Counted from the stretch's first letter, positions 1 through 51,747 are shown. The stretch: 51,747 nucleotides of DNA from Myxococcales bacterium (GCA_947499075.1 CANMNA010000004.1:1-51747); one strand, 5' to 3'. Translations and numbers: made by a program. Notes: generated by a model not told the origin, from the letters alone.

Positions 1-366
1 GGTGTTTTCGTCCTCTTCAACGGGCTCGAACGCCGGCGGGCCAGACAGCCGCGCGTGATCGTCTTCGTCGTAGTCAAACCGCATCTCGAAGTTGCCGCAC
101 ATCAGGTAGTGGCCGTCTTCGAGTTGCACCGGTTCATTGGGCTTGAGTCGCTCGTTCTCGTACGAAGTGCCGTTGACGGACTCGTTGTCTTGCAGGTAGT
201 ACGCGGTGCCGTCAAAGAAGATACGGGCGTGATACCTGGAAACACTCTGATTACTAGTACGAATATTGCACGTCTTGTGCCTGCCGATCATGATATCGGG
301 CTCGGTCTCACCGATCGTGTAGGCGGTCTCGACGTTGTCGTCGCTGATGAAAGTGAGAATGGCCAC
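1..366 (-). CDS. FHA domain protein (runs off the left edge of the window)
   Basis: Manual translation of the minus strand from GTG at 366: MAILTFISDDNVETAYTIGETEPDIMIGRHKTCNIRTSNQSVSRYHARIFFDG...LQDNESVNGT. FHA signature GR...SRxHA...D..S.NGT; GGGAG RBS upstream. Absent from the ORF track because it is truncated. Confidence 0.85.
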   Translation of the reverse strand, partial: MAILTFISDDNVETAYTIGETEPDIMIGRHKTCNIRTSNQSVSRYHARIFFDGTAYYLQDNESVNGTSYENERLKPNEPVQLEDGHYLMCGNFEMRFDYDEDDHARLSGPPAFEPVEEDENT

Positions 367-576
367 GGCAGACTCCCAACTTGCAACACGCAGGGCCAGC
401 CGAGCGGGTCGCATGCGCACCAGAAGCTACCACGCAGCAGGACTTGGGCACAATCCCGCTCAAGCTTGTGCGATCCGCCGTCCAAGGGCTCTCAGCGGAG
501 TCTGACGCCTCCGAAAAAACGCTGTAATGACAGGCAAAAATGCCTGATCGATGCGCGCAGCAACCAAGGTCAACCC

Positions 577-2127
577 CTACACCGGCCCGGGCAGACTGCG
601 GGCGCGCTTGAGGACCCAGTACACCAGCCCAGCGATGGCCGTGCCAGTGAACCACGCGTAGATGTAGAGATCGTCGAAAATGTCAGGGCCACCGCCGCGC
701 AGGTGAATCCCCTTGAAAAAGCCAGGCAAGTTAGGGGCCAAGCCGACCACCAACGCCACGATCGCCGCCTTGCTGATCCCGGCATACCGACCGTTGGGTC
801 GGTACAGATCGGCCACATCGAGTTCCGTCTTGCGGATCAGGAAGTAGTCGGCGATGAGAATGCCAGCGACCGGGCCAAGGAGTGCCGACACGCCGCCGAG
901 CCAGCCATTGAGGTACGTCGCTGGATCCTGCATCAGTTTCCAAGGCATGCACAAAATGCCGAGGATGCCGGTGATGAGACCGCCGGTCTGAAAACTGATT
1001 CGCCGCGGGGCCAAATTGGCAAAGTCGTTGGCAGGGCTGACGACGTTGGCAGCAATGTTGACCGATAACGTCGCGACGACGATGCCAAACACCGCCACAA
1101 CGGCGACGACCGCCCGCATCGCGGCGTCGGCGATGAGCGGTGCTGCCAAGCCTTTGGGCGGCAAAGCAGACGTCATCTGCCCCAACAGGTACTCCGGCTG
1201 CCACAGATCCTTGATGTCCGCACCGGTCAGCACGGCCTTGGATGCCGACGTGATCACAACGGCCATCGCCGAAAACGCGATCATGGTGGTCGGCAGGCCC
1301 AAAGCCTGACCGAGCATCTGCTCCTTCTGGCCACGGCCATAGCGCGTAAAGTCCGGGATGTTGAGCGAAAGCGTTGCCCAGAAGCCAACCATCGCGGTCA
1401 GTGACGGCACGAAAACCGGCCAAAACTCACTCAAATCCTTGAACTTGGAAGGTTGGTCGAGCAGCGGCCCGGTTCCGCCAGCGCGGTCTACGACCCACCA
1501 CAGCAACGCCCCCGCAAGGACGAGCACAATCGGCGCGGCCCAGTTTTCGAACACCCGCACTGCGTTCATGCCGCGGTAGATGATGAAAATGTTCATGCTC
1601 CAAAAAATCAGAAACGTGATGGCACTCGGCAGTCCGAGCCCAGCGATGGCAAAGTCGCCACCGAGCGTCAAGAAGCTGGGCCAGAACGTGCCAACGAACG
1701 TCTTGATGGCCTCGCCGCCGATATAGGTGTTGATGCCAAACCAGCCGCAGGCGACCAGGGCGCGCAGGACGGCCGGAATATTGGCACCCTGCGTGCCAAA
1801 GGCCGAGCGGGCCAACACTGGAAATGGAATGCCATATTTCGTGCCAGGGTGGGCATTGAGCAAGATCGGCACCAGCACGATCAAGTTGCCCAGGCCGATC
1901 GTCAGCAAGGCTTGCCACCAGTTCATGCCGGCAGCAATCAGGCCGCCCGCCAGCGTGTACGTCGGGATACAGTGGGCCATAGAGACCCACAGCGCCGCGT
2001 AGTTGTAGGTCGTCCAGACGCGACGCGAAGGCGGCACGGGCGCCAAGTCGGCGTTGAACAACGGCGAATCGGCGACATCGGGGGGCAGGTGCGCAAGCGC
2101 TTCGGCCAACAGCTGCGGGTCGTGCAT
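577..2127 (-). CDS. NCS1 family nucleobase:cation symporter (uracil/allantoin/cytosine permease-like)
   Basis: Multi-TM protein with HPGTKYGIPFPVLARSAFG, GWFGI, LSLNIPDFTRY and NIAANVVSPANDF motifs; start moved to ATG 2127 with a GGAGG RBS. Confidence 0.92.
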   Translation of the reverse strand: MHDPQLLAEALAHLPPDVADSPLFNADLAPVPPSRRVWTTYNYAALWVSMAHCIPTYTLAGGLIAAGMNWWQALLTIGLGNLIVLVPILLNAHPGTKYGIPFPVLARSAFGTQGANIPAVLRALVACGWFGINTYIGGEAIKTFVGTFWPSFLTLGGDFAIAGLGLPSAITFLIFWSMNIFIIYRGMNAVRVFENWAAPIVLVLAGALLWWVVDRAGGTGPLLDQPSKFKDLSEFWPVFVPSLTAMVGFWATLSLNIPDFTRYGRGQKEQMLGQALGLPTTMIAFSAMAVVITSASKAVLTGADIKDLWQPEYLLGQMTSALPPKGLAAPLIADAAMRAVVAVVAVFGIVVATLSVNIAANVVSPANDFANLAPRRISFQTGGLITGILGILCMPWKLMQDPATYLNGWLGGVSALLGPVAGILIADYFLIRKTELDVADLYRPNGRYAGISKAAIVALVVGLAPNLPGFFKGIHLRGGGPDIFDDLYIYAWFTGTAIAGLVYWVLKRARSLPGPV

Positions 2128-2235
2128 GGGTCCTCCTAGCAGCCGTTGACGGTACCCTGTCACAGCCAGCGTCGCAACCACGCCCGGCGGTTGCTTCCGA
2201 TCGTGCAAAAGGCAAAGCTAGGCTGCGGAGGTCTG

Positions 2236-3237
2236 GTGGCATCGTCGTTGTTCGATCATGTGTTGCGCTGGCAAGCCGCGGGCGAAAACCTGGTCGGTCA
2301 ACTGCAGCACTGGGTCGCGCCGGAGCAGCGCAAGTCGCTGCTTGACCGGGCGACTGCGGAGTTGACGGAGGCCGGCCAGGAGATGGCTTCACTCTTGATT
2401 TCTGGCAGTTGGCGCACGCCACCCGAGGAGATCGAGCGGCGTTTCCAGATTCTGATGCAGTCCAAGAACTTGTCAGAGTACGGCGTCGATGCGTTTGGAT
2501 TCTCGCCGCACACCATCAAAGGCGTGATTCCGTATCTGGAATTTTTGCACAAGGTCTGGTTTCGCGCTGAAGTGCACGATGCCCAGCGGGTGCCCGATGG
2601 GCGCTGCCTAGTAATTGCCAACCACTCGGGACAACTGCCTTTTGACGGCGCGGTCATCGGCACCTCGCTGTTGATCAACCGCGATCCGCCGCGGATGGTC
2701 CGCTCCATGGTCGAGAAGTTTGCAACGGCCGCGCCCTTTTTCGGCACGTTTTGCAACCGCTGTGGCCAAGTGACTGGGCTGCCCGACAATTGCCGGCGGC
2801 TGCTGGAGGCTGAGGAAGCCGTGCTGGTGTTCCCCGAAGGCGCGCGCGGTATCTCTAAGCCGTTTCGCGAGCGCTACCGCATGACCGGATTCGGTCAGGG
2901 CTTTATGCGCCTGGCGCTCGAAGCCAAGGCGCCGATCGTGCCGGTGGCGGTGGTCGGCGCTGAAGAGCAGACGATTAATCTGTTCGACTTCAAAGCGTTA
3001 GCCAGCCTTCTCGGCATGCCAGCGTTGCCAATTACGCCGCTGATGCCGCTGCTGGGTCCGTTGGCCATGTTGCCGGCGCCGGTCAAGTACCGGGTGTACT
3101 TTGGCGAGCCGATGCATTTTGACGGCGACGCCAACGATGACGACACGGTGGTCGCTGCCAAGGTGGCCGAAGTCAAGCAGGCGGTGCAGTGCCTGATCGA
3201 CCGTGGCCTCGCTGAACGCAAAGGATTTTTCGTTTAG
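2236..3237 (+). CDS. Lysophospholipid/glycerol acyltransferase (PlsC-like)
   Basis: NHSGQLPFD (H...D), FPEG and APIVPV motifs; GTG start at 2236 after GGAGG. Confidence 0.88.
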   Translation: MASSLFDHVLRWQAAGENLVGQLQHWVAPEQRKSLLDRATAELTEAGQEMASLLISGSWRTPPEEIERRFQILMQSKNLSEYGVDAFGFSPHTIKGVIPYLEFLHKVWFRAEVHDAQRVPDGRCLVIANHSGQLPFDGAVIGTSLLINRDPPRMVRSMVEKFATAAPFFGTFCNRCGQVTGLPDNCRRLLEAEEAVLVFPEGARGISKPFRERYRMTGFGQGFMRLALEAKAPIVPVAVVGAEEQTINLFDFKALASLLGMPALPITPLMPLLGPLAMLPAPVKYRVYFGEPMHFDGDANDDDTVVAAKVAEVKQAVQCLIDRGLAERKGFFV

Positions 3238-3240
3238 GTC

Positions 3241-4224
3241 ATGGCAAAGCGCAAGCACATCTCCGTGATTACAGGAATTAGCGGTCGGCTGGGCCAACTG
3301 CTGGCGCGCCAGTTGCATCGGCTGCCAGGCGAGCGCGTCATCGGCGTTGATCGGCGTCCGTTTGCGCGCAAGCCGAGCGATGTCGAGCACTACCGCATCG
3401 ACATTCGCCGAAAGGCCTGCGAAGACTTGTTCCGCACCCACCGTGTCGATGTCATCTATCACTTGGGCGTGATGCACGATCCGCGCAAAGACACGGGCGA
3501 GCACCACACTTGGAACATCTTGGGAACCAAGCAGATCCTCGAGTTTGCCCACCGCTACAACGTGCCCAAAGTCGTGGTGTTGTCGACGGGCGACGTCTAC
3601 GGGCCGCAAAGTGACAATCCGGCGTACATCGGCGAGGACGCACCGCTGCTGGGCGCCCAGCGCTTTGCCGGCATGCGCGATCTGACCGCGGTGGACATGT
3701 TTGCGCAGTCTTACTTTTGGAAATACCCAGAGTTAGAGACCGTGGTGTTGCGGCCGGTGCACATTTTGGGTGCCGTCAAGAATGCAGTTTCCAACTACCT
3801 GCGCCTGCCGCGGATGCCGCTGCTGTTGGGATTTGATCCAATGGTGCAGGTGCTGCACGAAGAAGATGCGGTGGCTGCGCTCATGGCGGCTGCGCGCCCG
3901 GGTATTCGCGGTGTTTTCAACGTCGTAGGACCAGAGGCGCTGCCGCTGCGCAAGCTGGCTGAGCTCGCGGGCAAGCCGACCATCGAGGTGCCGCATCTGG
4001 TGATGCCAGGCGTGGCCAAGCGCTTATTTCAGCTAAGAATCACGGACTTTCCTGCCGCAGAGCTCGACTACATTCGCTACGCCGCGACGTTGGATGGTCA
4101 GCGTCTGCGCGAGTTGACGCGGTGGCAACACGTCTACAGTGCCGAGTCGGCGGTCCAAGCGGCGCTGCGGCATGGTATTTTCAATGGCACAGCGGTAGCG
4201 AGGCCGGCGGGGCCGATGGCCTGA
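3241..4224 (+). CDS. NAD-dependent epimerase/dehydratase (extended SDR)
   Basis: ITGISGRLG Rossmann motif, NILGT, VYG; starts 3 bp after the acyltransferase stop. Confidence 0.88.
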   Translation: MAKRKHISVITGISGRLGQLLARQLHRLPGERVIGVDRRPFARKPSDVEHYRIDIRRKACEDLFRTHRVDVIYHLGVMHDPRKDTGEHHTWNILGTKQILEFAHRYNVPKVVVLSTGDVYGPQSDNPAYIGEDAPLLGAQRFAGMRDLTAVDMFAQSYFWKYPELETVVLRPVHILGAVKNAVSNYLRLPRMPLLLGFDPMVQVLHEEDAVAALMAAARPGIRGVFNVVGPEALPLRKLAELAGKPTIEVPHLVMPGVAKRLFQLRITDFPAAELDYIRYAATLDGQRLRELTRWQHVYSAESAVQAALRHGIFNGTAVARPAGPMA

Positions 4225-4236
4225 GGCCGCAAAACC

Positions 4237-5010
4237 CTACGCCAGGACGAATTGCCCAGTGCGCTCCGTCTCGCCGCGCTCCCACTTCTGCAAAATCTGC
4301 ATGACCTTGGCTTCCAAGGCTGCCGGATCAAGGCGGCGCTCCTGCTTGGCATCGGCCTCGGCCTTGACTGGCGGCGCACCGACCGGCGCCCCTTGCAGCG
4401 AGGGAGACGATGCACCGTCGTCCATGGCAAATACACGCGCTTCGGCTTGCCGGGCAACCCGTTCGTGGGCCTCTTCACCGGCAGAATCTTCGTCGCCGCG
4501 CTTGCGCTCGTTGATGATCGGGCCGCCGCCAAAGCTGGTCGGGACGCCACCGCCATAGGACGGGGCAATGCCGGGACCGGCGTCTGGCGGGGCAATGTGG
4601 GCCAATTCGTGGGCGAGCACCGCCATGCCGCTGCGGGTATGTGGGTCAAATTCGCCGCGACCGAAGAAGACGTCGCCATCGCCGACCGCAAACGCGCGCG
4701 CCGTCAGGGCGTCTGCGGCTTGCTGGGCGCGCGGACCACGGTGGATGCGCACGTCGGCCAAAGTGTCGCTGCGAAAGCCCATGCGCGACAGTCGCTCGAT
4801 CAGGCCACGGTCCAGCCGCGTGGGCGCCTGGTCAGCCAACCACTTGGCGCCGATGTTGGCGTAGCGCTGCGCCAGCGATTGCCCCATGGCCGCCGACTGC
4901 ATGCCGGCCAAGTGGGTCGCCATCTTGCCCGGGTCTGCGCCCTGCTGCGCTGCCGCCGCTGCGGCATCTGCTTGCATTTGAAGCAGGTCTTCGTCGCTGT
5001 GGCCGGCCAT
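4237..5010 (-). CDS. DUF4157 (eCIS-core domain) protein with HExxH motif
   Basis: DVRIHRG...A.AL.ARAFAVG.DVFFGRGEFDP....G..VLAHELAH is the DUF4157 pattern. Confidence 0.85.
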   Translation of the reverse strand: MAGHSDEDLLQMQADAAAAAAQQGADPGKMATHLAGMQSAAMGQSLAQRYANIGAKWLADQAPTRLDRGLIERLSRMGFRSDTLADVRIHRGPRAQQAADALTARAFAVGDGDVFFGRGEFDPHTRSGMAVLAHELAHIAPPDAGPGIAPSYGGGVPTSFGGGPIINERKRGDEDSAGEEAHERVARQAEARVFAMDDGASSPSLQGAPVGAPPVKAEADAKQERRLDPAALEAKVMQILQKWERGETERTGQFVLA

Positions 5011-5154
5011 ACTGTCCCCACCATTCGCCGCAGCAATTCGCGCGCTGCACCGCTGTTACACTAACACTGGGCCACGCGTGGGCAAAGTCAGACCAGGACA
5101 AGTCACCCGATTGTGGGGTGCGCCGACCACAGCGGCATCTGGGCGCCGACTTGC

Positions 5155-5183
5155 TTGAGTTCGCGGCACAATGCTGCTACTTT
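5155..5183 (+). promoter_or_regulatory. Putative sigma70-type promoter of tRNA-Arg
   Basis: TTGAGT-17 bp-TACTTT with an extended TGn, about 65 bp upstream of the tRNA. Confidence 0.5.
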
Positions 5184-5249
5184 GTCGCCGCGATCGTCTG
5201 GCGCTTGCTGTGTGCGCTGGCAGGTTGGCATCCGCGGTGTGGGCGAATT

Positions 5250-5323
5250 GTCCCCGTAGCTCAGAAGGATAGAGCGTTCGCCTCCTAAGCGAAAGGCCAC
5301 AGGTTCGATTCCTGTCGGGGACG
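5250..5323 (+). tRNA. tRNA-Arg (anticodon CCT); CCA not encoded
   Basis: Acceptor GTCCCCG/CGGGGAC; D arm GCTC/GAGC; anticodon arm TTCGC-CT CCT AA-GCGAA; T loop GTTCGATTC. Confidence 0.96.
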
Positions 5324-5453
5324 CCCCTTGCCGAATCGGCCCGAAGTCACTACCGCAGCACACCCCGTTTGGGCGCACATCGCGCTGTAACCTGATTGCC
5401 CGCTACCCACTGCACGCCGCCACCGGTGGTGCGGAACTGAAGAGACTGACACG

Positions 5454-6800
5454 ATGCAAGATTATGTTGTCGCGACCCTGGCCGAGAAGCCGCCCGTCAT
5501 GCAAGCCGATGTGCTGCCCACTGTGGCGTCTGCGCGCGTGCGCGGTCCGAGCCTGAGTGACGTCGCGTTTTCAGACTTGCCGATTCCAGCGCCGGTGTTG
5601 CGCGGTCTGGACGACCTCGGCTTCAACCTGTGCACGCCGATTCAGGCCAAGACCCTGCCGCTGTCTCTGCAAGGCAATGATATCGCAGGCCAAGCCCAGA
5701 CAGGCACCGGCAAGACCGCGGCCTTCTTGGTGACTGCTTTCAAGGAGATGCTCGAAACAGATCGCCTGCACCCGACTGCGCCGCGCGCGGTGGTGGTCGC
5801 GCCGACGCGCGAGTTGGCCCTGCAGATCGCGGCCGATGCGGAAGTTATCGGCAAGTACTGTCACTTCCGGACCATCGCTGTGTTTGGCGGCATGGACTGG
5901 GAAAAACAGGCCAAAGTGCTAGAGGGCACAGTCGACCTGGTGGTGGGCACCCCGGGGCGCATGATGGATTTCATGCGCAAGCACCTGCTCGACCTGCGGC
6001 ACGTGCAGATCGCCGTCATCGATGAAGCGGATCGCATGTTCGACATGGGCTTTGTCGACGACGTGCGCTTCATTCTCGGGCACTGCGCGCCGTCTCGGCA
6101 GACCATGATGTTCTCGGCGACGCTGAGCTACGACGTGATGCAGTTGGCCAAGCGCCACATGCGCGAGGTCATCGAACTGCGCGTCGATCCCGATCGCGTG
6201 GCGGCTGACACCGTAGAGCAAGAGCTCTTCCATGTGCGCGAGCGTGACAAGCTCTCGTTCTTGCTCTGGTTGCTCGAGCAGAAGAAGCCCAAGCGGGCGC
6301 TGATTTTCATCAACACCAAGCGCGCAGGCGAGTGGCTGGACTTCAAGCTCTACCACAACGGCTGGGAGACCCAGCTGATGTCCGGCGATGTGCCGCAGAA
6401 GAAACGCCTTAAGATTGTGGAGGACTTCAAGGCGGGCAAGGTCGAAGTGCTGGTGGCGACCGATGTTGCGGCACGCGGTTTGCACGTCGATGACATTGAC
6501 TTGGTCATCAACTTCGATTTGCCTGTCGATCCAGAGGATTACGTGCACCGTATCGGCCGCACCGGGCGCGCTGGTCAGAGCGGATGCGCGGTGTCGGTCG
6601 CAGACGATGCCTTGGTCGAGCACCTGCCTGGCATCGAGCGGTACCTGGGTGGCAAGATAGCATCGACCGTTGCGACGGCCGATATGATGCTCGACGACAT
6701 CGGTCCGTCGTTTGGCGCCACCATGAAAGCGCAGAACGCCAAGTCGGGCAAGCGTGGCAAGCCGCCGCGGCGCAGTGGCGGTGGCGGCGGTCGGCGCTAG
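5454..6800 (+). CDS. rhlB: DEAD-box RNA helicase, RhlB-like
   Basis: CTPIQ Q-motif, AQTGTGKT, PTRELA, DEADRMFDMGF, FSAT, YVHRIGRTGRAG; basic Gly/Arg tail. Confidence 0.9.
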   Translation: MQDYVVATLAEKPPVMQADVLPTVASARVRGPSLSDVAFSDLPIPAPVLRGLDDLGFNLCTPIQAKTLPLSLQGNDIAGQAQTGTGKTAAFLVTAFKEMLETDRLHPTAPRAVVVAPTRELALQIAADAEVIGKYCHFRTIAVFGGMDWEKQAKVLEGTVDLVVGTPGRMMDFMRKHLLDLRHVQIAVIDEADRMFDMGFVDDVRFILGHCAPSRQTMMFSATLSYDVMQLAKRHMREVIELRVDPDRVAADTVEQELFHVRERDKLSFLLWLLEQKKPKRALIFINTKRAGEWLDFKLYHNGWETQLMSGDVPQKKRLKIVEDFKAGKVEVLVATDVAARGLHVDDIDLVINFDLPVDPEDYVHRIGRTGRAGQSGCAVSVADDALVEHLPGIERYLGGKIASTVATADMMLDDIGPSFGATMKAQNAKSGKRGKPPRRSGGGGGRR

Positions 6801-6809
6801 GTTCAGCGG

Positions 6810-6951
6810 CCGAGATCCCCCGCTTTGAGCGCATCTCTGCGTCGCTTCTCTCGCTGCGGCGTACCAGAGTACGCCTCGCTCTTTCAGATCCTTGTTCCTT
6901 GATCTGCATCTCAAATCGGGGGCCGCGATTGATTTCTGTGGGGAATTTGGG
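6810..6951 (+). repeat. Dispersed ~150-bp hairpin element, copy 1 (8-bp internal deletion)
   Basis: Near-identical to 16871-17018, 18211-18384 and the reverse complement of 26746-26895; central GGCGTAC-CAGA-GTACGCC hairpin. Confidence 0.95.
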
Positions 6952-6963
6952 GCGGCAATGCGG

Positions 6964-6992
6964 TTGACAAAGGCAAGCGGCAGCCGCACACT
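6964..6992 (+). promoter_or_regulatory. Putative sigma70-type promoter of tRNA-Leu
   Basis: Perfect TTGACA, 17-bp spacer, CACACT. Confidence 0.55.
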
Positions 6993-7089
6993 GCGGTCCG
7001 CTGGTGGCCCTGCGCGGGCGCGCCACTGCAAGCCAATGCGGCGGCAAATACTCGGGAATTGTCAAGTTCATGCAGGTTATCCTGTTCTT

Positions 7090-7173
7090 GCGAAAGTGGC
7101 GGAATTGGTAGACGCACTAGATTCAGGTTCTAGCGGCCGCAAGGCCGTGGGGGTTCAAGTCCCTTCTTTCGCA
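7090..7173 (+). tRNA. tRNA-Leu (anticodon CAG); CCA not encoded
   Basis: Acceptor GCGAAAG/CTTTCGC; anticodon arm CTAGA-TT CAG GT-TCTAG; long variable arm CGGCC-GCAA-GGCCG; GTTCAAGTC. Confidence 0.96.
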
Positions 7174-7227
7174 CTTCAGTTGGCTCTTGAGGTCAACAGG
7201 CTACCGCAGATCGAGTCAAAGCAGGGC

Positions 7228-7776
7228 GTGACCGCACCACGGGCACGCCCTTTGCCGTTTTGGGCCGGTTTGCCGTTTTGGGCCGGTTTGCCGTTTTGGG
7301 CCGGTTTGGTCGCTGTGACACTTTGCTGTGTCAACTGCCAGAAAGAGCCACTGACCCGCTTGATCGACACGAGCTTTGGCCACCTGGAAGCCGCTGCCGC
7401 GATGCTGGAGTCCTGCTCCGGTGACGAGCGCAAGCTGGTCGAAGCGGCGATGGCGTACCGTGCTGACCATGCTGGCGAATTTATTGCGCTGCGCCAGAGC
7501 GGAGAGAAATTGCTCCAGCAGTTGACTGAGGAGCAGCGGCGCAAAGTCGCGACCGATACACAGAATCGGGCTGCCCCGATTCTGGCACGGATTGCCGTGG
7601 CGGCGCGGCGCTATCCAGACATGTTGCGTGCGCTGGCGATGGTCCGCCCGTTGACGGTGGCCGGCACACCGCGTCTCAAGCCTGACCAAAAACCTTGGTG
7701 GACGCCCAAGGAAGTGCCTCTGCCGCCGACGTTGGACATGTTTGCCCCAGGCGCTGCTACGCCGACTGGGCATTAG
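7228..7776 (+). CDS. Hypothetical helical protein, probably an exported lipoprotein
   Basis: In-frame GTG downstream of the tRNA; hydrophobic N-terminus ending VAVTLCCVNC; sits just before lnt. Confidence 0.55.
   Translation: MTAPRARPLPFWAGLPFWAGLPFWAGLVAVTLCCVNCQKEPLTRLIDTSFGHLEAAAAMLESCSGDERKLVEAAMAYRADHAGEFIALRQSGEKLLQQLTEEQRRKVATDTQNRAAPILARIAVAARRYPDMLRALAMVRPLTVAGTPRLKPDQKPWWTPKEVPLPPTLDMFAPGAATPTGH
7251..7307 (+). repeat. Tandem repeat, 18 bp x3 (TTTGCCGTTTTGGGCCGG), encoding LPFWAG x3
   Basis: Read directly from the sequence. Confidence 0.95.
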
Positions 7777-7787
7777 CGACTGCGCGC

Positions 7788-10439
7788 GTGACGACCACGG
7801 CCCAACCACCGCGACCGCTTGTTTGGCTCGGTGCCAGCGCGACCGGCGTGCTGACGTTTTTGGCCTTTCCGGGCTGGAACGTGCACTGGTTGATCTGGAT
7901 TTGTCTGGTGCCGTTGCTGCTCGTCGCGCGCAACGCCACACCGTGGCAAGGGTTTCGCATCGGTCTGCTTGCTGGCTTCGTCACCAACGCCGGCGGCTTC
8001 CACTGGATGACCTCGATGCTGGAGGAGTTCGGCCACTTGCCGATGGCGGCGTCGTGGTCGATCTTGTCTCTGCAAGCAGTGACCCAGGGCTTGACGATGG
8101 CGGTAGGGACGGCGGCATGGCGCTGGCTGGCCCGACGCGGGGCCCGCGACAGTTTGGCTGCGTTCGTCGGTCAGTGGCTTGGCGAAGCGACTGTTCCCAT
8201 GATTTTTCCTTGGTTTTTTGGCAATGCGGTGTCGCCGGAACTGCCGATGATCCAGATCGCTGAACTCGGCGGTGTGTCGCTGGTATCCGCTGTGGTGCTG
8301 CTGGTCAATGTTGCGATCTACCACGGGTTCAAGGGTGCGGTGGAACGCAAAGCCCCGCAGTGGTTGGCGCTGGTGGGCGTGGGCACGCTGGTGGCAGCTG
8401 TCTGGCTGTATGGCTCGTGGCGCATCCAAGCAGTGGACGCAGAGATGGCGGCGGCGCCCAAACTCAAGATTGGGCTGGTCGAAGGCAACGTCGGTATTTG
8501 GGAGAAGGAAGCCAAGTACCTCGATCCACAGTCGCGCATGCTGACCAAGCGGCACAACCTGCTCAAGCATCAGCGCATGTCGGCAGAGCTGGAGCGTCAC
8601 GGCGCCGAGCTGGTGCTGTGGCCGGAGAGCGCGTACATGCCGTACGGGCCGATGCCGGTAGCCCATGCCCTGCACCACTTCCTGTTCGTAGGTGCGGGCG
8701 GCGGGATCGGCGAAGTCCATTCGGACGGCGCCGCGCACATGCAGGCGCCAGACCGACTGGGGCTGCCGCGCGATCTGGGCATGCTGGCTGGCTTGTCTGC
8801 TGGCCGCGGTGACACTTGGCGCGCGATCGATTCTGGGCGGCGGGTGCTGACAGTTTCTCCGCAAGGCAGCCGGTCCGACGCCGTGCCCGAAGGCGAATGG
8901 GCCGTTGCGACATTGGCGTCGCCGCCAGATTACTATGGTGAGTTGGCCAAGGGCTGGGTCATTGGCCGCAGTGGCAAGGCGTGGCGTCTGGCTTGGCCAG
9001 CGCAGCCGTTGCCGGGCAAGGTCGGCGCGGAACCTGCCAAGTTGGAGCCATTGTCAGGGCTGCCTCCTGTGGGGCTCGATTTGACGAGCGCAGCCATCGA
9101 CGAAAGTGGCCAAGTCTTTGCCGTAGGCCGAAGAGGCGCCATCGTCGGCTGGGACGAGGCGGGGCTGCGCGCAGCTATTTCTCCAACCACCCAAGATCTT
9201 TGGGCGATCTCGGTTGATTTGCAAGCGCGCACGTTCGTGGTCGCAGGTAGTGCCGGCACGGTGCTGACGCACGCGGGCCCTGGCTGGCAGGCCCACACCG
9301 TAGGCGGCAGCGACTGGTACAGTGCATGGACCTGTCCAAGCGGCGCCAAGTGGGTCGGCGGCCAAGGTGGGCAATTGGCCGTCGACGTCGGCGACGGTCG
9401 GTTCCGCATGCAACCCAGCTTGGGGAGCGACATCGTCGCTGGCGCCTGTGATGAGAATAGCGACGTGGTCGCTGCCGGCAAGGGCGGCCAATTGTGGCTA
9501 GGTCGGGCCGGTGGCGCCTGGTCGGCCGTTGCGGGTGCGCCGCGCAGTGATGTCGCCGCGATCACGGCGCTGGTACCCCATCCATCGCTGGCGCTGCCGC
9601 GGACCGCCAAGCGCATCGCCCCGGCACGTACGCCGCTGCCCTTGCCCGCCACTGCGCCAGACGACGTGCTGGCCGATCAGGAGTCGCCAGAAGCCGATCG
9701 CTCGACGCCGCGGCGTGGCTTTGGCGTCCCGCTGCTGTTTGGTGCGTTATCGCACGGTGCGCCGCTGTCGGCTGGCGAGAGCGGCCGCTGTGAGGACTGC
9801 TACAACTCTGCAGTACTCTTGGACAAAGACGGCGCCATTCACGCACTGCACGACAAGGCGTTCCTGCTGGCGTTTGGCGAGTACATGCCGTTTGGCGAGA
9901 CCTTTCCGTGGCTGTACGACCTGTCGCCCGAGACCAGCCGGTTTCGGCAAGGCACGCGGACCGCGCCGATTGCCTATGCGTTTGATGCCCAGCGCCAGGC
10001 GCGCTTCGGCATGCTGATCTGCTACGAAGACTTGCTGCCGCGCCATGCCAAGAAGGTCGCCGCGCACAATCCAAACGTGCTGATCAACTTGACCAACGAT
10101 GCCTGGTTCGGTCAAACCGCTGAGCCTGAGCACCACCTCAACCTGGCGCTTTTGCGCAGCGTCGAGTACCGGCGCTGGCTGGTGCGCTCGACCAATACAG
10201 GGATCAGCGTGTTCATCGACGCCGTTGGGCGGCGGGTGGCGGAGACGCAACTCACCGGTGAGGAGACGTTGCTGCGCGCGGTGCCGCTGCTCGAGTCGCG
10301 CACGCCGTATGCGGTGCTGGGCGATTGGCCATTGGTTGGCCTAGCCGCGTTGCTGCTGTGGCTGGTGTGGGGACCCAAGCGTACTGCGCCGGCAGCCAGA
10401 GCGTCCAAGAAGCGCAAGTCGTCTCAGCCGGCTGCTTGA
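7788..10439 (+). CDS. lnt: Apolipoprotein N-acyltransferase with a large beta-propeller-like insertion
   Basis: N-terminal TM helices; nitrilase triad WPES / DKAFLLAFGEY / ICYED; NLTNDAWFG, RSTNTGIS; about 340 aa extra between WPES and PLLFGA. Confidence 0.9.
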   Translation: MTTTAQPPRPLVWLGASATGVLTFLAFPGWNVHWLIWICLVPLLLVARNATPWQGFRIGLLAGFVTNAGGFHWMTSMLEEFGHLPMAASWSILSLQAVTQGLTMAVGTAAWRWLARRGARDSLAAFVGQWLGEATVPMIFPWFFGNAVSPELPMIQIAELGGVSLVSAVVLLVNVAIYHGFKGAVERKAPQWLALVGVGTLVAAVWLYGSWRIQAVDAEMAAAPKLKIGLVEGNVGIWEKEAKYLDPQSRMLTKRHNLLKHQRMSAELERHGAELVLWPESAYMPYGPMPVAHALHHFLFVGAGGGIGEVHSDGAAHMQAPDRLGLPRDLGMLAGLSAGRGDTWRAIDSGRRVLTVSPQGSRSDAVPEGEWAVATLASPPDYYGELAKGWVIGRSGKAWRLAWPAQPLPGKVGAEPAKLEPLSGLPPVGLDLTSAAIDESGQVFAVGRRGAIVGWDEAGLRAAISPTTQDLWAISVDLQARTFVVAGSAGTVLTHAGPGWQAHTVGGSDWYSAWTCPSGAKWVGGQGGQLAVDVGDGRFRMQPSLGSDIVAGACDENSDVVAAGKGGQLWLGRAGGAWSAVAGAPRSDVAAITALVPHPSLALPRTAKRIAPARTPLPLPATAPDDVLADQESPEADRSTPRRGFGVPLLFGALSHGAPLSAGESGRCEDCYNSAVLLDKDGAIHALHDKAFLLAFGEYMPFGETFPWLYDLSPETSRFRQGTRTAPIAYAFDAQRQARFGMLICYEDLLPRHAKKVAAHNPNVLINLTNDAWFGQTAEPEHHLNLALLRSVEYRRWLVRSTNTGISVFIDAVGRRVAETQLTGEETLLRAVPLLESRTPYAVLGDWPLVGLAALLLWLVWGPKRTAPAARASKKRKSSQPAA

Positions 10440-10609
10440 TCGGGCAATGTCCGCCGCTTGGCGAGCTCTTGGGCGCGCAGGATCTGCTGGCGGCGCCGCT
10501 TGCCGTACCAGTTGCGCACCGACTGAAAAACCCGGATCGCGAACAGCAGCGTCGCAGCAATTGCCAGCACCTTGCCAATGCCGAACAGATCAGGTGGCGC
10601 GGGTGGCAT
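10424..10609 (-). CDS. Small single-TM protein (61 aa)
   Basis: MPPAPPDLFGIGKVLAIAATLLFAIRVF followed by a basic tail; GGAAG RBS; overlaps the end of the upstream amidotransferase gene. Confidence 0.45.
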   Translation of the reverse strand: MPPAPPDLFGIGKVLAIAATLLFAIRVFQSVRNWYGKRRRQQILRAQELAKRRTLPDQAAG

Positions 10610-11219
10610 CCAGACTTCCTTGGCTGGCGCACCAGCGCACAACGTTTCTGGCCAAAGGCAAACCAAGCGGCGTGCCGACCGACTCAGGATGAAACTGCAC
10701 GCCTTCGGCAAGCAGCCCGGGCGCATGTAGCCCCATGACGACAGCAGGGTCATCGGCAAGCCAGGCGTGGACCTCAGCGTGGCCGTCGAGCGCTGCCGTG
10801 TTGACCACCAGGCTGTGGTAGCGCATCGCGGTAAATGGTGACGGCAAGCCGCGCATGCATCCCGTCCCAGCATGGGCGATTGGCGCCACCTTGCCATGGA
10901 CCGGCGCACTCGCGCGCACAATGTGGCCACCGAGCACTTGCGCGATTGCTTGGTGACCCAAACAAACCCCAAATATCGGGACCTTGCCGAGCACCGCCCG
11001 AATCAACGGCATGCACACGCCCGCCTGATCTGGCGCGTTGGGTCCAGGAGAAATCACCACACCCGAATATTGGGCGTCAAGCAACTCCGGCACGGTCTTG
11101 TGGTCGTTGCGAACCACGTCGAGCGTCAGCGCCAGCCCTTCTGCCCAACCAGCTTGTACGAGCAAGTCGTGCAAGTTCCAAGTGAACGAATCGTAATTAT
11201 CCAGCAACAACAGGTGCAT
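10590..11219 (-). CDS. trpG: Anthranilate/aminodeoxychorismate synthase component II (glutamine amidotransferase, TrpG/PabA)
   Basis: LDNYDSFTWNL, ISPGP, GVCLGHQ, RYHSL, GVQFHPES. TrpG and PabA cannot be told apart by eye. Confidence 0.88.
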   Translation of the reverse strand: MHLLLLDNYDSFTWNLHDLLVQAGWAEGLALTLDVVRNDHKTVPELLDAQYSGVVISPGPNAPDQAGVCMPLIRAVLGKVPIFGVCLGHQAIAQVLGGHIVRASAPVHGKVAPIAHAGTGCMRGLPSPFTAMRYHSLVVNTAALDGHAEVHAWLADDPAVVMGLHAPGLLAEGVQFHPESVGTPLGLPLARNVVRWCASQGSLDATRAT

Positions 11220-11225
11220 ACTCAA

Positions 11226-13955
11226 CTACGGCACTGGGTAAATGCGCACAGTCTGCATCACCGTGAAAGTCTGGGCATCTGCTTGGGCCTTTTGTTCGGG
11301 CAGAAACTGGTTGCTCGCCGACGAACCGTTGGCGTTGACCAGCGCAACTAGAATCTGCAAATAGGCGCCTGTTGCTGGAATCCCCTGCGGATACAGGGTC
11401 TTCAGAGAGATGCTGGCCTCAATTGCATTGGCTGAACTGAGCACCGGTCCATTGAGCCACGCCAGATCAGTGGGCTTGGCCAAGCTACGCCAACCAGCAC
11501 TGAGTGATTTAGCCAAGTCGCTGCCGTCAAATGCCGCCATGCCGACAGATGCAAAGGCGAAATCTAGCCCTACCATCATGTTGCCAGCCTTGAGCACGCC
11601 GCTGATGGCGTCGTCGACAGCGCCGGTGTTGTCTTTCAAATCCAGCGGACTGTTGACGCCGGAGACGTTGCCGTAGTCCACATCAAGGTACGCCACGACG
11701 GCATTGACAGGTTCGCAAGTACCTTGAATCGCTAGATAAAGCTTGTCTTTGTCGTAGGCGACGAACAAGCTCTGCAGCTCATTCTTGCCAGGTCCCCACG
11801 CCGTGACCACGCTGTTGGTGGCAAGCTTGGTCGCCGCAGGCCACTTGGTGGCGAGCGCCCCATCGATGGCAATCGTGGCGATCGGCACCACGTCCAGCGC
11901 TTTGGGCAGCGTCAAGTCAACGCCCGCCGCGGTCTTGAGGGCAACGTCGACACTGCCCATGGGCAGCGCGGGCACCGTCACTTCGAGGCCACCCGCGACG
12001 ACTTTGACCGCCGTTGCGGCAATTTTCGCACCTGTAGCAGGCGCAAACACCACGCTGGCGTCGCCTTGCAGGTTGACACCGAACAGCTTGAGTGTGCCAC
12101 CGCTATAGGGCAGGAACACAGGGCTAATTGCGGTCAACGTCGACGGCAAGTCCTTGGGGTCGAGCACGGCAATGGGCGCTGTCAGGCTGTAAACCGTTGT
12201 AGCTTTCCAGTTGGCCCGCACCGCCGCCGCATAGTTGCCTTTGGGCTGCCCGGGCAGCTGGGCAATAAAGCGCTCGCCTCCGGCTGCGTCCTCCTCCAAG
12301 AAAGTCGCCTGTTTCCATGTGAATTTGTCGACGGCCTTCTCCGGATCGCTGCCCGCCGGACCGATGCCGCCAAAGACCATCAGATCAGGAGTGATGCCCG
12401 GCGCTGCCGTCACGCCCACGATCGTCACCAGCGCCGCCAAGGTAAACTCGGTGTCGACCGGCAGCTTGCTCTGGGGCGGCAGGCCCTGCAGCGCCACAGT
12501 GGGCTTTGGCGGCGGTTGGTAGCTAAAACCGTCCGCCAAGACGCCCTTGCCACCGTCGACATTCTCCACTTCTACGCTAACCAAACCCAGCGCATGGGCT
12601 GGTGTCTTGCAGGTCAGAAACTTGCCATCGCCGGCGACGTCGATCTCGCTTGCCGCCGCTTTGTCAAAGCGGACGATCGCCCCAGGTCCGAAATCGCTGC
12701 CCACGATGGTCACGCTGTCGCCGCCGTCGCTGCTGCCCTTGGACGGGGCGACGCTGGTCACGATGGGCTTGCTCTGCGGCACCACGCACTTGCCGGCTTC
12801 ACACAATTGCCCTTTGATACACGGCGGGTTGCACGGCGTCGCTGGCGTGACACACTTGCCGTCAGTGCAATTCTGGCCGACCTTGCACACGGGCGTGCAT
12901 CCACCGCCGCTGGCCGAGCCTGGGATTATCACGGCGGTATTCATGAATTTACCCTTGCTGTCTTTGGCCAAGACCACGGGCACGCTGACCCAGACGCCGC
13001 CGCTGCCGGTGTTGGTCCATGCCTGTATGCCATCTTTGAAGGCTTCGGTAGCGCCCTTGTACTCCAAGCCAGCATCGGGCAATTGGTCTCCTAGGGTCGC
13101 CACAAAAATGAACTGTGATTCGTCTGCGGGGTTCAAGCCGCCGTCGTGCTTGCCCAAATTGAGCTTGTGCTGGTAGGTCACGACGCCATCGCCAGCCTTG
13201 TCGTCGCCTTTGGCGCCGTCGTCCAAGAGCTGAATCGGCGTCCACATGTTCATCGAACCCTTGATAAACAGCGCGTAATCCTTGAGGTTCCACTTGGCAA
13301 ACTTGGTGTTGAGCTTGGCCATGTCGAGCGCCACCTTCAGGTCGAGCGCCCCGTGCTTGGCCAACTTGATACCCGGAAACGCAACGACGCCGGTTTGGCC
13401 CTGCTTGACGGCGATCTGCCCGTTGGCGCCGATCCACATCCAATTGCCGAGCTCGTTGAGCGCGCCGTATTCGAACGTCGCGTCTGCGGCTGCGACGAAT
13501 TGGACTTGGGTCGAGAAGATGTGGTCGCCCTTCGTCGCGCCCTCGTGCTCGTGGCCCTTGGCGCTGATGGGACCATCGTCGTACAGCGCCGGGTAGGGGC
13601 CATCGGTAGGCAGCCAACTGGTTGCGTACACAACGGTATTGGTCTTGCTGTCCCACGCGAATGAGCCAGTCCAGACGATCTCACCGTCGGCAAAGGTCTT
13701 GTTGGCGCTGTCGTCGACCTCAAAAGCCAAGGTCACGGTGGCGCCGCCTACAACCTTGCTGACTGTGCTATCGCCGCTGCTGTCTTTGGCTGTCGAGGTG
13801 CCGTCGCCCGCCTGCTTGGCATCAAATACCAAGGCGTCCTGACCGGTTGCGGGCGCAGCACCCACAGCACCCTGTCCAGGCGAGGCACACCCTAGAGCCA
13901 AGGCAACAACTGCCAGCAAGCAGGCCGACCGCCGTACATAGCGTGCGATTTTCAT
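11226..13955 (-). CDS. Large surface lipoprotein: two LxDDG (choice-of-anchor-X-like) modules, Cys-rich linker, IPT/TIG domains, C-terminal DOMON/CBM9-like domain
   Basis: Lipobox ALGC; LYDDG..GDHIFS and LLDDG..GDGV; VTSVAPSKG..GG..VTIVGSDF (IPT); IDG..W..L.VAYDKDKLYL..YLDVD..IEASI (DOMON-like). Confidence 0.7.
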   Translation of the reverse strand: MKIARYVRRSACLLAVVALALGCASPGQGAVGAAPATGQDALVFDAKQAGDGTSTAKDSSGDSTVSKVVGGATVTLAFEVDDSANKTFADGEIVWTGSFAWDSKTNTVVYATSWLPTDGPYPALYDDGPISAKGHEHEGATKGDHIFSTQVQFVAAADATFEYGALNELGNWMWIGANGQIAVKQGQTGVVAFPGIKLAKHGALDLKVALDMAKLNTKFAKWNLKDYALFIKGSMNMWTPIQLLDDGAKGDDKAGDGVVTYQHKLNLGKHDGGLNPADESQFIFVATLGDQLPDAGLEYKGATEAFKDGIQAWTNTGSGGVWVSVPVVLAKDSKGKFMNTAVIIPGSASGGGCTPVCKVGQNCTDGKCVTPATPCNPPCIKGQLCEAGKCVVPQSKPIVTSVAPSKGSSDGGDSVTIVGSDFGPGAIVRFDKAAASEIDVAGDGKFLTCKTPAHALGLVSVEVENVDGGKGVLADGFSYQPPPKPTVALQGLPPQSKLPVDTEFTLAALVTIVGVTAAPGITPDLMVFGGIGPAGSDPEKAVDKFTWKQATFLEEDAAGGERFIAQLPGQPKGNYAAAVRANWKATTVYSLTAPIAVLDPKDLPSTLTAISPVFLPYSGGTLKLFGVNLQGDASVVFAPATGAKIAATAVKVVAGGLEVTVPALPMGSVDVALKTAAGVDLTLPKALDVVPIATIAIDGALATKWPAATKLATNSVVTAWGPGKNELQSLFVAYDKDKLYLAIQGTCEPVNAVVAYLDVDYGNVSGVNSPLDLKDNTGAVDDAISGVLKAGNMMVGLDFAFASVGMAAFDGSDLAKSLSAGWRSLAKPTDLAWLNGPVLSSANAIEASISLKTLYPQGIPATGAYLQILVALVNANGSSASNQFLPEQKAQADAQTFTVMQTVRIYPVP

Positions 13956-14005
13956 GGATGTCTCTCGGCCGCGCGGCGAAATGTGGGCCGCGACAGGCGT
14001 TGGGC

Positions 14006-16771
14006 CTATTTCACGGTCACTTCGTCAAGCAAGATCACAGTGTCGTAGATCGAGTCGCCCTTATCGGTGGCGAAGAACGTCAGGTCGACTTTCTTCTCAG
14101 TGCCAGCCAAGGGCGTGATGTCCTGACACTGCTTCTGCCACGGTGTCATGAACACGCCGCCTTGATCGAAAATGGCGTCAGACGGCGACAGGCCTTTCCA
14201 GTCCTTGCCACACTTGCAGGTTGGTGAACCGGGCTCGCAAGGCGATTTACCTTCGCAGTCATAAGGGCACAGCGAGTCGATGTAAACGTTGGTCATGGTG
14301 ACCTGATTGGCGTCGGTCTTCAGCGTCGCCGTAAACGTGTCCATGAACTGCGAGCCGCACCACTCTTTGAACTCCTCGCTGTAGAATTTCCAGTAAAAGC
14401 ACAGCTCAGTTTGGGCTTTGTCGACACAGAACGGCTGGGTGAGCGAACCGTTTTGGGCCGTAAAGCCCAAGCCGGTGGAGATGATGCCCATGTACTTGCC
14501 GGCCACCGGAATCGTCACGCCCAAGCGAGAGACGACACGGCCGTCGCCGATCGGTTTCCATCCAGTCAAACTGCCACCATCCCACGATGGGTTGATGAGC
14601 GCTTGGCTCTTCAGGTTGGACTCGTCGATGCCAACGTGGCGCAAGCGTCCGCCGTACTTCGGGTCGCCGCTGCTGTTCGGCAAGGCTTGGATGGTGCTCT
14701 GGCCATTGACCAAGCCCTTGGTACCACCTTGGTCGGGCGCGCCGCTCAGGTAGGCCGCGCCTTGCTGGTAGGCATAATCCGAGTTGACGTAGTCTGAGAA
14801 GCCAACTACCGATGCCGCGCCGTTGCCCCAAAGCGTGACCGCCATCGAGCCGTTGTACATCGAGCGGCACGCGCCCAGATAGATGATCGATTGGGGAAAT
14901 GGGCTGACCAAGTGGTGCTTGAGGAACGACGGTACGAACCCATAGGTGGCATCACCGATGACTGCACGGCCAAGCATCAGGTCGGCCTGGGTGCTGTCAA
15001 CGCAGACGCCACCCGCAAGCGAGGTTTTCACGCACGTCTCGCCGGTCGGGCAGCCGGTGCCCTGCTGGTTGCAGCTGCCGTTAGACGACGAAAGTGCGTT
15101 GCAATTGACGGGTTCACCTGAAAAAATCACTTCCTGTGCGCCCTGGTGTTCCCAGTTCAAGTCCTTGTAGGCTGCCGCGTCCATGTTGCCGAACAGCACT
15201 TCGCCGTGGCCGCTGATGGCGACCATGCCGTAGTTCGCCATTTCGCGGTACCAGCGCAAGTAGGCTTGCGAACCGGTTGCAGCATCGACGACGTACGGTG
15301 GGCACTGCTTGCCCTTGAGGTCAGCGCCAAACTTGTCGGCTTCGTCGCCGCCGTACTTGGAGAATTCTGACTGAAACGGGGCCAATGCCAGTGCCCGGCG
15401 CGCGCCGACGCTGTAGCTCGGTAGGGCGGCGCCCGGACCAGGGCCGGCGTCACTGCCGGCCCGCAGGCCGTCGGGAGCAAGATTGAGCGCGCCCAACTGG
15501 CCGGTTTTGTAGCGCACCCAGACGCCGAAGCCGTTGCCGGATGCAGGACCGGCATCAGCAACCGTTGAGTCGCCCTTGAGCGCGGCAATGGCGTCGGCTT
15601 GTGCTTGCTTCCAGTCTGTGCCTTTTTCGACAGCGGCTTGGTACTCAGACTTGGTCTTAGACTGCAAGTTAACGATTTGATTGCACAATGCCTTGTCGAA
15701 CCGCGCAACCACGTCGACAACAGCGACGGCCGACCACGCTTCGTATTGCTTGATGCCGACGTCGACGTTGGCCTTGACCCGAAAGTACTTGGTCTTGGGG
15801 TCCTGTGGCGTCAGGTTCAAGCACTGAGAAAACACGGCGTCTTTCTGCACGTCGTCGCAGTTGCCACCCTGACCGCTGTCGACCAGGTTTTGGACGATGC
15901 CGCCAGCGACCGGTTTGCCGTTGCTGTCGACCTCAACCAACTGAATGGTCGTCGGGTTGATGACGCTCTTGCCGTCGCTGCCGGGCACAGCGCCGGCGGC
16001 CGAGAAGTGCACGACTAGCTTAGCATTCTCTTTGACGAACAACACGTTGGGGGTGATTTCGGGAGCACCCTCAAAGGAGAAAACCGGGTTGTAGGTGATG
16101 TGCACAGTATCGGTGACGATCTTGTCACCCTTCTTGGCGGTCACGGTGAGGTGGTTGTCGCCCTCGTCCAAAGTGATCACCGACGACTGCCAATTCTTCT
16201 TGGCGGTGATGGTGCCAGTTTTGCCGTTGGCGCTAGCCCACGAGATCTGGTCCGGATTGCCGAACGCGACGCCGGAGAGCTGGGTGTTGGCGCCGGCACT
16301 CTGAATCCACTCTCGGCCGGAAGGGCCGAGAATCTTGACCAACAATTCTTTGAAGTCGTCGCCAGCGGTCGCGGTGCCGTCGGGTTTGGCAAGCGTATCG
16401 CCACCGCTGGTGTCCTTGCCAGTGTCGGGTCCAGTGTCGATGAGGACGCCGTCTGGGCCGATTTGGACATCTTCGCCAGGGGTGTCGGTGCCGGTGTCAC
16501 CAACGGTGCCGTCAGGCGTAGCCGTTTCGCTGCCGGTGCCGCCCTTGTCATCGCCAACGCCGGTGTCGCCGTCGGTGCCGCCAACGGTCTCTGTCGTCAG
16601 GCTATCTGCGCTCACCACCTCGCCGCCGCCGCCGGTCGATGCGCTATCGTTGGTGCCTTTCACGCCATTGCCGGTGTCGTTGCTGCACGCGGCCGCATAC
16701 AGGCATGCGAGCGCGGCCCACGCCACGGTCCTGGCAGAGCGACCAATTGGCGAGCAATTTGAAAGATTCAT
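14006..16771 (-). CDS. Large surface lipoprotein with a Thr/Asp/Gly linker, Ig-like region, caspase/CHAT-like His-Cys domain and choice-of-anchor-L-like C-terminus
   Basis: Lipobox AAAC; ISGHG ... IYLGACRS ... GAASVVGF; C-terminal FYSEEF..GSQFMDTF and DKGDSIYDTVILLD. Confidence 0.65.
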   Translation of the reverse strand: MNLSNCSPIGRSARTVAWAALACLYAAACSNDTGNGVKGTNDSASTGGGGEVVSADSLTTETVGGTDGDTGVGDDKGGTGSETATPDGTVGDTGTDTPGEDVQIGPDGVLIDTGPDTGKDTSGGDTLAKPDGTATAGDDFKELLVKILGPSGREWIQSAGANTQLSGVAFGNPDQISWASANGKTGTITAKKNWQSSVITLDEGDNHLTVTAKKGDKIVTDTVHITYNPVFSFEGAPEITPNVLFVKENAKLVVHFSAAGAVPGSDGKSVINPTTIQLVEVDSNGKPVAGGIVQNLVDSGQGGNCDDVQKDAVFSQCLNLTPQDPKTKYFRVKANVDVGIKQYEAWSAVAVVDVVARFDKALCNQIVNLQSKTKSEYQAAVEKGTDWKQAQADAIAALKGDSTVADAGPASGNGFGVWVRYKTGQLGALNLAPDGLRAGSDAGPGPGAALPSYSVGARRALALAPFQSEFSKYGGDEADKFGADLKGKQCPPYVVDAATGSQAYLRWYREMANYGMVAISGHGEVLFGNMDAAAYKDLNWEHQGAQEVIFSGEPVNCNALSSSNGSCNQQGTGCPTGETCVKTSLAGGVCVDSTQADLMLGRAVIGDATYGFVPSFLKHHLVSPFPQSIIYLGACRSMYNGSMAVTLWGNGAASVVGFSDYVNSDYAYQQGAAYLSGAPDQGGTKGLVNGQSTIQALPNSSGDPKYGGRLRHVGIDESNLKSQALINPSWDGGSLTGWKPIGDGRVVSRLGVTIPVAGKYMGIISTGLGFTAQNGSLTQPFCVDKAQTELCFYWKFYSEEFKEWCGSQFMDTFTATLKTDANQVTMTNVYIDSLCPYDCEGKSPCEPGSPTCKCGKDWKGLSPSDAIFDQGGVFMTPWQKQCQDITPLAGTEKKVDLTFFATDKGDSIYDTVILLDEVTVK

Positions 16772-16870
16772 TGCGTTCTCCGAAGTGCGTGGCGAAGATC
16801 TGGGGCCAGAGCCCGGCGCGCGCAGATCGCTTTAGGGTACCCGTGAACACCGGTGTCCGCAAGCGCCTTT

Positions 16871-17018
16871 CCGCGGTCCCCCGCTTTGAGCGCATCTCTG
16901 CGTCACTGCGTCGCTTCTCTCGCTGCGGCGCACCTCAGTACGCCTCGCTCTTAGCTCCTTGCTCCTTGATCCGCATCTCAAATCGGGGACCGCGGGAGAT
17001 TTCTGTGGGGAGTTTGGG
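16871..17018 (+). repeat. Dispersed ~150-bp hairpin element, copy 2
   Basis: CCGCGGTCCCC...GGGGACCGCGG outer stem, TTTGAG/CTCAAA, and the conserved tail GAGATTTCTGTGGGGARTTTGGG. Confidence 0.95.
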
Positions 17019-17054
17019 CTTTTTGGTTCGCTGTTGCGTCCGCGCGCCAGCCAG

Positions 17055-18158
17055 CTACCACTCGTCCGCGGTCCACTCGCCTGGAACGGCGTGCAATCGG
17101 AAATCGGCGAGTTTGACCTGGAGCGGCAGGCGCTCCGCAAGCGCATCCGGCTGGTGAAACAACTCGCCGTCCATGGTGTAGGGCCCAGAAGTCCGCAGCA
17201 ACTCGGCGCTGTCCACATCGACAATGCCGCGCTGCGGGCGGTCGGCCATCATCGCCGGAATCAGCCGCACCAGCTCAGCCGGCGCCATGGCCTCGATGAC
17301 CCGCACCGAAAAGCCCGGTTGGTAGAGTTGGCGCCGAATCGCCCTAGCTGCGCCGATGGCCAGCGTCAGGTCGACCGTACATGCCGCGGCGCCCGTGTGA
17401 TCTGCAAAACTGCGGCCGTCGATCACCAATGGGGTGGTGTACGGGCCCAACTTCCATCCTTCGCGCTGCCACAACTCGCTGCCCAACAGCACGCCGCGGG
17501 TCAGCTCAGACATGAAGCGCAGCAGGCCGGCATAGCCCGCGCCGAAGCGCTCGTACAGCTCGATCGCGTGGTAGGCAACTTCAGAGCCAAACACGAAACC
17601 GAAGCGCGGCGGTGTCGGCTGGCCGAGGTACTGCCAAGACACCTCTAGCAACGGCAGTCGCCGCGCGGGCACCCGCGACACTGGCGCGTGGTCAAAGTAG
17701 CGCAGGAATTTTGCCAGCGTCTCGTGGGGCGGGCCATGAATCGCACACGTCCGGCCGACGATGTTGAGTGTGCCTCCATTGAGCAACAGCAAGCGCGGAG
17801 TGGGGGCATCGGCGGCGTGCTCTCCAAACAGCTCCCGCCGCAACCCAATGAGCGCATTGACGACGTGGTGCACCGTGCCGTCGCCGCCGACAATGCCCAG
17901 CACGTTGGCCGCTCGGGTACACAGCAGCGTGGTCAGCGCCCGGCGCAGCGACCCCAGATCATGGGTCTCTTCCCAGACGTGGGGCGCCGGCACGAGCTGA
18001 GCCAAGCGCGATCGGACACGGGCATTCTTGGTCCGGCCAGCCTTGGGATTGAGCAGCAACCCGATACGCACCGGCCGCGACGGCTGGTTGGCGGCCAACC
18101 ACTGGCCACTGGCCACGGCCAACTCGTCCTCGTTCGCGGTGCGGTGCACAGGTGCCAT
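17055..18158 (-). CDS. Diacylglycerol/sphingosine kinase family lipid kinase
   Basis: LLNPKAG, GGDGT, GGTLN and MDGE motifs. Confidence 0.85.
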   Translation of the reverse strand: MAPVHRTANEDELAVASGQWLAANQPSRPVRIGLLLNPKAGRTKNARVRSRLAQLVPAPHVWEETHDLGSLRRALTTLLCTRAANVLGIVGGDGTVHHVVNALIGLRRELFGEHAADAPTPRLLLLNGGTLNIVGRTCAIHGPPHETLAKFLRYFDHAPVSRVPARRLPLLEVSWQYLGQPTPPRFGFVFGSEVAYHAIELYERFGAGYAGLLRFMSELTRGVLLGSELWQREGWKLGPYTTPLVIDGRSFADHTGAAACTVDLTLAIGAARAIRRQLYQPGFSVRVIEAMAPAELVRLIPAMMADRPQRGIVDVDSAELLRTSGPYTMDGELFHQPDALAERLPLQVKLADFRLHAVPGEWTADEW

Positions 18159-18210
18159 GGCCGGCGACTGTGTGCGCCGGGCGTCTCGACCTGTCAACAG
18201 GCCCAGCGGC

Positions 18211-18384
18211 CCGCGATCCCCCGCTTTGAGCGCATCTCTGCGTCACTGCGTCGCTTCTCTCGCTGCGGCGTACCTGAGTACGCCTCGCTCTTTCAGTTCC
18301 TTGTTCCTTGTCGAGCGCAGCGAGCGACCCAGCACCGCGCATCTCAAATCGGGGGCCCCGGGAGATTTCTGTGGGGAATTTGGG
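18211..18384 (+). repeat. Dispersed ~150-bp hairpin element, copy 3 (28 nt replace a 4-nt segment)
   Basis: Same core as the other copies; TCGAGCGCAGCGAGCGACCCAGCACCGC replaces ATCY. Confidence 0.95.
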
Positions 18385-18569
18385 CGGTTACCTGCGCGGC
18401 ACCGCCAGCGGGCAACCGGGGTCCACAGGCAACAGGCTACCAGTCTGCGGATTGGCAGACCCTGAGCCAATCCTTGTCGGGCCGCGGTGGCCATGCTACG
18501 CTGCGAGACGATTGGCCCCGCGGCACCTCTTGCCGATCTGGGGCACATGCTAGGAGTGCCTTGGCGCCG

Positions 18570-20429
18570 ATGCTCAAGCTCGCAATTCAAGACTTTGAAG
18601 GTCGGACCCACTACGTCCCGCTCAAAGACGGCGAGTACAGCATCGGCCGCGACGATGCCAATCAAATTTGCCTGTCTGATCGCAATGTCTCACGGCAGCA
18701 CGCCCGGATTCTGGCGAAAAACAGCCAGATCTGGATTGAGAACGTCGCGGCGACCTACGGCACCCGGTTCAACAACTTGTTGCTGCGTGAGCGCACCGAG
18801 CTACAACCCGGCGATGTCATTGAGGTCGGCGACTACAAGCTTGAACTCGTCAATGAAGAAAAACGTGACACAGCGTTGCGTGAGTCCGGTGACAGCGGCC
18901 GCGACACCAAGCCGATGGCACCTGCAGCGGCGACGGCAGGCCAATCCAGCAAGGGCAAGGCGCCAGACGGTGCAACCGCGATCGTCAACTTGGCGGATAT
19001 TTCGGCCCTGCTCAACAAGGATCCGAGTTCGCCCAGTCAGGCGATTCCGGAGGCCTCGCAGCCGCGGCTGATCGTGGAGTCCGAGAATTTGCGCGGCCTT
19101 GAGCTGCGCATCACCAAGACCCCGGTTATCGTGGGGCGCGTGCGCGAGAATGCCGATCTCGTCATCGATCATCGGTCGATCTCCAAAGAACACGCCCGGT
19201 TGACCCGGCTATCCGACGGTACATGGCAAGTGCTCGATCTCGGCTCAGCCAACGGCATCAAGGTCAACGGCGAACCGTACAGCAAGTCCGAGATCCGCAG
19301 CGGCGATCGCGTCGAACTCGGCCACGTTTCCTTGCGCTTTCTGGCTGCGGGCGCAAAGGCCCCGTCTGGCTCGGTCGCGCCCGCGGCTGGCGGCAAGAAG
19401 GGCAATGGCGCCATGGTCCTAGGCATCGCCTTGGCTGGCGTGATTCTGATCGGCGTCATCGTCGCCGTTGTGATGCTGGCCTCCAAAAAGGACGGCGCAA
19501 CGCCAGACAAGCCCAAGCCTGACGCGCCAGGCAAAATCGACTCATCAGGCAAAGCCGAAGGCGACACGCCCGGCAAAGCCGAAGGCGACACGCCCGGCAA
19601 AGCCGAAGGCGACACGGCAGGTAAGGGCAAAGGCGCCGATCCGGAGGCAGCGAAGGGCGGCGACGCGGACAAATTGGCGGGCGAGAAGGCAGCAGGAGAC
19701 AAGGCCGCCGCAAACAAGGCCAACGGAGACAAAGCAGCGGCCGTAGCCAAGGTCGCTTCGACCGACGAAATGCTCGCGGCCATCGACGCCAAGCTCGCAG
19801 CGGGTCGGTACGAGGAAGCCCTGCCGATGCTCGAGGCGCTCAAGGTCCAGAACCAGGGCAACGCCCGGATTGCCGCCAAGTACGCCGAAGTGACCAAGCT
19901 GGTCGCGCTCAAGCGCAAGCTCGATCAATCTGAAAAATTCCTGGAAACCGACGCGACCAAGGCGCTCGACTTGGCGATCGATGTGCAGACGGGCGCTCCT
20001 GAGGGCTCTCCACTTCAGGACGGTGCCAAGTCGATCGTTGAGGTCGCCAAGAAGATTCTCAAGGGCGGCAAGGCTCCCAAGGCCGCTCAGCCAAAGGGTG
20101 AGCCGAAAGGTGAGCCGAAGCAGGTCGACCCCAAGCCGGGCAAGGTCAAAGTCGATCCACCCAAGGTAGAGCCGCCCAAAGCTGAAGGCAAGACGCCCAA
20201 GGAACTGTACGATGACGCCCGCGAAGCACTCGGCGCGTCGGATTGGGAGCGCGCGATCGCCAGCGCCAAGCAGGCGCTCAAGCAGGGCTTCAAGAAGGCC
20301 AACACCGTGCTGGCCAAGGCGTATTGGGGCAAAGGCGACAAGGGCAATTGCTTCAAGTACGCGCAGGCTGCCATTGACGCCGGCTTTGACGACGCCTCGA
20401 TGCAAGGCTTGGTCAACAAGTGCCAGTAA
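18570..20429 (+). CDS. Double-FHA membrane protein with a low-complexity linker and TPR-like C-terminus
   Basis: Two FHA domains (IGRD..NVSRQHA; VGRV..SISKEHA..DLGSANG), TM helix MVLGIALAGVILIGVIVAVV, helical repeats. Confidence 0.85.
   Translation: MLKLAIQDFEGRTHYVPLKDGEYSIGRDDANQICLSDRNVSRQHARILAKNSQIWIENVAATYGTRFNNLLLRERTELQPGDVIEVGDYKLELVNEEKRDTALRESGDSGRDTKPMAPAAATAGQSSKGKAPDGATAIVNLADISALLNKDPSSPSQAIPEASQPRLIVESENLRGLELRITKTPVIVGRVRENADLVIDHRSISKEHARLTRLSDGTWQVLDLGSANGIKVNGEPYSKSEIRSGDRVELGHVSLRFLAAGAKAPSGSVAPAAGGKKGNGAMVLGIALAGVILIGVIVAVVMLASKKDGATPDKPKPDAPGKIDSSGKAEGDTPGKAEGDTPGKAEGDTAGKGKGADPEAAKGGDADKLAGEKAAGDKAAANKANGDKAAAVAKVASTDEMLAAIDAKLAAGRYEEALPMLEALKVQNQGNARIAAKYAEVTKLVALKRKLDQSEKFLETDATKALDLAIDVQTGAPEGSPLQDGAKSIVEVAKKILKGGKAPKAAQPKGEPKGEPKQVDPKPGKVKVDPPKVEPPKAEGKTPKELYDDAREALGASDWERAIASAKQALKQGFKKANTVLAKAYWGKGDKGNCFKYAQAAIDAGFDDASMQGLVNKCQ
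19548..19619 (+). repeat. Coding tandem repeat, 24 bp x3 (GKAEGDTP)
   Basis: GGCAAAGCCGAAGGCGACACGCCC repeated; the last unit diverges. Confidence 0.9.
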
Positions 20430-20497
20430 ACGCGGTTGAAGCCAGTAAACGCGGTTGAAGCCAGTAAACGCGGTTGAAGCCAGTAGGCGCGGTTGAA
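20422..20497 (+). repeat. Tandem repeat, 19 bp x4 (GCCAGTAAACGCGGTTGAA), overlapping the FHA gene stop codon
   Basis: Three identical units plus one with AA->GG; no spacers. Confidence 0.95.
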
Positions 20498-20560
20498 CAG
20501 CACCGGTAACAGATCAGCCCAAGTCAGCCCGTGGCCCAGCGTCGCCGGCCGAATGTGGCC

Positions 20561-21544
20561 ATGATGCAGCAGGCTTTGGCAGCGGCGTGGCGCCAATGGG
20601 CCGGTCCGCTGTTTCGGCGTAGTGTGCGCAACCTTGCGATGATTCTAGGGTTGATCGCGCTGGTTTTCTGCGCAGTGCGCCTAGCGCCTGGAGATCCCGT
20701 CGACCACCTGCTGGGTGAGCAAGCAACGGTGGCAGAGCGTGCAGCCCTGCGGCACCGCCTGCACCTCGATGGGCCGCTGCACCGGCAATTTGGCCAGATG
20801 GTGGTCGAGATCGCCGATGGCACCTTGGGCACCTCCTATGCGGTCGCCGGCCAGCCTGTAGCAGTTAGTGCGCTGATTTGGAAGCGATTTCCGAGTACAG
20901 CTGCTCTGGCGCTCACGGCGCTGGCGATTGCAGTGACCTTGGCGCTACCGTTGGGCATCGCCGGGGCGCGGCACGCAAATCGCTGGCCGGACCACATGGG
21001 GCGACTGACGGCGCTTTTCGCAGTGTCGACGCCGGCGTTTGTCAGCGGTCCACTGGCGCTGCTCGTGTTCGCGGTGGCGTTGCGTTGGGCGCCAACGCCG
21101 GCCCACGAGGCGTCAGAACTGGCCTCGCTGGCACTACCGGCGGCGGTCATTGGCTTTGCGTTGTCGGGACGACTGGCACGGCTGCTGCGGGCCTCTCTGC
21201 TAGAGACCCTGGCTTCGGACATGGCGCTGGCGTGGCGGGCCCGCGGCGCATCGGAGCGGCGAGTTCTGTGGCGGCATGCCTTGCCTAACGCGATCTTGCC
21301 TGTGCTGACCTTGCTGGGCCTGCAACTCGCAGCGCTGTTAGGTGGCGCGCTGGTGACCGAAAAAGTGTTTGGACGCAAAGGCTTGGGCACGCTGCTGCTC
21401 GACGGTGTGGCGACGCGCGACTACGCAGTCGTGCAAGGGTGTGTGCTCGTGATCGCCGCGCTGTACATCGTGGCCTCGGCCGTGACGCAATGGACGGCCC
21501 GGCGCCTGGATCCGCGGCTGTCGCTGCCCGCAGTCGAGGCCTGA
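20561..21544 (+). CDS. Peptide/nickel ABC transporter permease (DppB/OppB-like)
   Basis: LAPGDP, RARGASERRVLWRHALPNA (EAA-like loop), TEKVF..GLG, RDYAVVQG, LDPR. Confidence 0.88.
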   Translation: MMQQALAAAWRQWAGPLFRRSVRNLAMILGLIALVFCAVRLAPGDPVDHLLGEQATVAERAALRHRLHLDGPLHRQFGQMVVEIADGTLGTSYAVAGQPVAVSALIWKRFPSTAALALTALAIAVTLALPLGIAGARHANRWPDHMGRLTALFAVSTPAFVSGPLALLVFAVALRWAPTPAHEASELASLALPAAVIGFALSGRLARLLRASLLETLASDMALAWRARGASERRVLWRHALPNAILPVLTLLGLQLAALLGGALVTEKVFGRKGLGTLLLDGVATRDYAVVQGCVLVIAALYIVASAVTQWTARRLDPRLSLPAVEA

Positions 21545-21547
21545 CCG

Positions 21548-22381
21548 ATGGCGGCGCCATGGCGGCAGCCCAGTTTTCGGTTTGGCGCCGGCTTGCTGGC
21601 CACCATTGCGTTAGTGGCCGCGTTTGGACCCTTGGTCCATGTCGGCACAGCTGGTCAGATGCTGGCGCCGCCAAGCTGGCAGCACTGGCTAGGCACTGAC
21701 GACGAAGGTCTAGACATTGCGACCCAGATCATCGCTGGCTCGCGGCTGGCATTGGTGGTCGGCGTGGGCTTCGCAACGCTGTCAGTCGGACTCGGCCTAG
21801 CACTGGGCACTTTGGCCGGCTATTTTGGGGGAGTGCCCGACTTGGTGATCAGCTGGGTGGCTGACTTGCTGCTGTGCTTTCCCGGCGTGTTGCTCGCGCT
21901 GCTCGTCGTGTTTGTCACCGATCGCGCAGGCGTGACAACTCTGGTCGTGACGCTGGCCGCCACCGGCTGGGCGGGGCACGCCCGCTTGGCACGCGCGCTG
22001 GCCGACAAGGCGCGGCAGACCGATGCGGTAGTCGCGGCGCGCTGCCTGGGAGCGAGCCACTGGCACGTCATTTGGTACTACGTGCTGCCGGACTTGGCGG
22101 GACCATTGCTGGTGCAAGGTACGCTGGCAGTGGCGACGGGTGTGTTGGCCGAGGCCAGCTTGAGCTTCTTGGGCTTGGGTCCGCAGGGGACGGCGTCGTG
22201 GGGCGCCATGCTGGAGCAGGGCGCGGCGTTGGTGCTGCGGGCCCCCCTATTGTTGCTTGCGGCGAGTGGCGCACTGCTGGCTTTGGTCACCGCCGTCAAC
22301 ATGATGGGCGATGGGCTGCGCGACGCTCTCGACCCGCGATCACCCGGCGCCAGCGGGAGTCGCTCTACAGGATCGCCATGA
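21548..22381 (+). CDS. Peptide ABC transporter permease (DppC/OppC-like)
   Basis: APPSWQHWLGTD, AARCLGAS, EASLSFLGLG, GDGLRDALDPR. Confidence 0.9.
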   Translation: MAAPWRQPSFRFGAGLLATIALVAAFGPLVHVGTAGQMLAPPSWQHWLGTDDEGLDIATQIIAGSRLALVVGVGFATLSVGLGLALGTLAGYFGGVPDLVISWVADLLLCFPGVLLALLVVFVTDRAGVTTLVVTLAATGWAGHARLARALADKARQTDAVVAARCLGASHWHVIWYYVLPDLAGPLLVQGTLAVATGVLAEASLSFLGLGPQGTASWGAMLEQGAALVLRAPLLLLAASGALLALVTAVNMMGDGLRDALDPRSPGASGSRSTGSP

Positions 22382-22625
22382 CCCGAGGTCATGGCGTTGC
22401 CTGTCACGCCTGCTGGCTTGTGCGCTTGGTGGCTCGCAAGCTCGTGCCTGCGGCGACTCGCCGCTCCTTGGTCGCAGCACGCTGTGATCTCATCTCAAGG
22501 CGTCTCTGTAGAGTGCCAGCGCTGTGGGACAGCTTGCTCGCAGTGCCGTTTTTTTCGCAAGGTCTGCTCTTTGGCGGCACAATGCGCCACAGCGGCCGCT
22601 CGACCGTGGTGAAGTGGGTGAAGTC

Positions 22626-23777
22626 ATGGATGTGTTGACCAAGGCCACCCAGGGTCCGGTGGATGCTGCGCAAGCTGCAGATCTGGCGCTTGAGCTCTTC
22701 GTAGTCGGCTACGAAGGCGACAGCGTGCCAGCCGATTATGCCGACATGCTGCGGCGCGGCCTGAGTGGCGCCATCTTGTTTCGCCGCAATTTTGACTACG
22801 ACGCGGCGGGCACCGTTGATCTTGACCAAGTCTGTGCCCATACGCAGGCAATTCACGCCTGCGCTGCGCAGCAGCCCAGTGGTCTGCCGGTGGTCTGCTC
22901 GGTCGACCAAGAGGGCGGCGCGGTGGCGCGGCTCAAGGCACCGTTTTCGCTGTGGCCACCGATGCGCCGGCTGGGCGAGCGCGGCGACGTCGATTTGATC
23001 ACCCAGGTCGGTCACCAATTGGGCCGCGAGCTGCACGCCGCGGGCTTCAACGTCGACTACGCGCCCATCCTTGATGTCGATACCAACCCGAACAACCCGA
23101 TCATCGGCGATCGGTCGTTTAGCCGCGATCCGCACGAGGTGGCCCGCATGGCGGGTGCGCTGCTGCGCGGCATGCAGGCGGAGGGCGTACTGGGCTGCGG
23201 TAAGCACTTTCCGGGTCACGGCGACACCGACGTCGACAGCCACCTGGACTTGCCGGTGTTGCCCCACGACCTGCAGCGGTTGCAAGCGATTGAGCTGGTT
23301 CCGTTTACCGCGCTTGCGCCTCAACTGCAGCTGGTGATGACAGCGCACGTCCTCTTTCCGGCGATCGATCCCGACTGGCCGGCCACGCTGGCGCCGCAGA
23401 TCCTGGGGCCACTGTTGCGCGTCGCATGTGGCTATCGCGGCGTGATAGTCAGCGACGACTTGGAAATGCAGGGCATCGCCAAAGTGTTGGGCAGCGGAGC
23501 TTGCGTGCGGCGCGGGCTGCAAGCCGGCGTAGATTTGTTCTTGGTGTGCAAGCGACGCGACACACTAGAGCAAGCTTGGCGGGCGGCGACGTCAATCCTT
23601 CAGGAAGATCCCGACAGCGCTGTGCGCGCGCGGGCCCTGGACGCGATTGGCCGCAACCGAGCAATGCGGCAGCAGTTGCGGCCGTGTTCCCCCGATGCGA
23701 GCAAGCTGCGTACCGTGCTGGCCGACGCGCAGACAGCGCGCTTGCGCGAGCGGGTGTGGGCTGGCACGCTTGGCTGA
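22626..23777 (+). CDS. nagZ: Beta-N-acetylhexosaminidase (GH3)
   Basis: DQEGG, the NagZ signature KHFPGHGDTDVDSH, and SDDLEM. Confidence 0.92.
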   Translation: MDVLTKATQGPVDAAQAADLALELFVVGYEGDSVPADYADMLRRGLSGAILFRRNFDYDAAGTVDLDQVCAHTQAIHACAAQQPSGLPVVCSVDQEGGAVARLKAPFSLWPPMRRLGERGDVDLITQVGHQLGRELHAAGFNVDYAPILDVDTNPNNPIIGDRSFSRDPHEVARMAGALLRGMQAEGVLGCGKHFPGHGDTDVDSHLDLPVLPHDLQRLQAIELVPFTALAPQLQLVMTAHVLFPAIDPDWPATLAPQILGPLLRVACGYRGVIVSDDLEMQGIAKVLGSGACVRRGLQAGVDLFLVCKRRDTLEQAWRAATSILQEDPDSAVRARALDAIGRNRAMRQQLRPCSPDASKLRTVLADAQTARLRERVWAGTLG

Positions 23778-23932
23778 CCGGCCTGTAGTGGGCACTGGGT
23801 CGCACAGGCTACCAAAGCGGATGGCAACATCTCTTGCGATCAGACAATTGCCGCCGCGCCCCCGTCTGACCCCAACCGGGCAGTTGTAACCCACTTCTTC
23901 CTGTAGACCAGCAACCCTGGAGCACCCACCTG

Positions 23933-26095
23933 ATGACCACCCCCAAGCTACCATCCTGTGTCCACGCGCTGACCTGCGCGTTGCTGGCCTTGACGCTGGC
24001 GATCGGCTGCAAGGCTCAGCCAGCGCCGCAACATGGCGCCACACCTACAGCCATGCCAACGGTTGCTGGCGCGCCCAAGACACTGTCCCCAGCCTCTGAA
24101 GAGCTCGTCGCCGACAGCACCCCTGGCGCAGCGGGGGCACTACCAGCGGGCCGACCCAGGCCAGCAGACCACCGAGGCAGTTCCGATGGTGATGACGCGG
24201 GCGACGATCTGGCCGCCGAAGCCGGTGAAGAGGACGAACGCGACTACTGGAAAGGCGTACGGTTTGATGTGACCAACTTCGATGAAGTCCTCGATTACGT
24301 CGACGTCCACTACATCGACCCCAAGCCCGATCGCCACATGGCGTGGGTGGAGGCATCCAACTTCGCGCTGCTGAGCCTGGAGCCCGGAGAGGAGCTGTTG
24401 CCGGAAGCTTTCTTCAAAGCCCGCGCTGGAACGCCAGCCGAAGAAGGGCGTCTCGATGGCAAGTCTGAGGCGTTTCAGTGCAAAGGCCTGCAGCTGGGAG
24501 GCGTTGTGCTGCACCATGTGCCTGCTGACGATTACCTCAAGGCCAAGCGTCCGGTCCGCAGGAAGGGCCGGTTGTCCGATGACGAGGTCAACACGCTACG
24601 CGAACGGTCCAAAGCACGCACACAGGCCTACCACGCGACATGGTCAGCGGTCACGTTTGATCGGCCACAGTTTGACTGCGTGATGGCCTACGTGGCACAG
24701 CGCATCAAGCAAATCAACGTGGAAGCCAAAGCCAAGAAAGCAGCCACCAAGCCGACTCAGGTGGCATCGGCAGAGAAGGTGCCGGCAGGGGCTGAGCCCT
24801 CTGTGCCAGTCAACCTGGAGGGACCGCGCCCGCCAGAGCCCAAGCCTGATCCGGCGAGTCCACAGACTGGCAAGGCGGAATCCGAAAAACCAAGGCCGCC
24901 GCAAGACTTGAATCGGGCTTGGGAGTCAGCAGCGTCTGGCTTTCTCTATGCGCTGGACCCGCACTCGTCGATCATCCCGCGCAAAGCTTGGGACGACTCA
25001 ACGGACAAGACTCAAGATTCGAGCTTTGAAGGAATTGGCGCAGTGCTGACCCAGCGCGACGATCAGACCATCGTCGAGAACCCGATGGAGGGTAAACCAG
25101 CGTGGCGCGCGGGGGTGCGGGCGGGCGACGTGATCCAGAAAGTCGATGGCACCGACGTGACCGGGTTGGCGCTGAACAAGGTCGTCAAGATGATCCGTGG
25201 CCCGCGGGCGACGCAAGTCAAGCTGACCATCACGCGTGAGAGTGAACCGGACCCGCGCGAGTACGCGATCACCCGCGAGAACATCGAGATCAAAAATGTC
25301 GACGGCAAGCTAGTGCCGGACTATCCGGGCGTGGCGGTTGTCAAAATGACCGGATTTATCCCGAACAGTACCAAGGATTTGCGCTCCATGATCGACAGGC
25401 TGGCCAAGCAGGCGCCGGACGGCAAGCTCCGTGGCCTGATCCTAGATTTGCGCGGCAATTCCGGCGGCTTGCTCAACAAGGCCATTGAAATCGCCGACGC
25501 CTTTCTAGCAGGAGGCAGGGTGGTCAGCGTGCGCAGCCGCGGCAAGGACGAAGAGGTGCACAATGCCGCGTATGCCGCGAGCGACTACAGCTTCCCGCTG
25601 GTCGTGCTGGTCAACGACGGGTCGGCGTCCGCTTCGGAGATCGTGGCCTCAGCACTCCAGGATGCCGGCCGTGGCCTTGTCATCGGCCAGCGCACCTTTG
25701 GCAAGGCCAGCGTGCAGACACTGTACGAGCCAAGCCTGCATTACGATTACTACATCAAGCTCACGGTTGCCCGCTACTACGCACCGTCGGGCTACACCCT
25801 TCAAGTCATCGGCGTGCAACCCGATATCGAAATCGCCCCACATGTCGATGGCAAGATGCCGGTCGGGTTCCGCGAGGAGAACTTGAACAACCACCTGGTT
25901 CCGTTGCAAGGCCGCGTGCCCTCGCCTTGGGCTACCGAGTTGCCGGAACTGAGCAAGTGCGCTAGAGAGCAGAGTCAGGCTGACAAGATCGCCAAGCGCG
26001 ACCCCAAGCCGCAGATTCAGCCCGATTACCAATTGTTGCGTGCGGCGGACTACATCGGTTGCCTCGCTTTGCGCCCCAAGGCGACGGCCAAATAG
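23933..26095 (+). CDS. S41 carboxyl-terminal processing protease (PDZ), lipoprotein with a long N-terminal extension
   Basis: Lipobox LAIGC; LDPHS, FEGIGA (PDZ), LDLRGNSGG, SASASEIV, TFGKASVQ. Confidence 0.92.
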   Translation: MTTPKLPSCVHALTCALLALTLAIGCKAQPAPQHGATPTAMPTVAGAPKTLSPASEELVADSTPGAAGALPAGRPRPADHRGSSDGDDAGDDLAAEAGEEDERDYWKGVRFDVTNFDEVLDYVDVHYIDPKPDRHMAWVEASNFALLSLEPGEELLPEAFFKARAGTPAEEGRLDGKSEAFQCKGLQLGGVVLHHVPADDYLKAKRPVRRKGRLSDDEVNTLRERSKARTQAYHATWSAVTFDRPQFDCVMAYVAQRIKQINVEAKAKKAATKPTQVASAEKVPAGAEPSVPVNLEGPRPPEPKPDPASPQTGKAESEKPRPPQDLNRAWESAASGFLYALDPHSSIIPRKAWDDSTDKTQDSSFEGIGAVLTQRDDQTIVENPMEGKPAWRAGVRAGDVIQKVDGTDVTGLALNKVVKMIRGPRATQVKLTITRESEPDPREYAITRENIEIKNVDGKLVPDYPGVAVVKMTGFIPNSTKDLRSMIDRLAKQAPDGKLRGLILDLRGNSGGLLNKAIEIADAFLAGGRVVSVRSRGKDEEVHNAAYAASDYSFPLVVLVNDGSASASEIVASALQDAGRGLVIGQRTFGKASVQTLYEPSLHYDYYIKLTVARYYAPSGYTLQVIGVQPDIEIAPHVDGKMPVGFREENLNNHLVPLQGRVPSPWATELPELSKCAREQSQADKIAKRDPKPQIQPDYQLLRAADYIGCLALRPKATAK

Positions 26096-26118
26096 CCGAC
26101 GCGCCCCCAAGGACCCAA

Positions 26119-26721
26119 GTGACCGACATCGCCGTACCCGAAGCCACAAGCGCTGAAGCTGCCCTGCCCTCTACCGCTGTTGCACCCGAGGTCACAGCCC
26201 TGCAGGCCGCAGTTGCTGCGTTGACAGAGCGTGTGACCGCCCTGGAAGCGCGCCTTGCCGGTAGCGCGGTTGCTGCCGCACCGGTTGCAGCAGTTGCTGC
26301 ATCGGCGGTGGCCGCGACTGCAAGCACCGACGGCATCACGGAGATCAAGGGCCTGCTCGAGTCCCTGTTCGTGGTCGCGCTGAACACCGAAATTACCAAC
26401 CACGAAGTCTTTGACGCCCAGTTCGAAGTCTTCAAGACTCTGGTTCACCACGACCGGCAAGGCTCGCCTCTGCTCGACACTGACTTGCGCCGCTACAAGT
26501 TTGCCCCATTTGTCGGTCGGGCCCGCGACTACTTGACCGACGCCGCCCGACCAGGGTCGTTTCAACTCGAGCGCGTGCTCCCCGACGTCATTGAGCCGCG
26601 CACGGAGTCTGTCAAGGTCCACGTCTTCGTGCGCAACGGTCGGCGCATGAGCCCGCCGATCAGCTTTCGACGCGATTCGCACTGCGGCGGAGCGTTCCGA
26701 ATCGAAAACTCTTCGCTGTAG
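26119..26721 (+). CDS. Hypothetical protein (Ala-rich coiled N-terminus, globular C-terminal domain)
   Basis: GTG start after AAGGA; co-oriented right after the protease; C-terminus VKVHVFV...SPPISFRRD...FRIENSSL. Confidence 0.65.
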   Translation: MTDIAVPEATSAEAALPSTAVAPEVTALQAAVAALTERVTALEARLAGSAVAAAPVAAVAASAVAATASTDGITEIKGLLESLFVVALNTEITNHEVFDAQFEVFKTLVHHDRQGSPLLDTDLRRYKFAPFVGRARDYLTDAARPGSFQLERVLPDVIEPRTESVKVHVFVRNGRRMSPPISFRRDSHCGGAFRIENSSL

Positions 26722-26745
26722 ACCGACAGCGCTCGCGCTTCGCCC

Positions 26746-26895
26746 CCCAAATTCCCCACAGAAATCTCCCGCGGCCCCCGATTTGAGATGCAGATCAAGG
26801 AACAAGGAGCTCAAAGAGCGAGGCGTACTCTGGTACGCCGCAGCGAGAGAAGCGACGCAGTGACGCAGAGATGCGCTCAAAGCGGGGGATCGCGG
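26746..26895 (-). repeat. Dispersed ~150-bp hairpin element, copy 4 (inverted orientation)
   Basis: Its reverse complement matches copies 1-3. Confidence 0.95.
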
Positions 26896-26908
26896 GCCCG
26901 ACCGGGGC

Positions 26909-26936
26909 TTGACGCTGTCGTTTTTCTCCGTATCCT
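26909..26936 (+). promoter_or_regulatory. Putative sigma70-type promoter of tRNA-Cys (and possibly the rimP-nusA-infB operon)
   Basis: TTGACG-16 bp-TATCCT followed by a GC-rich discriminator. Confidence 0.55.
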
Positions 26937-26976
26937 ACCGCCGCCCGACGGGACTTCCTGTTGGGTTGGCAGAAAT

Positions 26977-27050
26977 GGCGGCATAGCCAAGCGGTAAGGC
27001 AGAGGACTGCAAATCCTCCATCCCCGGTTCGATCCCGGGTGCCGCCTCCA
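26977..27050 (+). tRNA. tRNA-Cys (anticodon GCA); CCA encoded
   Basis: GGCGGCA/TGCCGCC acceptor; GAGGA-CT GCA AA-TCCTC; GGTTCGATCC; ends TCCA. Confidence 0.97.
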
Positions 27051-27312
27051 CTCTGCAGCGTCCTTGGTCTGGGCCATCGCCCCTTTGCGTTGCTTGTTTC
27101 GAGCAAGCCGCTTTGTGGGTTGAGGCATCGCCAGCATCGACGCGAGCGCGGGCTCCGGCCTGCTGCTTTTCGCTAGCCCACGCTACTGCACTGGGGTCAG
27201 GCGATTGCGCAGCGGATTGGCGGATGCCGCGGAGCCATCAGGAACAACCTGCAAACTCCCGGTGTCTGCCGCGGGAACCGCTGGTCAGCAGCAAGCGTCT
27301 GCCTCGGCAAGC

Positions 27313-27379
27313 GCCTGCCCGGCAGTGGCCTGCCCGGCAGTGGCCTGCCCGGCAGTGGCCTGCCCGGCAGTGGCCTGCC
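27313..27379 (+). repeat. Tandem repeat, 15 bp x4.5 (GCCTGCCCGGCAGTG); each unit contains the palindrome CTGCC-C-GGCAG
   Basis: Read directly; intergenic between tRNA-Cys and rimP. Confidence 0.95.
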
Positions 27380-27465
27380 AGCGTGAGCGACACGATGTCG
27401 TTGTGCGCCTGTGCAGCACTGGGCTCCACGCGCGTCGCGCAGGCATCTGAACTGAGGACCTCTCT

Positions 27466-28179
27466 GTGTCGACCAAGCACCCACATGCAGCACGCAAGTC
27501 CAGACCAGGCGAAGCTGCGGCGTCTGCGAAGCCGGTGGGGCGCAAGACGGCGCCAGAAGTAGCCCAGCAAGGCACAGTGCACGATCCGTTGGAAGCTGCA
27601 GCGGCCATCGCACGGGCAGCGGCGGCGATCACGGTGGTGCGCGAGCTCGATCTGGTGGGATGCACCGTCAAGCCGGTGGGTGCCGATTGGCACATCGAGC
27701 TGCTCGTCGATCGGATGCCAGGCCGCGGCGGCATCACGCTGGACGAGTGCGCCGAAGTCTCGCGCGCGCTGAGCGCCCAAATTGATGCGCCACCTGCCCT
27801 GCTAGGTAATTACGAGCTCGATGTTGGCAGCCCAGGCAGCGAGCGACCGTTGCGCCATGGCGCGGACATGGCGCGGTTCATCGGTACCAACGCCAAGTTT
27901 GCGCTGGTCGTCGACGGCGAACGCGAAACCGTGATCGGCGAGATCGCGGCAATTTCCGCCACGGCTAGCGGCGAGGTCGTCCACGTCAGGACCGGCAAAG
28001 CCAATGCCAAAAAGGGCCTAACTGGCGTGCGCGAGATCGCGCTGAGCACGCTGACTGCGGCGCACTTGGCGCCGACTTTTGAGCAGTGGCTGGCGATCGG
28101 CAAGCGCCTCGCCGCGGAGTGCCCAGTCGTGCAGGACGATTCGGACCTCATAGACACGGATATCCCTCAACAATCGTGA
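27466..28179 (+). CDS. rimP: Ribosome maturation factor RimP
   Basis: GITLDECAEVSRALS, YELDVGSPGSERPL; immediately upstream of nusA. Confidence 0.88.
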   Translation: MSTKHPHAARKSRPGEAAASAKPVGRKTAPEVAQQGTVHDPLEAAAAIARAAAAITVVRELDLVGCTVKPVGADWHIELLVDRMPGRGGITLDECAEVSRALSAQIDAPPALLGNYELDVGSPGSERPLRHGADMARFIGTNAKFALVVDGERETVIGEIAAISATASGEVVHVRTGKANAKKGLTGVREIALSTLTAAHLAPTFEQWLAIGKRLAAECPVVQDDSDLIDTDIPQQS

Positions 28180-28215
28180 CATTTTCCATTTGCATCGCGT
28201 ACCAAGGAGTTCTCC

Positions 28216-29742
28216 ATGATCGGCAATCTCAATCAAATCATTGATCAAGTCTCGAAAGAAAAGAGCATCGACCGTTCGATCCTCGTCGAGGCACTCGAGC
28301 AGGCGATCGTGTCTGCCGCGCGCAAAGTGTTCGGTCAGGGCCGCGAGCTTGAGCCCAAGTACAACGAGGACGACGGCCAAGTCGAGCTCATGCTGTACAT
28401 GAAGGTCGTCGCCGACGAAGAGTTGATGGACTACGAGAAGCAGCTGCCAATGTCGACCGCCCAAGCCATCGATGGCGAAGTCCAGCCTGGCGACGATCTC
28501 GGTTTTCAGGTTTTCTACCTCGACCGCGATCGCGCTCGGGCCGAAGAAGAAGATCGCAAGTACGGCGACGTCTTGGGCATCCGCACCGCCCGTCAGCAGT
28601 TCGGCCGCATTGCCGCCATGACTGCCAAGCAGGTGATCATGCAGCGGGTGCGCGATGCCGAGCGCGACGTGGTGTTCAACGAGTACAAGGATCGCAAGGG
28701 CGAGTTGGTCACGGGCATTGTCCGGCGTTTTGAGCGCGGCAACGTCATCGTCGACCTCGGACGCGCCGAAGCCGTGCTGCCAGTGCGCGAGCAGATGTTT
28801 CGCGAGTCCTACCGGGCAGGCGATCGGGTCCAGGCCTACGTCAAGGACATCAAGCGCGAGGCACGCGGGCCGCAGATCATCTTGTCGCGCACCGACGATC
28901 GCCTCATTGAGAAGCTGTTTGAGCTGGAAGTCCCAGAGATCTACGAGGGCATCGTCAAGATCATGCGGGTCGCCCGCGAGCCGGGAGAGCGTGCCAAGAT
29001 CGCGGTGGCGAGCAAGGACAGCGACGTCGATCCGGTGGGCGCGTGCGTCGGCATGAAGGGATCGCGTGTCCAAGCGGTGGTTTCGGAACTGAAAGGCGAA
29101 AAAATCGACATCGTGCCGTGGAGCCCCGACACCGCCAAGTTCGTCTGCAACGCCATTCAGCCCGCCGAAGTGAGCCGGGTGCTGATCGACGAGGACAACC
29201 AGACGATCGAATTGATCGTGCCTGACGATCAGCTCAGCCTGGCGATTGGCCGGCGGGGGCAAAACGTGCGGTTGGCCTCCAAGTTGGTCGGCTGGAAAAT
29301 CGACATCCAGAGTGAATCCAAGATCAACGAGATGAAGAACATGCTCGGCGAGGCCCTCAAGGTCGTGCCCGATCTGGACGAAACGGTCATCTCGTACTTG
29401 TTCAAGCTGGGCTACCACAGCCCAGAGAACTTGCTCAACGCCCATGTAGAGGACCTCGCGGCGATCCATGGCATCAACGAAGATCGGGCGATGCACATCC
29501 AGCAAATCGCGCACGAGGTGAAAAAGCGTCGCGACGAGGAGCAGCGCGCGGCCAAAGAGCGCATGATCGCCGACAACGCCGCCGCAGCGGCCCGTGCCGA
29601 AGCCGAAGCGCTGGCAGGTCCAGCGCCCGCCGAGGAGAGCAGCGAGCCTGAAGCGACGAGCGAGCATGCTGAGGATGCGCCGGCAGATGGTGAAGCTCCG
29701 GCCGCCGCTGCCGATGTGGATACCGCTGCGGCGGTCGTGTAG
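28216..29742 (+). CDS. nusA: Transcription termination/antitermination factor NusA
   Basis: [16 protein letters not shown]1 and KH domains, [27 protein letters not shown]. Confidence 0.97.
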
Positions 29743-29754
29743 GCCCAACCAGCG

Positions 29755-30392
29755 ATGCCCAATGAACCTGCGGGCGCGGCCCCGGCGCGCAGTTGCGCGA
29801 TCTGTCGTCGACGCGCGCCACTGGTACAGCTGCTTGCGCTATCGGCGCACGGCGGGCTGTGGCATTTGGTCCGCATCGGCGGGCGGGCAGTCTCTGTCGC
29901 TATTGCGCAGCCTGTGCTTGCCAGTGCGCGCGAATCCAGCGACAATGCTGCCCCCTGCGGCGACTCGGCAATGTCCGGTGGCGCCGTGGGCAGTGTCAGT
30001 TCGGCCCAAAACCATCCGTTCAATTCGGTAGTTGAAGGTCAAGCTGGACCAGCGCGGCTCGGCAAGCGCCAGTACGTCTGCCCGTCAGGGCGATGCCTGG
30101 CCAACTGGGCAAGGCGCCTCGGGCAGGCTGCAAGCGCCGCGGAAGCGGTGGTGCAGACGGGCCTGAAGCTGATCGCAGACATCGCAGCGCTTCGGCGAGC
30201 GGGTCTGCGCCGGCGGCGTTGCGAAGCTGCGGGCGACGAGCTCCTCGTCTCCTTGCAGGCAGTACAGGATCAGTTGCTCGCCAACTGGTCTGGTCGAACC
30301 GGCAGTTTGTCGGCACAGGAGCAACGATCGGCAGCGCGGCCCAGGGCCCATGCCGCCGATCGCAGGCGTGACCCAAAGGGTGCGCGGGAGTG

Positions 30393-30393
<1 letters not shown>
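29755..30393 (+). CDS. Divergent YlxR/DUF448-like protein with insertion
   Basis: RSCAICR...LL.L and GKRQYVC....C resemble YlxR RxCxxC / GRGAYxC; syntenic position between nusA and infB. Confidence 0.55.
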
Positions 30394-33602
<3,209 letters not shown>

Positions 33603-33668
33603 CTGGTCACGTTTTATCCATCGTAGATGCCGCGCGAACTGAGCGGCGTCTAGCCTGAGACCGCCACG

Positions 33669-34073
33669 ATGCGACGTCAGCCCAGCTTCACCCGTGCCGG
33701 TCGCATGGAGCACCTGATGCTCGACGAGGTCGAGCGTCTGCTGAATTACGAGATCCGCAGCCAGTTGGCCCAGCAGATCAAGGTCACCGGCGGTCGGTTG
33801 TCGGCAGACCTGGGCCACTTGCGCGTGCAGTTCGTGCTGCAGCAGGGCGGCGAGCCCGGCAAGGCGTACCAAGAGCTGTTTGAGCGCGTGGGCCCCTTCT
33901 TGTCGCGCACACTGCAGGAAACCCTGCAGCTGCGCGGGCGGCCGCAAGTGGCGTTTCATTTCGACCGCGACGCCATTCAGATGGAGCGCATCCGCGTGTT
34001 GCTTTCCGCCGAGAAGGCTGACGCCGCCGCTGCCGAGCCTGAACCGGCAGAGGATGCCCCGACTGACGACTAG
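33669..34073 (+). CDS. rbfA: 30S ribosome-binding factor RbfA (divergent)
   Basis: R..RM, LSADL, L.LR..P...F..D; lies between infB and truB. Confidence 0.82.
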   Translation: MRRQPSFTRAGRMEHLMLDEVERLLNYEIRSQLAQQIKVTGGRLSADLGHLRVQFVLQQGGEPGKAYQELFERVGPFLSRTLQETLQLRGRPQVAFHFDRDAIQMERIRVLLSAEKADAAAAEPEPAEDAPTDD

Positions 34074-34980
34074 CGATCCTGAACTCACCGGCGTTTTGGT
34101 CATCGACAAGCCGCTGGGATGCACCAGCCGCGCTGTCGTCAACCGCATCAACCGCTGGCTTGGCGTGCGCTCGGCTGGCCATGCCGGCACGCTCGATCCC
34201 CAAGCCAGCGGCATTCTCGTGGTCGCGGTCGGCGAGGCGACCAAGCTGATTCGCTGGCTGCAGGACGCAGCCAAGACCTACGAGGTCACGATCGCGCTGG
34301 GTGCTGCGACGGTGAGCGATGATGCAGCAAGCGCGATCGTGGCGACGGCGCCCGTGCCCGACAGCCTGTCGCTGGCGCAGATTCAAGCGATCTTGGACAG
34401 CTGGCAGGGCGCTATGGCCCAAGTGCCGCCGCAAGTCAGCGCGCTGCAGCAAGATGGTGTGCGCGATCATCAGCGGGTGCGGCGCGGCGAGACCGTGGAT
34501 CGCGCCCCGCGGCAGGTCATGCTGCACCGAGCTCGGGTGATGGATCTGGATGGTCCTGCGCTGCAACTGGAAGTGACATGTGGCTCGGGCTTCTACGTAC
34601 GCGCGTTGGCGCGTGACCTCGCGCTGGCCTTGGGGACGCTGGGTCATGTCGTGGCGCTGCGGCGGACAGCCGGCTCTGGGTTTGCGTTGCCCGATGCGCT
34701 GGCACTCGAGGCGCTGATCCAGCAGCCGTGCGCGGCCTTTGCGGATCTGGCGCTGGACCTGCGCACAGCCATCGGACGACTCCTGCCCGCATTGCAGGTT
34801 GACCCACAGACTGCGCTGATGCTGCGGCAGGGCAAGACGCCTTCAGTGGCGCATGCCGTATCGGGGCTTGCGGTTGCCGTTGTCGATCAGGAGCTGGTGG
34901 CGATTGTAGATGTCGCCGATGGCCAGGCAACCGTGGTGCGCGGGTTTGCGCACACGGCGGTGCGGGTCGAGCCCAAATAG
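34054..34980 (+). CDS. truB: tRNA pseudouridine(55) synthase TruB
   Basis: GVLVIDKP, GHAGTLDPQASG, QVPP..SA, CGSGFYVRALARDL, LRRT. Confidence 0.95.
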   Translation: MPRLTTSDPELTGVLVIDKPLGCTSRAVVNRINRWLGVRSAGHAGTLDPQASGILVVAVGEATKLIRWLQDAAKTYEVTIALGAATVSDDAASAIVATAPVPDSLSLAQIQAILDSWQGAMAQVPPQVSALQQDGVRDHQRVRRGETVDRAPRQVMLHRARVMDLDGPALQLEVTCGSGFYVRALARDLALALGTLGHVVALRRTAGSGFALPDALALEALIQQPCAAFADLALDLRTAIGRLLPALQVDPQTALMLRQGKTPSVAHAVSGLAVAVVDQELVAIVDVADGQATVVRGFAHTAVRVEPK

Positions 34981-34992
34981 CCGAATTTTCTG

Positions 34993-35021
34993 TTGACATG
35001 TGGACCAGAGGCCTTTAACAT
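34993..35021 (+). promoter_or_regulatory. Putative sigma70 promoter of rpsO-pnp
   Basis: TTGACA-17 bp-TAACAT. Confidence 0.65.
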
Positions 35022-35185
35022 GCCGCGCCTTAGCAGGACACCCCGAAGACGCGGTGTCCGGGGGAATTCACGGCAGAAGGCTTCTTCGCAGCGCAATTTC
35101 GCCCCTCTTTACCACCGCAAATCGCCGCCCGGCCTGCCCGCATAGCGCGACGCCCGCCGACCGCCGCAACAAGGACAGCAAGACA

Positions 35186-35455
35186 ATGGCGCTTCTCGCA
35201 TTCCAAAAAGCCGCAATCGTGCAGGCCAATGGCACGCATCCGGCAGACACGGGCTCGCCCGAGGTTCAAATCGGTCTGTTGACCGAGCGGATCACCTACC
35301 TGACTGAGCACTTCAAGGTTAACCCCAAAGACCACCACAGCCGGCGCGGCTTGCTGCGCCTAGTGAGTCAACGCCGCGGCTTGCTCGACTACGTGCACCG
35401 CTGCGATGTCGTGCGGTACAAGGCGATCCTGGTCAAGTTCGACCTGCGCAAGTAG
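35186..35455 (+). CDS. rpsO: 30S ribosomal protein S15
   Basis: DTGSPEVQIGLLTERI..LTEH...KDHHSRRGLL; 89 aa; AAGGA upstream. Confidence 0.97.
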   Translation: MALLAFQKAAIVQANGTHPADTGSPEVQIGLLTERITYLTEHFKVNPKDHHSRRGLLRLVSQRRGLLDYVHRCDVVRYKAILVKFDLRK

Positions 35456-35518
35456 CTATCTGCCCACGGTCGTCGCGCCTGCCGCTCTGTCACGTTGGCA
35501 GATGCATGGGCAACACGA

Positions 35519-35635
35519 TTGGCACGGCTGTAGCTCGGGCTCGCCAGCGCCAACTCTCCCTTCGTGACACGGTGCACGCATCTGCAAAGGTGGGTGTGCA
35601 TCGACCCGCAAGGGATCCCGCGCTGGACGTGCCAA
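35519..35635 (+). promoter_or_regulatory. Long irregular stem-loop in the pnp leader (candidate RNase III/autoregulatory site)
   Basis: Nested pairs TTGGCACG/CGTGCCAA, CCAGCGC/GCGCTGG, TCCCTT/AAGGGA, GGTGCACGC/GTGTGCATC. Confidence 0.5.
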
Positions 35636-35731
35636 GTCGCCGTCCGCCACCTCTCTTTGTAGTGCGTCACCATCAACGGGCGAGATCCGCCCATCGCTCG
35701 GCCACGACGGCCGGGCAACTGAGAATTCGAA

Positions 35732-38017
35732 ATGAGCCTTTTTCCTAATCATCTCAAGACTGACATCCAAATCGGCGACAAGACCATGACGCTGGACACC
35801 GGCAAGGTGGCCAAGCAAGCCAATGGTTCTGTGCTGATCAGCATGGGCGACACCTCGGTGCTGTGCACGGCAGTGTCGACGTTGACCAACAAAGTGGGCG
35901 CCCAGTTCTTTCCGCTGTCCTGCGACTACGTCGAAAAGATGTACGCGGCCGGCCGGGTTCCGGGCAGCTATTTCCGCCGTGAGGCGCGCCAAGGCGAGCA
36001 CGAAATTCTGGCCAGCCGCATCATCGATCGGCCGTGCCGTCCGCTGTTTCCAGAGGGCTTCCAAGCGGAGACCCAAGTCAACGCACTGGTGTTGTCGTAC
36101 GACAAGATCAACGACTCCGTTGTGTTGGCGGTCAACGGCTGCTCGGCAGCTTTGGCCATCTCGGACATTCCGTGGGCAGGCCCCATCGCTGCGGCCCGGG
36201 TCGGTCACGTCAATGGCCAACTGGTGTGCAACCCGACCAAGGCTGAGCGCGCAGAGTCCGATCTCGACCTGTTCATCGTGGTCGGCCCCAGCGGCATCGT
36301 GATGGTCGAGGCTGGCGCCAACTTCGTGTCTGAGACCCTGATGATCGAGGCCCTGCTGTTCGGCGAGGCCCAGCTCAAGCCCGTGGTGCAAGCGATCACC
36401 GACTTGGCCGCCAAGATTGGCAAGCCCAAGTACACGTTCGTGTCACCGACGCAGGATCCTGAGCTGGTCGCCGCGTGCCGTGCAGTGGCCTATGAAGAGA
36501 CCAAGGCGTCGATCGCGATTCGCGCCAAGCAGGAGCGCTATGCAGCGGCCAGCTTGGTCAAGAAGCACGCCGTTAGCGCGCTCATCGGGCGCTTCCCGGG
36601 CCAGGAAGAAGCGATCAAGGAGATCGTCTCCAGCTTCAAAGATGAGATCTGCCGCAAGCAGATCGCGTTCGACCGCATTCGGCTCGATGGCCGGGCCTTG
36701 GATCAGGTCCGCGAGATCGAGATCGAGGTCGGCTCGCTCAAGCGCGCCCACGGCTCGGCGCTGTTCACCCGCGGTGAGACCCAAGGTCTGGTCGCTGTGA
36801 CGCTGGGTACTGGCCACGATGCGCAGAAAGTCGAGACCATGGACGCCCGCGACACTGAGCGCAAGTTCATGCTCCACTACAACTTTCCGTCTTTCTCCAC
36901 CGGCGAAGTCAAGCCAAATCGTGGTCCAGGTCGCCGCGAAATCGGACACGGCAACCTCGCTCAACGCGGCATCGCGCCGGCGTTGCCTTCGTTTGAGATG
37001 TTCCCCTACGTCATCCGCTCCGTCAGCGAGATCTTGGAGTCTAACGGTTCGTCGTCGATGGCGACCGTTTGCGGCACCTCGCTGGCGCTGATGGACGCCG
37101 GTGTGCCGATCTCAAGCGCCGTGGCCGGCGTCGCGATGGGCTTGGTCAAGGAAGGCGACGCCATCGGCGTGCTGACCGACATCTTGGGCGACGAGGATCA
37201 CTTCGGCGACATGGACTTCAAGGTCATTGGCAACCGTCAGGGCATCAGCGCGCTGCAGATGGACATCAAGATCGATGGCCTCGATCGCGCAGTGCTCGAA
37301 ACCGCGCTGGCTCAGGCCCGCGAAGGCCGGCTGCATATCTTGGGCGAGATGGACAAGGTCATCTCCCGCGAGCGCGCCGAGCTTTCGCCGTTTGCGCCGC
37401 GCATCTACACCATCCTCATCAACCCTGAGCGCATCAAGGACCTCATCGGCCCGGGCGGCAAGCACATCAAGGCCATTCAGGCCTCGACCGGCGTACAGAT
37501 CGACATCGAAGAAGACGGCACCGTGCGCGTGGGCGCCGTGGACGCCGACATCGCCGAGAGGGCCATCGAGATGATTCGGGCGCATACGTCCGAAGCCGAG
37601 ATTGGCAGGGACTACGAAGGCGAAGTGGTGCGCATCGTCGACTTTGGCGCCTTCGTGCGGATCATGCCGGGTACCGATGGCCTGGTGCACATCTCCGAGC
37701 TGGCCGAGGGCCACGTGCCGAGCGTGTCGGCGGTTTGCAAACTGGGCGACAAGCTCAAGGTCCGCGTCGTTGCGGTCGACCGCGGCAAGGTCCGCTTGTC
37801 GCACCGCGAAGCGATGGGCGAGAACGCGCCCAAGTTCGAAGGCCGCGCCGGGCCCCGCGAAGGTGGCGAGGCACCGCGCGAGCCGCGTCGCGATGACCGC
37901 CGCGACGACCGCCGCGATCGCGGCCCAGCCCGTGGCTCCGACGGTGGTGGCCGCGGCGAGCGCAATCCGGCTGCCGAGGCCCGCCGCAACGATCGCGGCG
38001 AGCGTCCTGCGACCTAG
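35732..38017 (+). CDS. pnp: Polyribonucleotide nucleotidyltransferase (PNPase)
   Basis: FFPL, SRIIDRP.RPLF, HGSALFTRGETQ, RREIGHG, SNGSSSMA, DMDFKV, KH and S1 domains, Arg/Asp/Gly tail. Confidence 0.98.
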   Translation: MSLFPNHLKTDIQIGDKTMTLDTGKVAKQANGSVLISMGDTSVLCTAVSTLTNKVGAQFFPLSCDYVEKMYAAGRVPGSYFRREARQGEHEILASRIIDRPCRPLFPEGFQAETQVNALVLSYDKINDSVVLAVNGCSAALAISDIPWAGPIAAARVGHVNGQLVCNPTKAERAESDLDLFIVVGPSGIVMVEAGANFVSETLMIEALLFGEAQLKPVVQAITDLAAKIGKPKYTFVSPTQDPELVAACRAVAYEETKASIAIRAKQERYAAASLVKKHAVSALIGRFPGQEEAIKEIVSSFKDEICRKQIAFDRIRLDGRALDQVREIEIEVGSLKRAHGSALFTRGETQGLVAVTLGTGHDAQKVETMDARDTERKFMLHYNFPSFSTGEVKPNRGPGRREIGHGNLAQRGIAPALPSFEMFPYVIRSVSEILESNGSSSMATVCGTSLALMDAGVPISSAVAGVAMGLVKEGDAIGVLTDILGDEDHFGDMDFKVIGNRQGISALQMDIKIDGLDRAVLETALAQAREGRLHILGEMDKVISRERAELSPFAPRIYTILINPERIKDLIGPGGKHIKAIQASTGVQIDIEEDGTVRVGAVDADIAERAIEMIRAHTSEAEIGRDYEGEVVRIVDFGAFVRIMPGTDGLVHISELAEGHVPSVSAVCKLGDKLKVRVVAVDRGKVRLSHREAMGENAPKFEGRAGPREGGEAPREPRRDDRRDDRRDRGPARGSDGGGRGERNPAAEARRNDRGERPAT

Positions 38018-38074
38018 TACCATAGATCCCAAATTCGCGTTGGGTTACCAACGCGAATTTGGAGCCTGGTACTG
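38015..38074. repeat. Palindromic unit A (AGTAC-ended); may also act as the pnp 3' hairpin
   Basis: AGTACCA/TGGTACT outer IR and a perfect 15-bp IR CCAAATTCGCGTTGG-GTTA-CCAACGCGAATTTGG; the pnp TAG stop forms its left end. Confidence 0.85.
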
Positions 38075-38144
38075 GAGGCTGCGGATGCGGCCGACCGCGG
38101 GAGTCGCAGGGGGCGGCGCGCCCCCTTCTCCAAACGAAACAACC

Positions 38145-38202
38145 TAGTACGGCGACGGAAAAACTCCGCCATCCCAACGCGAACTTGGGAGTCGCCGTAC
38201 GA
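38145..38202. repeat. Palindromic unit B (GTAC-ended)
   Basis: GTACGGCGAC/GTCGCCGTAC 10-bp IR; internal CCAACGCGAACTTGG matches the unit A arm at 14/15. Confidence 0.8.
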
Positions 38203-38331
38203 GTACTCCGTTACAGGGATTTCGATCAGTTGACTGTCTCCGTTGCATGGACCTCTCTGGCGGGCGGGCGCGGAGGCCCGCCCCTACCCGGACCATGGCA
38301 ACCGGTCAAAACCGGTGAAACGAGGTACTAG
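38202..38331. repeat. Palindromic unit C (AGTAC-ended) with a GTAG-type REP hairpin at its apex (38262-38287, minus strand)
   Basis: AGTACTCCGTTACA / TGAAACGAGGTACT imperfect IR (11/14); minus strand reads GTAG-GGGCGGGC-CTCCGC-GCCCGCCC. Confidence 0.7.
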
Positions 38332-38494
38332 TCACTAGCGAAATGGCGATGGGCGGGTCCGTGCGCAGCAGTTGGCGCCGGACCCAGCCGATTAAACAGG
38401 TCGCCGCGCACCCGTCCGATGTAGAGACCGAAGACAGGGCGGTCGCAAGATCGGCAAGCCCCTGATTTTGCGGCTATTCTAGCGATAGCCCTGA

Positions 38495-38736
38495 GAGGGT
38501 GTGTGCGATTGTGTCAACTGAAACCCGCAGCGTTGATGACGGCTTGGGACGCCGTCGCATTGAATTGCGCGGCTACAGGCTACAGGTGACGGCGCCCGCC
38601 TGCGCGGGTGCCCAGCCGGGTGTCGGCGTAGGCCGACACCGTTACCTGTAGCCGCAGAATTTATTCTGACGGTGAAAATGTGAATGTCTTCGGTCTTCGC
38701 GAGCCCCGCGTAGGCGGCCTTTTCGAATACACCCTC
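38495..38736. mobile_element. Putative non-autonomous MITE (242 bp), IS5/IS1031-like ends
   Basis: TIRs GAGGGTGTGTGCGA / reverse complement GAGGGTGTATTCGA (12/14) flanked by a TGA direct repeat (38492-94, 38737-39); internal hairpin GCTACAGGTGACGG/CCGTTACCTGTAGC; no credible ORF. Confidence 0.6.
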
Positions 38737-38751
38737 TGAGACCGAAGTCCT

Positions 38752-40464
38752 CTACTTGCCCGGCAAGTGCAGGACTTGCACCACAGCCAGACACATTTCG
38801 TCCAGCGTCGTTTCGCCAAGCTTGACCGTGATTGGGGCGGCCTTGCCCTCATCCTTCAAGGCTTTGGCCACGAATGGGTTGCCTAGCGTGTTGTCATACG
38901 TGCACTTCAGCCGCAGCTTGTCGCCACCGCCCAATACTGGCAGTTGATCGATCGCGGTGTCGTAGACATAGATGCGCTGCCAATTGAAGTCCCAATTGGG
39001 TGTCTCCAGCAGACACTCTTGAGCGGGGCCAGTCGTCACGCCAGGCGGGACTGCAGTGCACGCCGCTCCTATTTGATCCTGCGGGGTGCCTTTGATGACC
39101 TGTTTCTGAAGGCACTCGCCACACAGGCCGTCAATGGCCGCCACTTCGCCTTTGCACGCAGCCTGCGCACACATGGCCAGTTCCATGCCGGCCTTGCCCG
39201 GACAGGCTTTCTGCAGGCAGTCGCCCAACGGGCCCAGCACAGCCTCGGTACAGGGCGCCTTGGGCGGCGATCGCTCGACGGAAATTTGCATCGACCGCCC
39301 GACGTAGTGCATGTGGGTGCCGACCGCGTAAATCTTGAGCTGCGGCATGGCTTTGCCGTTCATGGCCGCAGGAATTGTGAACAGCATCTCTTCGGTGTGA
39401 TCCTTGACGTTGGCCGGAATGACAAACTGCGGCTTGCCACCGCTGTCGTTGGGCCCGGGCAGCAGGCCTTCACCGTTTTGGCCACTCGGAGCGTTGCCAA
39501 TCAGCACCGTGTCACCCAGCATCGTCGGCTCACCTTTGACGTAGCGCAGTTGCACCTTGGTGAGATCACTGGCCGCCACGCCGCCATTGGGGTGGTAGTG
39601 GACCTGCATCACGATCTTGCTGCCTTTGGGGAGCTCGGCACCCATGCCCTCTGGGAATTGCATTGGCACCGACCCCGGTGCCCACGCCGCGATCAAGTTG
39701 CCCTGTTGATCCAAGCCGGGCGAACCGAAGCAGTCATACTGACCGTCCTTGTTGGCAAGCTTGGCCGAGCTGTTGTTGGGGTCGACAAACAGCAGCACAT
39801 GGTGGACAACCAGCGGATTGCCCGGCAGGACCTGCGTGCCGTTGAGGTAACGCTTCTGATCCAGCTGCGCGTCGAGCACAAAGCAGCGCATTTGGTCTTT
39901 GGCCCCGGAGGCAACGTAAGGCGCCTTGGGAGCAGCGGTGACATCAGGAGCGCTGAGGTTGAGCGACGGTCCAGGGGCGATCGGCTTGGCTGAGGCTGAA
40001 TCACCTTCGGGTGAGCCGTTGGCGGTCCAGTCGCCCAGGGCCTTGCGCTCAGCGGCGGTCAGGCGAAGGTCATGCTTCCAGCCTCGCAGTGGCTTGCAAC
40101 TCGGTGTATCCCAAGCGCTCCACGGCGGCATGCGCCGCTCGTCGATGGCAGTGACACCGCTGCCAGCCATCGCCTTGGCCATCGCGTAGTTGTCCAAGCC
40201 AAAGGGCCCGACGCCGCCGCTGGTGTGGCATCCGGTACAGCGCAAAGCCAGGATCTGTTTGATGTCGACATGATACGTTGGCCCAATCGCAGCGACTGTG
40301 GCATCGGCTTGGGCGGAGTCTGCTGGGCTTGCCGCGTCGCTGGTCGCGGTAGTGTCGGCGGCACCGACGTCGACCGCCCCACCAGAGCCCGTTGATGACC
40401 CGGCGCTGGTCGCACAGGCGCCACAGGCCAGCGCGATCGAGGCCATACACATTCTTGCTTGCAT
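38752..40464 (-). CDS. Lipoprotein: c-type heme domain plus copper type II ascorbate-dependent monooxygenase (PHM/DBH-like) with a Cys-rich insert
   Basis: Lipobox-like CGAC; CTGCH heme motif and RMPP; copper-ligand motifs VVHH, QVHY, HMH, EMC; WDFNWQ. Confidence 0.85.
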   Translation of the reverse strand: MQARMCMASIALACGACATSAGSSTGSGGAVDVGAADTTATSDAASPADSAQADATVAAIGPTYHVDIKQILALRCTGCHTSGGVGPFGLDNYAMAKAMAGSGVTAIDERRMPPWSAWDTPSCKPLRGWKHDLRLTAAERKALGDWTANGSPEGDSASAKPIAPGPSLNLSAPDVTAAPKAPYVASGAKDQMRCFVLDAQLDQKRYLNGTQVLPGNPLVVHHVLLFVDPNNSSAKLANKDGQYDCFGSPGLDQQGNLIAAWAPGSVPMQFPEGMGAELPKGSKIVMQVHYHPNGGVAASDLTKVQLRYVKGEPTMLGDTVLIGNAPSGQNGEGLLPGPNDSGGKPQFVIPANVKDHTEEMLFTIPAAMNGKAMPQLKIYAVGTHMHYVGRSMQISVERSPPKAPCTEAVLGPLGDCLQKACPGKAGMELAMCAQAACKGEVAAIDGLCGECLQKQVIKGTPQDQIGAACTAVPPGVTTGPAQECLLETPNWDFNWQRIYVYDTAIDQLPVLGGGDKLRLKCTYDNTLGNPFVAKALKDEGKAAPITVKLGETTLDEMCLAVVQVLHLPGK

Positions 40465-40606
40465 GGCTGTTCTGCCCCGCGGCGCTTGGTTGCCGCTTCA
40501 CGCTGTGGCCTGCTCGCACCATCCTGCCGGCCAGCGTGCGCGGCAGCATAGGCCAGTGGCGAACAGGAGCGCTAGCGGGGCCCGACCAGCTGCAGTGGCG
40601 GCCGGT

Positions 40607-41329
40607 TCAGCGACGGCTGCCGAAAATACGCAGCAACGACAGGAAAAGATTGATGAAGTCGAGATACAGGTTCAAAGCTCCGATGAGCGCGGTCTTGCGG
40701 CGCTGTTCCGGGTTGGAAAATCCCATATACCCCATTTGCTTGAACTTCTGCACATCATAGGCCGTCAAGCCCGTGAAGATGAGTGCGCCCAAAACACTGA
40801 TCGCGAACTGCAAGGCAGACGACGCCAGGAACATGTTGACCACGGCTGCGATGATGATCGCAAACAGGCCCATCATCAGAAACGAGCCCATGCCCGTCAG
40901 GTCCTTCTTGGTCACCGCGCCGACCACCGCCATCGCCGTAAACGTTCCCGCTGTCACGAAGAACACTTGCGCCACTGAGGCACCCGTGTACATCAGCAAG
41001 ATGGGCGCAAAGGTCACGCCACTGAGCGCGGCATAGAACAGGAACGCACCGGCGGCCACCGTGCCCGACATCTTGCGGATGCCCGCCGAAAGCGCGATGA
41101 CCGTCACGAACTCCACAATGATCAGCGGAATGTACAGCCGAAGTGCAGCTTCCAACAGCGCAGGGGAGCTGAGCACGGCCATGGCGATGGCGCCTGACAG
41201 CGCCAAGGCGCCGCCCATCCAACCGAAGACTTGGTTCATGAAGCGCGCGGCCATTTCGGTGCGCGCGGTGGTCGCTACACTGCCGTCGCCGGTCCAAGGC
41301 TGGCCTTGATCAAGATCGAACTGAGACAT
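40607..41329 (-). CDS. Bax inhibitor-1/YccA family membrane protein
   Basis: Seven TM segments; TKKDL, FTGLTAYDVQ, ALNLYLDFINLFL.LLRIFG. Confidence 0.93.
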   Translation of the reverse strand: MSQFDLDQGQPWTGDGSVATTARTEMAARFMNQVFGWMGGALALSGAIAMAVLSSPALLEAALRLYIPLIIVEFVTVIALSAGIRKMSGTVAAGAFLFYAALSGVTFAPILLMYTGASVAQVFFVTAGTFTAMAVVGAVTKKDLTGMGSFLMMGLFAIIIAAVVNMFLASSALQFAISVLGALIFTGLTAYDVQKFKQMGYMGFSNPEQRRKTALIGALNLYLDFINLFLSLLRIFGSRR

Positions 41330-41405
41330 CTGGCCCCAAATGCCGCAACAACGTGCGGGTGTGGAGATCAGGATAGGCCGGTCGCTGCCCGGGTCAAGCC
41401 AGTGG

Positions 41406-43268
41406 CTAGTTCGCCGCCGCCGACACCTTGTCATAGCGCTTGCGGTCTGACTCGCGCAGGTAGCGCTTGCGAATGCGCAGCGACTTGGGCGTGACCTCGA
41501 CCAGCTCATCGTCGTCGATGAACTCCAGCGCTTCTTCCAACGTCAGCTTCTTGACCGGCGTCAGCAAGAGTTTTTCGTCGGCACCCGCAGAGCGGATGTT
41601 GGTCAGCTTCTTCTCGCGACCAGCATTGATCACCAAGTCGTTGTCGCGGTTGTGGATGCCGATGACCTGACCCTCGTAGACATCGCTGCCCGGTCCGACG
41701 AAGAACGCGCCACGGTCCTGCAAGTTGAAGATGCCGTATTGGGTGGTGACGCCCAACTCAAGGGCGACAAGTGCACCGTTCTGGCGCCGCCGGATCTCGC
41801 CGCGCCAGGGGCCGAATTCGGCAAACGTGTGGTACAGCACGCCGGTGCCGCGGGTGTCGGTGAGGAATTGCGAGCGGTAGCCGATCAAGCCGCGCGACGG
41901 GCAGCGGAACTCCATGCGCGTTGTGCCATCGTCCTCGACACTCATGTTGCGCAAGTCGGCACCACGCTGGGATAACTTGTCGATCACGATGCCGGCGTAG
42001 GGCTCGGCGCACTCGCACACAACGTCTTCCACCGGCTCCAACTTGTGGCCCTGCGCATCCTTTTTGACGATCACGCGCGGCTGGCTGACCTGCAGCTCGT
42101 AGCCTTCGCGGCGCATGGTCTCGATCAAAATCGACAGGCTGAGTGTGCCCCGCCCGAACACTTTGATCGAGTCTGGGCTTTCGGTGTCTTCAATCCGCAG
42201 TGACACGTTGGATTCCAGCTCCTTGTACAGCCGCTCGCGCACGTGGCGGGTGGTCACGAACTTGCCGTCTTTGCCCGCAAATGGCGAGTTGTTGACGATG
42301 AAGTCCATCGACAGCGTCGGCTCATCGACCGGAATCACCGGCATCGGCTCGATCGAGCCTTCGGCGCACAGCGTCTCGCCGACTGTCACGTCGCCCACGC
42401 CAGCCAGTGCAATGATGTCGCCGGCTTGGGCCATCTCGACGTCGATACGCTCTGTCCCCAAAAAGCCCATCAGCTTGACGATACGCAGCGGTTGGGTCGA
42501 GCCGTCCAAGCGCACCTGGATCATGCGGTCGCCCTTCTTGATGACGCCACGGTAGATGCGGCCGATCGCGATGCGGCCGAGAAAATCATTGCGGTCCAGC
42601 GTCGCCACCTGAAACTGTGCCGGCGCCTCGAGTTCGAACTCGCAAGGCTGGACGTGTTCCATGATCATGTCGAGCAGCGGCCCCAAGTCCTTGCCTTTTT
42701 GCTTCTCGGCCATCACGACTGGATCATCATCGAGGACATCGCCGTCGTCTTTGACGGCGTAACCAGAGCGACCCGAGGCGTAAATCACCGGAAAATCAAG
42801 CTGCTCCGGCTTGGCGTCCAGGGCGACGAACAGATCGAACACGGCATCGAGCACCTTGTTGACCTGACGATCAGGCCGGTCAATCTTGTTGATGCACACG
42901 ATCGGGCGCAGCCCCAACGCCAGCGACTTCTTGAGCACAAAGCGGGTCTGCGGCATTGGGCCTTCGCAAGCGTCGACGAGCAACAAGACAGAGTCGACCA
43001 TGCGTAGGATGCGTTCGACTTCGCCACCAAAGTCGGCGTGGCCGGGCGTATCGACGATGTTGATGACCTGCCCTTTCCACCTGATCGAGGTGTTCTTGGC
43101 CAAAATGGTGATCCCGCGCTCGCGCTCGAGGTCGTTGCTGTCCATGACTCGCTCGTAGGCGAGGCCGGTCCGGCCAGTCGCGCCGGCTTGGGTCAAGATT
43201 TGGTCGATGAGCGTCGTCTTGCCGTGATCGACGTGGGCGATGATGCCAATGTTGCGAACGCGATCCAT
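41406..43268 (-). CDS. typA: Translational GTPase TypA/BipA
   Basis: [57 protein letters not shown]. Confidence 0.97.
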
Positions 43269-43404
43269 AAACACATTCTCCAGCCGCACGGGACCGGCAC
43301 AGGGCCGGCGAGGGCCGAGGAGTGTGCCACGATTGGCAGTGGTAAGCGAGGGTCAACCGGTCGATTGATCGCGGCTGAAAGGGACTCTGTGCTTCAAGCA
43401 GCAG

Positions 43405-43815
43405 TTATTTCGAGCTTGCAGTACCGGCGCTGACGTCGCACGGGCACTGGCGCGGCACCTTCTTGCGGTGATCGCGGCAGCGCTCGCGCGTGACATCGCA
43501 GCGGGCGCCCAGTGGCTCGTTCTTGGGGTGCGTTGCAGACAGATCGCAGACTTTGCTCGACAGAATGCAGCTTTGCGCCGAGCGGTTACACATCTCGTAG
43601 CACAGCTCAAGCGCATCGTCTTGAGCGGCAGTCGATTGAATCTGGTAGCCGAGATTCCTCTGCTGCACTGTGTATTCATTGACTAAGCTTTGATCCTCCT
43701 GGGCGAGGTCACCCAGACGATCGACAACGTCGGAATTGCCGGAGCAGCCAGATGCAACAGCAGCCGAAGCCAGAACAAGCGTATGAACAAGGAGTTGGCG
43801 AAATGCGCGCGACAT
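43405..43815 (-). CDS. Small Cys-rich lipoprotein
   Basis: MSRAFRQLLVHTLVLASAAVASGC lipobox; C-terminal helical Cys cluster (CYEMC...C...C...C...C...CPC). Confidence 0.7.
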   Translation of the reverse strand: MSRAFRQLLVHTLVLASAAVASGCSGNSDVVDRLGDLAQEDQSLVNEYTVQQRNLGYQIQSTAAQDDALELCYEMCNRSAQSCILSSKVCDLSATHPKNEPLGARCDVTRERCRDHRKKVPRQCPCDVSAGTASSK

Positions 43816-43932
43816 GGGCCCAGTACGCAGCCGGTTCGCTGCGACCGCAAGTGTAGGCATCTGTTGGCGACCGCACAAGTACTTTGGCGTTTGACTGATT
43901 CGGGGTTGCCGCGGACGCCCAGAGGGCCGAAA

Positions 43933-45795
43933 ATGGCTGCGGTGCACGCCCGATGCGCCGCGAAGTTCCCCGTGCATTCTAGCCGCACCGTTGTAGATTT
44001 GTTTGAGAATGCCGTTGCCGGGGCGCCGGACAAGGTCATCTTGCGCTGCAAAGTGGCCGGGCGCTGGCAGACCACAACCCTTGAACAATGGCGTGACATT
44101 TCGGCGCGCTGGGCACTGGGCCTGATTGCGCTGGGCCTGGAACCAGGGCAGCGCGTGGCGATAGCGGCGACAACGCGACGCGAGTGGATGTTCGCCGACA
44201 TGGCGATCGTGCTGGCGGGCGGTGTCACCGTGCCGATTTACCCCAGCGCGTTGGCAGATGACGTGGCCTGGCTGGCGGGGCACGCGGCAATTCGCTTCGC
44301 TTTTGTCGAGAGCCATGATCAGGTTGCCAAGCTCGCGGGCCATCGCGCAGCGCTACCGCAACTGCAAACGGTGATCGTCTGGGATGACCAACCGGGCGCG
44401 GCGGCCCAAGGCCCGGGCTTGCCAGGGTCGGCGCTCGACTGGCTGATCCGCAGCGCTGATTTGGAACGCTTGGGCGACGCGACGCCAGCAACGGTACTGG
44501 CGGATCGCCGTGGCGGGATCGACGCGGGCGATCCGTGCACGATTGTGTATACCTCGGGCACAACAGGTCGGCCCAAAGGCGCAGTCCTGAGCCACGGAGC
44601 GTTTGTGTTCGAAGCGCTGGCCTGCTCGACTGCGCTGGATGTGCGACCGGACGACTGCCTGTTTCTGTTCCTGCCGCTCGCCCACAGCTTCGCCAAGATG
44701 GTGTACGTGGTGTGCATGGCGCTGCGCACCGAGATGGCGATTCCAGCCTCGATGGAGACGCTGATCGCCGATTTGGCCGAAGCGGCACCGACGGTGATGC
44801 CCAGCGTGCCGCGGGTGTTCGAGAAGGTGCACACCAAGATCATGGCAGGCGTGCAGGCCGCCGGTCCAGTGCGCCAAAATGTTTTTGCTTTGGCGCTGCG
44901 GATCGGCAAACGGGTCGCCAAGCTGCAACTGGACGGCAGGCAGCCTGATGCCCTGCTGCGGGCCCAACACGAGCTGGCACAGCGTTTGGTGTTTCGCAAG
45001 ATTGCCGCGGTGTTCGGTGGTCGCATCCGGGGCTTTATTTCAGGTGGCGCGCCGCTGTCGCCTGAGCTCGCCGAGTTCTTCTTTGCGGTCGGCCTGCCGA
45101 TCTTTGAAGGCTATGGCATGACTGAGAATTGCGCCGCAGCAACCGTCAACAAGCCGGGTGCGTGCAAGATTGGCACAGTCGGGCGGCCGATCACTGGCGT
45201 CGAGATCAGCGTCGCTGACGACGGCGAAGTGCTGATTCGCGGCGCCAACTTGATGTTGGGCTACTTGGACAACCCGGAAGCGACGGCGCTGGCGCTCGAC
45301 AGCGAAGGGTGGCTGCACACCGGCGACGTCGGCGAGATCGACAGCGACGGCTACCTGCGCATCACCGATCGCAAGAAAGACATCATCATCACGGCGGGCG
45401 GCAAGAACATCGCGCCGCAAAATATCGAGGCGCACTTCAAGAACTGTCCGTTTATCAGCAATTGCATGGTCTACGGCGACAAGCGCAAGTTCTTGTCGAT
45501 GTTGGTGACGCTCGACGAATACGCGGTCACCCAGTGGGCAGATCAACAGGGCGTGCGGTCGACTAGTTTTGCCGAGTTGGCCCAAAAGCCAGAGATGTAC
45601 CGGTTGCTGCAGGAGCACGTAGATGCCCGCAACCGAGGGCTGGCGAGCTATGAGACAATCAAGAAATTCGCGATCCTCGACCGCGACTTCAGCATCGAGG
45701 AGGGCGAGATCACGCCGTCGATGAAGTTGCGCCGCCGCGAGGTGACACACAAGCACCAAGGTCTGCTCGACTCGTTCTACACCGAGCACTACTAG
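43933..45795 (+). CDS. Long-chain fatty-acid--CoA ligase (AMP-dependent synthetase, FadD15-like)
   Basis: YTSGTTGRPKG, FLPLAH, EGYGMTE, GWLHTGD, ITDRKKDIIITAGGKNIAP, TPSMK. Confidence 0.93.
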   Translation: MAAVHARCAAKFPVHSSRTVVDLFENAVAGAPDKVILRCKVAGRWQTTTLEQWRDISARWALGLIALGLEPGQRVAIAATTRREWMFADMAIVLAGGVTVPIYPSALADDVAWLAGHAAIRFAFVESHDQVAKLAGHRAALPQLQTVIVWDDQPGAAAQGPGLPGSALDWLIRSADLERLGDATPATVLADRRGGIDAGDPCTIVYTSGTTGRPKGAVLSHGAFVFEALACSTALDVRPDDCLFLFLPLAHSFAKMVYVVCMALRTEMAIPASMETLIADLAEAAPTVMPSVPRVFEKVHTKIMAGVQAAGPVRQNVFALALRIGKRVAKLQLDGRQPDALLRAQHELAQRLVFRKIAAVFGGRIRGFISGGAPLSPELAEFFFAVGLPIFEGYGMTENCAAATVNKPGACKIGTVGRPITGVEISVADDGEVLIRGANLMLGYLDNPEATALALDSEGWLHTGDVGEIDSDGYLRITDRKKDIIITAGGKNIAPQNIEAHFKNCPFISNCMVYGDKRKFLSMLVTLDEYAVTQWADQQGVRSTSFAELAQKPEMYRLLQEHVDARNRGLASYETIKKFAILDRDFSIEEGEITPSMKLRRREVTHKHQGLLDSFYTEHY

Positions 45796-45816
45796 CTGCG
45801 GCGACAAGGATTTAGG

Positions 45817-46560
45817 CTGGACACTTCGCCGAAAACGCTCATTTGTGTGCCAACTTACAACGAGCGCGACAACCTGCCGTTGCTGGTCGAAGCGATCTTT
45901 GGCGTCGTGCCGCAAGTAGAGATTCTGGTCATCGACGACAACAGCCCAGATGGCACTGGGCAGCTGGCTGACACGCTGGCTTTGGCTGACGCCCGTGTCC
46001 ACGTGCTGCACCGCCAGGAAAAGCAAGGGCTGGGGCGGGCCTACATCGCTGGATTTCAGTGGGCGCTGGCCCGGGACTACGCGCTTGTCTTCGAGATGGA
46101 CTGCGATTTTTCCCACCCGCCGCGGTTCTTGCCGGCGTTTCTGGACAAGGCCAAAACCTGCGATCTGGTCCTAGGCTCTCGGTACATCCCGGGCGGCGGG
46201 ACGCAAGACTGGGACTGGCGGCGGCGCCTGATCTCGCGGGGTGGCAACATGTACGCGCAGTTGATTCTCGGCTTGCCGTACCGAGACCTGACCGGCGGTT
46301 TCAAGTGCTTTCATCGCCACGTGTTGGCCGCCCTGCCGCTGGACCAGATCGTCTCGAACGGCTACGTCTTTCAGATCGAGTTGACGTGGCGGGCGGTGAT
46401 CGCGGGATTTCGCATCGGCGAGGTGCCCATTGAGTTTCCGGACCGCACGCGCGGTCAGTCCAAAATGTCTGGCGCGATCGTCAACGAGGCGGTCGTCAAC
46501 GTGTGGAAATTGCGATTTGCGCGCGCAAAGCTGCGGGCGCAGGCCCAGCGCTCCACCTAG
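45817..46560 (+). CDS. Polyprenol monophosphomannose synthase-like GT2 (Ppm1/Dpm1); probable CTG start
   Basis: (KTLIC)VPTYNERDNL, IDDNSPDGTG, KQGLGRAY, MDCDFSHPP, DLTGGFK, FPDRTRGQSKMS. Confidence 0.9.
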   Translation: MDTSPKTLICVPTYNERDNLPLLVEAIFGVVPQVEILVIDDNSPDGTGQLADTLALADARVHVLHRQEKQGLGRAYIAGFQWALARDYALVFEMDCDFSHPPRFLPAFLDKAKTCDLVLGSRYIPGGGTQDWDWRRRLISRGGNMYAQLILGLPYRDLTGGFKCFHRHVLAALPLDQIVSNGYVFQIELTWRAVIAGFRIGEVPIEFPDRTRGQSKMSGAIVNEAVVNVWKLRFARAKLRAQAQRST

Positions 46561-46773
46561 CAGACTTTGGGTCTCAACCGATGGCCGGTTCAGCTATTTT
46601 TCGATGGGCGGCGACGGATGCGGGTCGTTTTGTGGCTGTTCAGGATCGCCCATCCGTGCGATGCTAGGCCCGGCGGTGCCAGACGCGTGTAGACGCCTCA
46701 AGAGCCGCACAAACCGGAAGCCGAATCGCCCCATTTTGCGTCGTCGTCCATTCCAGATTTCGCGAGGTAGCCA

Positions 46774-47304
46774 ATGAGTTCCACCCCTAACGCGCTGCTT
46801 GGCCGCGGTGCTGAGTTTGAAGGCAAGCTGACATTTGAAGGCACTGTGCACATTGAGGGTCGCTTCAAAGGCGAGATCTTCTCAGAAGGCACTTTGGTAG
46901 TCGGCGAAGGGGCTGAAGTCCATGCCGAAATCCGCGTGGGCTCGGTGGTCATTCAGGGCAACGTCGTCGGCAACGTGACCGCTTCGGACACCGTCGAGTT
47001 GCTGGCCCCGGCCAGCCTGCGCGGCAACATTGCCTCGCCAGCGCTGCACATTGGCAAGGGCGTGTTCTTTGACGGCGCGTGCCAAATGACTTCGAAGGAT
47101 CCGCAGCCCGTGTCGCGCGCAGCGGCCCAGCATGTCACCCGTTCGTCGCAGGTGCCGTCGATGCAGCAGCCGCCACCGATGCCGGCCATGCGCGAGTCGC
47201 AGCAGGTGGTGATGGCCGCGCAGGCACAACAGCGGCCGTCTGGCATCTTCCTGCCTGAGCCGAGCAACACGCGGGCTTCAGGCGAGTTGCCGCACAAGTT
47301 TTAG
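46774..47304 (+). CDS. Bactofilin (polymer-forming cytoskeletal protein) with a Pro/Gln-rich C-terminal tail
   Basis: LLGRGAEFEGKLTFEGTVHIEGRFKGEI beta-helix repeats, G..FDG.CQM; GAGG RBS. Confidence 0.92.
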   Translation: MSSTPNALLGRGAEFEGKLTFEGTVHIEGRFKGEIFSEGTLVVGEGAEVHAEIRVGSVVIQGNVVGNVTASDTVELLAPASLRGNIASPALHIGKGVFFDGACQMTSKDPQPVSRAAAQHVTRSSQVPSMQQPPPMPAMRESQQVVMAAQAQQRPSGIFLPEPSNTRASGELPHKF

Positions 47305-47307
47305 CCG

Positions 47308-48288
47308 GTGCCGTCGTCGCTCCTGCACAACAGCGCCATCCGGCAGTACGGCTCGGGCCGCCCCTTGGTCGTGCTCGCGATGGGCGGCAATGCCCTGATG
47401 CGGCCAGAGGACGACGGCACGGCGGCGCAGCAGTACAAGCGAGCCACTGAGGTCGCCAAGGTCTTGCATGGCCTATGTCGACGCGGGTACCGGGTGATGC
47501 TGGTCCACGGCAATGGTCCTCAGGTCGGTCAGGAGCTGATCCGCAGTGAAGAGGCCAGCACCAAGGTGCCGTTGGCGACACTGGACGCTTGCGTCGCGTC
47601 GACCCAGGGCACCATGGGCTTTCAGCTCGAGCTTGCCCTGTACAATCAAAGTCATACGCTGCGCGTGGCAACAATCCTGACTTTGGTCGAGGTGCATGCC
47701 CAAGACCCGGGTTTTGGTCGGCCGACCAAGCCGATTGGGCCGTTCTTCTCAGAGCATCGTGCCCGAGAATTGCAGCGGCGCAACAAGTGGCAAATGATCG
47801 AAGATGCGGGCCGGGGCTACCGCAAAGTGGTGGCGAGCCCGCGGCCTGTTGACGTCGTCAACCTCGGTGCCATCGACGCAGCCATCTCGCGCATGGACGT
47901 CGTGATCGCCGGCGGTGGTGGGGGCGTGCCGGTCGTCCGCGATGCCAATGGCCGCCTGTCTGGCGTCGAAGCCGTCATCGACAAGGACCTGACTTCGGCA
48001 CTCTTGGCCCAGTTGCTCGGCGCCCAGATGATGGTGGTGCTGACAGCTGTCGACCACGTCAGTCTGGACTTTGGCACACCAACGGAGCGCAAAGTCGCCG
48101 AGATGTCGCTGACGGAAGCCCGCAAGCACTTGGCCGATGGCCAGTTTCCGCCGGGCTCGATGGGCCCCAAGATCGCGGCTGCCGTGGAGTTTGCAGGTGC
48201 CACCGGACGGCCCGCAGCGATTGGGGCCGTCCAGCACATTGCCAAGATTTTGGCGGGAACGTCAGGGACGCGCGTAGTCCCCGACTGA
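47308..48288 (+). CDS. arcC: Carbamate kinase
   Basis: AMGGNAL, HGNGPQVG, PTKPIGPF, GGGGVPV, EAVIDKD, GSMGPK. Confidence 0.93.
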   Translation: MPSSLLHNSAIRQYGSGRPLVVLAMGGNALMRPEDDGTAAQQYKRATEVAKVLHGLCRRGYRVMLVHGNGPQVGQELIRSEEASTKVPLATLDACVASTQGTMGFQLELALYNQSHTLRVATILTLVEVHAQDPGFGRPTKPIGPFFSEHRARELQRRNKWQMIEDAGRGYRKVVASPRPVDVVNLGAIDAAISRMDVVIAGGGGGVPVVRDANGRLSGVEAVIDKDLTSALLAQLLGAQMMVVLTAVDHVSLDFGTPTERKVAEMSLTEARKHLADGQFPPGSMGPKIAAAVEFAGATGRPAAIGAVQHIAKILAGTSGTRVVPD

Positions 48289-48309
48289 CGCGCCCGATCT
48301 GCGCATGGG

Positions 48310-49686
48310 CTACTTGCAGTCCGCACAGGTGGAGCCCGCGCAGCTGCTGCCCGCCTGTCCGGTCCCCTGGGCGTTGCAGCAGTCGCCGGCGCCCTTGCAT
48401 GCCGAGTCGCAGTAGCACTTGTTGCTTGGCGCCGGGCCGCCGCAAGCCGTGTCGCAGACGTGGCCGGTGGTGGTGCCACAGTCTGGCGGGCAATTGGCGG
48501 CGGTCTCGCCGCTCTCGCATTGACCGTTGCCGCACACCGGCGAAGTGGTCTTGCAGTCTTGCGGGCAGGTGCTCGGCGTCTCGTCAGGATCGCACACACC
48601 GTTGGGGCACGTCGGCGTGGTTGTCGTGCACGGGTCGGGGCAGTTCATTTCCGACATGCACCCGCCCAAGCTGCTGACTTCGGCGGAGGTCGCACCGGGC
48701 ACCGTCGCGCACTTCTGCTTGCAGGCGTTGTCACAATTGCATGAAATCAAGCAGTTCAATTCCTCGACACACGGCGCTTTGGCGCTGCAGGCCGCCATTT
48801 GGCTGCTGCACTCGCCCCATGCGCACTGCATCGACGCCGCAAATTTGCTGTTGCAGTCCATGGGGCAAGTCTCGCCGCTGGTGCACTTGCCGTTGGGGCA
48901 AACACTGGTGCCGGCGGGCTTGCAGTCCTTCGCGCACATCTCAACGTTCTCACCCGGTTCGCAGGTGCCGTTGCCACACACCGGTGAAGGTGGGCTGCTC
49001 GGGATGCACTTCATTTCGGCCATGCAACTCTGGACTTTCTGAACCGCGACGTTCGTCTCCGGCGGCGTCGGGCATTTGGCCATGCAGGCGATGTCTTTGC
49101 AGACTTCGACGCACGCCAACGCCTTGGCGCACTCGGTGTCGGCCTTGCAAGCGCTGTACTGTGCGCCACATTTGGTCTTGAGGCAGGTGACCATCGCGCC
49201 GGTGTCGATGTCAGCGATGATGCCGTCGATGGCTACGGTGCCGTCGCTGCCAGTCTTGGTGTCGGTGCCCGCGGTGTTGGTGTCGGTCGCGGTATCGGTC
49301 AAGGTCGGGCCGCCGTCGGCGCCGACGGTGTCCGTGCCGGTGTTGACCACGGCTGTCTTGGCGCAGCTCGCGCTGTTGAGCTTGGCCGCGGCGTCGTACT
49401 TGTTGTTGCAGTACTCATCAGCGCCACACTCAGCGCCGAGTTTTTCCCACTTGCCGCCCAAAGTATTGGCCGGGTCGGCATCGGCGGCGCAGTTCATCGG
49501 CTGCTTGCCGGCGCACCCTTGGGCCATGGCCTTGGGGTTGCACTTGTCGCCTTCCTTGCCAGCTGCAGGCACGGCAGATGTCCCACCGCCGCCACCACCG
49601 CCGACACATGCGGTTGCAGTAGCGATGAACACGCCTGTGGAACACGAGCGCAGCAGGCGGTACAGCGAATTCAAAGCGGGTGTCAT
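48310..49686 (-). CDS. Cys-rich lipoprotein with CGNGxCxxGExxxxCxxDC repeats, two helical Cys modules and a C-terminal somatomedin-B-like motif
   Basis: Signal peptide ending ATAC; Thr/Asp linker; repeats read directly; GAGG RBS before ATG 49686. Confidence 0.8.
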   Translation of the reverse strand: MTPALNSLYRLLRSCSTGVFIATATACVGGGGGGGTSAVPAAGKEGDKCNPKAMAQGCAGKQPMNCAADADPANTLGGKWEKLGAECGADEYCNNKYDAAAKLNSASCAKTAVVNTGTDTVGADGGPTLTDTATDTNTAGTDTKTGSDGTVAIDGIIADIDTGAMVTCLKTKCGAQYSACKADTECAKALACVEVCKDIACMAKCPTPPETNVAVQKVQSCMAEMKCIPSSPPSPVCGNGTCEPGENVEMCAKDCKPAGTSVCPNGKCTSGETCPMDCNSKFAASMQCAWGECSSQMAACSAKAPCVEELNCLISCNCDNACKQKCATVPGATSAEVSSLGGCMSEMNCPDPCTTTTPTCPNGVCDPDETPSTCPQDCKTTSPVCGNGQCESGETAANCPPDCGTTTGHVCDTACGGPAPSNKCYCDSACKGAGDCCNAQGTGQAGSSCAGSTCADCK

Positions 49687-49886
49687 CAGGACCTCGGGGC
49701 GGGGGTGAAACTGCGGCAAGGCGATCACAGCGCCAAGCTAACGGTCTGATAGTTTGAACTTTTTTGCCAAACCACCAACGGCTGGGCAAAACGGGGCGGC
49801 AGGATATCCGCTTTCTCGGCAATAATCAAGGAGAATCGTAGCCCTGCCCGCCGCCGCGGTCGACCGCACTGAGCGACAATTTTTCG

Positions 49887-51215
49887 TTATTTCAAGCAGC
49901 TGGCAAAGACCGTGCCACACTTGGTCTTGGTACAATCGCTTTCGCAGTTCTTGTCACCTTTGCAGGTCTTGCACTGGGTTCCGATGCACATGAACAACTC
50001 GGCGGCCTTGTTGGCTTCGACGGCAGACGCTGCCGCCAAACATCCAAAGTGACACTCCGACTTCTGGCCTTCCTTATCACACTGGCCCCAACAGGTCACG
50101 GCGTCCAGGCAGGTCTTGGTACCCTTGGGCCCAGCGCAGGTTGCCAGTGTGGCGGCGCAAGACTGGGTTGGGTTGGCGAGGCACTTGCTGATCGCGACCC
50201 ATTGTTGCTGCGAAGTCGGCGAGGCGCTGGACCAGCAGCCGGCCATGCAGCCGGCCTTGCTGTTTTCTGGCAGCTTTTCGCAGCCGTCCATGCACGAGAA
50301 CAAGGGGGCGCATCCGCCACTACCGGTCTTGCCGGCGGCGATGCACGTCAGCGCTTGGCCGGGGCAGGCCGCGAAAGCATCTTGGCCGCCGGCTGCGGCT
50401 GCGCAGTTGAAAAGGGTGTCGAACTGGGTCTGGGCCGCCTTGCTCAGGTTGCCATAGCATCCGTAGTTGCAGTCGGGACCTTTTTCCTTGCAGGTATCCA
50501 TGCATCCGAAGGCGCTGACGCAATCGGCGCTGCCGGTCTTGCCGTCGGCACCGCAGGCGATTGCCGGGAAGATGCACTTTTGGCCGGCGCACTGGTTGAT
50601 GCAGTTCTTGTCCGGGTTGCCGGCGCACAGGCCGTTGACACAGTACGCGTTGACGCAGGACAGGTAAGGCTGAACGGCGGCGGAAGCAGCGGCGCTGGCG
50701 ACGCCTAAGCAAATGTCTGCGCACTTGGGGTCGGTGCTGCCGCCACAGGCGACCCAGACACAGGTCAGCAAACTGCTGCAGAGTTGGTACTTGGCGATTG
50801 CACCATCGGATTGAGGCGCGTCCGCTGTGTACACGACTTCGGCTGTCGCGATGTCCGGCGGCACGAAGCCGTCAGCCAGCGTGGTATCCCCAGGGCCAAC
50901 GGCATCGACTGTCGGCGCAGCATCGGCGACGGCGGTGGCATCGTTGACCGGTGAAGCGTCAGCAACCGGCGCGACATCGCTGCCAACGGCGCGCCCGTCG
51001 CTGGCGCCTCGCACGCCGTCTGCGGTTGTGCCGCCGTCGCCACTGGTTGCGCCAGCGGAATCGCCTGCCCCACTAGAACTGCCGTCGCCGAGCGCGCCGT
51101 CGCCGACTGCTGCGTCGCCGCCGCTGGCCGCACCCACAATGGCTGGGGCGACGTTGGGCTCCGCGCAAGCAACCACAAACAGGCCTAGTACCCATAATCT
51201 GAGAGACTTGCTCAT
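49887..51215 (-). CDS. Cys-rich lipoprotein with an Asp/Ala/Gly linker and repeated CxxxxxCxxxC...CxxxC modules
   Basis: MSKSLRLWVLGLFVVAC lipobox; repeated (GK)TG..C...C...C units. Confidence 0.8.
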   Translation of the reverse strand: MSKSLRLWVLGLFVVACAEPNVAPAIVGAASGGDAAVGDGALGDGSSSGAGDSAGATSGDGGTTADGVRGASDGRAVGSDVAPVADASPVNDATAVADAAPTVDAVGPGDTTLADGFVPPDIATAEVVYTADAPQSDGAIAKYQLCSSLLTCVWVACGGSTDPKCADICLGVASAAASAAVQPYLSCVNAYCVNGLCAGNPDKNCINQCAGQKCIFPAIACGADGKTGSADCVSAFGCMDTCKEKGPDCNYGCYGNLSKAAQTQFDTLFNCAAAAGGQDAFAACPGQALTCIAAGKTGSGGCAPLFSCMDGCEKLPENSKAGCMAGCWSSASPTSQQQWVAISKCLANPTQSCAATLATCAGPKGTKTCLDAVTCWGQCDKEGQKSECHFGCLAAASAVEANKAAELFMCIGTQCKTCKGDKNCESDCTKTKCGTVFASCLK

Positions 51216-51373
51216 CTTGCCACCGCTGCAGGGCCCCAATGACTTTGGCCACGCGCCCGGCATCCTGCCAAAATCCACGCTGTAGCCGCAAATTGCGCGG
51301 CGAAGTTGAAGCCGAAGGCCTGCGGCGTGTACGCTGATGGCGCCGCGGCGACCGCCGCGTCTGGCAGGCTGCG

Positions 51374-51747
51374 ATGCGACACAAGGTTTGGTGTTTGGTC
51401 CTCTTCGTGGCGACCTGCTGCGGCGCACCTTGGTTTGCGGGGTGCAGCGACACCGCAGGCACGCCGTCGTTGGGAACAGCCGGCCAAGGTGCTGATGCGA
51501 TTGGCACAACCGACACCACGGCCGGCGACGCCAGCGACATTGCCGCGAGCGCCGCCGACACCGGCAGCGCAACGCTGGCGTCTTGCAAAGGCAGCGCGCT
51601 CAACGAAGGCTTTGCAGCCAAGGATGGCGACTGCAAGTTCTTGGAAAAGTGCCCGACACTTGGCCAATGCTACTGTGGCGACAAGTGCCCGGCGACGAAG
51701 TCACCCAAGTGCGACCCAAGCTTGTGCACCGGCAACCCCGCGCCCAA
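51374..51747 (+). CDS. Cys-rich lipoprotein (runs off the right edge of the window)
   Basis: Manual translation MRHKVWCLVLFVATCCGAPWFAGCSDTAG... (lipobox FAGC), stays open to the end with many Cys; not in the ORF track. Confidence 0.75.
   Translation, partial: MRHKVWCLVLFVATCCGAPWFAGCSDTAGTPSLGTAGQGADAIGTTDTTAGDASDIAASAADTGSATLASCKGSALNEGFAAKDGDCKFLEKCPTLGQCYCGDKCPATKSPKCDPSLCTGNPAP

Follow-up and report, generated by a model that had tools for sequence, protein, structure and literature searches.

A foldback MITE of a Myxococcota genome, its register to predicted promoters and its putative IS1380-family parent

The hairpin repeats described here are, in all probability, 150/174-bp MITEs that are moved in trans by a DDE transposase of the IS1380 family and placed 13 bp upstream of -35 hexamers. 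While MITEs are commonplace, single-base precision in finding promoters is unusual for a bacterial DDE element. As far as we found, promoter targeting has been published for TnGBS, ISLre2 and ISKra4 only, and the IS1380 case appears to be new.

Copies in the window and spread of the family

Four copies, already placed at the same positions and on the same strands in a preliminary description of this DNA, lie in the window, i.e. the whole stretch of 51,747 nt that was analysed. The copies and their flanking features are as follows.

6806-6809 and 6952-6955: target-site duplication (TSD) of copy 1, GCGG
6810-6951, plus strand: MITE copy 1, 142 bp, lacking one 8-nt CTGCGTCA unit
6964-6992, plus strand: predicted promoter beside copy 1 (TTGACA 6964-6969, 17-nt spacer, CACACT 6987-6992)
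16867-16870 and 17019-17022: TSD of copy 2, CTTT
16871-17018, plus strand: MITE copy 2, 148 bp
18192-18197, minus strand: predicted -35 hexamer TTGACA beside copy 3
18211-18384, plus strand: MITE copy 3, 174-bp size class, right arm 24 bp longer
26742-26745 and 26896-26899: TSD of copy 4, GCCC (plus strand)
26746-26895, minus strand: MITE copy 4, 150 bp, the commonest form
26909-26936, plus strand: predicted tRNA-Cys promoter (TTGACG 26909-26914, 16-nt spacer, TATCCT 26931-26936)

An alignment of the four copies (A1) had a mean column identity of 81%, flanks included. The architecture noticed earlier was seen again: outer arms in which CCGCGATCCCCCGCTTTGAG pairs with CTCAAATCGGGGGCCGCGG, a central hairpin GGCGTAC-N4-GTACGCC with the loops CAGA, CTCA, CTGA and CAGA in copies 1 to 4, a 3' tail GATTTCTGTGGGGAATTTGGG on one side, and in copy 2 compensated changes of both outer arms which leave GGTCCCC/GGGGACC paired. 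The flanks of copy 3, CGGC and CGGT, match at three of four positions and form no exact TSD. Copy 1 starts 9 nt past the stop codon of a DEAD-box helicase gene (Pfam), and its right (tail) end is directed towards the tRNA-Leu promoter.

A genome-wide blastn search, suggested in the preliminary description as a check of copy number, returned 103 matches in the 2.64-Mb Myxococcota MAG to which the window belongs (G000; 61.6% complete). Of these, 84 were at least 130 nt long, and the best were 97-100% identical; chance alone would come nowhere near such a number. The element is short, non-coding and multi-copy, with lengths of 142-195 bp; internal-deletion derivatives of 29-39 bp are present, and subfamilies share the same ends while their interiors are quite different. 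In the sister genome G010, 329 left-end matches were obtained versus 0 for a reversed control pattern.

No target-site duplication had seemed evident at first sight. Counted over the 53 copies having flanks, however, exact 4-bp TSDs are present in 38; shuffled partners give 1.1 on average and at most 6. The duplicated sequence is unconstrained, the 38 exact TSDs comprising 36 different tetramers. The predicted tRNA-Cys promoter carries a MITE in G000, in G010 and in a further genome of the genus, G003, and the empty sites proposed as a check in relatives were found at this promoter in eight other genus members; the promoter has been hit independently in three genomes. TSDs, near-identity of copies and an orthologous site in occupied and empty states demonstrate the mobility of the element. 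It is a MITE, i.e. a non-autonomous DNA transposon, recognised in trans, and to this extent the former view of a structured, non-autonomous mobile element was correct.

Register to predicted promoters

Promoters were predicted by consensus (TTGACA-like -35, TAnnnT -10). In the window, the left end of copy 4 is exactly 13 nt from the start of the -35 hexamer of tRNA-Cys (26977-27050), and the left end of copy 3 is exactly 13 nt from the minus-strand TTGACA, which is located upstream of a gene with a DAGK_cat domain (frame 17055-18197, minus strand). The left end of copy 2 is directed towards the start of a 921-aa gene (14006-16771, minus strand), with a -35-like TTGCGG only 8 nt off and thus not in the canonical register. 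The predicted promoter at copy 1 begins 12 nt past the tail, upstream of tRNA-Leu (7090-7174).

Among the 53 flanked copies of G000, 19 show a TTGACA match of at least 5/6 at a distance of exactly 13 nt from the left end, against 0-2 at each of the other 59 offsets; with at least 4/6 matching positions the counts are 28 of 53 and 0-5. A TAnnnT motif follows 16-18 nt further on in 19 of the 53 copies (0-1 away from the register), and of the genome's TTGAC sites as a whole 1.8% show this spacing. At the tail end, offset 13 gave 5/52 (at least 5/6) and 7/52 (at least 4/6). The left flanks of relatives yielded 12/66 and 23/66 at the same two thresholds, and among full-length IS relatives from metagenomes TTG stands at offset 13 in 13 of the 25 flanks past the right repeat (other offsets, 0-2); visual inspection of the 10 usable left-repeat flanks gave about 1. 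A fixed register to predicted promoters is thus seen in three independent data sets. The promoter-facing end is the right repeat for the IS and the left end for the MITE. In a crude orientation test on the neighbouring genes, transcription leads away from the left end at 24 copies and towards it at 9, and 20 copies could not be assigned. No in-register TTG was present on either side of 22 of the 53 copies (~40%).

These observations suggest promoter recognition by the transposase, whether through direct reading of the -35 region or through contact with bound RNA polymerase. A similar distribution might result from survival instead of targeting, if insertion were broad, or loosely directed to TTG sites, and only promoter-upstream copies persisted. 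The ~40% of copies without an in-register hexamer would agree with this, as would the strong intergenic bias, which selection gives anyway: reconstructed empty sites are coding-like in 1 of 50 cases versus 832 of 2000 random positions (42%). Selection cannot, however, set a single-base register, and the peak is at offset 13 alone (19 versus 0-2). Other genera and full-length IS from unrelated metagenomes show this register too. Moreover, tandems with triple TSDs represent repeated hits on the same 4-5 bp. One site in G003 reads AATCA-MITE-AATCA-IS-AATCA-9 nt-TTGCCG, two 93%-identical IS copies stand head to tail with a 4-nt spacer, and MITE-MITE tandems in G010 are parted by their TSD (L018, L021, L027). 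We regard survival as quite unlikely to account for the register; post-insertion selection could add to the intergenic bias.

In the targeting process that we favour, sites are chosen non-randomly, and the MITE, like the full-length IS, would be placed with one end 13 bp upstream of a sigma70-type -35, at about position -49 and mostly in one orientation. Such placement would spare genes and leave the promoter intact, and may have let the family reach about 100 copies in G000 and more than 300 in the sister genome; it would explain how hundreds of copies exist without broken genes. Each copy would also mark a probable promoter in uncultured bacteria lacking transcript data. Correia elements of Neisseria, pneumococcal RUP and ERIC are likewise short, non-coding, intergenic foldback sequences in many copies, and the MITE resembles them in being short, intergenic, foldback and multi-copy. 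Their targets are short sequences such as TA, and we know of none with a fixed register to -35 boxes.

The putative parent insertion sequence

The earlier remark that no transposase accompanies the copies holds for the window (Pfam, eight neighbouring ORFs) and for as much of the genome as is assembled. Neither PF13701 nor P0001 had a match in this assembly, whose completeness of 61.6% does not allow absence from the organism to be concluded, and the best tblastn match in G000 (E 0.13) is not a transposase. In G003, of the same genus, an IS of 1,859 bp (L056:1165-3023) encodes a protein of 545 aa. This protein scores 197.4 bits against NF033539 'IS1380 family transposase' (cut-off 180) and 96.5 bits against PF13701 (E 1.4e-27; cut-off 34.7). 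The right end of the IS, GGCGGTGAATCCTGG, is identical to the tail of the G003 MITE (15/15), and at its left end a G010 IS starts with the same 12 nt as the MITEs of G010 and G000 (12/12).

By these alignments, MITE and IS have their ends in common. The tail, formerly taken for an unpaired structural appendage, is on this evidence the right terminal inverted repeat of an IS1380-family IS. That the ends might match those of a catalogued IS had been foreseen as an objection to the first reading; the match found is to an IS of a catalogued family, IS1380, but this IS is not itself catalogued. One intact IS with both ends and TSD was found, that of G003. The TSD is 4 bp in G000 and 5 bp (AATCA) around the MITE and the IS of G003. 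The element ends in CC...GG, which we take to be an IS1380-family trait (ISfinder). The enzyme acting in trans on the window's copies would, judging from the same-genus genomes, be of the IS1380 type. Its binding sites would be the two terminal repeats, CCGCGATCCCCC... on the left and ...GTGGGGAATTTGGG (the 'tail') on the right, and insertion would proceed via a 4-bp staggered cut.

The preliminary description had preferred an HUH/REP-like or RNA-based spread to a TIR MITE, a preference that the TSDs and the DDE-type IS ends contradict. A REP/REPIN-like element spread by an HUH (RAYT/IS200-type) tyrosine transposase acting on ssDNA hairpins would fit the strong covarying foldback and the asymmetric ends. 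To our knowledge, however, HUH enzymes make no 4-bp TSDs. The ends are inverted repeats of an IS encoding a DDE transposase, and the element measures 150-174 bp, not 20-40 bp. A copy beside a transposase, RAYT, HNH or RT gene had been considered worth looking for; around the sole Y1/HUH-like gene of the genome (C1:19262-19450), which at 22.5 bits does not reach the Pfam cut-off, a search for the element ends over 3 kb gave none, with up to 5 or 6 mismatches allowed. Spread by an HUH enzyme is therefore extremely improbable.

Transposition by an IS1380-type enzyme, the reading preferred here, agrees with known members of the family (ISEcp1, ISPme1, IS1247) in that the G003 partner transposase passes the NCBIfam IS1380 equivalog model and in the TSD of 4-5 bp. 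In its Table 2, PMC3281130 gives a DR of 5 bp and IRs of 16/13 for IS1247. A section of PMC9330008 describes the right-hand end of ISEcp1 and ISPme1 as selectable among several IR-like sites, and the right arm of the MITE likewise bears two IR-like sites. The partner transposase differs from plasmid-borne IS1380 transposases, with which it is only 24-29% identical. The published literature searched contained neither promoter targeting by any IS1380 member nor a description of this MITE family and its 13-bp register.

As stated in sections of Guerillot et al. (2014, PMC3942029; Brochet et al. 2009 cited there), TnGBS ICEs, ISLre2 and ISKra4, which have Mutator-like DDE transposases, insert in an oriented manner at a fixed distance upstream of sigmaA/sigma70 -35 sequences. 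One IR faces the promoter and the orientation is tied to IR asymmetry; for TnGBS, an RNA-polymerase-tethering model is proposed in the same sections (PMC3942029). The present family acts alike in its fixed-distance, oriented, promoter-upstream insertion but is not a member. The transposase superfamilies are unrelated (IS1380 with a modelled Tn5/piggyBac-like fold versus Mutator-like; p-MULT 3/4), the register is 13 bp here as against the 15-17 bp given there, and the present family further differs in its TSD of 4-5 bp and in a MITE derivative expanded to hundreds of copies. All published promoter-targeting cases that we could find come from a single transposase superfamily, and how they work has yet to be proven. 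A further family, unrelated to theirs, would offer an independent system for asking whether promoters are recognised by way of the sigma factor, the alpha subunit or DNA shape.

The modelled transposase (pLDDT 76) found its best structural matches in the Tn5 (E 1.7e-7) and piggyBac (E 3.9e-5) transposases, with low TM-scores of 0.37-0.47. PiggyBac has a 4-bp TSD and asymmetric ends with terminal and subterminal repeats; unlike piggyBac, the present family has no TTAA target. A relationship between piggyBac and IS1380 is stated in a passage of bioRxiv 10.1101/2021.09.26.461848.

Foldback of the element

The long foldback consists of the central hairpin and, inside the element, a second left end in inverted orientation. 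The preliminary description had named a lack of significant covariation as a finding that would speak against its reading; the foldback does covary: 94.2% of the cells in paired columns pair, versus 31-45% when slid, and 13 pairs are changed on both sides versus 2-4 when slid. It is also conserved across genera.

Such covariation might indicate a structured ncRNA or a cis-regulatory RNA motif, the repeats being gene copies or riboswitch-like leaders, and MITE-like pieces are present in two metatranscriptome contig sets. These contigs, however, cannot show transcription of the element itself. An Rfam match had been named as a finding that would speak against the first reading; at gathering score the Rfam families of the window are three tRNAs only, with no match for the element. 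The two strands are roughly alike in their folding (z -2.8 and -4.4), and by our own reading of pair types G-U is rare among the paired cells, in line with complementarity at the level of DNA. Copies stand in either orientation to neighbouring genes, and those upstream of promoters are therefore outside the transcripts that these promoters start. Subfamilies keep their ends and swap their interiors, and the TSDs show transposition. An RNA function is thus highly improbable; the foldback is a conserved property of the element's DNA and does not point to an RNA gene. Annotators should bear in mind that an intergenic repeat with a covarying 'structure' may be the foldback of a transposon and no RNA gene.

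Conservation and the covarying hairpin could also be explained by host co-option of the copies as promoter-upstream modules, e.g. as insulators, terminators against read-through or regulator sites. The fixed position near -49 is one at which upstream promoter elements act, a strong hairpin separates the next promoter from convergent or tandem genes (as at copy 1, behind its helicase gene), and the foldback persists across genera. The 97-100% likeness of copies, however, points to recent bursts and not to old conserved sites, presence or absence at the same promoter differs between close genomes, and the 29-39 bp deletion derivatives occur. Co-option is accordingly considered unlikely.

We infer that the foldback helps transposition. 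In a wider scenario, for and against which we see the case as evenly balanced, a divergent IS1380 clade of freshwater Myxococcota and of soil and peat metagenomes would have independently evolved promoter-homing like that of TnGBS/ISLre2. Its transposase would dock on promoter-bound RNA polymerase or read the -35 hexamer and integrate 13 bp upstream in a set orientation, with MITE offspring coming to occupy a sizeable share of the promoters in some genomes. The foldback (hairpin or cruciform) would then be needed at the DNA level, for efficient mobilisation, by placing the left end beside both of the repeat sites on the right.

The internal-loop module of G.A pairs proposed for the intermediate arms was not confirmed. 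These arms are mostly invariant and therefore uninformative on such a module; sister subfamilies have other interiors, and the two pairs that do covary (35-96 and 36-95) are ordinary Watson-Crick pairs.

Copies, abundance and foldback of the repeat

The preliminary description reported four copies of a hairpin repeat in the window. Sequence inspection and alignment confirmed both their positions and their described appearance. The copies and the tRNA genes of this region are:

5249-5326: tRNA-Arg-CCT
6810-6951 (+): copy 1, in which 8 nt are missing
7090-7174: tRNA-Leu-CAG
16871-17018 (+): copy 2
18211-18384 (+): copy 3, of the 174-bp size class
26746-26895 (-): copy 4
26977-27050: tRNA-Cys-GCA

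In each copy the 20-nt outer arms form a stem interrupted by one mismatch and a small bulge, the hairpin GGCGTAC-N4-GTACGCC at the centre carries a variable loop, and the 3' tail is without a partner in the foldback. In copy 2, one change in each outer arm removes the usual A-T/C bulge and makes the duplex perfect, which could be a compensatory pair within the copy or an arm-to-arm conversion. A genome-wide blastn search with copy 4 as query yielded 103 matches in the window's own metagenome-assembled genome (G000; 2.64 Mb in 144 contigs, 61.6% complete), of which 84 reach a length of 130 nt or more, and many contigs terminate within a copy. The left end was matched 73 times. A tail partner lay within 400 bp of 54 of these matches, and the resulting elements measure 150 bp in 30 cases and 174 bp in 17, with a few odd sizes; most of the remaining 19 are truncated by a contig end. 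Both size classes are recent (97-100% alike), and the right arm of the 174-bp class has TCGAGCGCAGCGAGCAACCCAGCAC... where the 150-bp class has ATCT. Four copies within 20 kb correspond to roughly fivefold the genome mean of one per 26 kb, which is unremarkable given that about 130 such windows exist in the assembly.

Covariation was assessed on an alignment of 23 copies from seven genomes with 30 predicted pairs. Standard pairing was observed in 94.2% of the cells versus 31-45% with slid partners, and 13 pairs were changed on both sides versus 2-4 in the slid controls; the complementarity of the foldback is thus maintained. The middle arms are non-complementary, as first described, and contain direct repeats, two of CTGCGTC in the left arm and two of TCCTTG in the right, but two pairs inside them are maintained as ordinary Watson-Crick pairs. 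An internal-loop module with G.A pairs was dropped as unnecessary. According to the pair types in the alignment G-U pairs are few, both strands fold (z -2.8 and -4.4), an Rfam search of the window at gathering thresholds returned nothing except tRNAs, and interiors are replaceable between subfamilies. Together these observations favour a DNA-level property of a palindromic transposon over an RNA gene. Two metatranscriptome contig sets contained short MITE-like pieces only, which are no proof of transcription. The hairpin may aid transposition or may simply reflect the origin of the element.

Target-site duplications and the IS1380-family parent

The apparent lack of target-site duplications (TSDs) in the preliminary description was overturned when 53 copies in G000 were examined with 40-nt flanks. 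Almost all of them sit between two identical tetramers, and the duplication is exact over 4 bp in 38 of 53. A register shift of one base reduced this count to 16-19 and shuffled partners to a mean of 1.1. The tetramers are diverse, with 36 different ones among the 38 exact cases, and adjoin CCGCG at the left end and TTTGGG at the right end. The 'tail' is therefore the true right terminus of the MITE, and the left end occurs a second time inside the element, inverted, as the inner arm with which it pairs. Contigs of two other lake metagenomes showed a depth of about 0-9 over the flanks and 61-903 over the element bins, consistent with a multi-copy repeat; no contig in these two metagenomes skips a copy as an empty allele would.

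Seven mini-derivatives were observed in G000, four of 39 bp (C9:25301, C58:5312, C66:865 and C17:6426) and three of 29 bp (C31:3713, C109:3693 and C64:3025). They keep just the left 13 nt, or 5 nt, fused to the last 26 nt of the element. Exact 4-bp TSDs are still present in three of the four 39-bp forms (C9, C58 and C66), and the junctions are found at short direct repeats (CCG or CCGCG) that flank the hairpin. Such forms may have arisen by internal deletion stimulated by the hairpin, or they may be mobile mini-elements.

Of 40 neighbouring genomes searched, 8 contain related copies. The same-genus genome G010 gave 329 left-end matches versus none for a reversed control pattern, and its several MITE subfamilies of 150-300 bp have the ends in common and differ in the interior. 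In a search for a full-length element behind left-end variants in G010, each of the five loci retrieved turned out to be either a solo left end or a further MITE subfamily of 150-300 bp. A Pfam search and tblastn detected no IS1380-type transposase in the incomplete G000 assembly, where a weak tblastn match on contig C21 proved to be a non-transposase ORF. The order-level search covered the same 37 genomes as the family-level search, and a fragment in G048 had no usable end. The Pfam search did identify an IS1380-type transposase in the same-genus genome G003, directly beside a MITE. This locus (L056) reads in order:

AATCA
1009-1159: MITE
AATCA
1165-3023: element of 1,859 bp
AATCA, 9 bases, TTGCCG

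The 1,859-bp element encodes at 1171-2808 an ORF of 545 aa that passes the NCBIfam model NF033539 'IS1380 family transposase' (197 bits, cut-off 180) and Pfam DDE_Tnp_1_4, and its last 15 nt are those of the MITE tail. In G010, a transposase fragment at a contig end comes after an IS left end whose first 12 nt are shared with the left ends of the MITEs of G010 and G000. The MITE would be mobilised in trans by a G003-type transposase. The duplication of 4-5 bp fits the IS1380 family, in which 5 bp are listed for IS1247 (PMC3281130, Table 2). The nearest plasmid-borne IS1380 transposases are only 24-29% identical to the G003 type, and the IS clade is therefore divergent. The repeat is a non-autonomous element with IS1380-type ends that integrates with a 4-bp stagger. 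The TSDs, these ends and the DNA-level foldback do not support the HUH-like or RNA-based spread proposed initially.

Tn5 and piggyBac transposases were the best fold matches of an AlphaFold model of the transposase (pLDDT 76), and a profile search of PDB sequences gave no meaningful match. The left subterminal direct repeat of every copy has two TGCGT units (26856-26870, minus strand, in copy 4), the motif to which the C-terminal domain of piggyBac transposase binds in its subterminal repeats. The likeness is probably a coincidence; the model of the IS1380 protein lacks a domain of this kind.

Insertion in a fixed register to predicted promoters

The left flanks in G000 showed a recurring GTCAAG. 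Counted outward from the left end, positions 14-18 were T in 37 of 53 flanks, T in 30, G in 38, A or C in 24 and 20, and C in 33. All flanks were scored against TTGACA at each offset from 0 to 59 nt, with promoters predicted from the consensus. At offset 13, at least five of six bases matched in 19 and at least four in 28 of the 53 left flanks; every other offset gave 0-2 and 0-5, respectively. The corresponding values for 52 tail flanks were 5 and 7 at offset 13, with again 0-2 and 0-5 elsewhere. A TAnnnT motif 16-18 nt beyond the hexamer position was present in 19 of 53 left flanks in register and in 0-1 off register, with a background of 1.8% among 6,583 TTGAC sites in G000. Real promoters offset a weaker -35 by a better -10 box, and by eye, in a small sample of flanks, a weaker -35 match often went with a better -10 match. 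Left flanks from records of other genomes agreed in register, with at least five matches in 12 of 66, at least four in 23 of 66, and TAnnnT in 17 of 66.

In the window, the 13-nt distance is kept by copy 4, upstream of the predicted tRNA-Cys promoter TTGACG-N16-TATCCT, and by copy 3, upstream of a TTGACA facing a gene with a DAGK_cat domain. The tail of copy 1 ends 12 nt upstream of a TTGACA ahead of tRNA-Leu, and copy 2, at 8 nt, does not fit the register.

The register extends to full-length IS relatives from diverse metagenomes with transposases 41-76% identical to that of G003. A TTG at offset 13 from the right end was found in 13 of 25 flanks, other offsets giving 0-2, with ends called by pattern and the picks at loci L169, L185 and L201, which may not be true ends, kept in the counts. 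An automatic inverted-repeat finder was uninformative on these loci because the repeats are imperfect. Only about 1 of 10 usable IS left-end flanks, read by eye, had TTG at offset 13. The IS faces the promoter with its right repeat and the MITE mostly with its left end; both MITE ends resemble the IS right repeat. A gene-orientation classifier, crude and with many undecided cases, can be read as a weak hint only. MITE and IS thus share a fixed 13-bp register to predicted sigma70-type promoters, with an orientation bias.

The transposase may recognise the promoter by reading the -35 region. Alternatively, it could contact promoter-bound RNA polymerase, a model put forward for TnGBS from the analogy with Ty3 (PMC3942029). 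The enrichment of -10 boxes at 36-42 bp from the cut, a distance beyond the reach of a simple target-site motif, speaks for recognition of the whole promoter. A complex prediction from the transposase alignment and sigma70 region 4 of G003 (score 0.00, mark 0.32) spoke neither for nor against binding.

Repeated use of sites and known systems

The clearest case of targeting is the orthologous tRNA-Cys promoter, which is present without insertion in eight other members of the genus. It is occupied by the MITE of the window in G000, by a different MITE subfamily in G010 and by a full-length IS in G003. The distance from element end to -35 is exactly 13 nt in all three, as compared by eye, with the DNA-level alignment within the genus aligning the tRNA alone. 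The same sites are used repeatedly, and several tandem arrangements can be explained by repeated hits on one site, namely the triple AATCA of G003, the IS pair of metagenome contig L180 and MITE-MITE tandems in G010 with their own TSD between them. L180 (3049 nt) holds two IS copies, 93% identical, head to tail with a 4-nt spacer. The metagenome contig L169 (1961 nt) has identical 127-nt ends and assembles as a circle in which right and left IS repeats lie a few bases apart. The circle and the L180 tandem could reflect either repeated targeting of one site or circular and tandem transposition intermediates.

The insertions avoid genes, with 1 of 50 reconstructed empty sites coding-like versus 832 of 2000 random positions. 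A preference for very strong promoters was not apparent, as an upstream copy was found at only 2 of the 27 tRNA genes detected in G000, both in the window.

As a MITE of IS1380 type the element itself is of an ordinary kind; the single-base promoter register common to it and its parent IS clade is above the ordinary. Oriented insertion upstream of promoters, 15-17 bp from the -35 box, is described for TnGBS ICEs, the ISLre2 family and the ISKra4 group, all with Mutator-like transposases, and is called 'unique' and 'atypical' there (PMC3942029). The MITE and its IS1380 clade differ in their register of 13 bp. Promoter homing seems to have arisen in bacteria a second time here, by convergence. 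A literature search returned no description of the MITE and no paper connecting IS1380 with promoter targeting; the insertion-site lists in the supplement of PMC3942029, outside its coverage, could hold related cases. New for the MITE are its parent family, the statistics on its TSDs and its targeting.

In several tRNA promoters of the genus, a CACACT or TACACT -10 box is followed by a conserved TCCGC (window 6987-6992; tRNA-Cys of relatives at loci L154, L157, L162 and L163), which may be a discriminator-like element of stable-RNA promoters.
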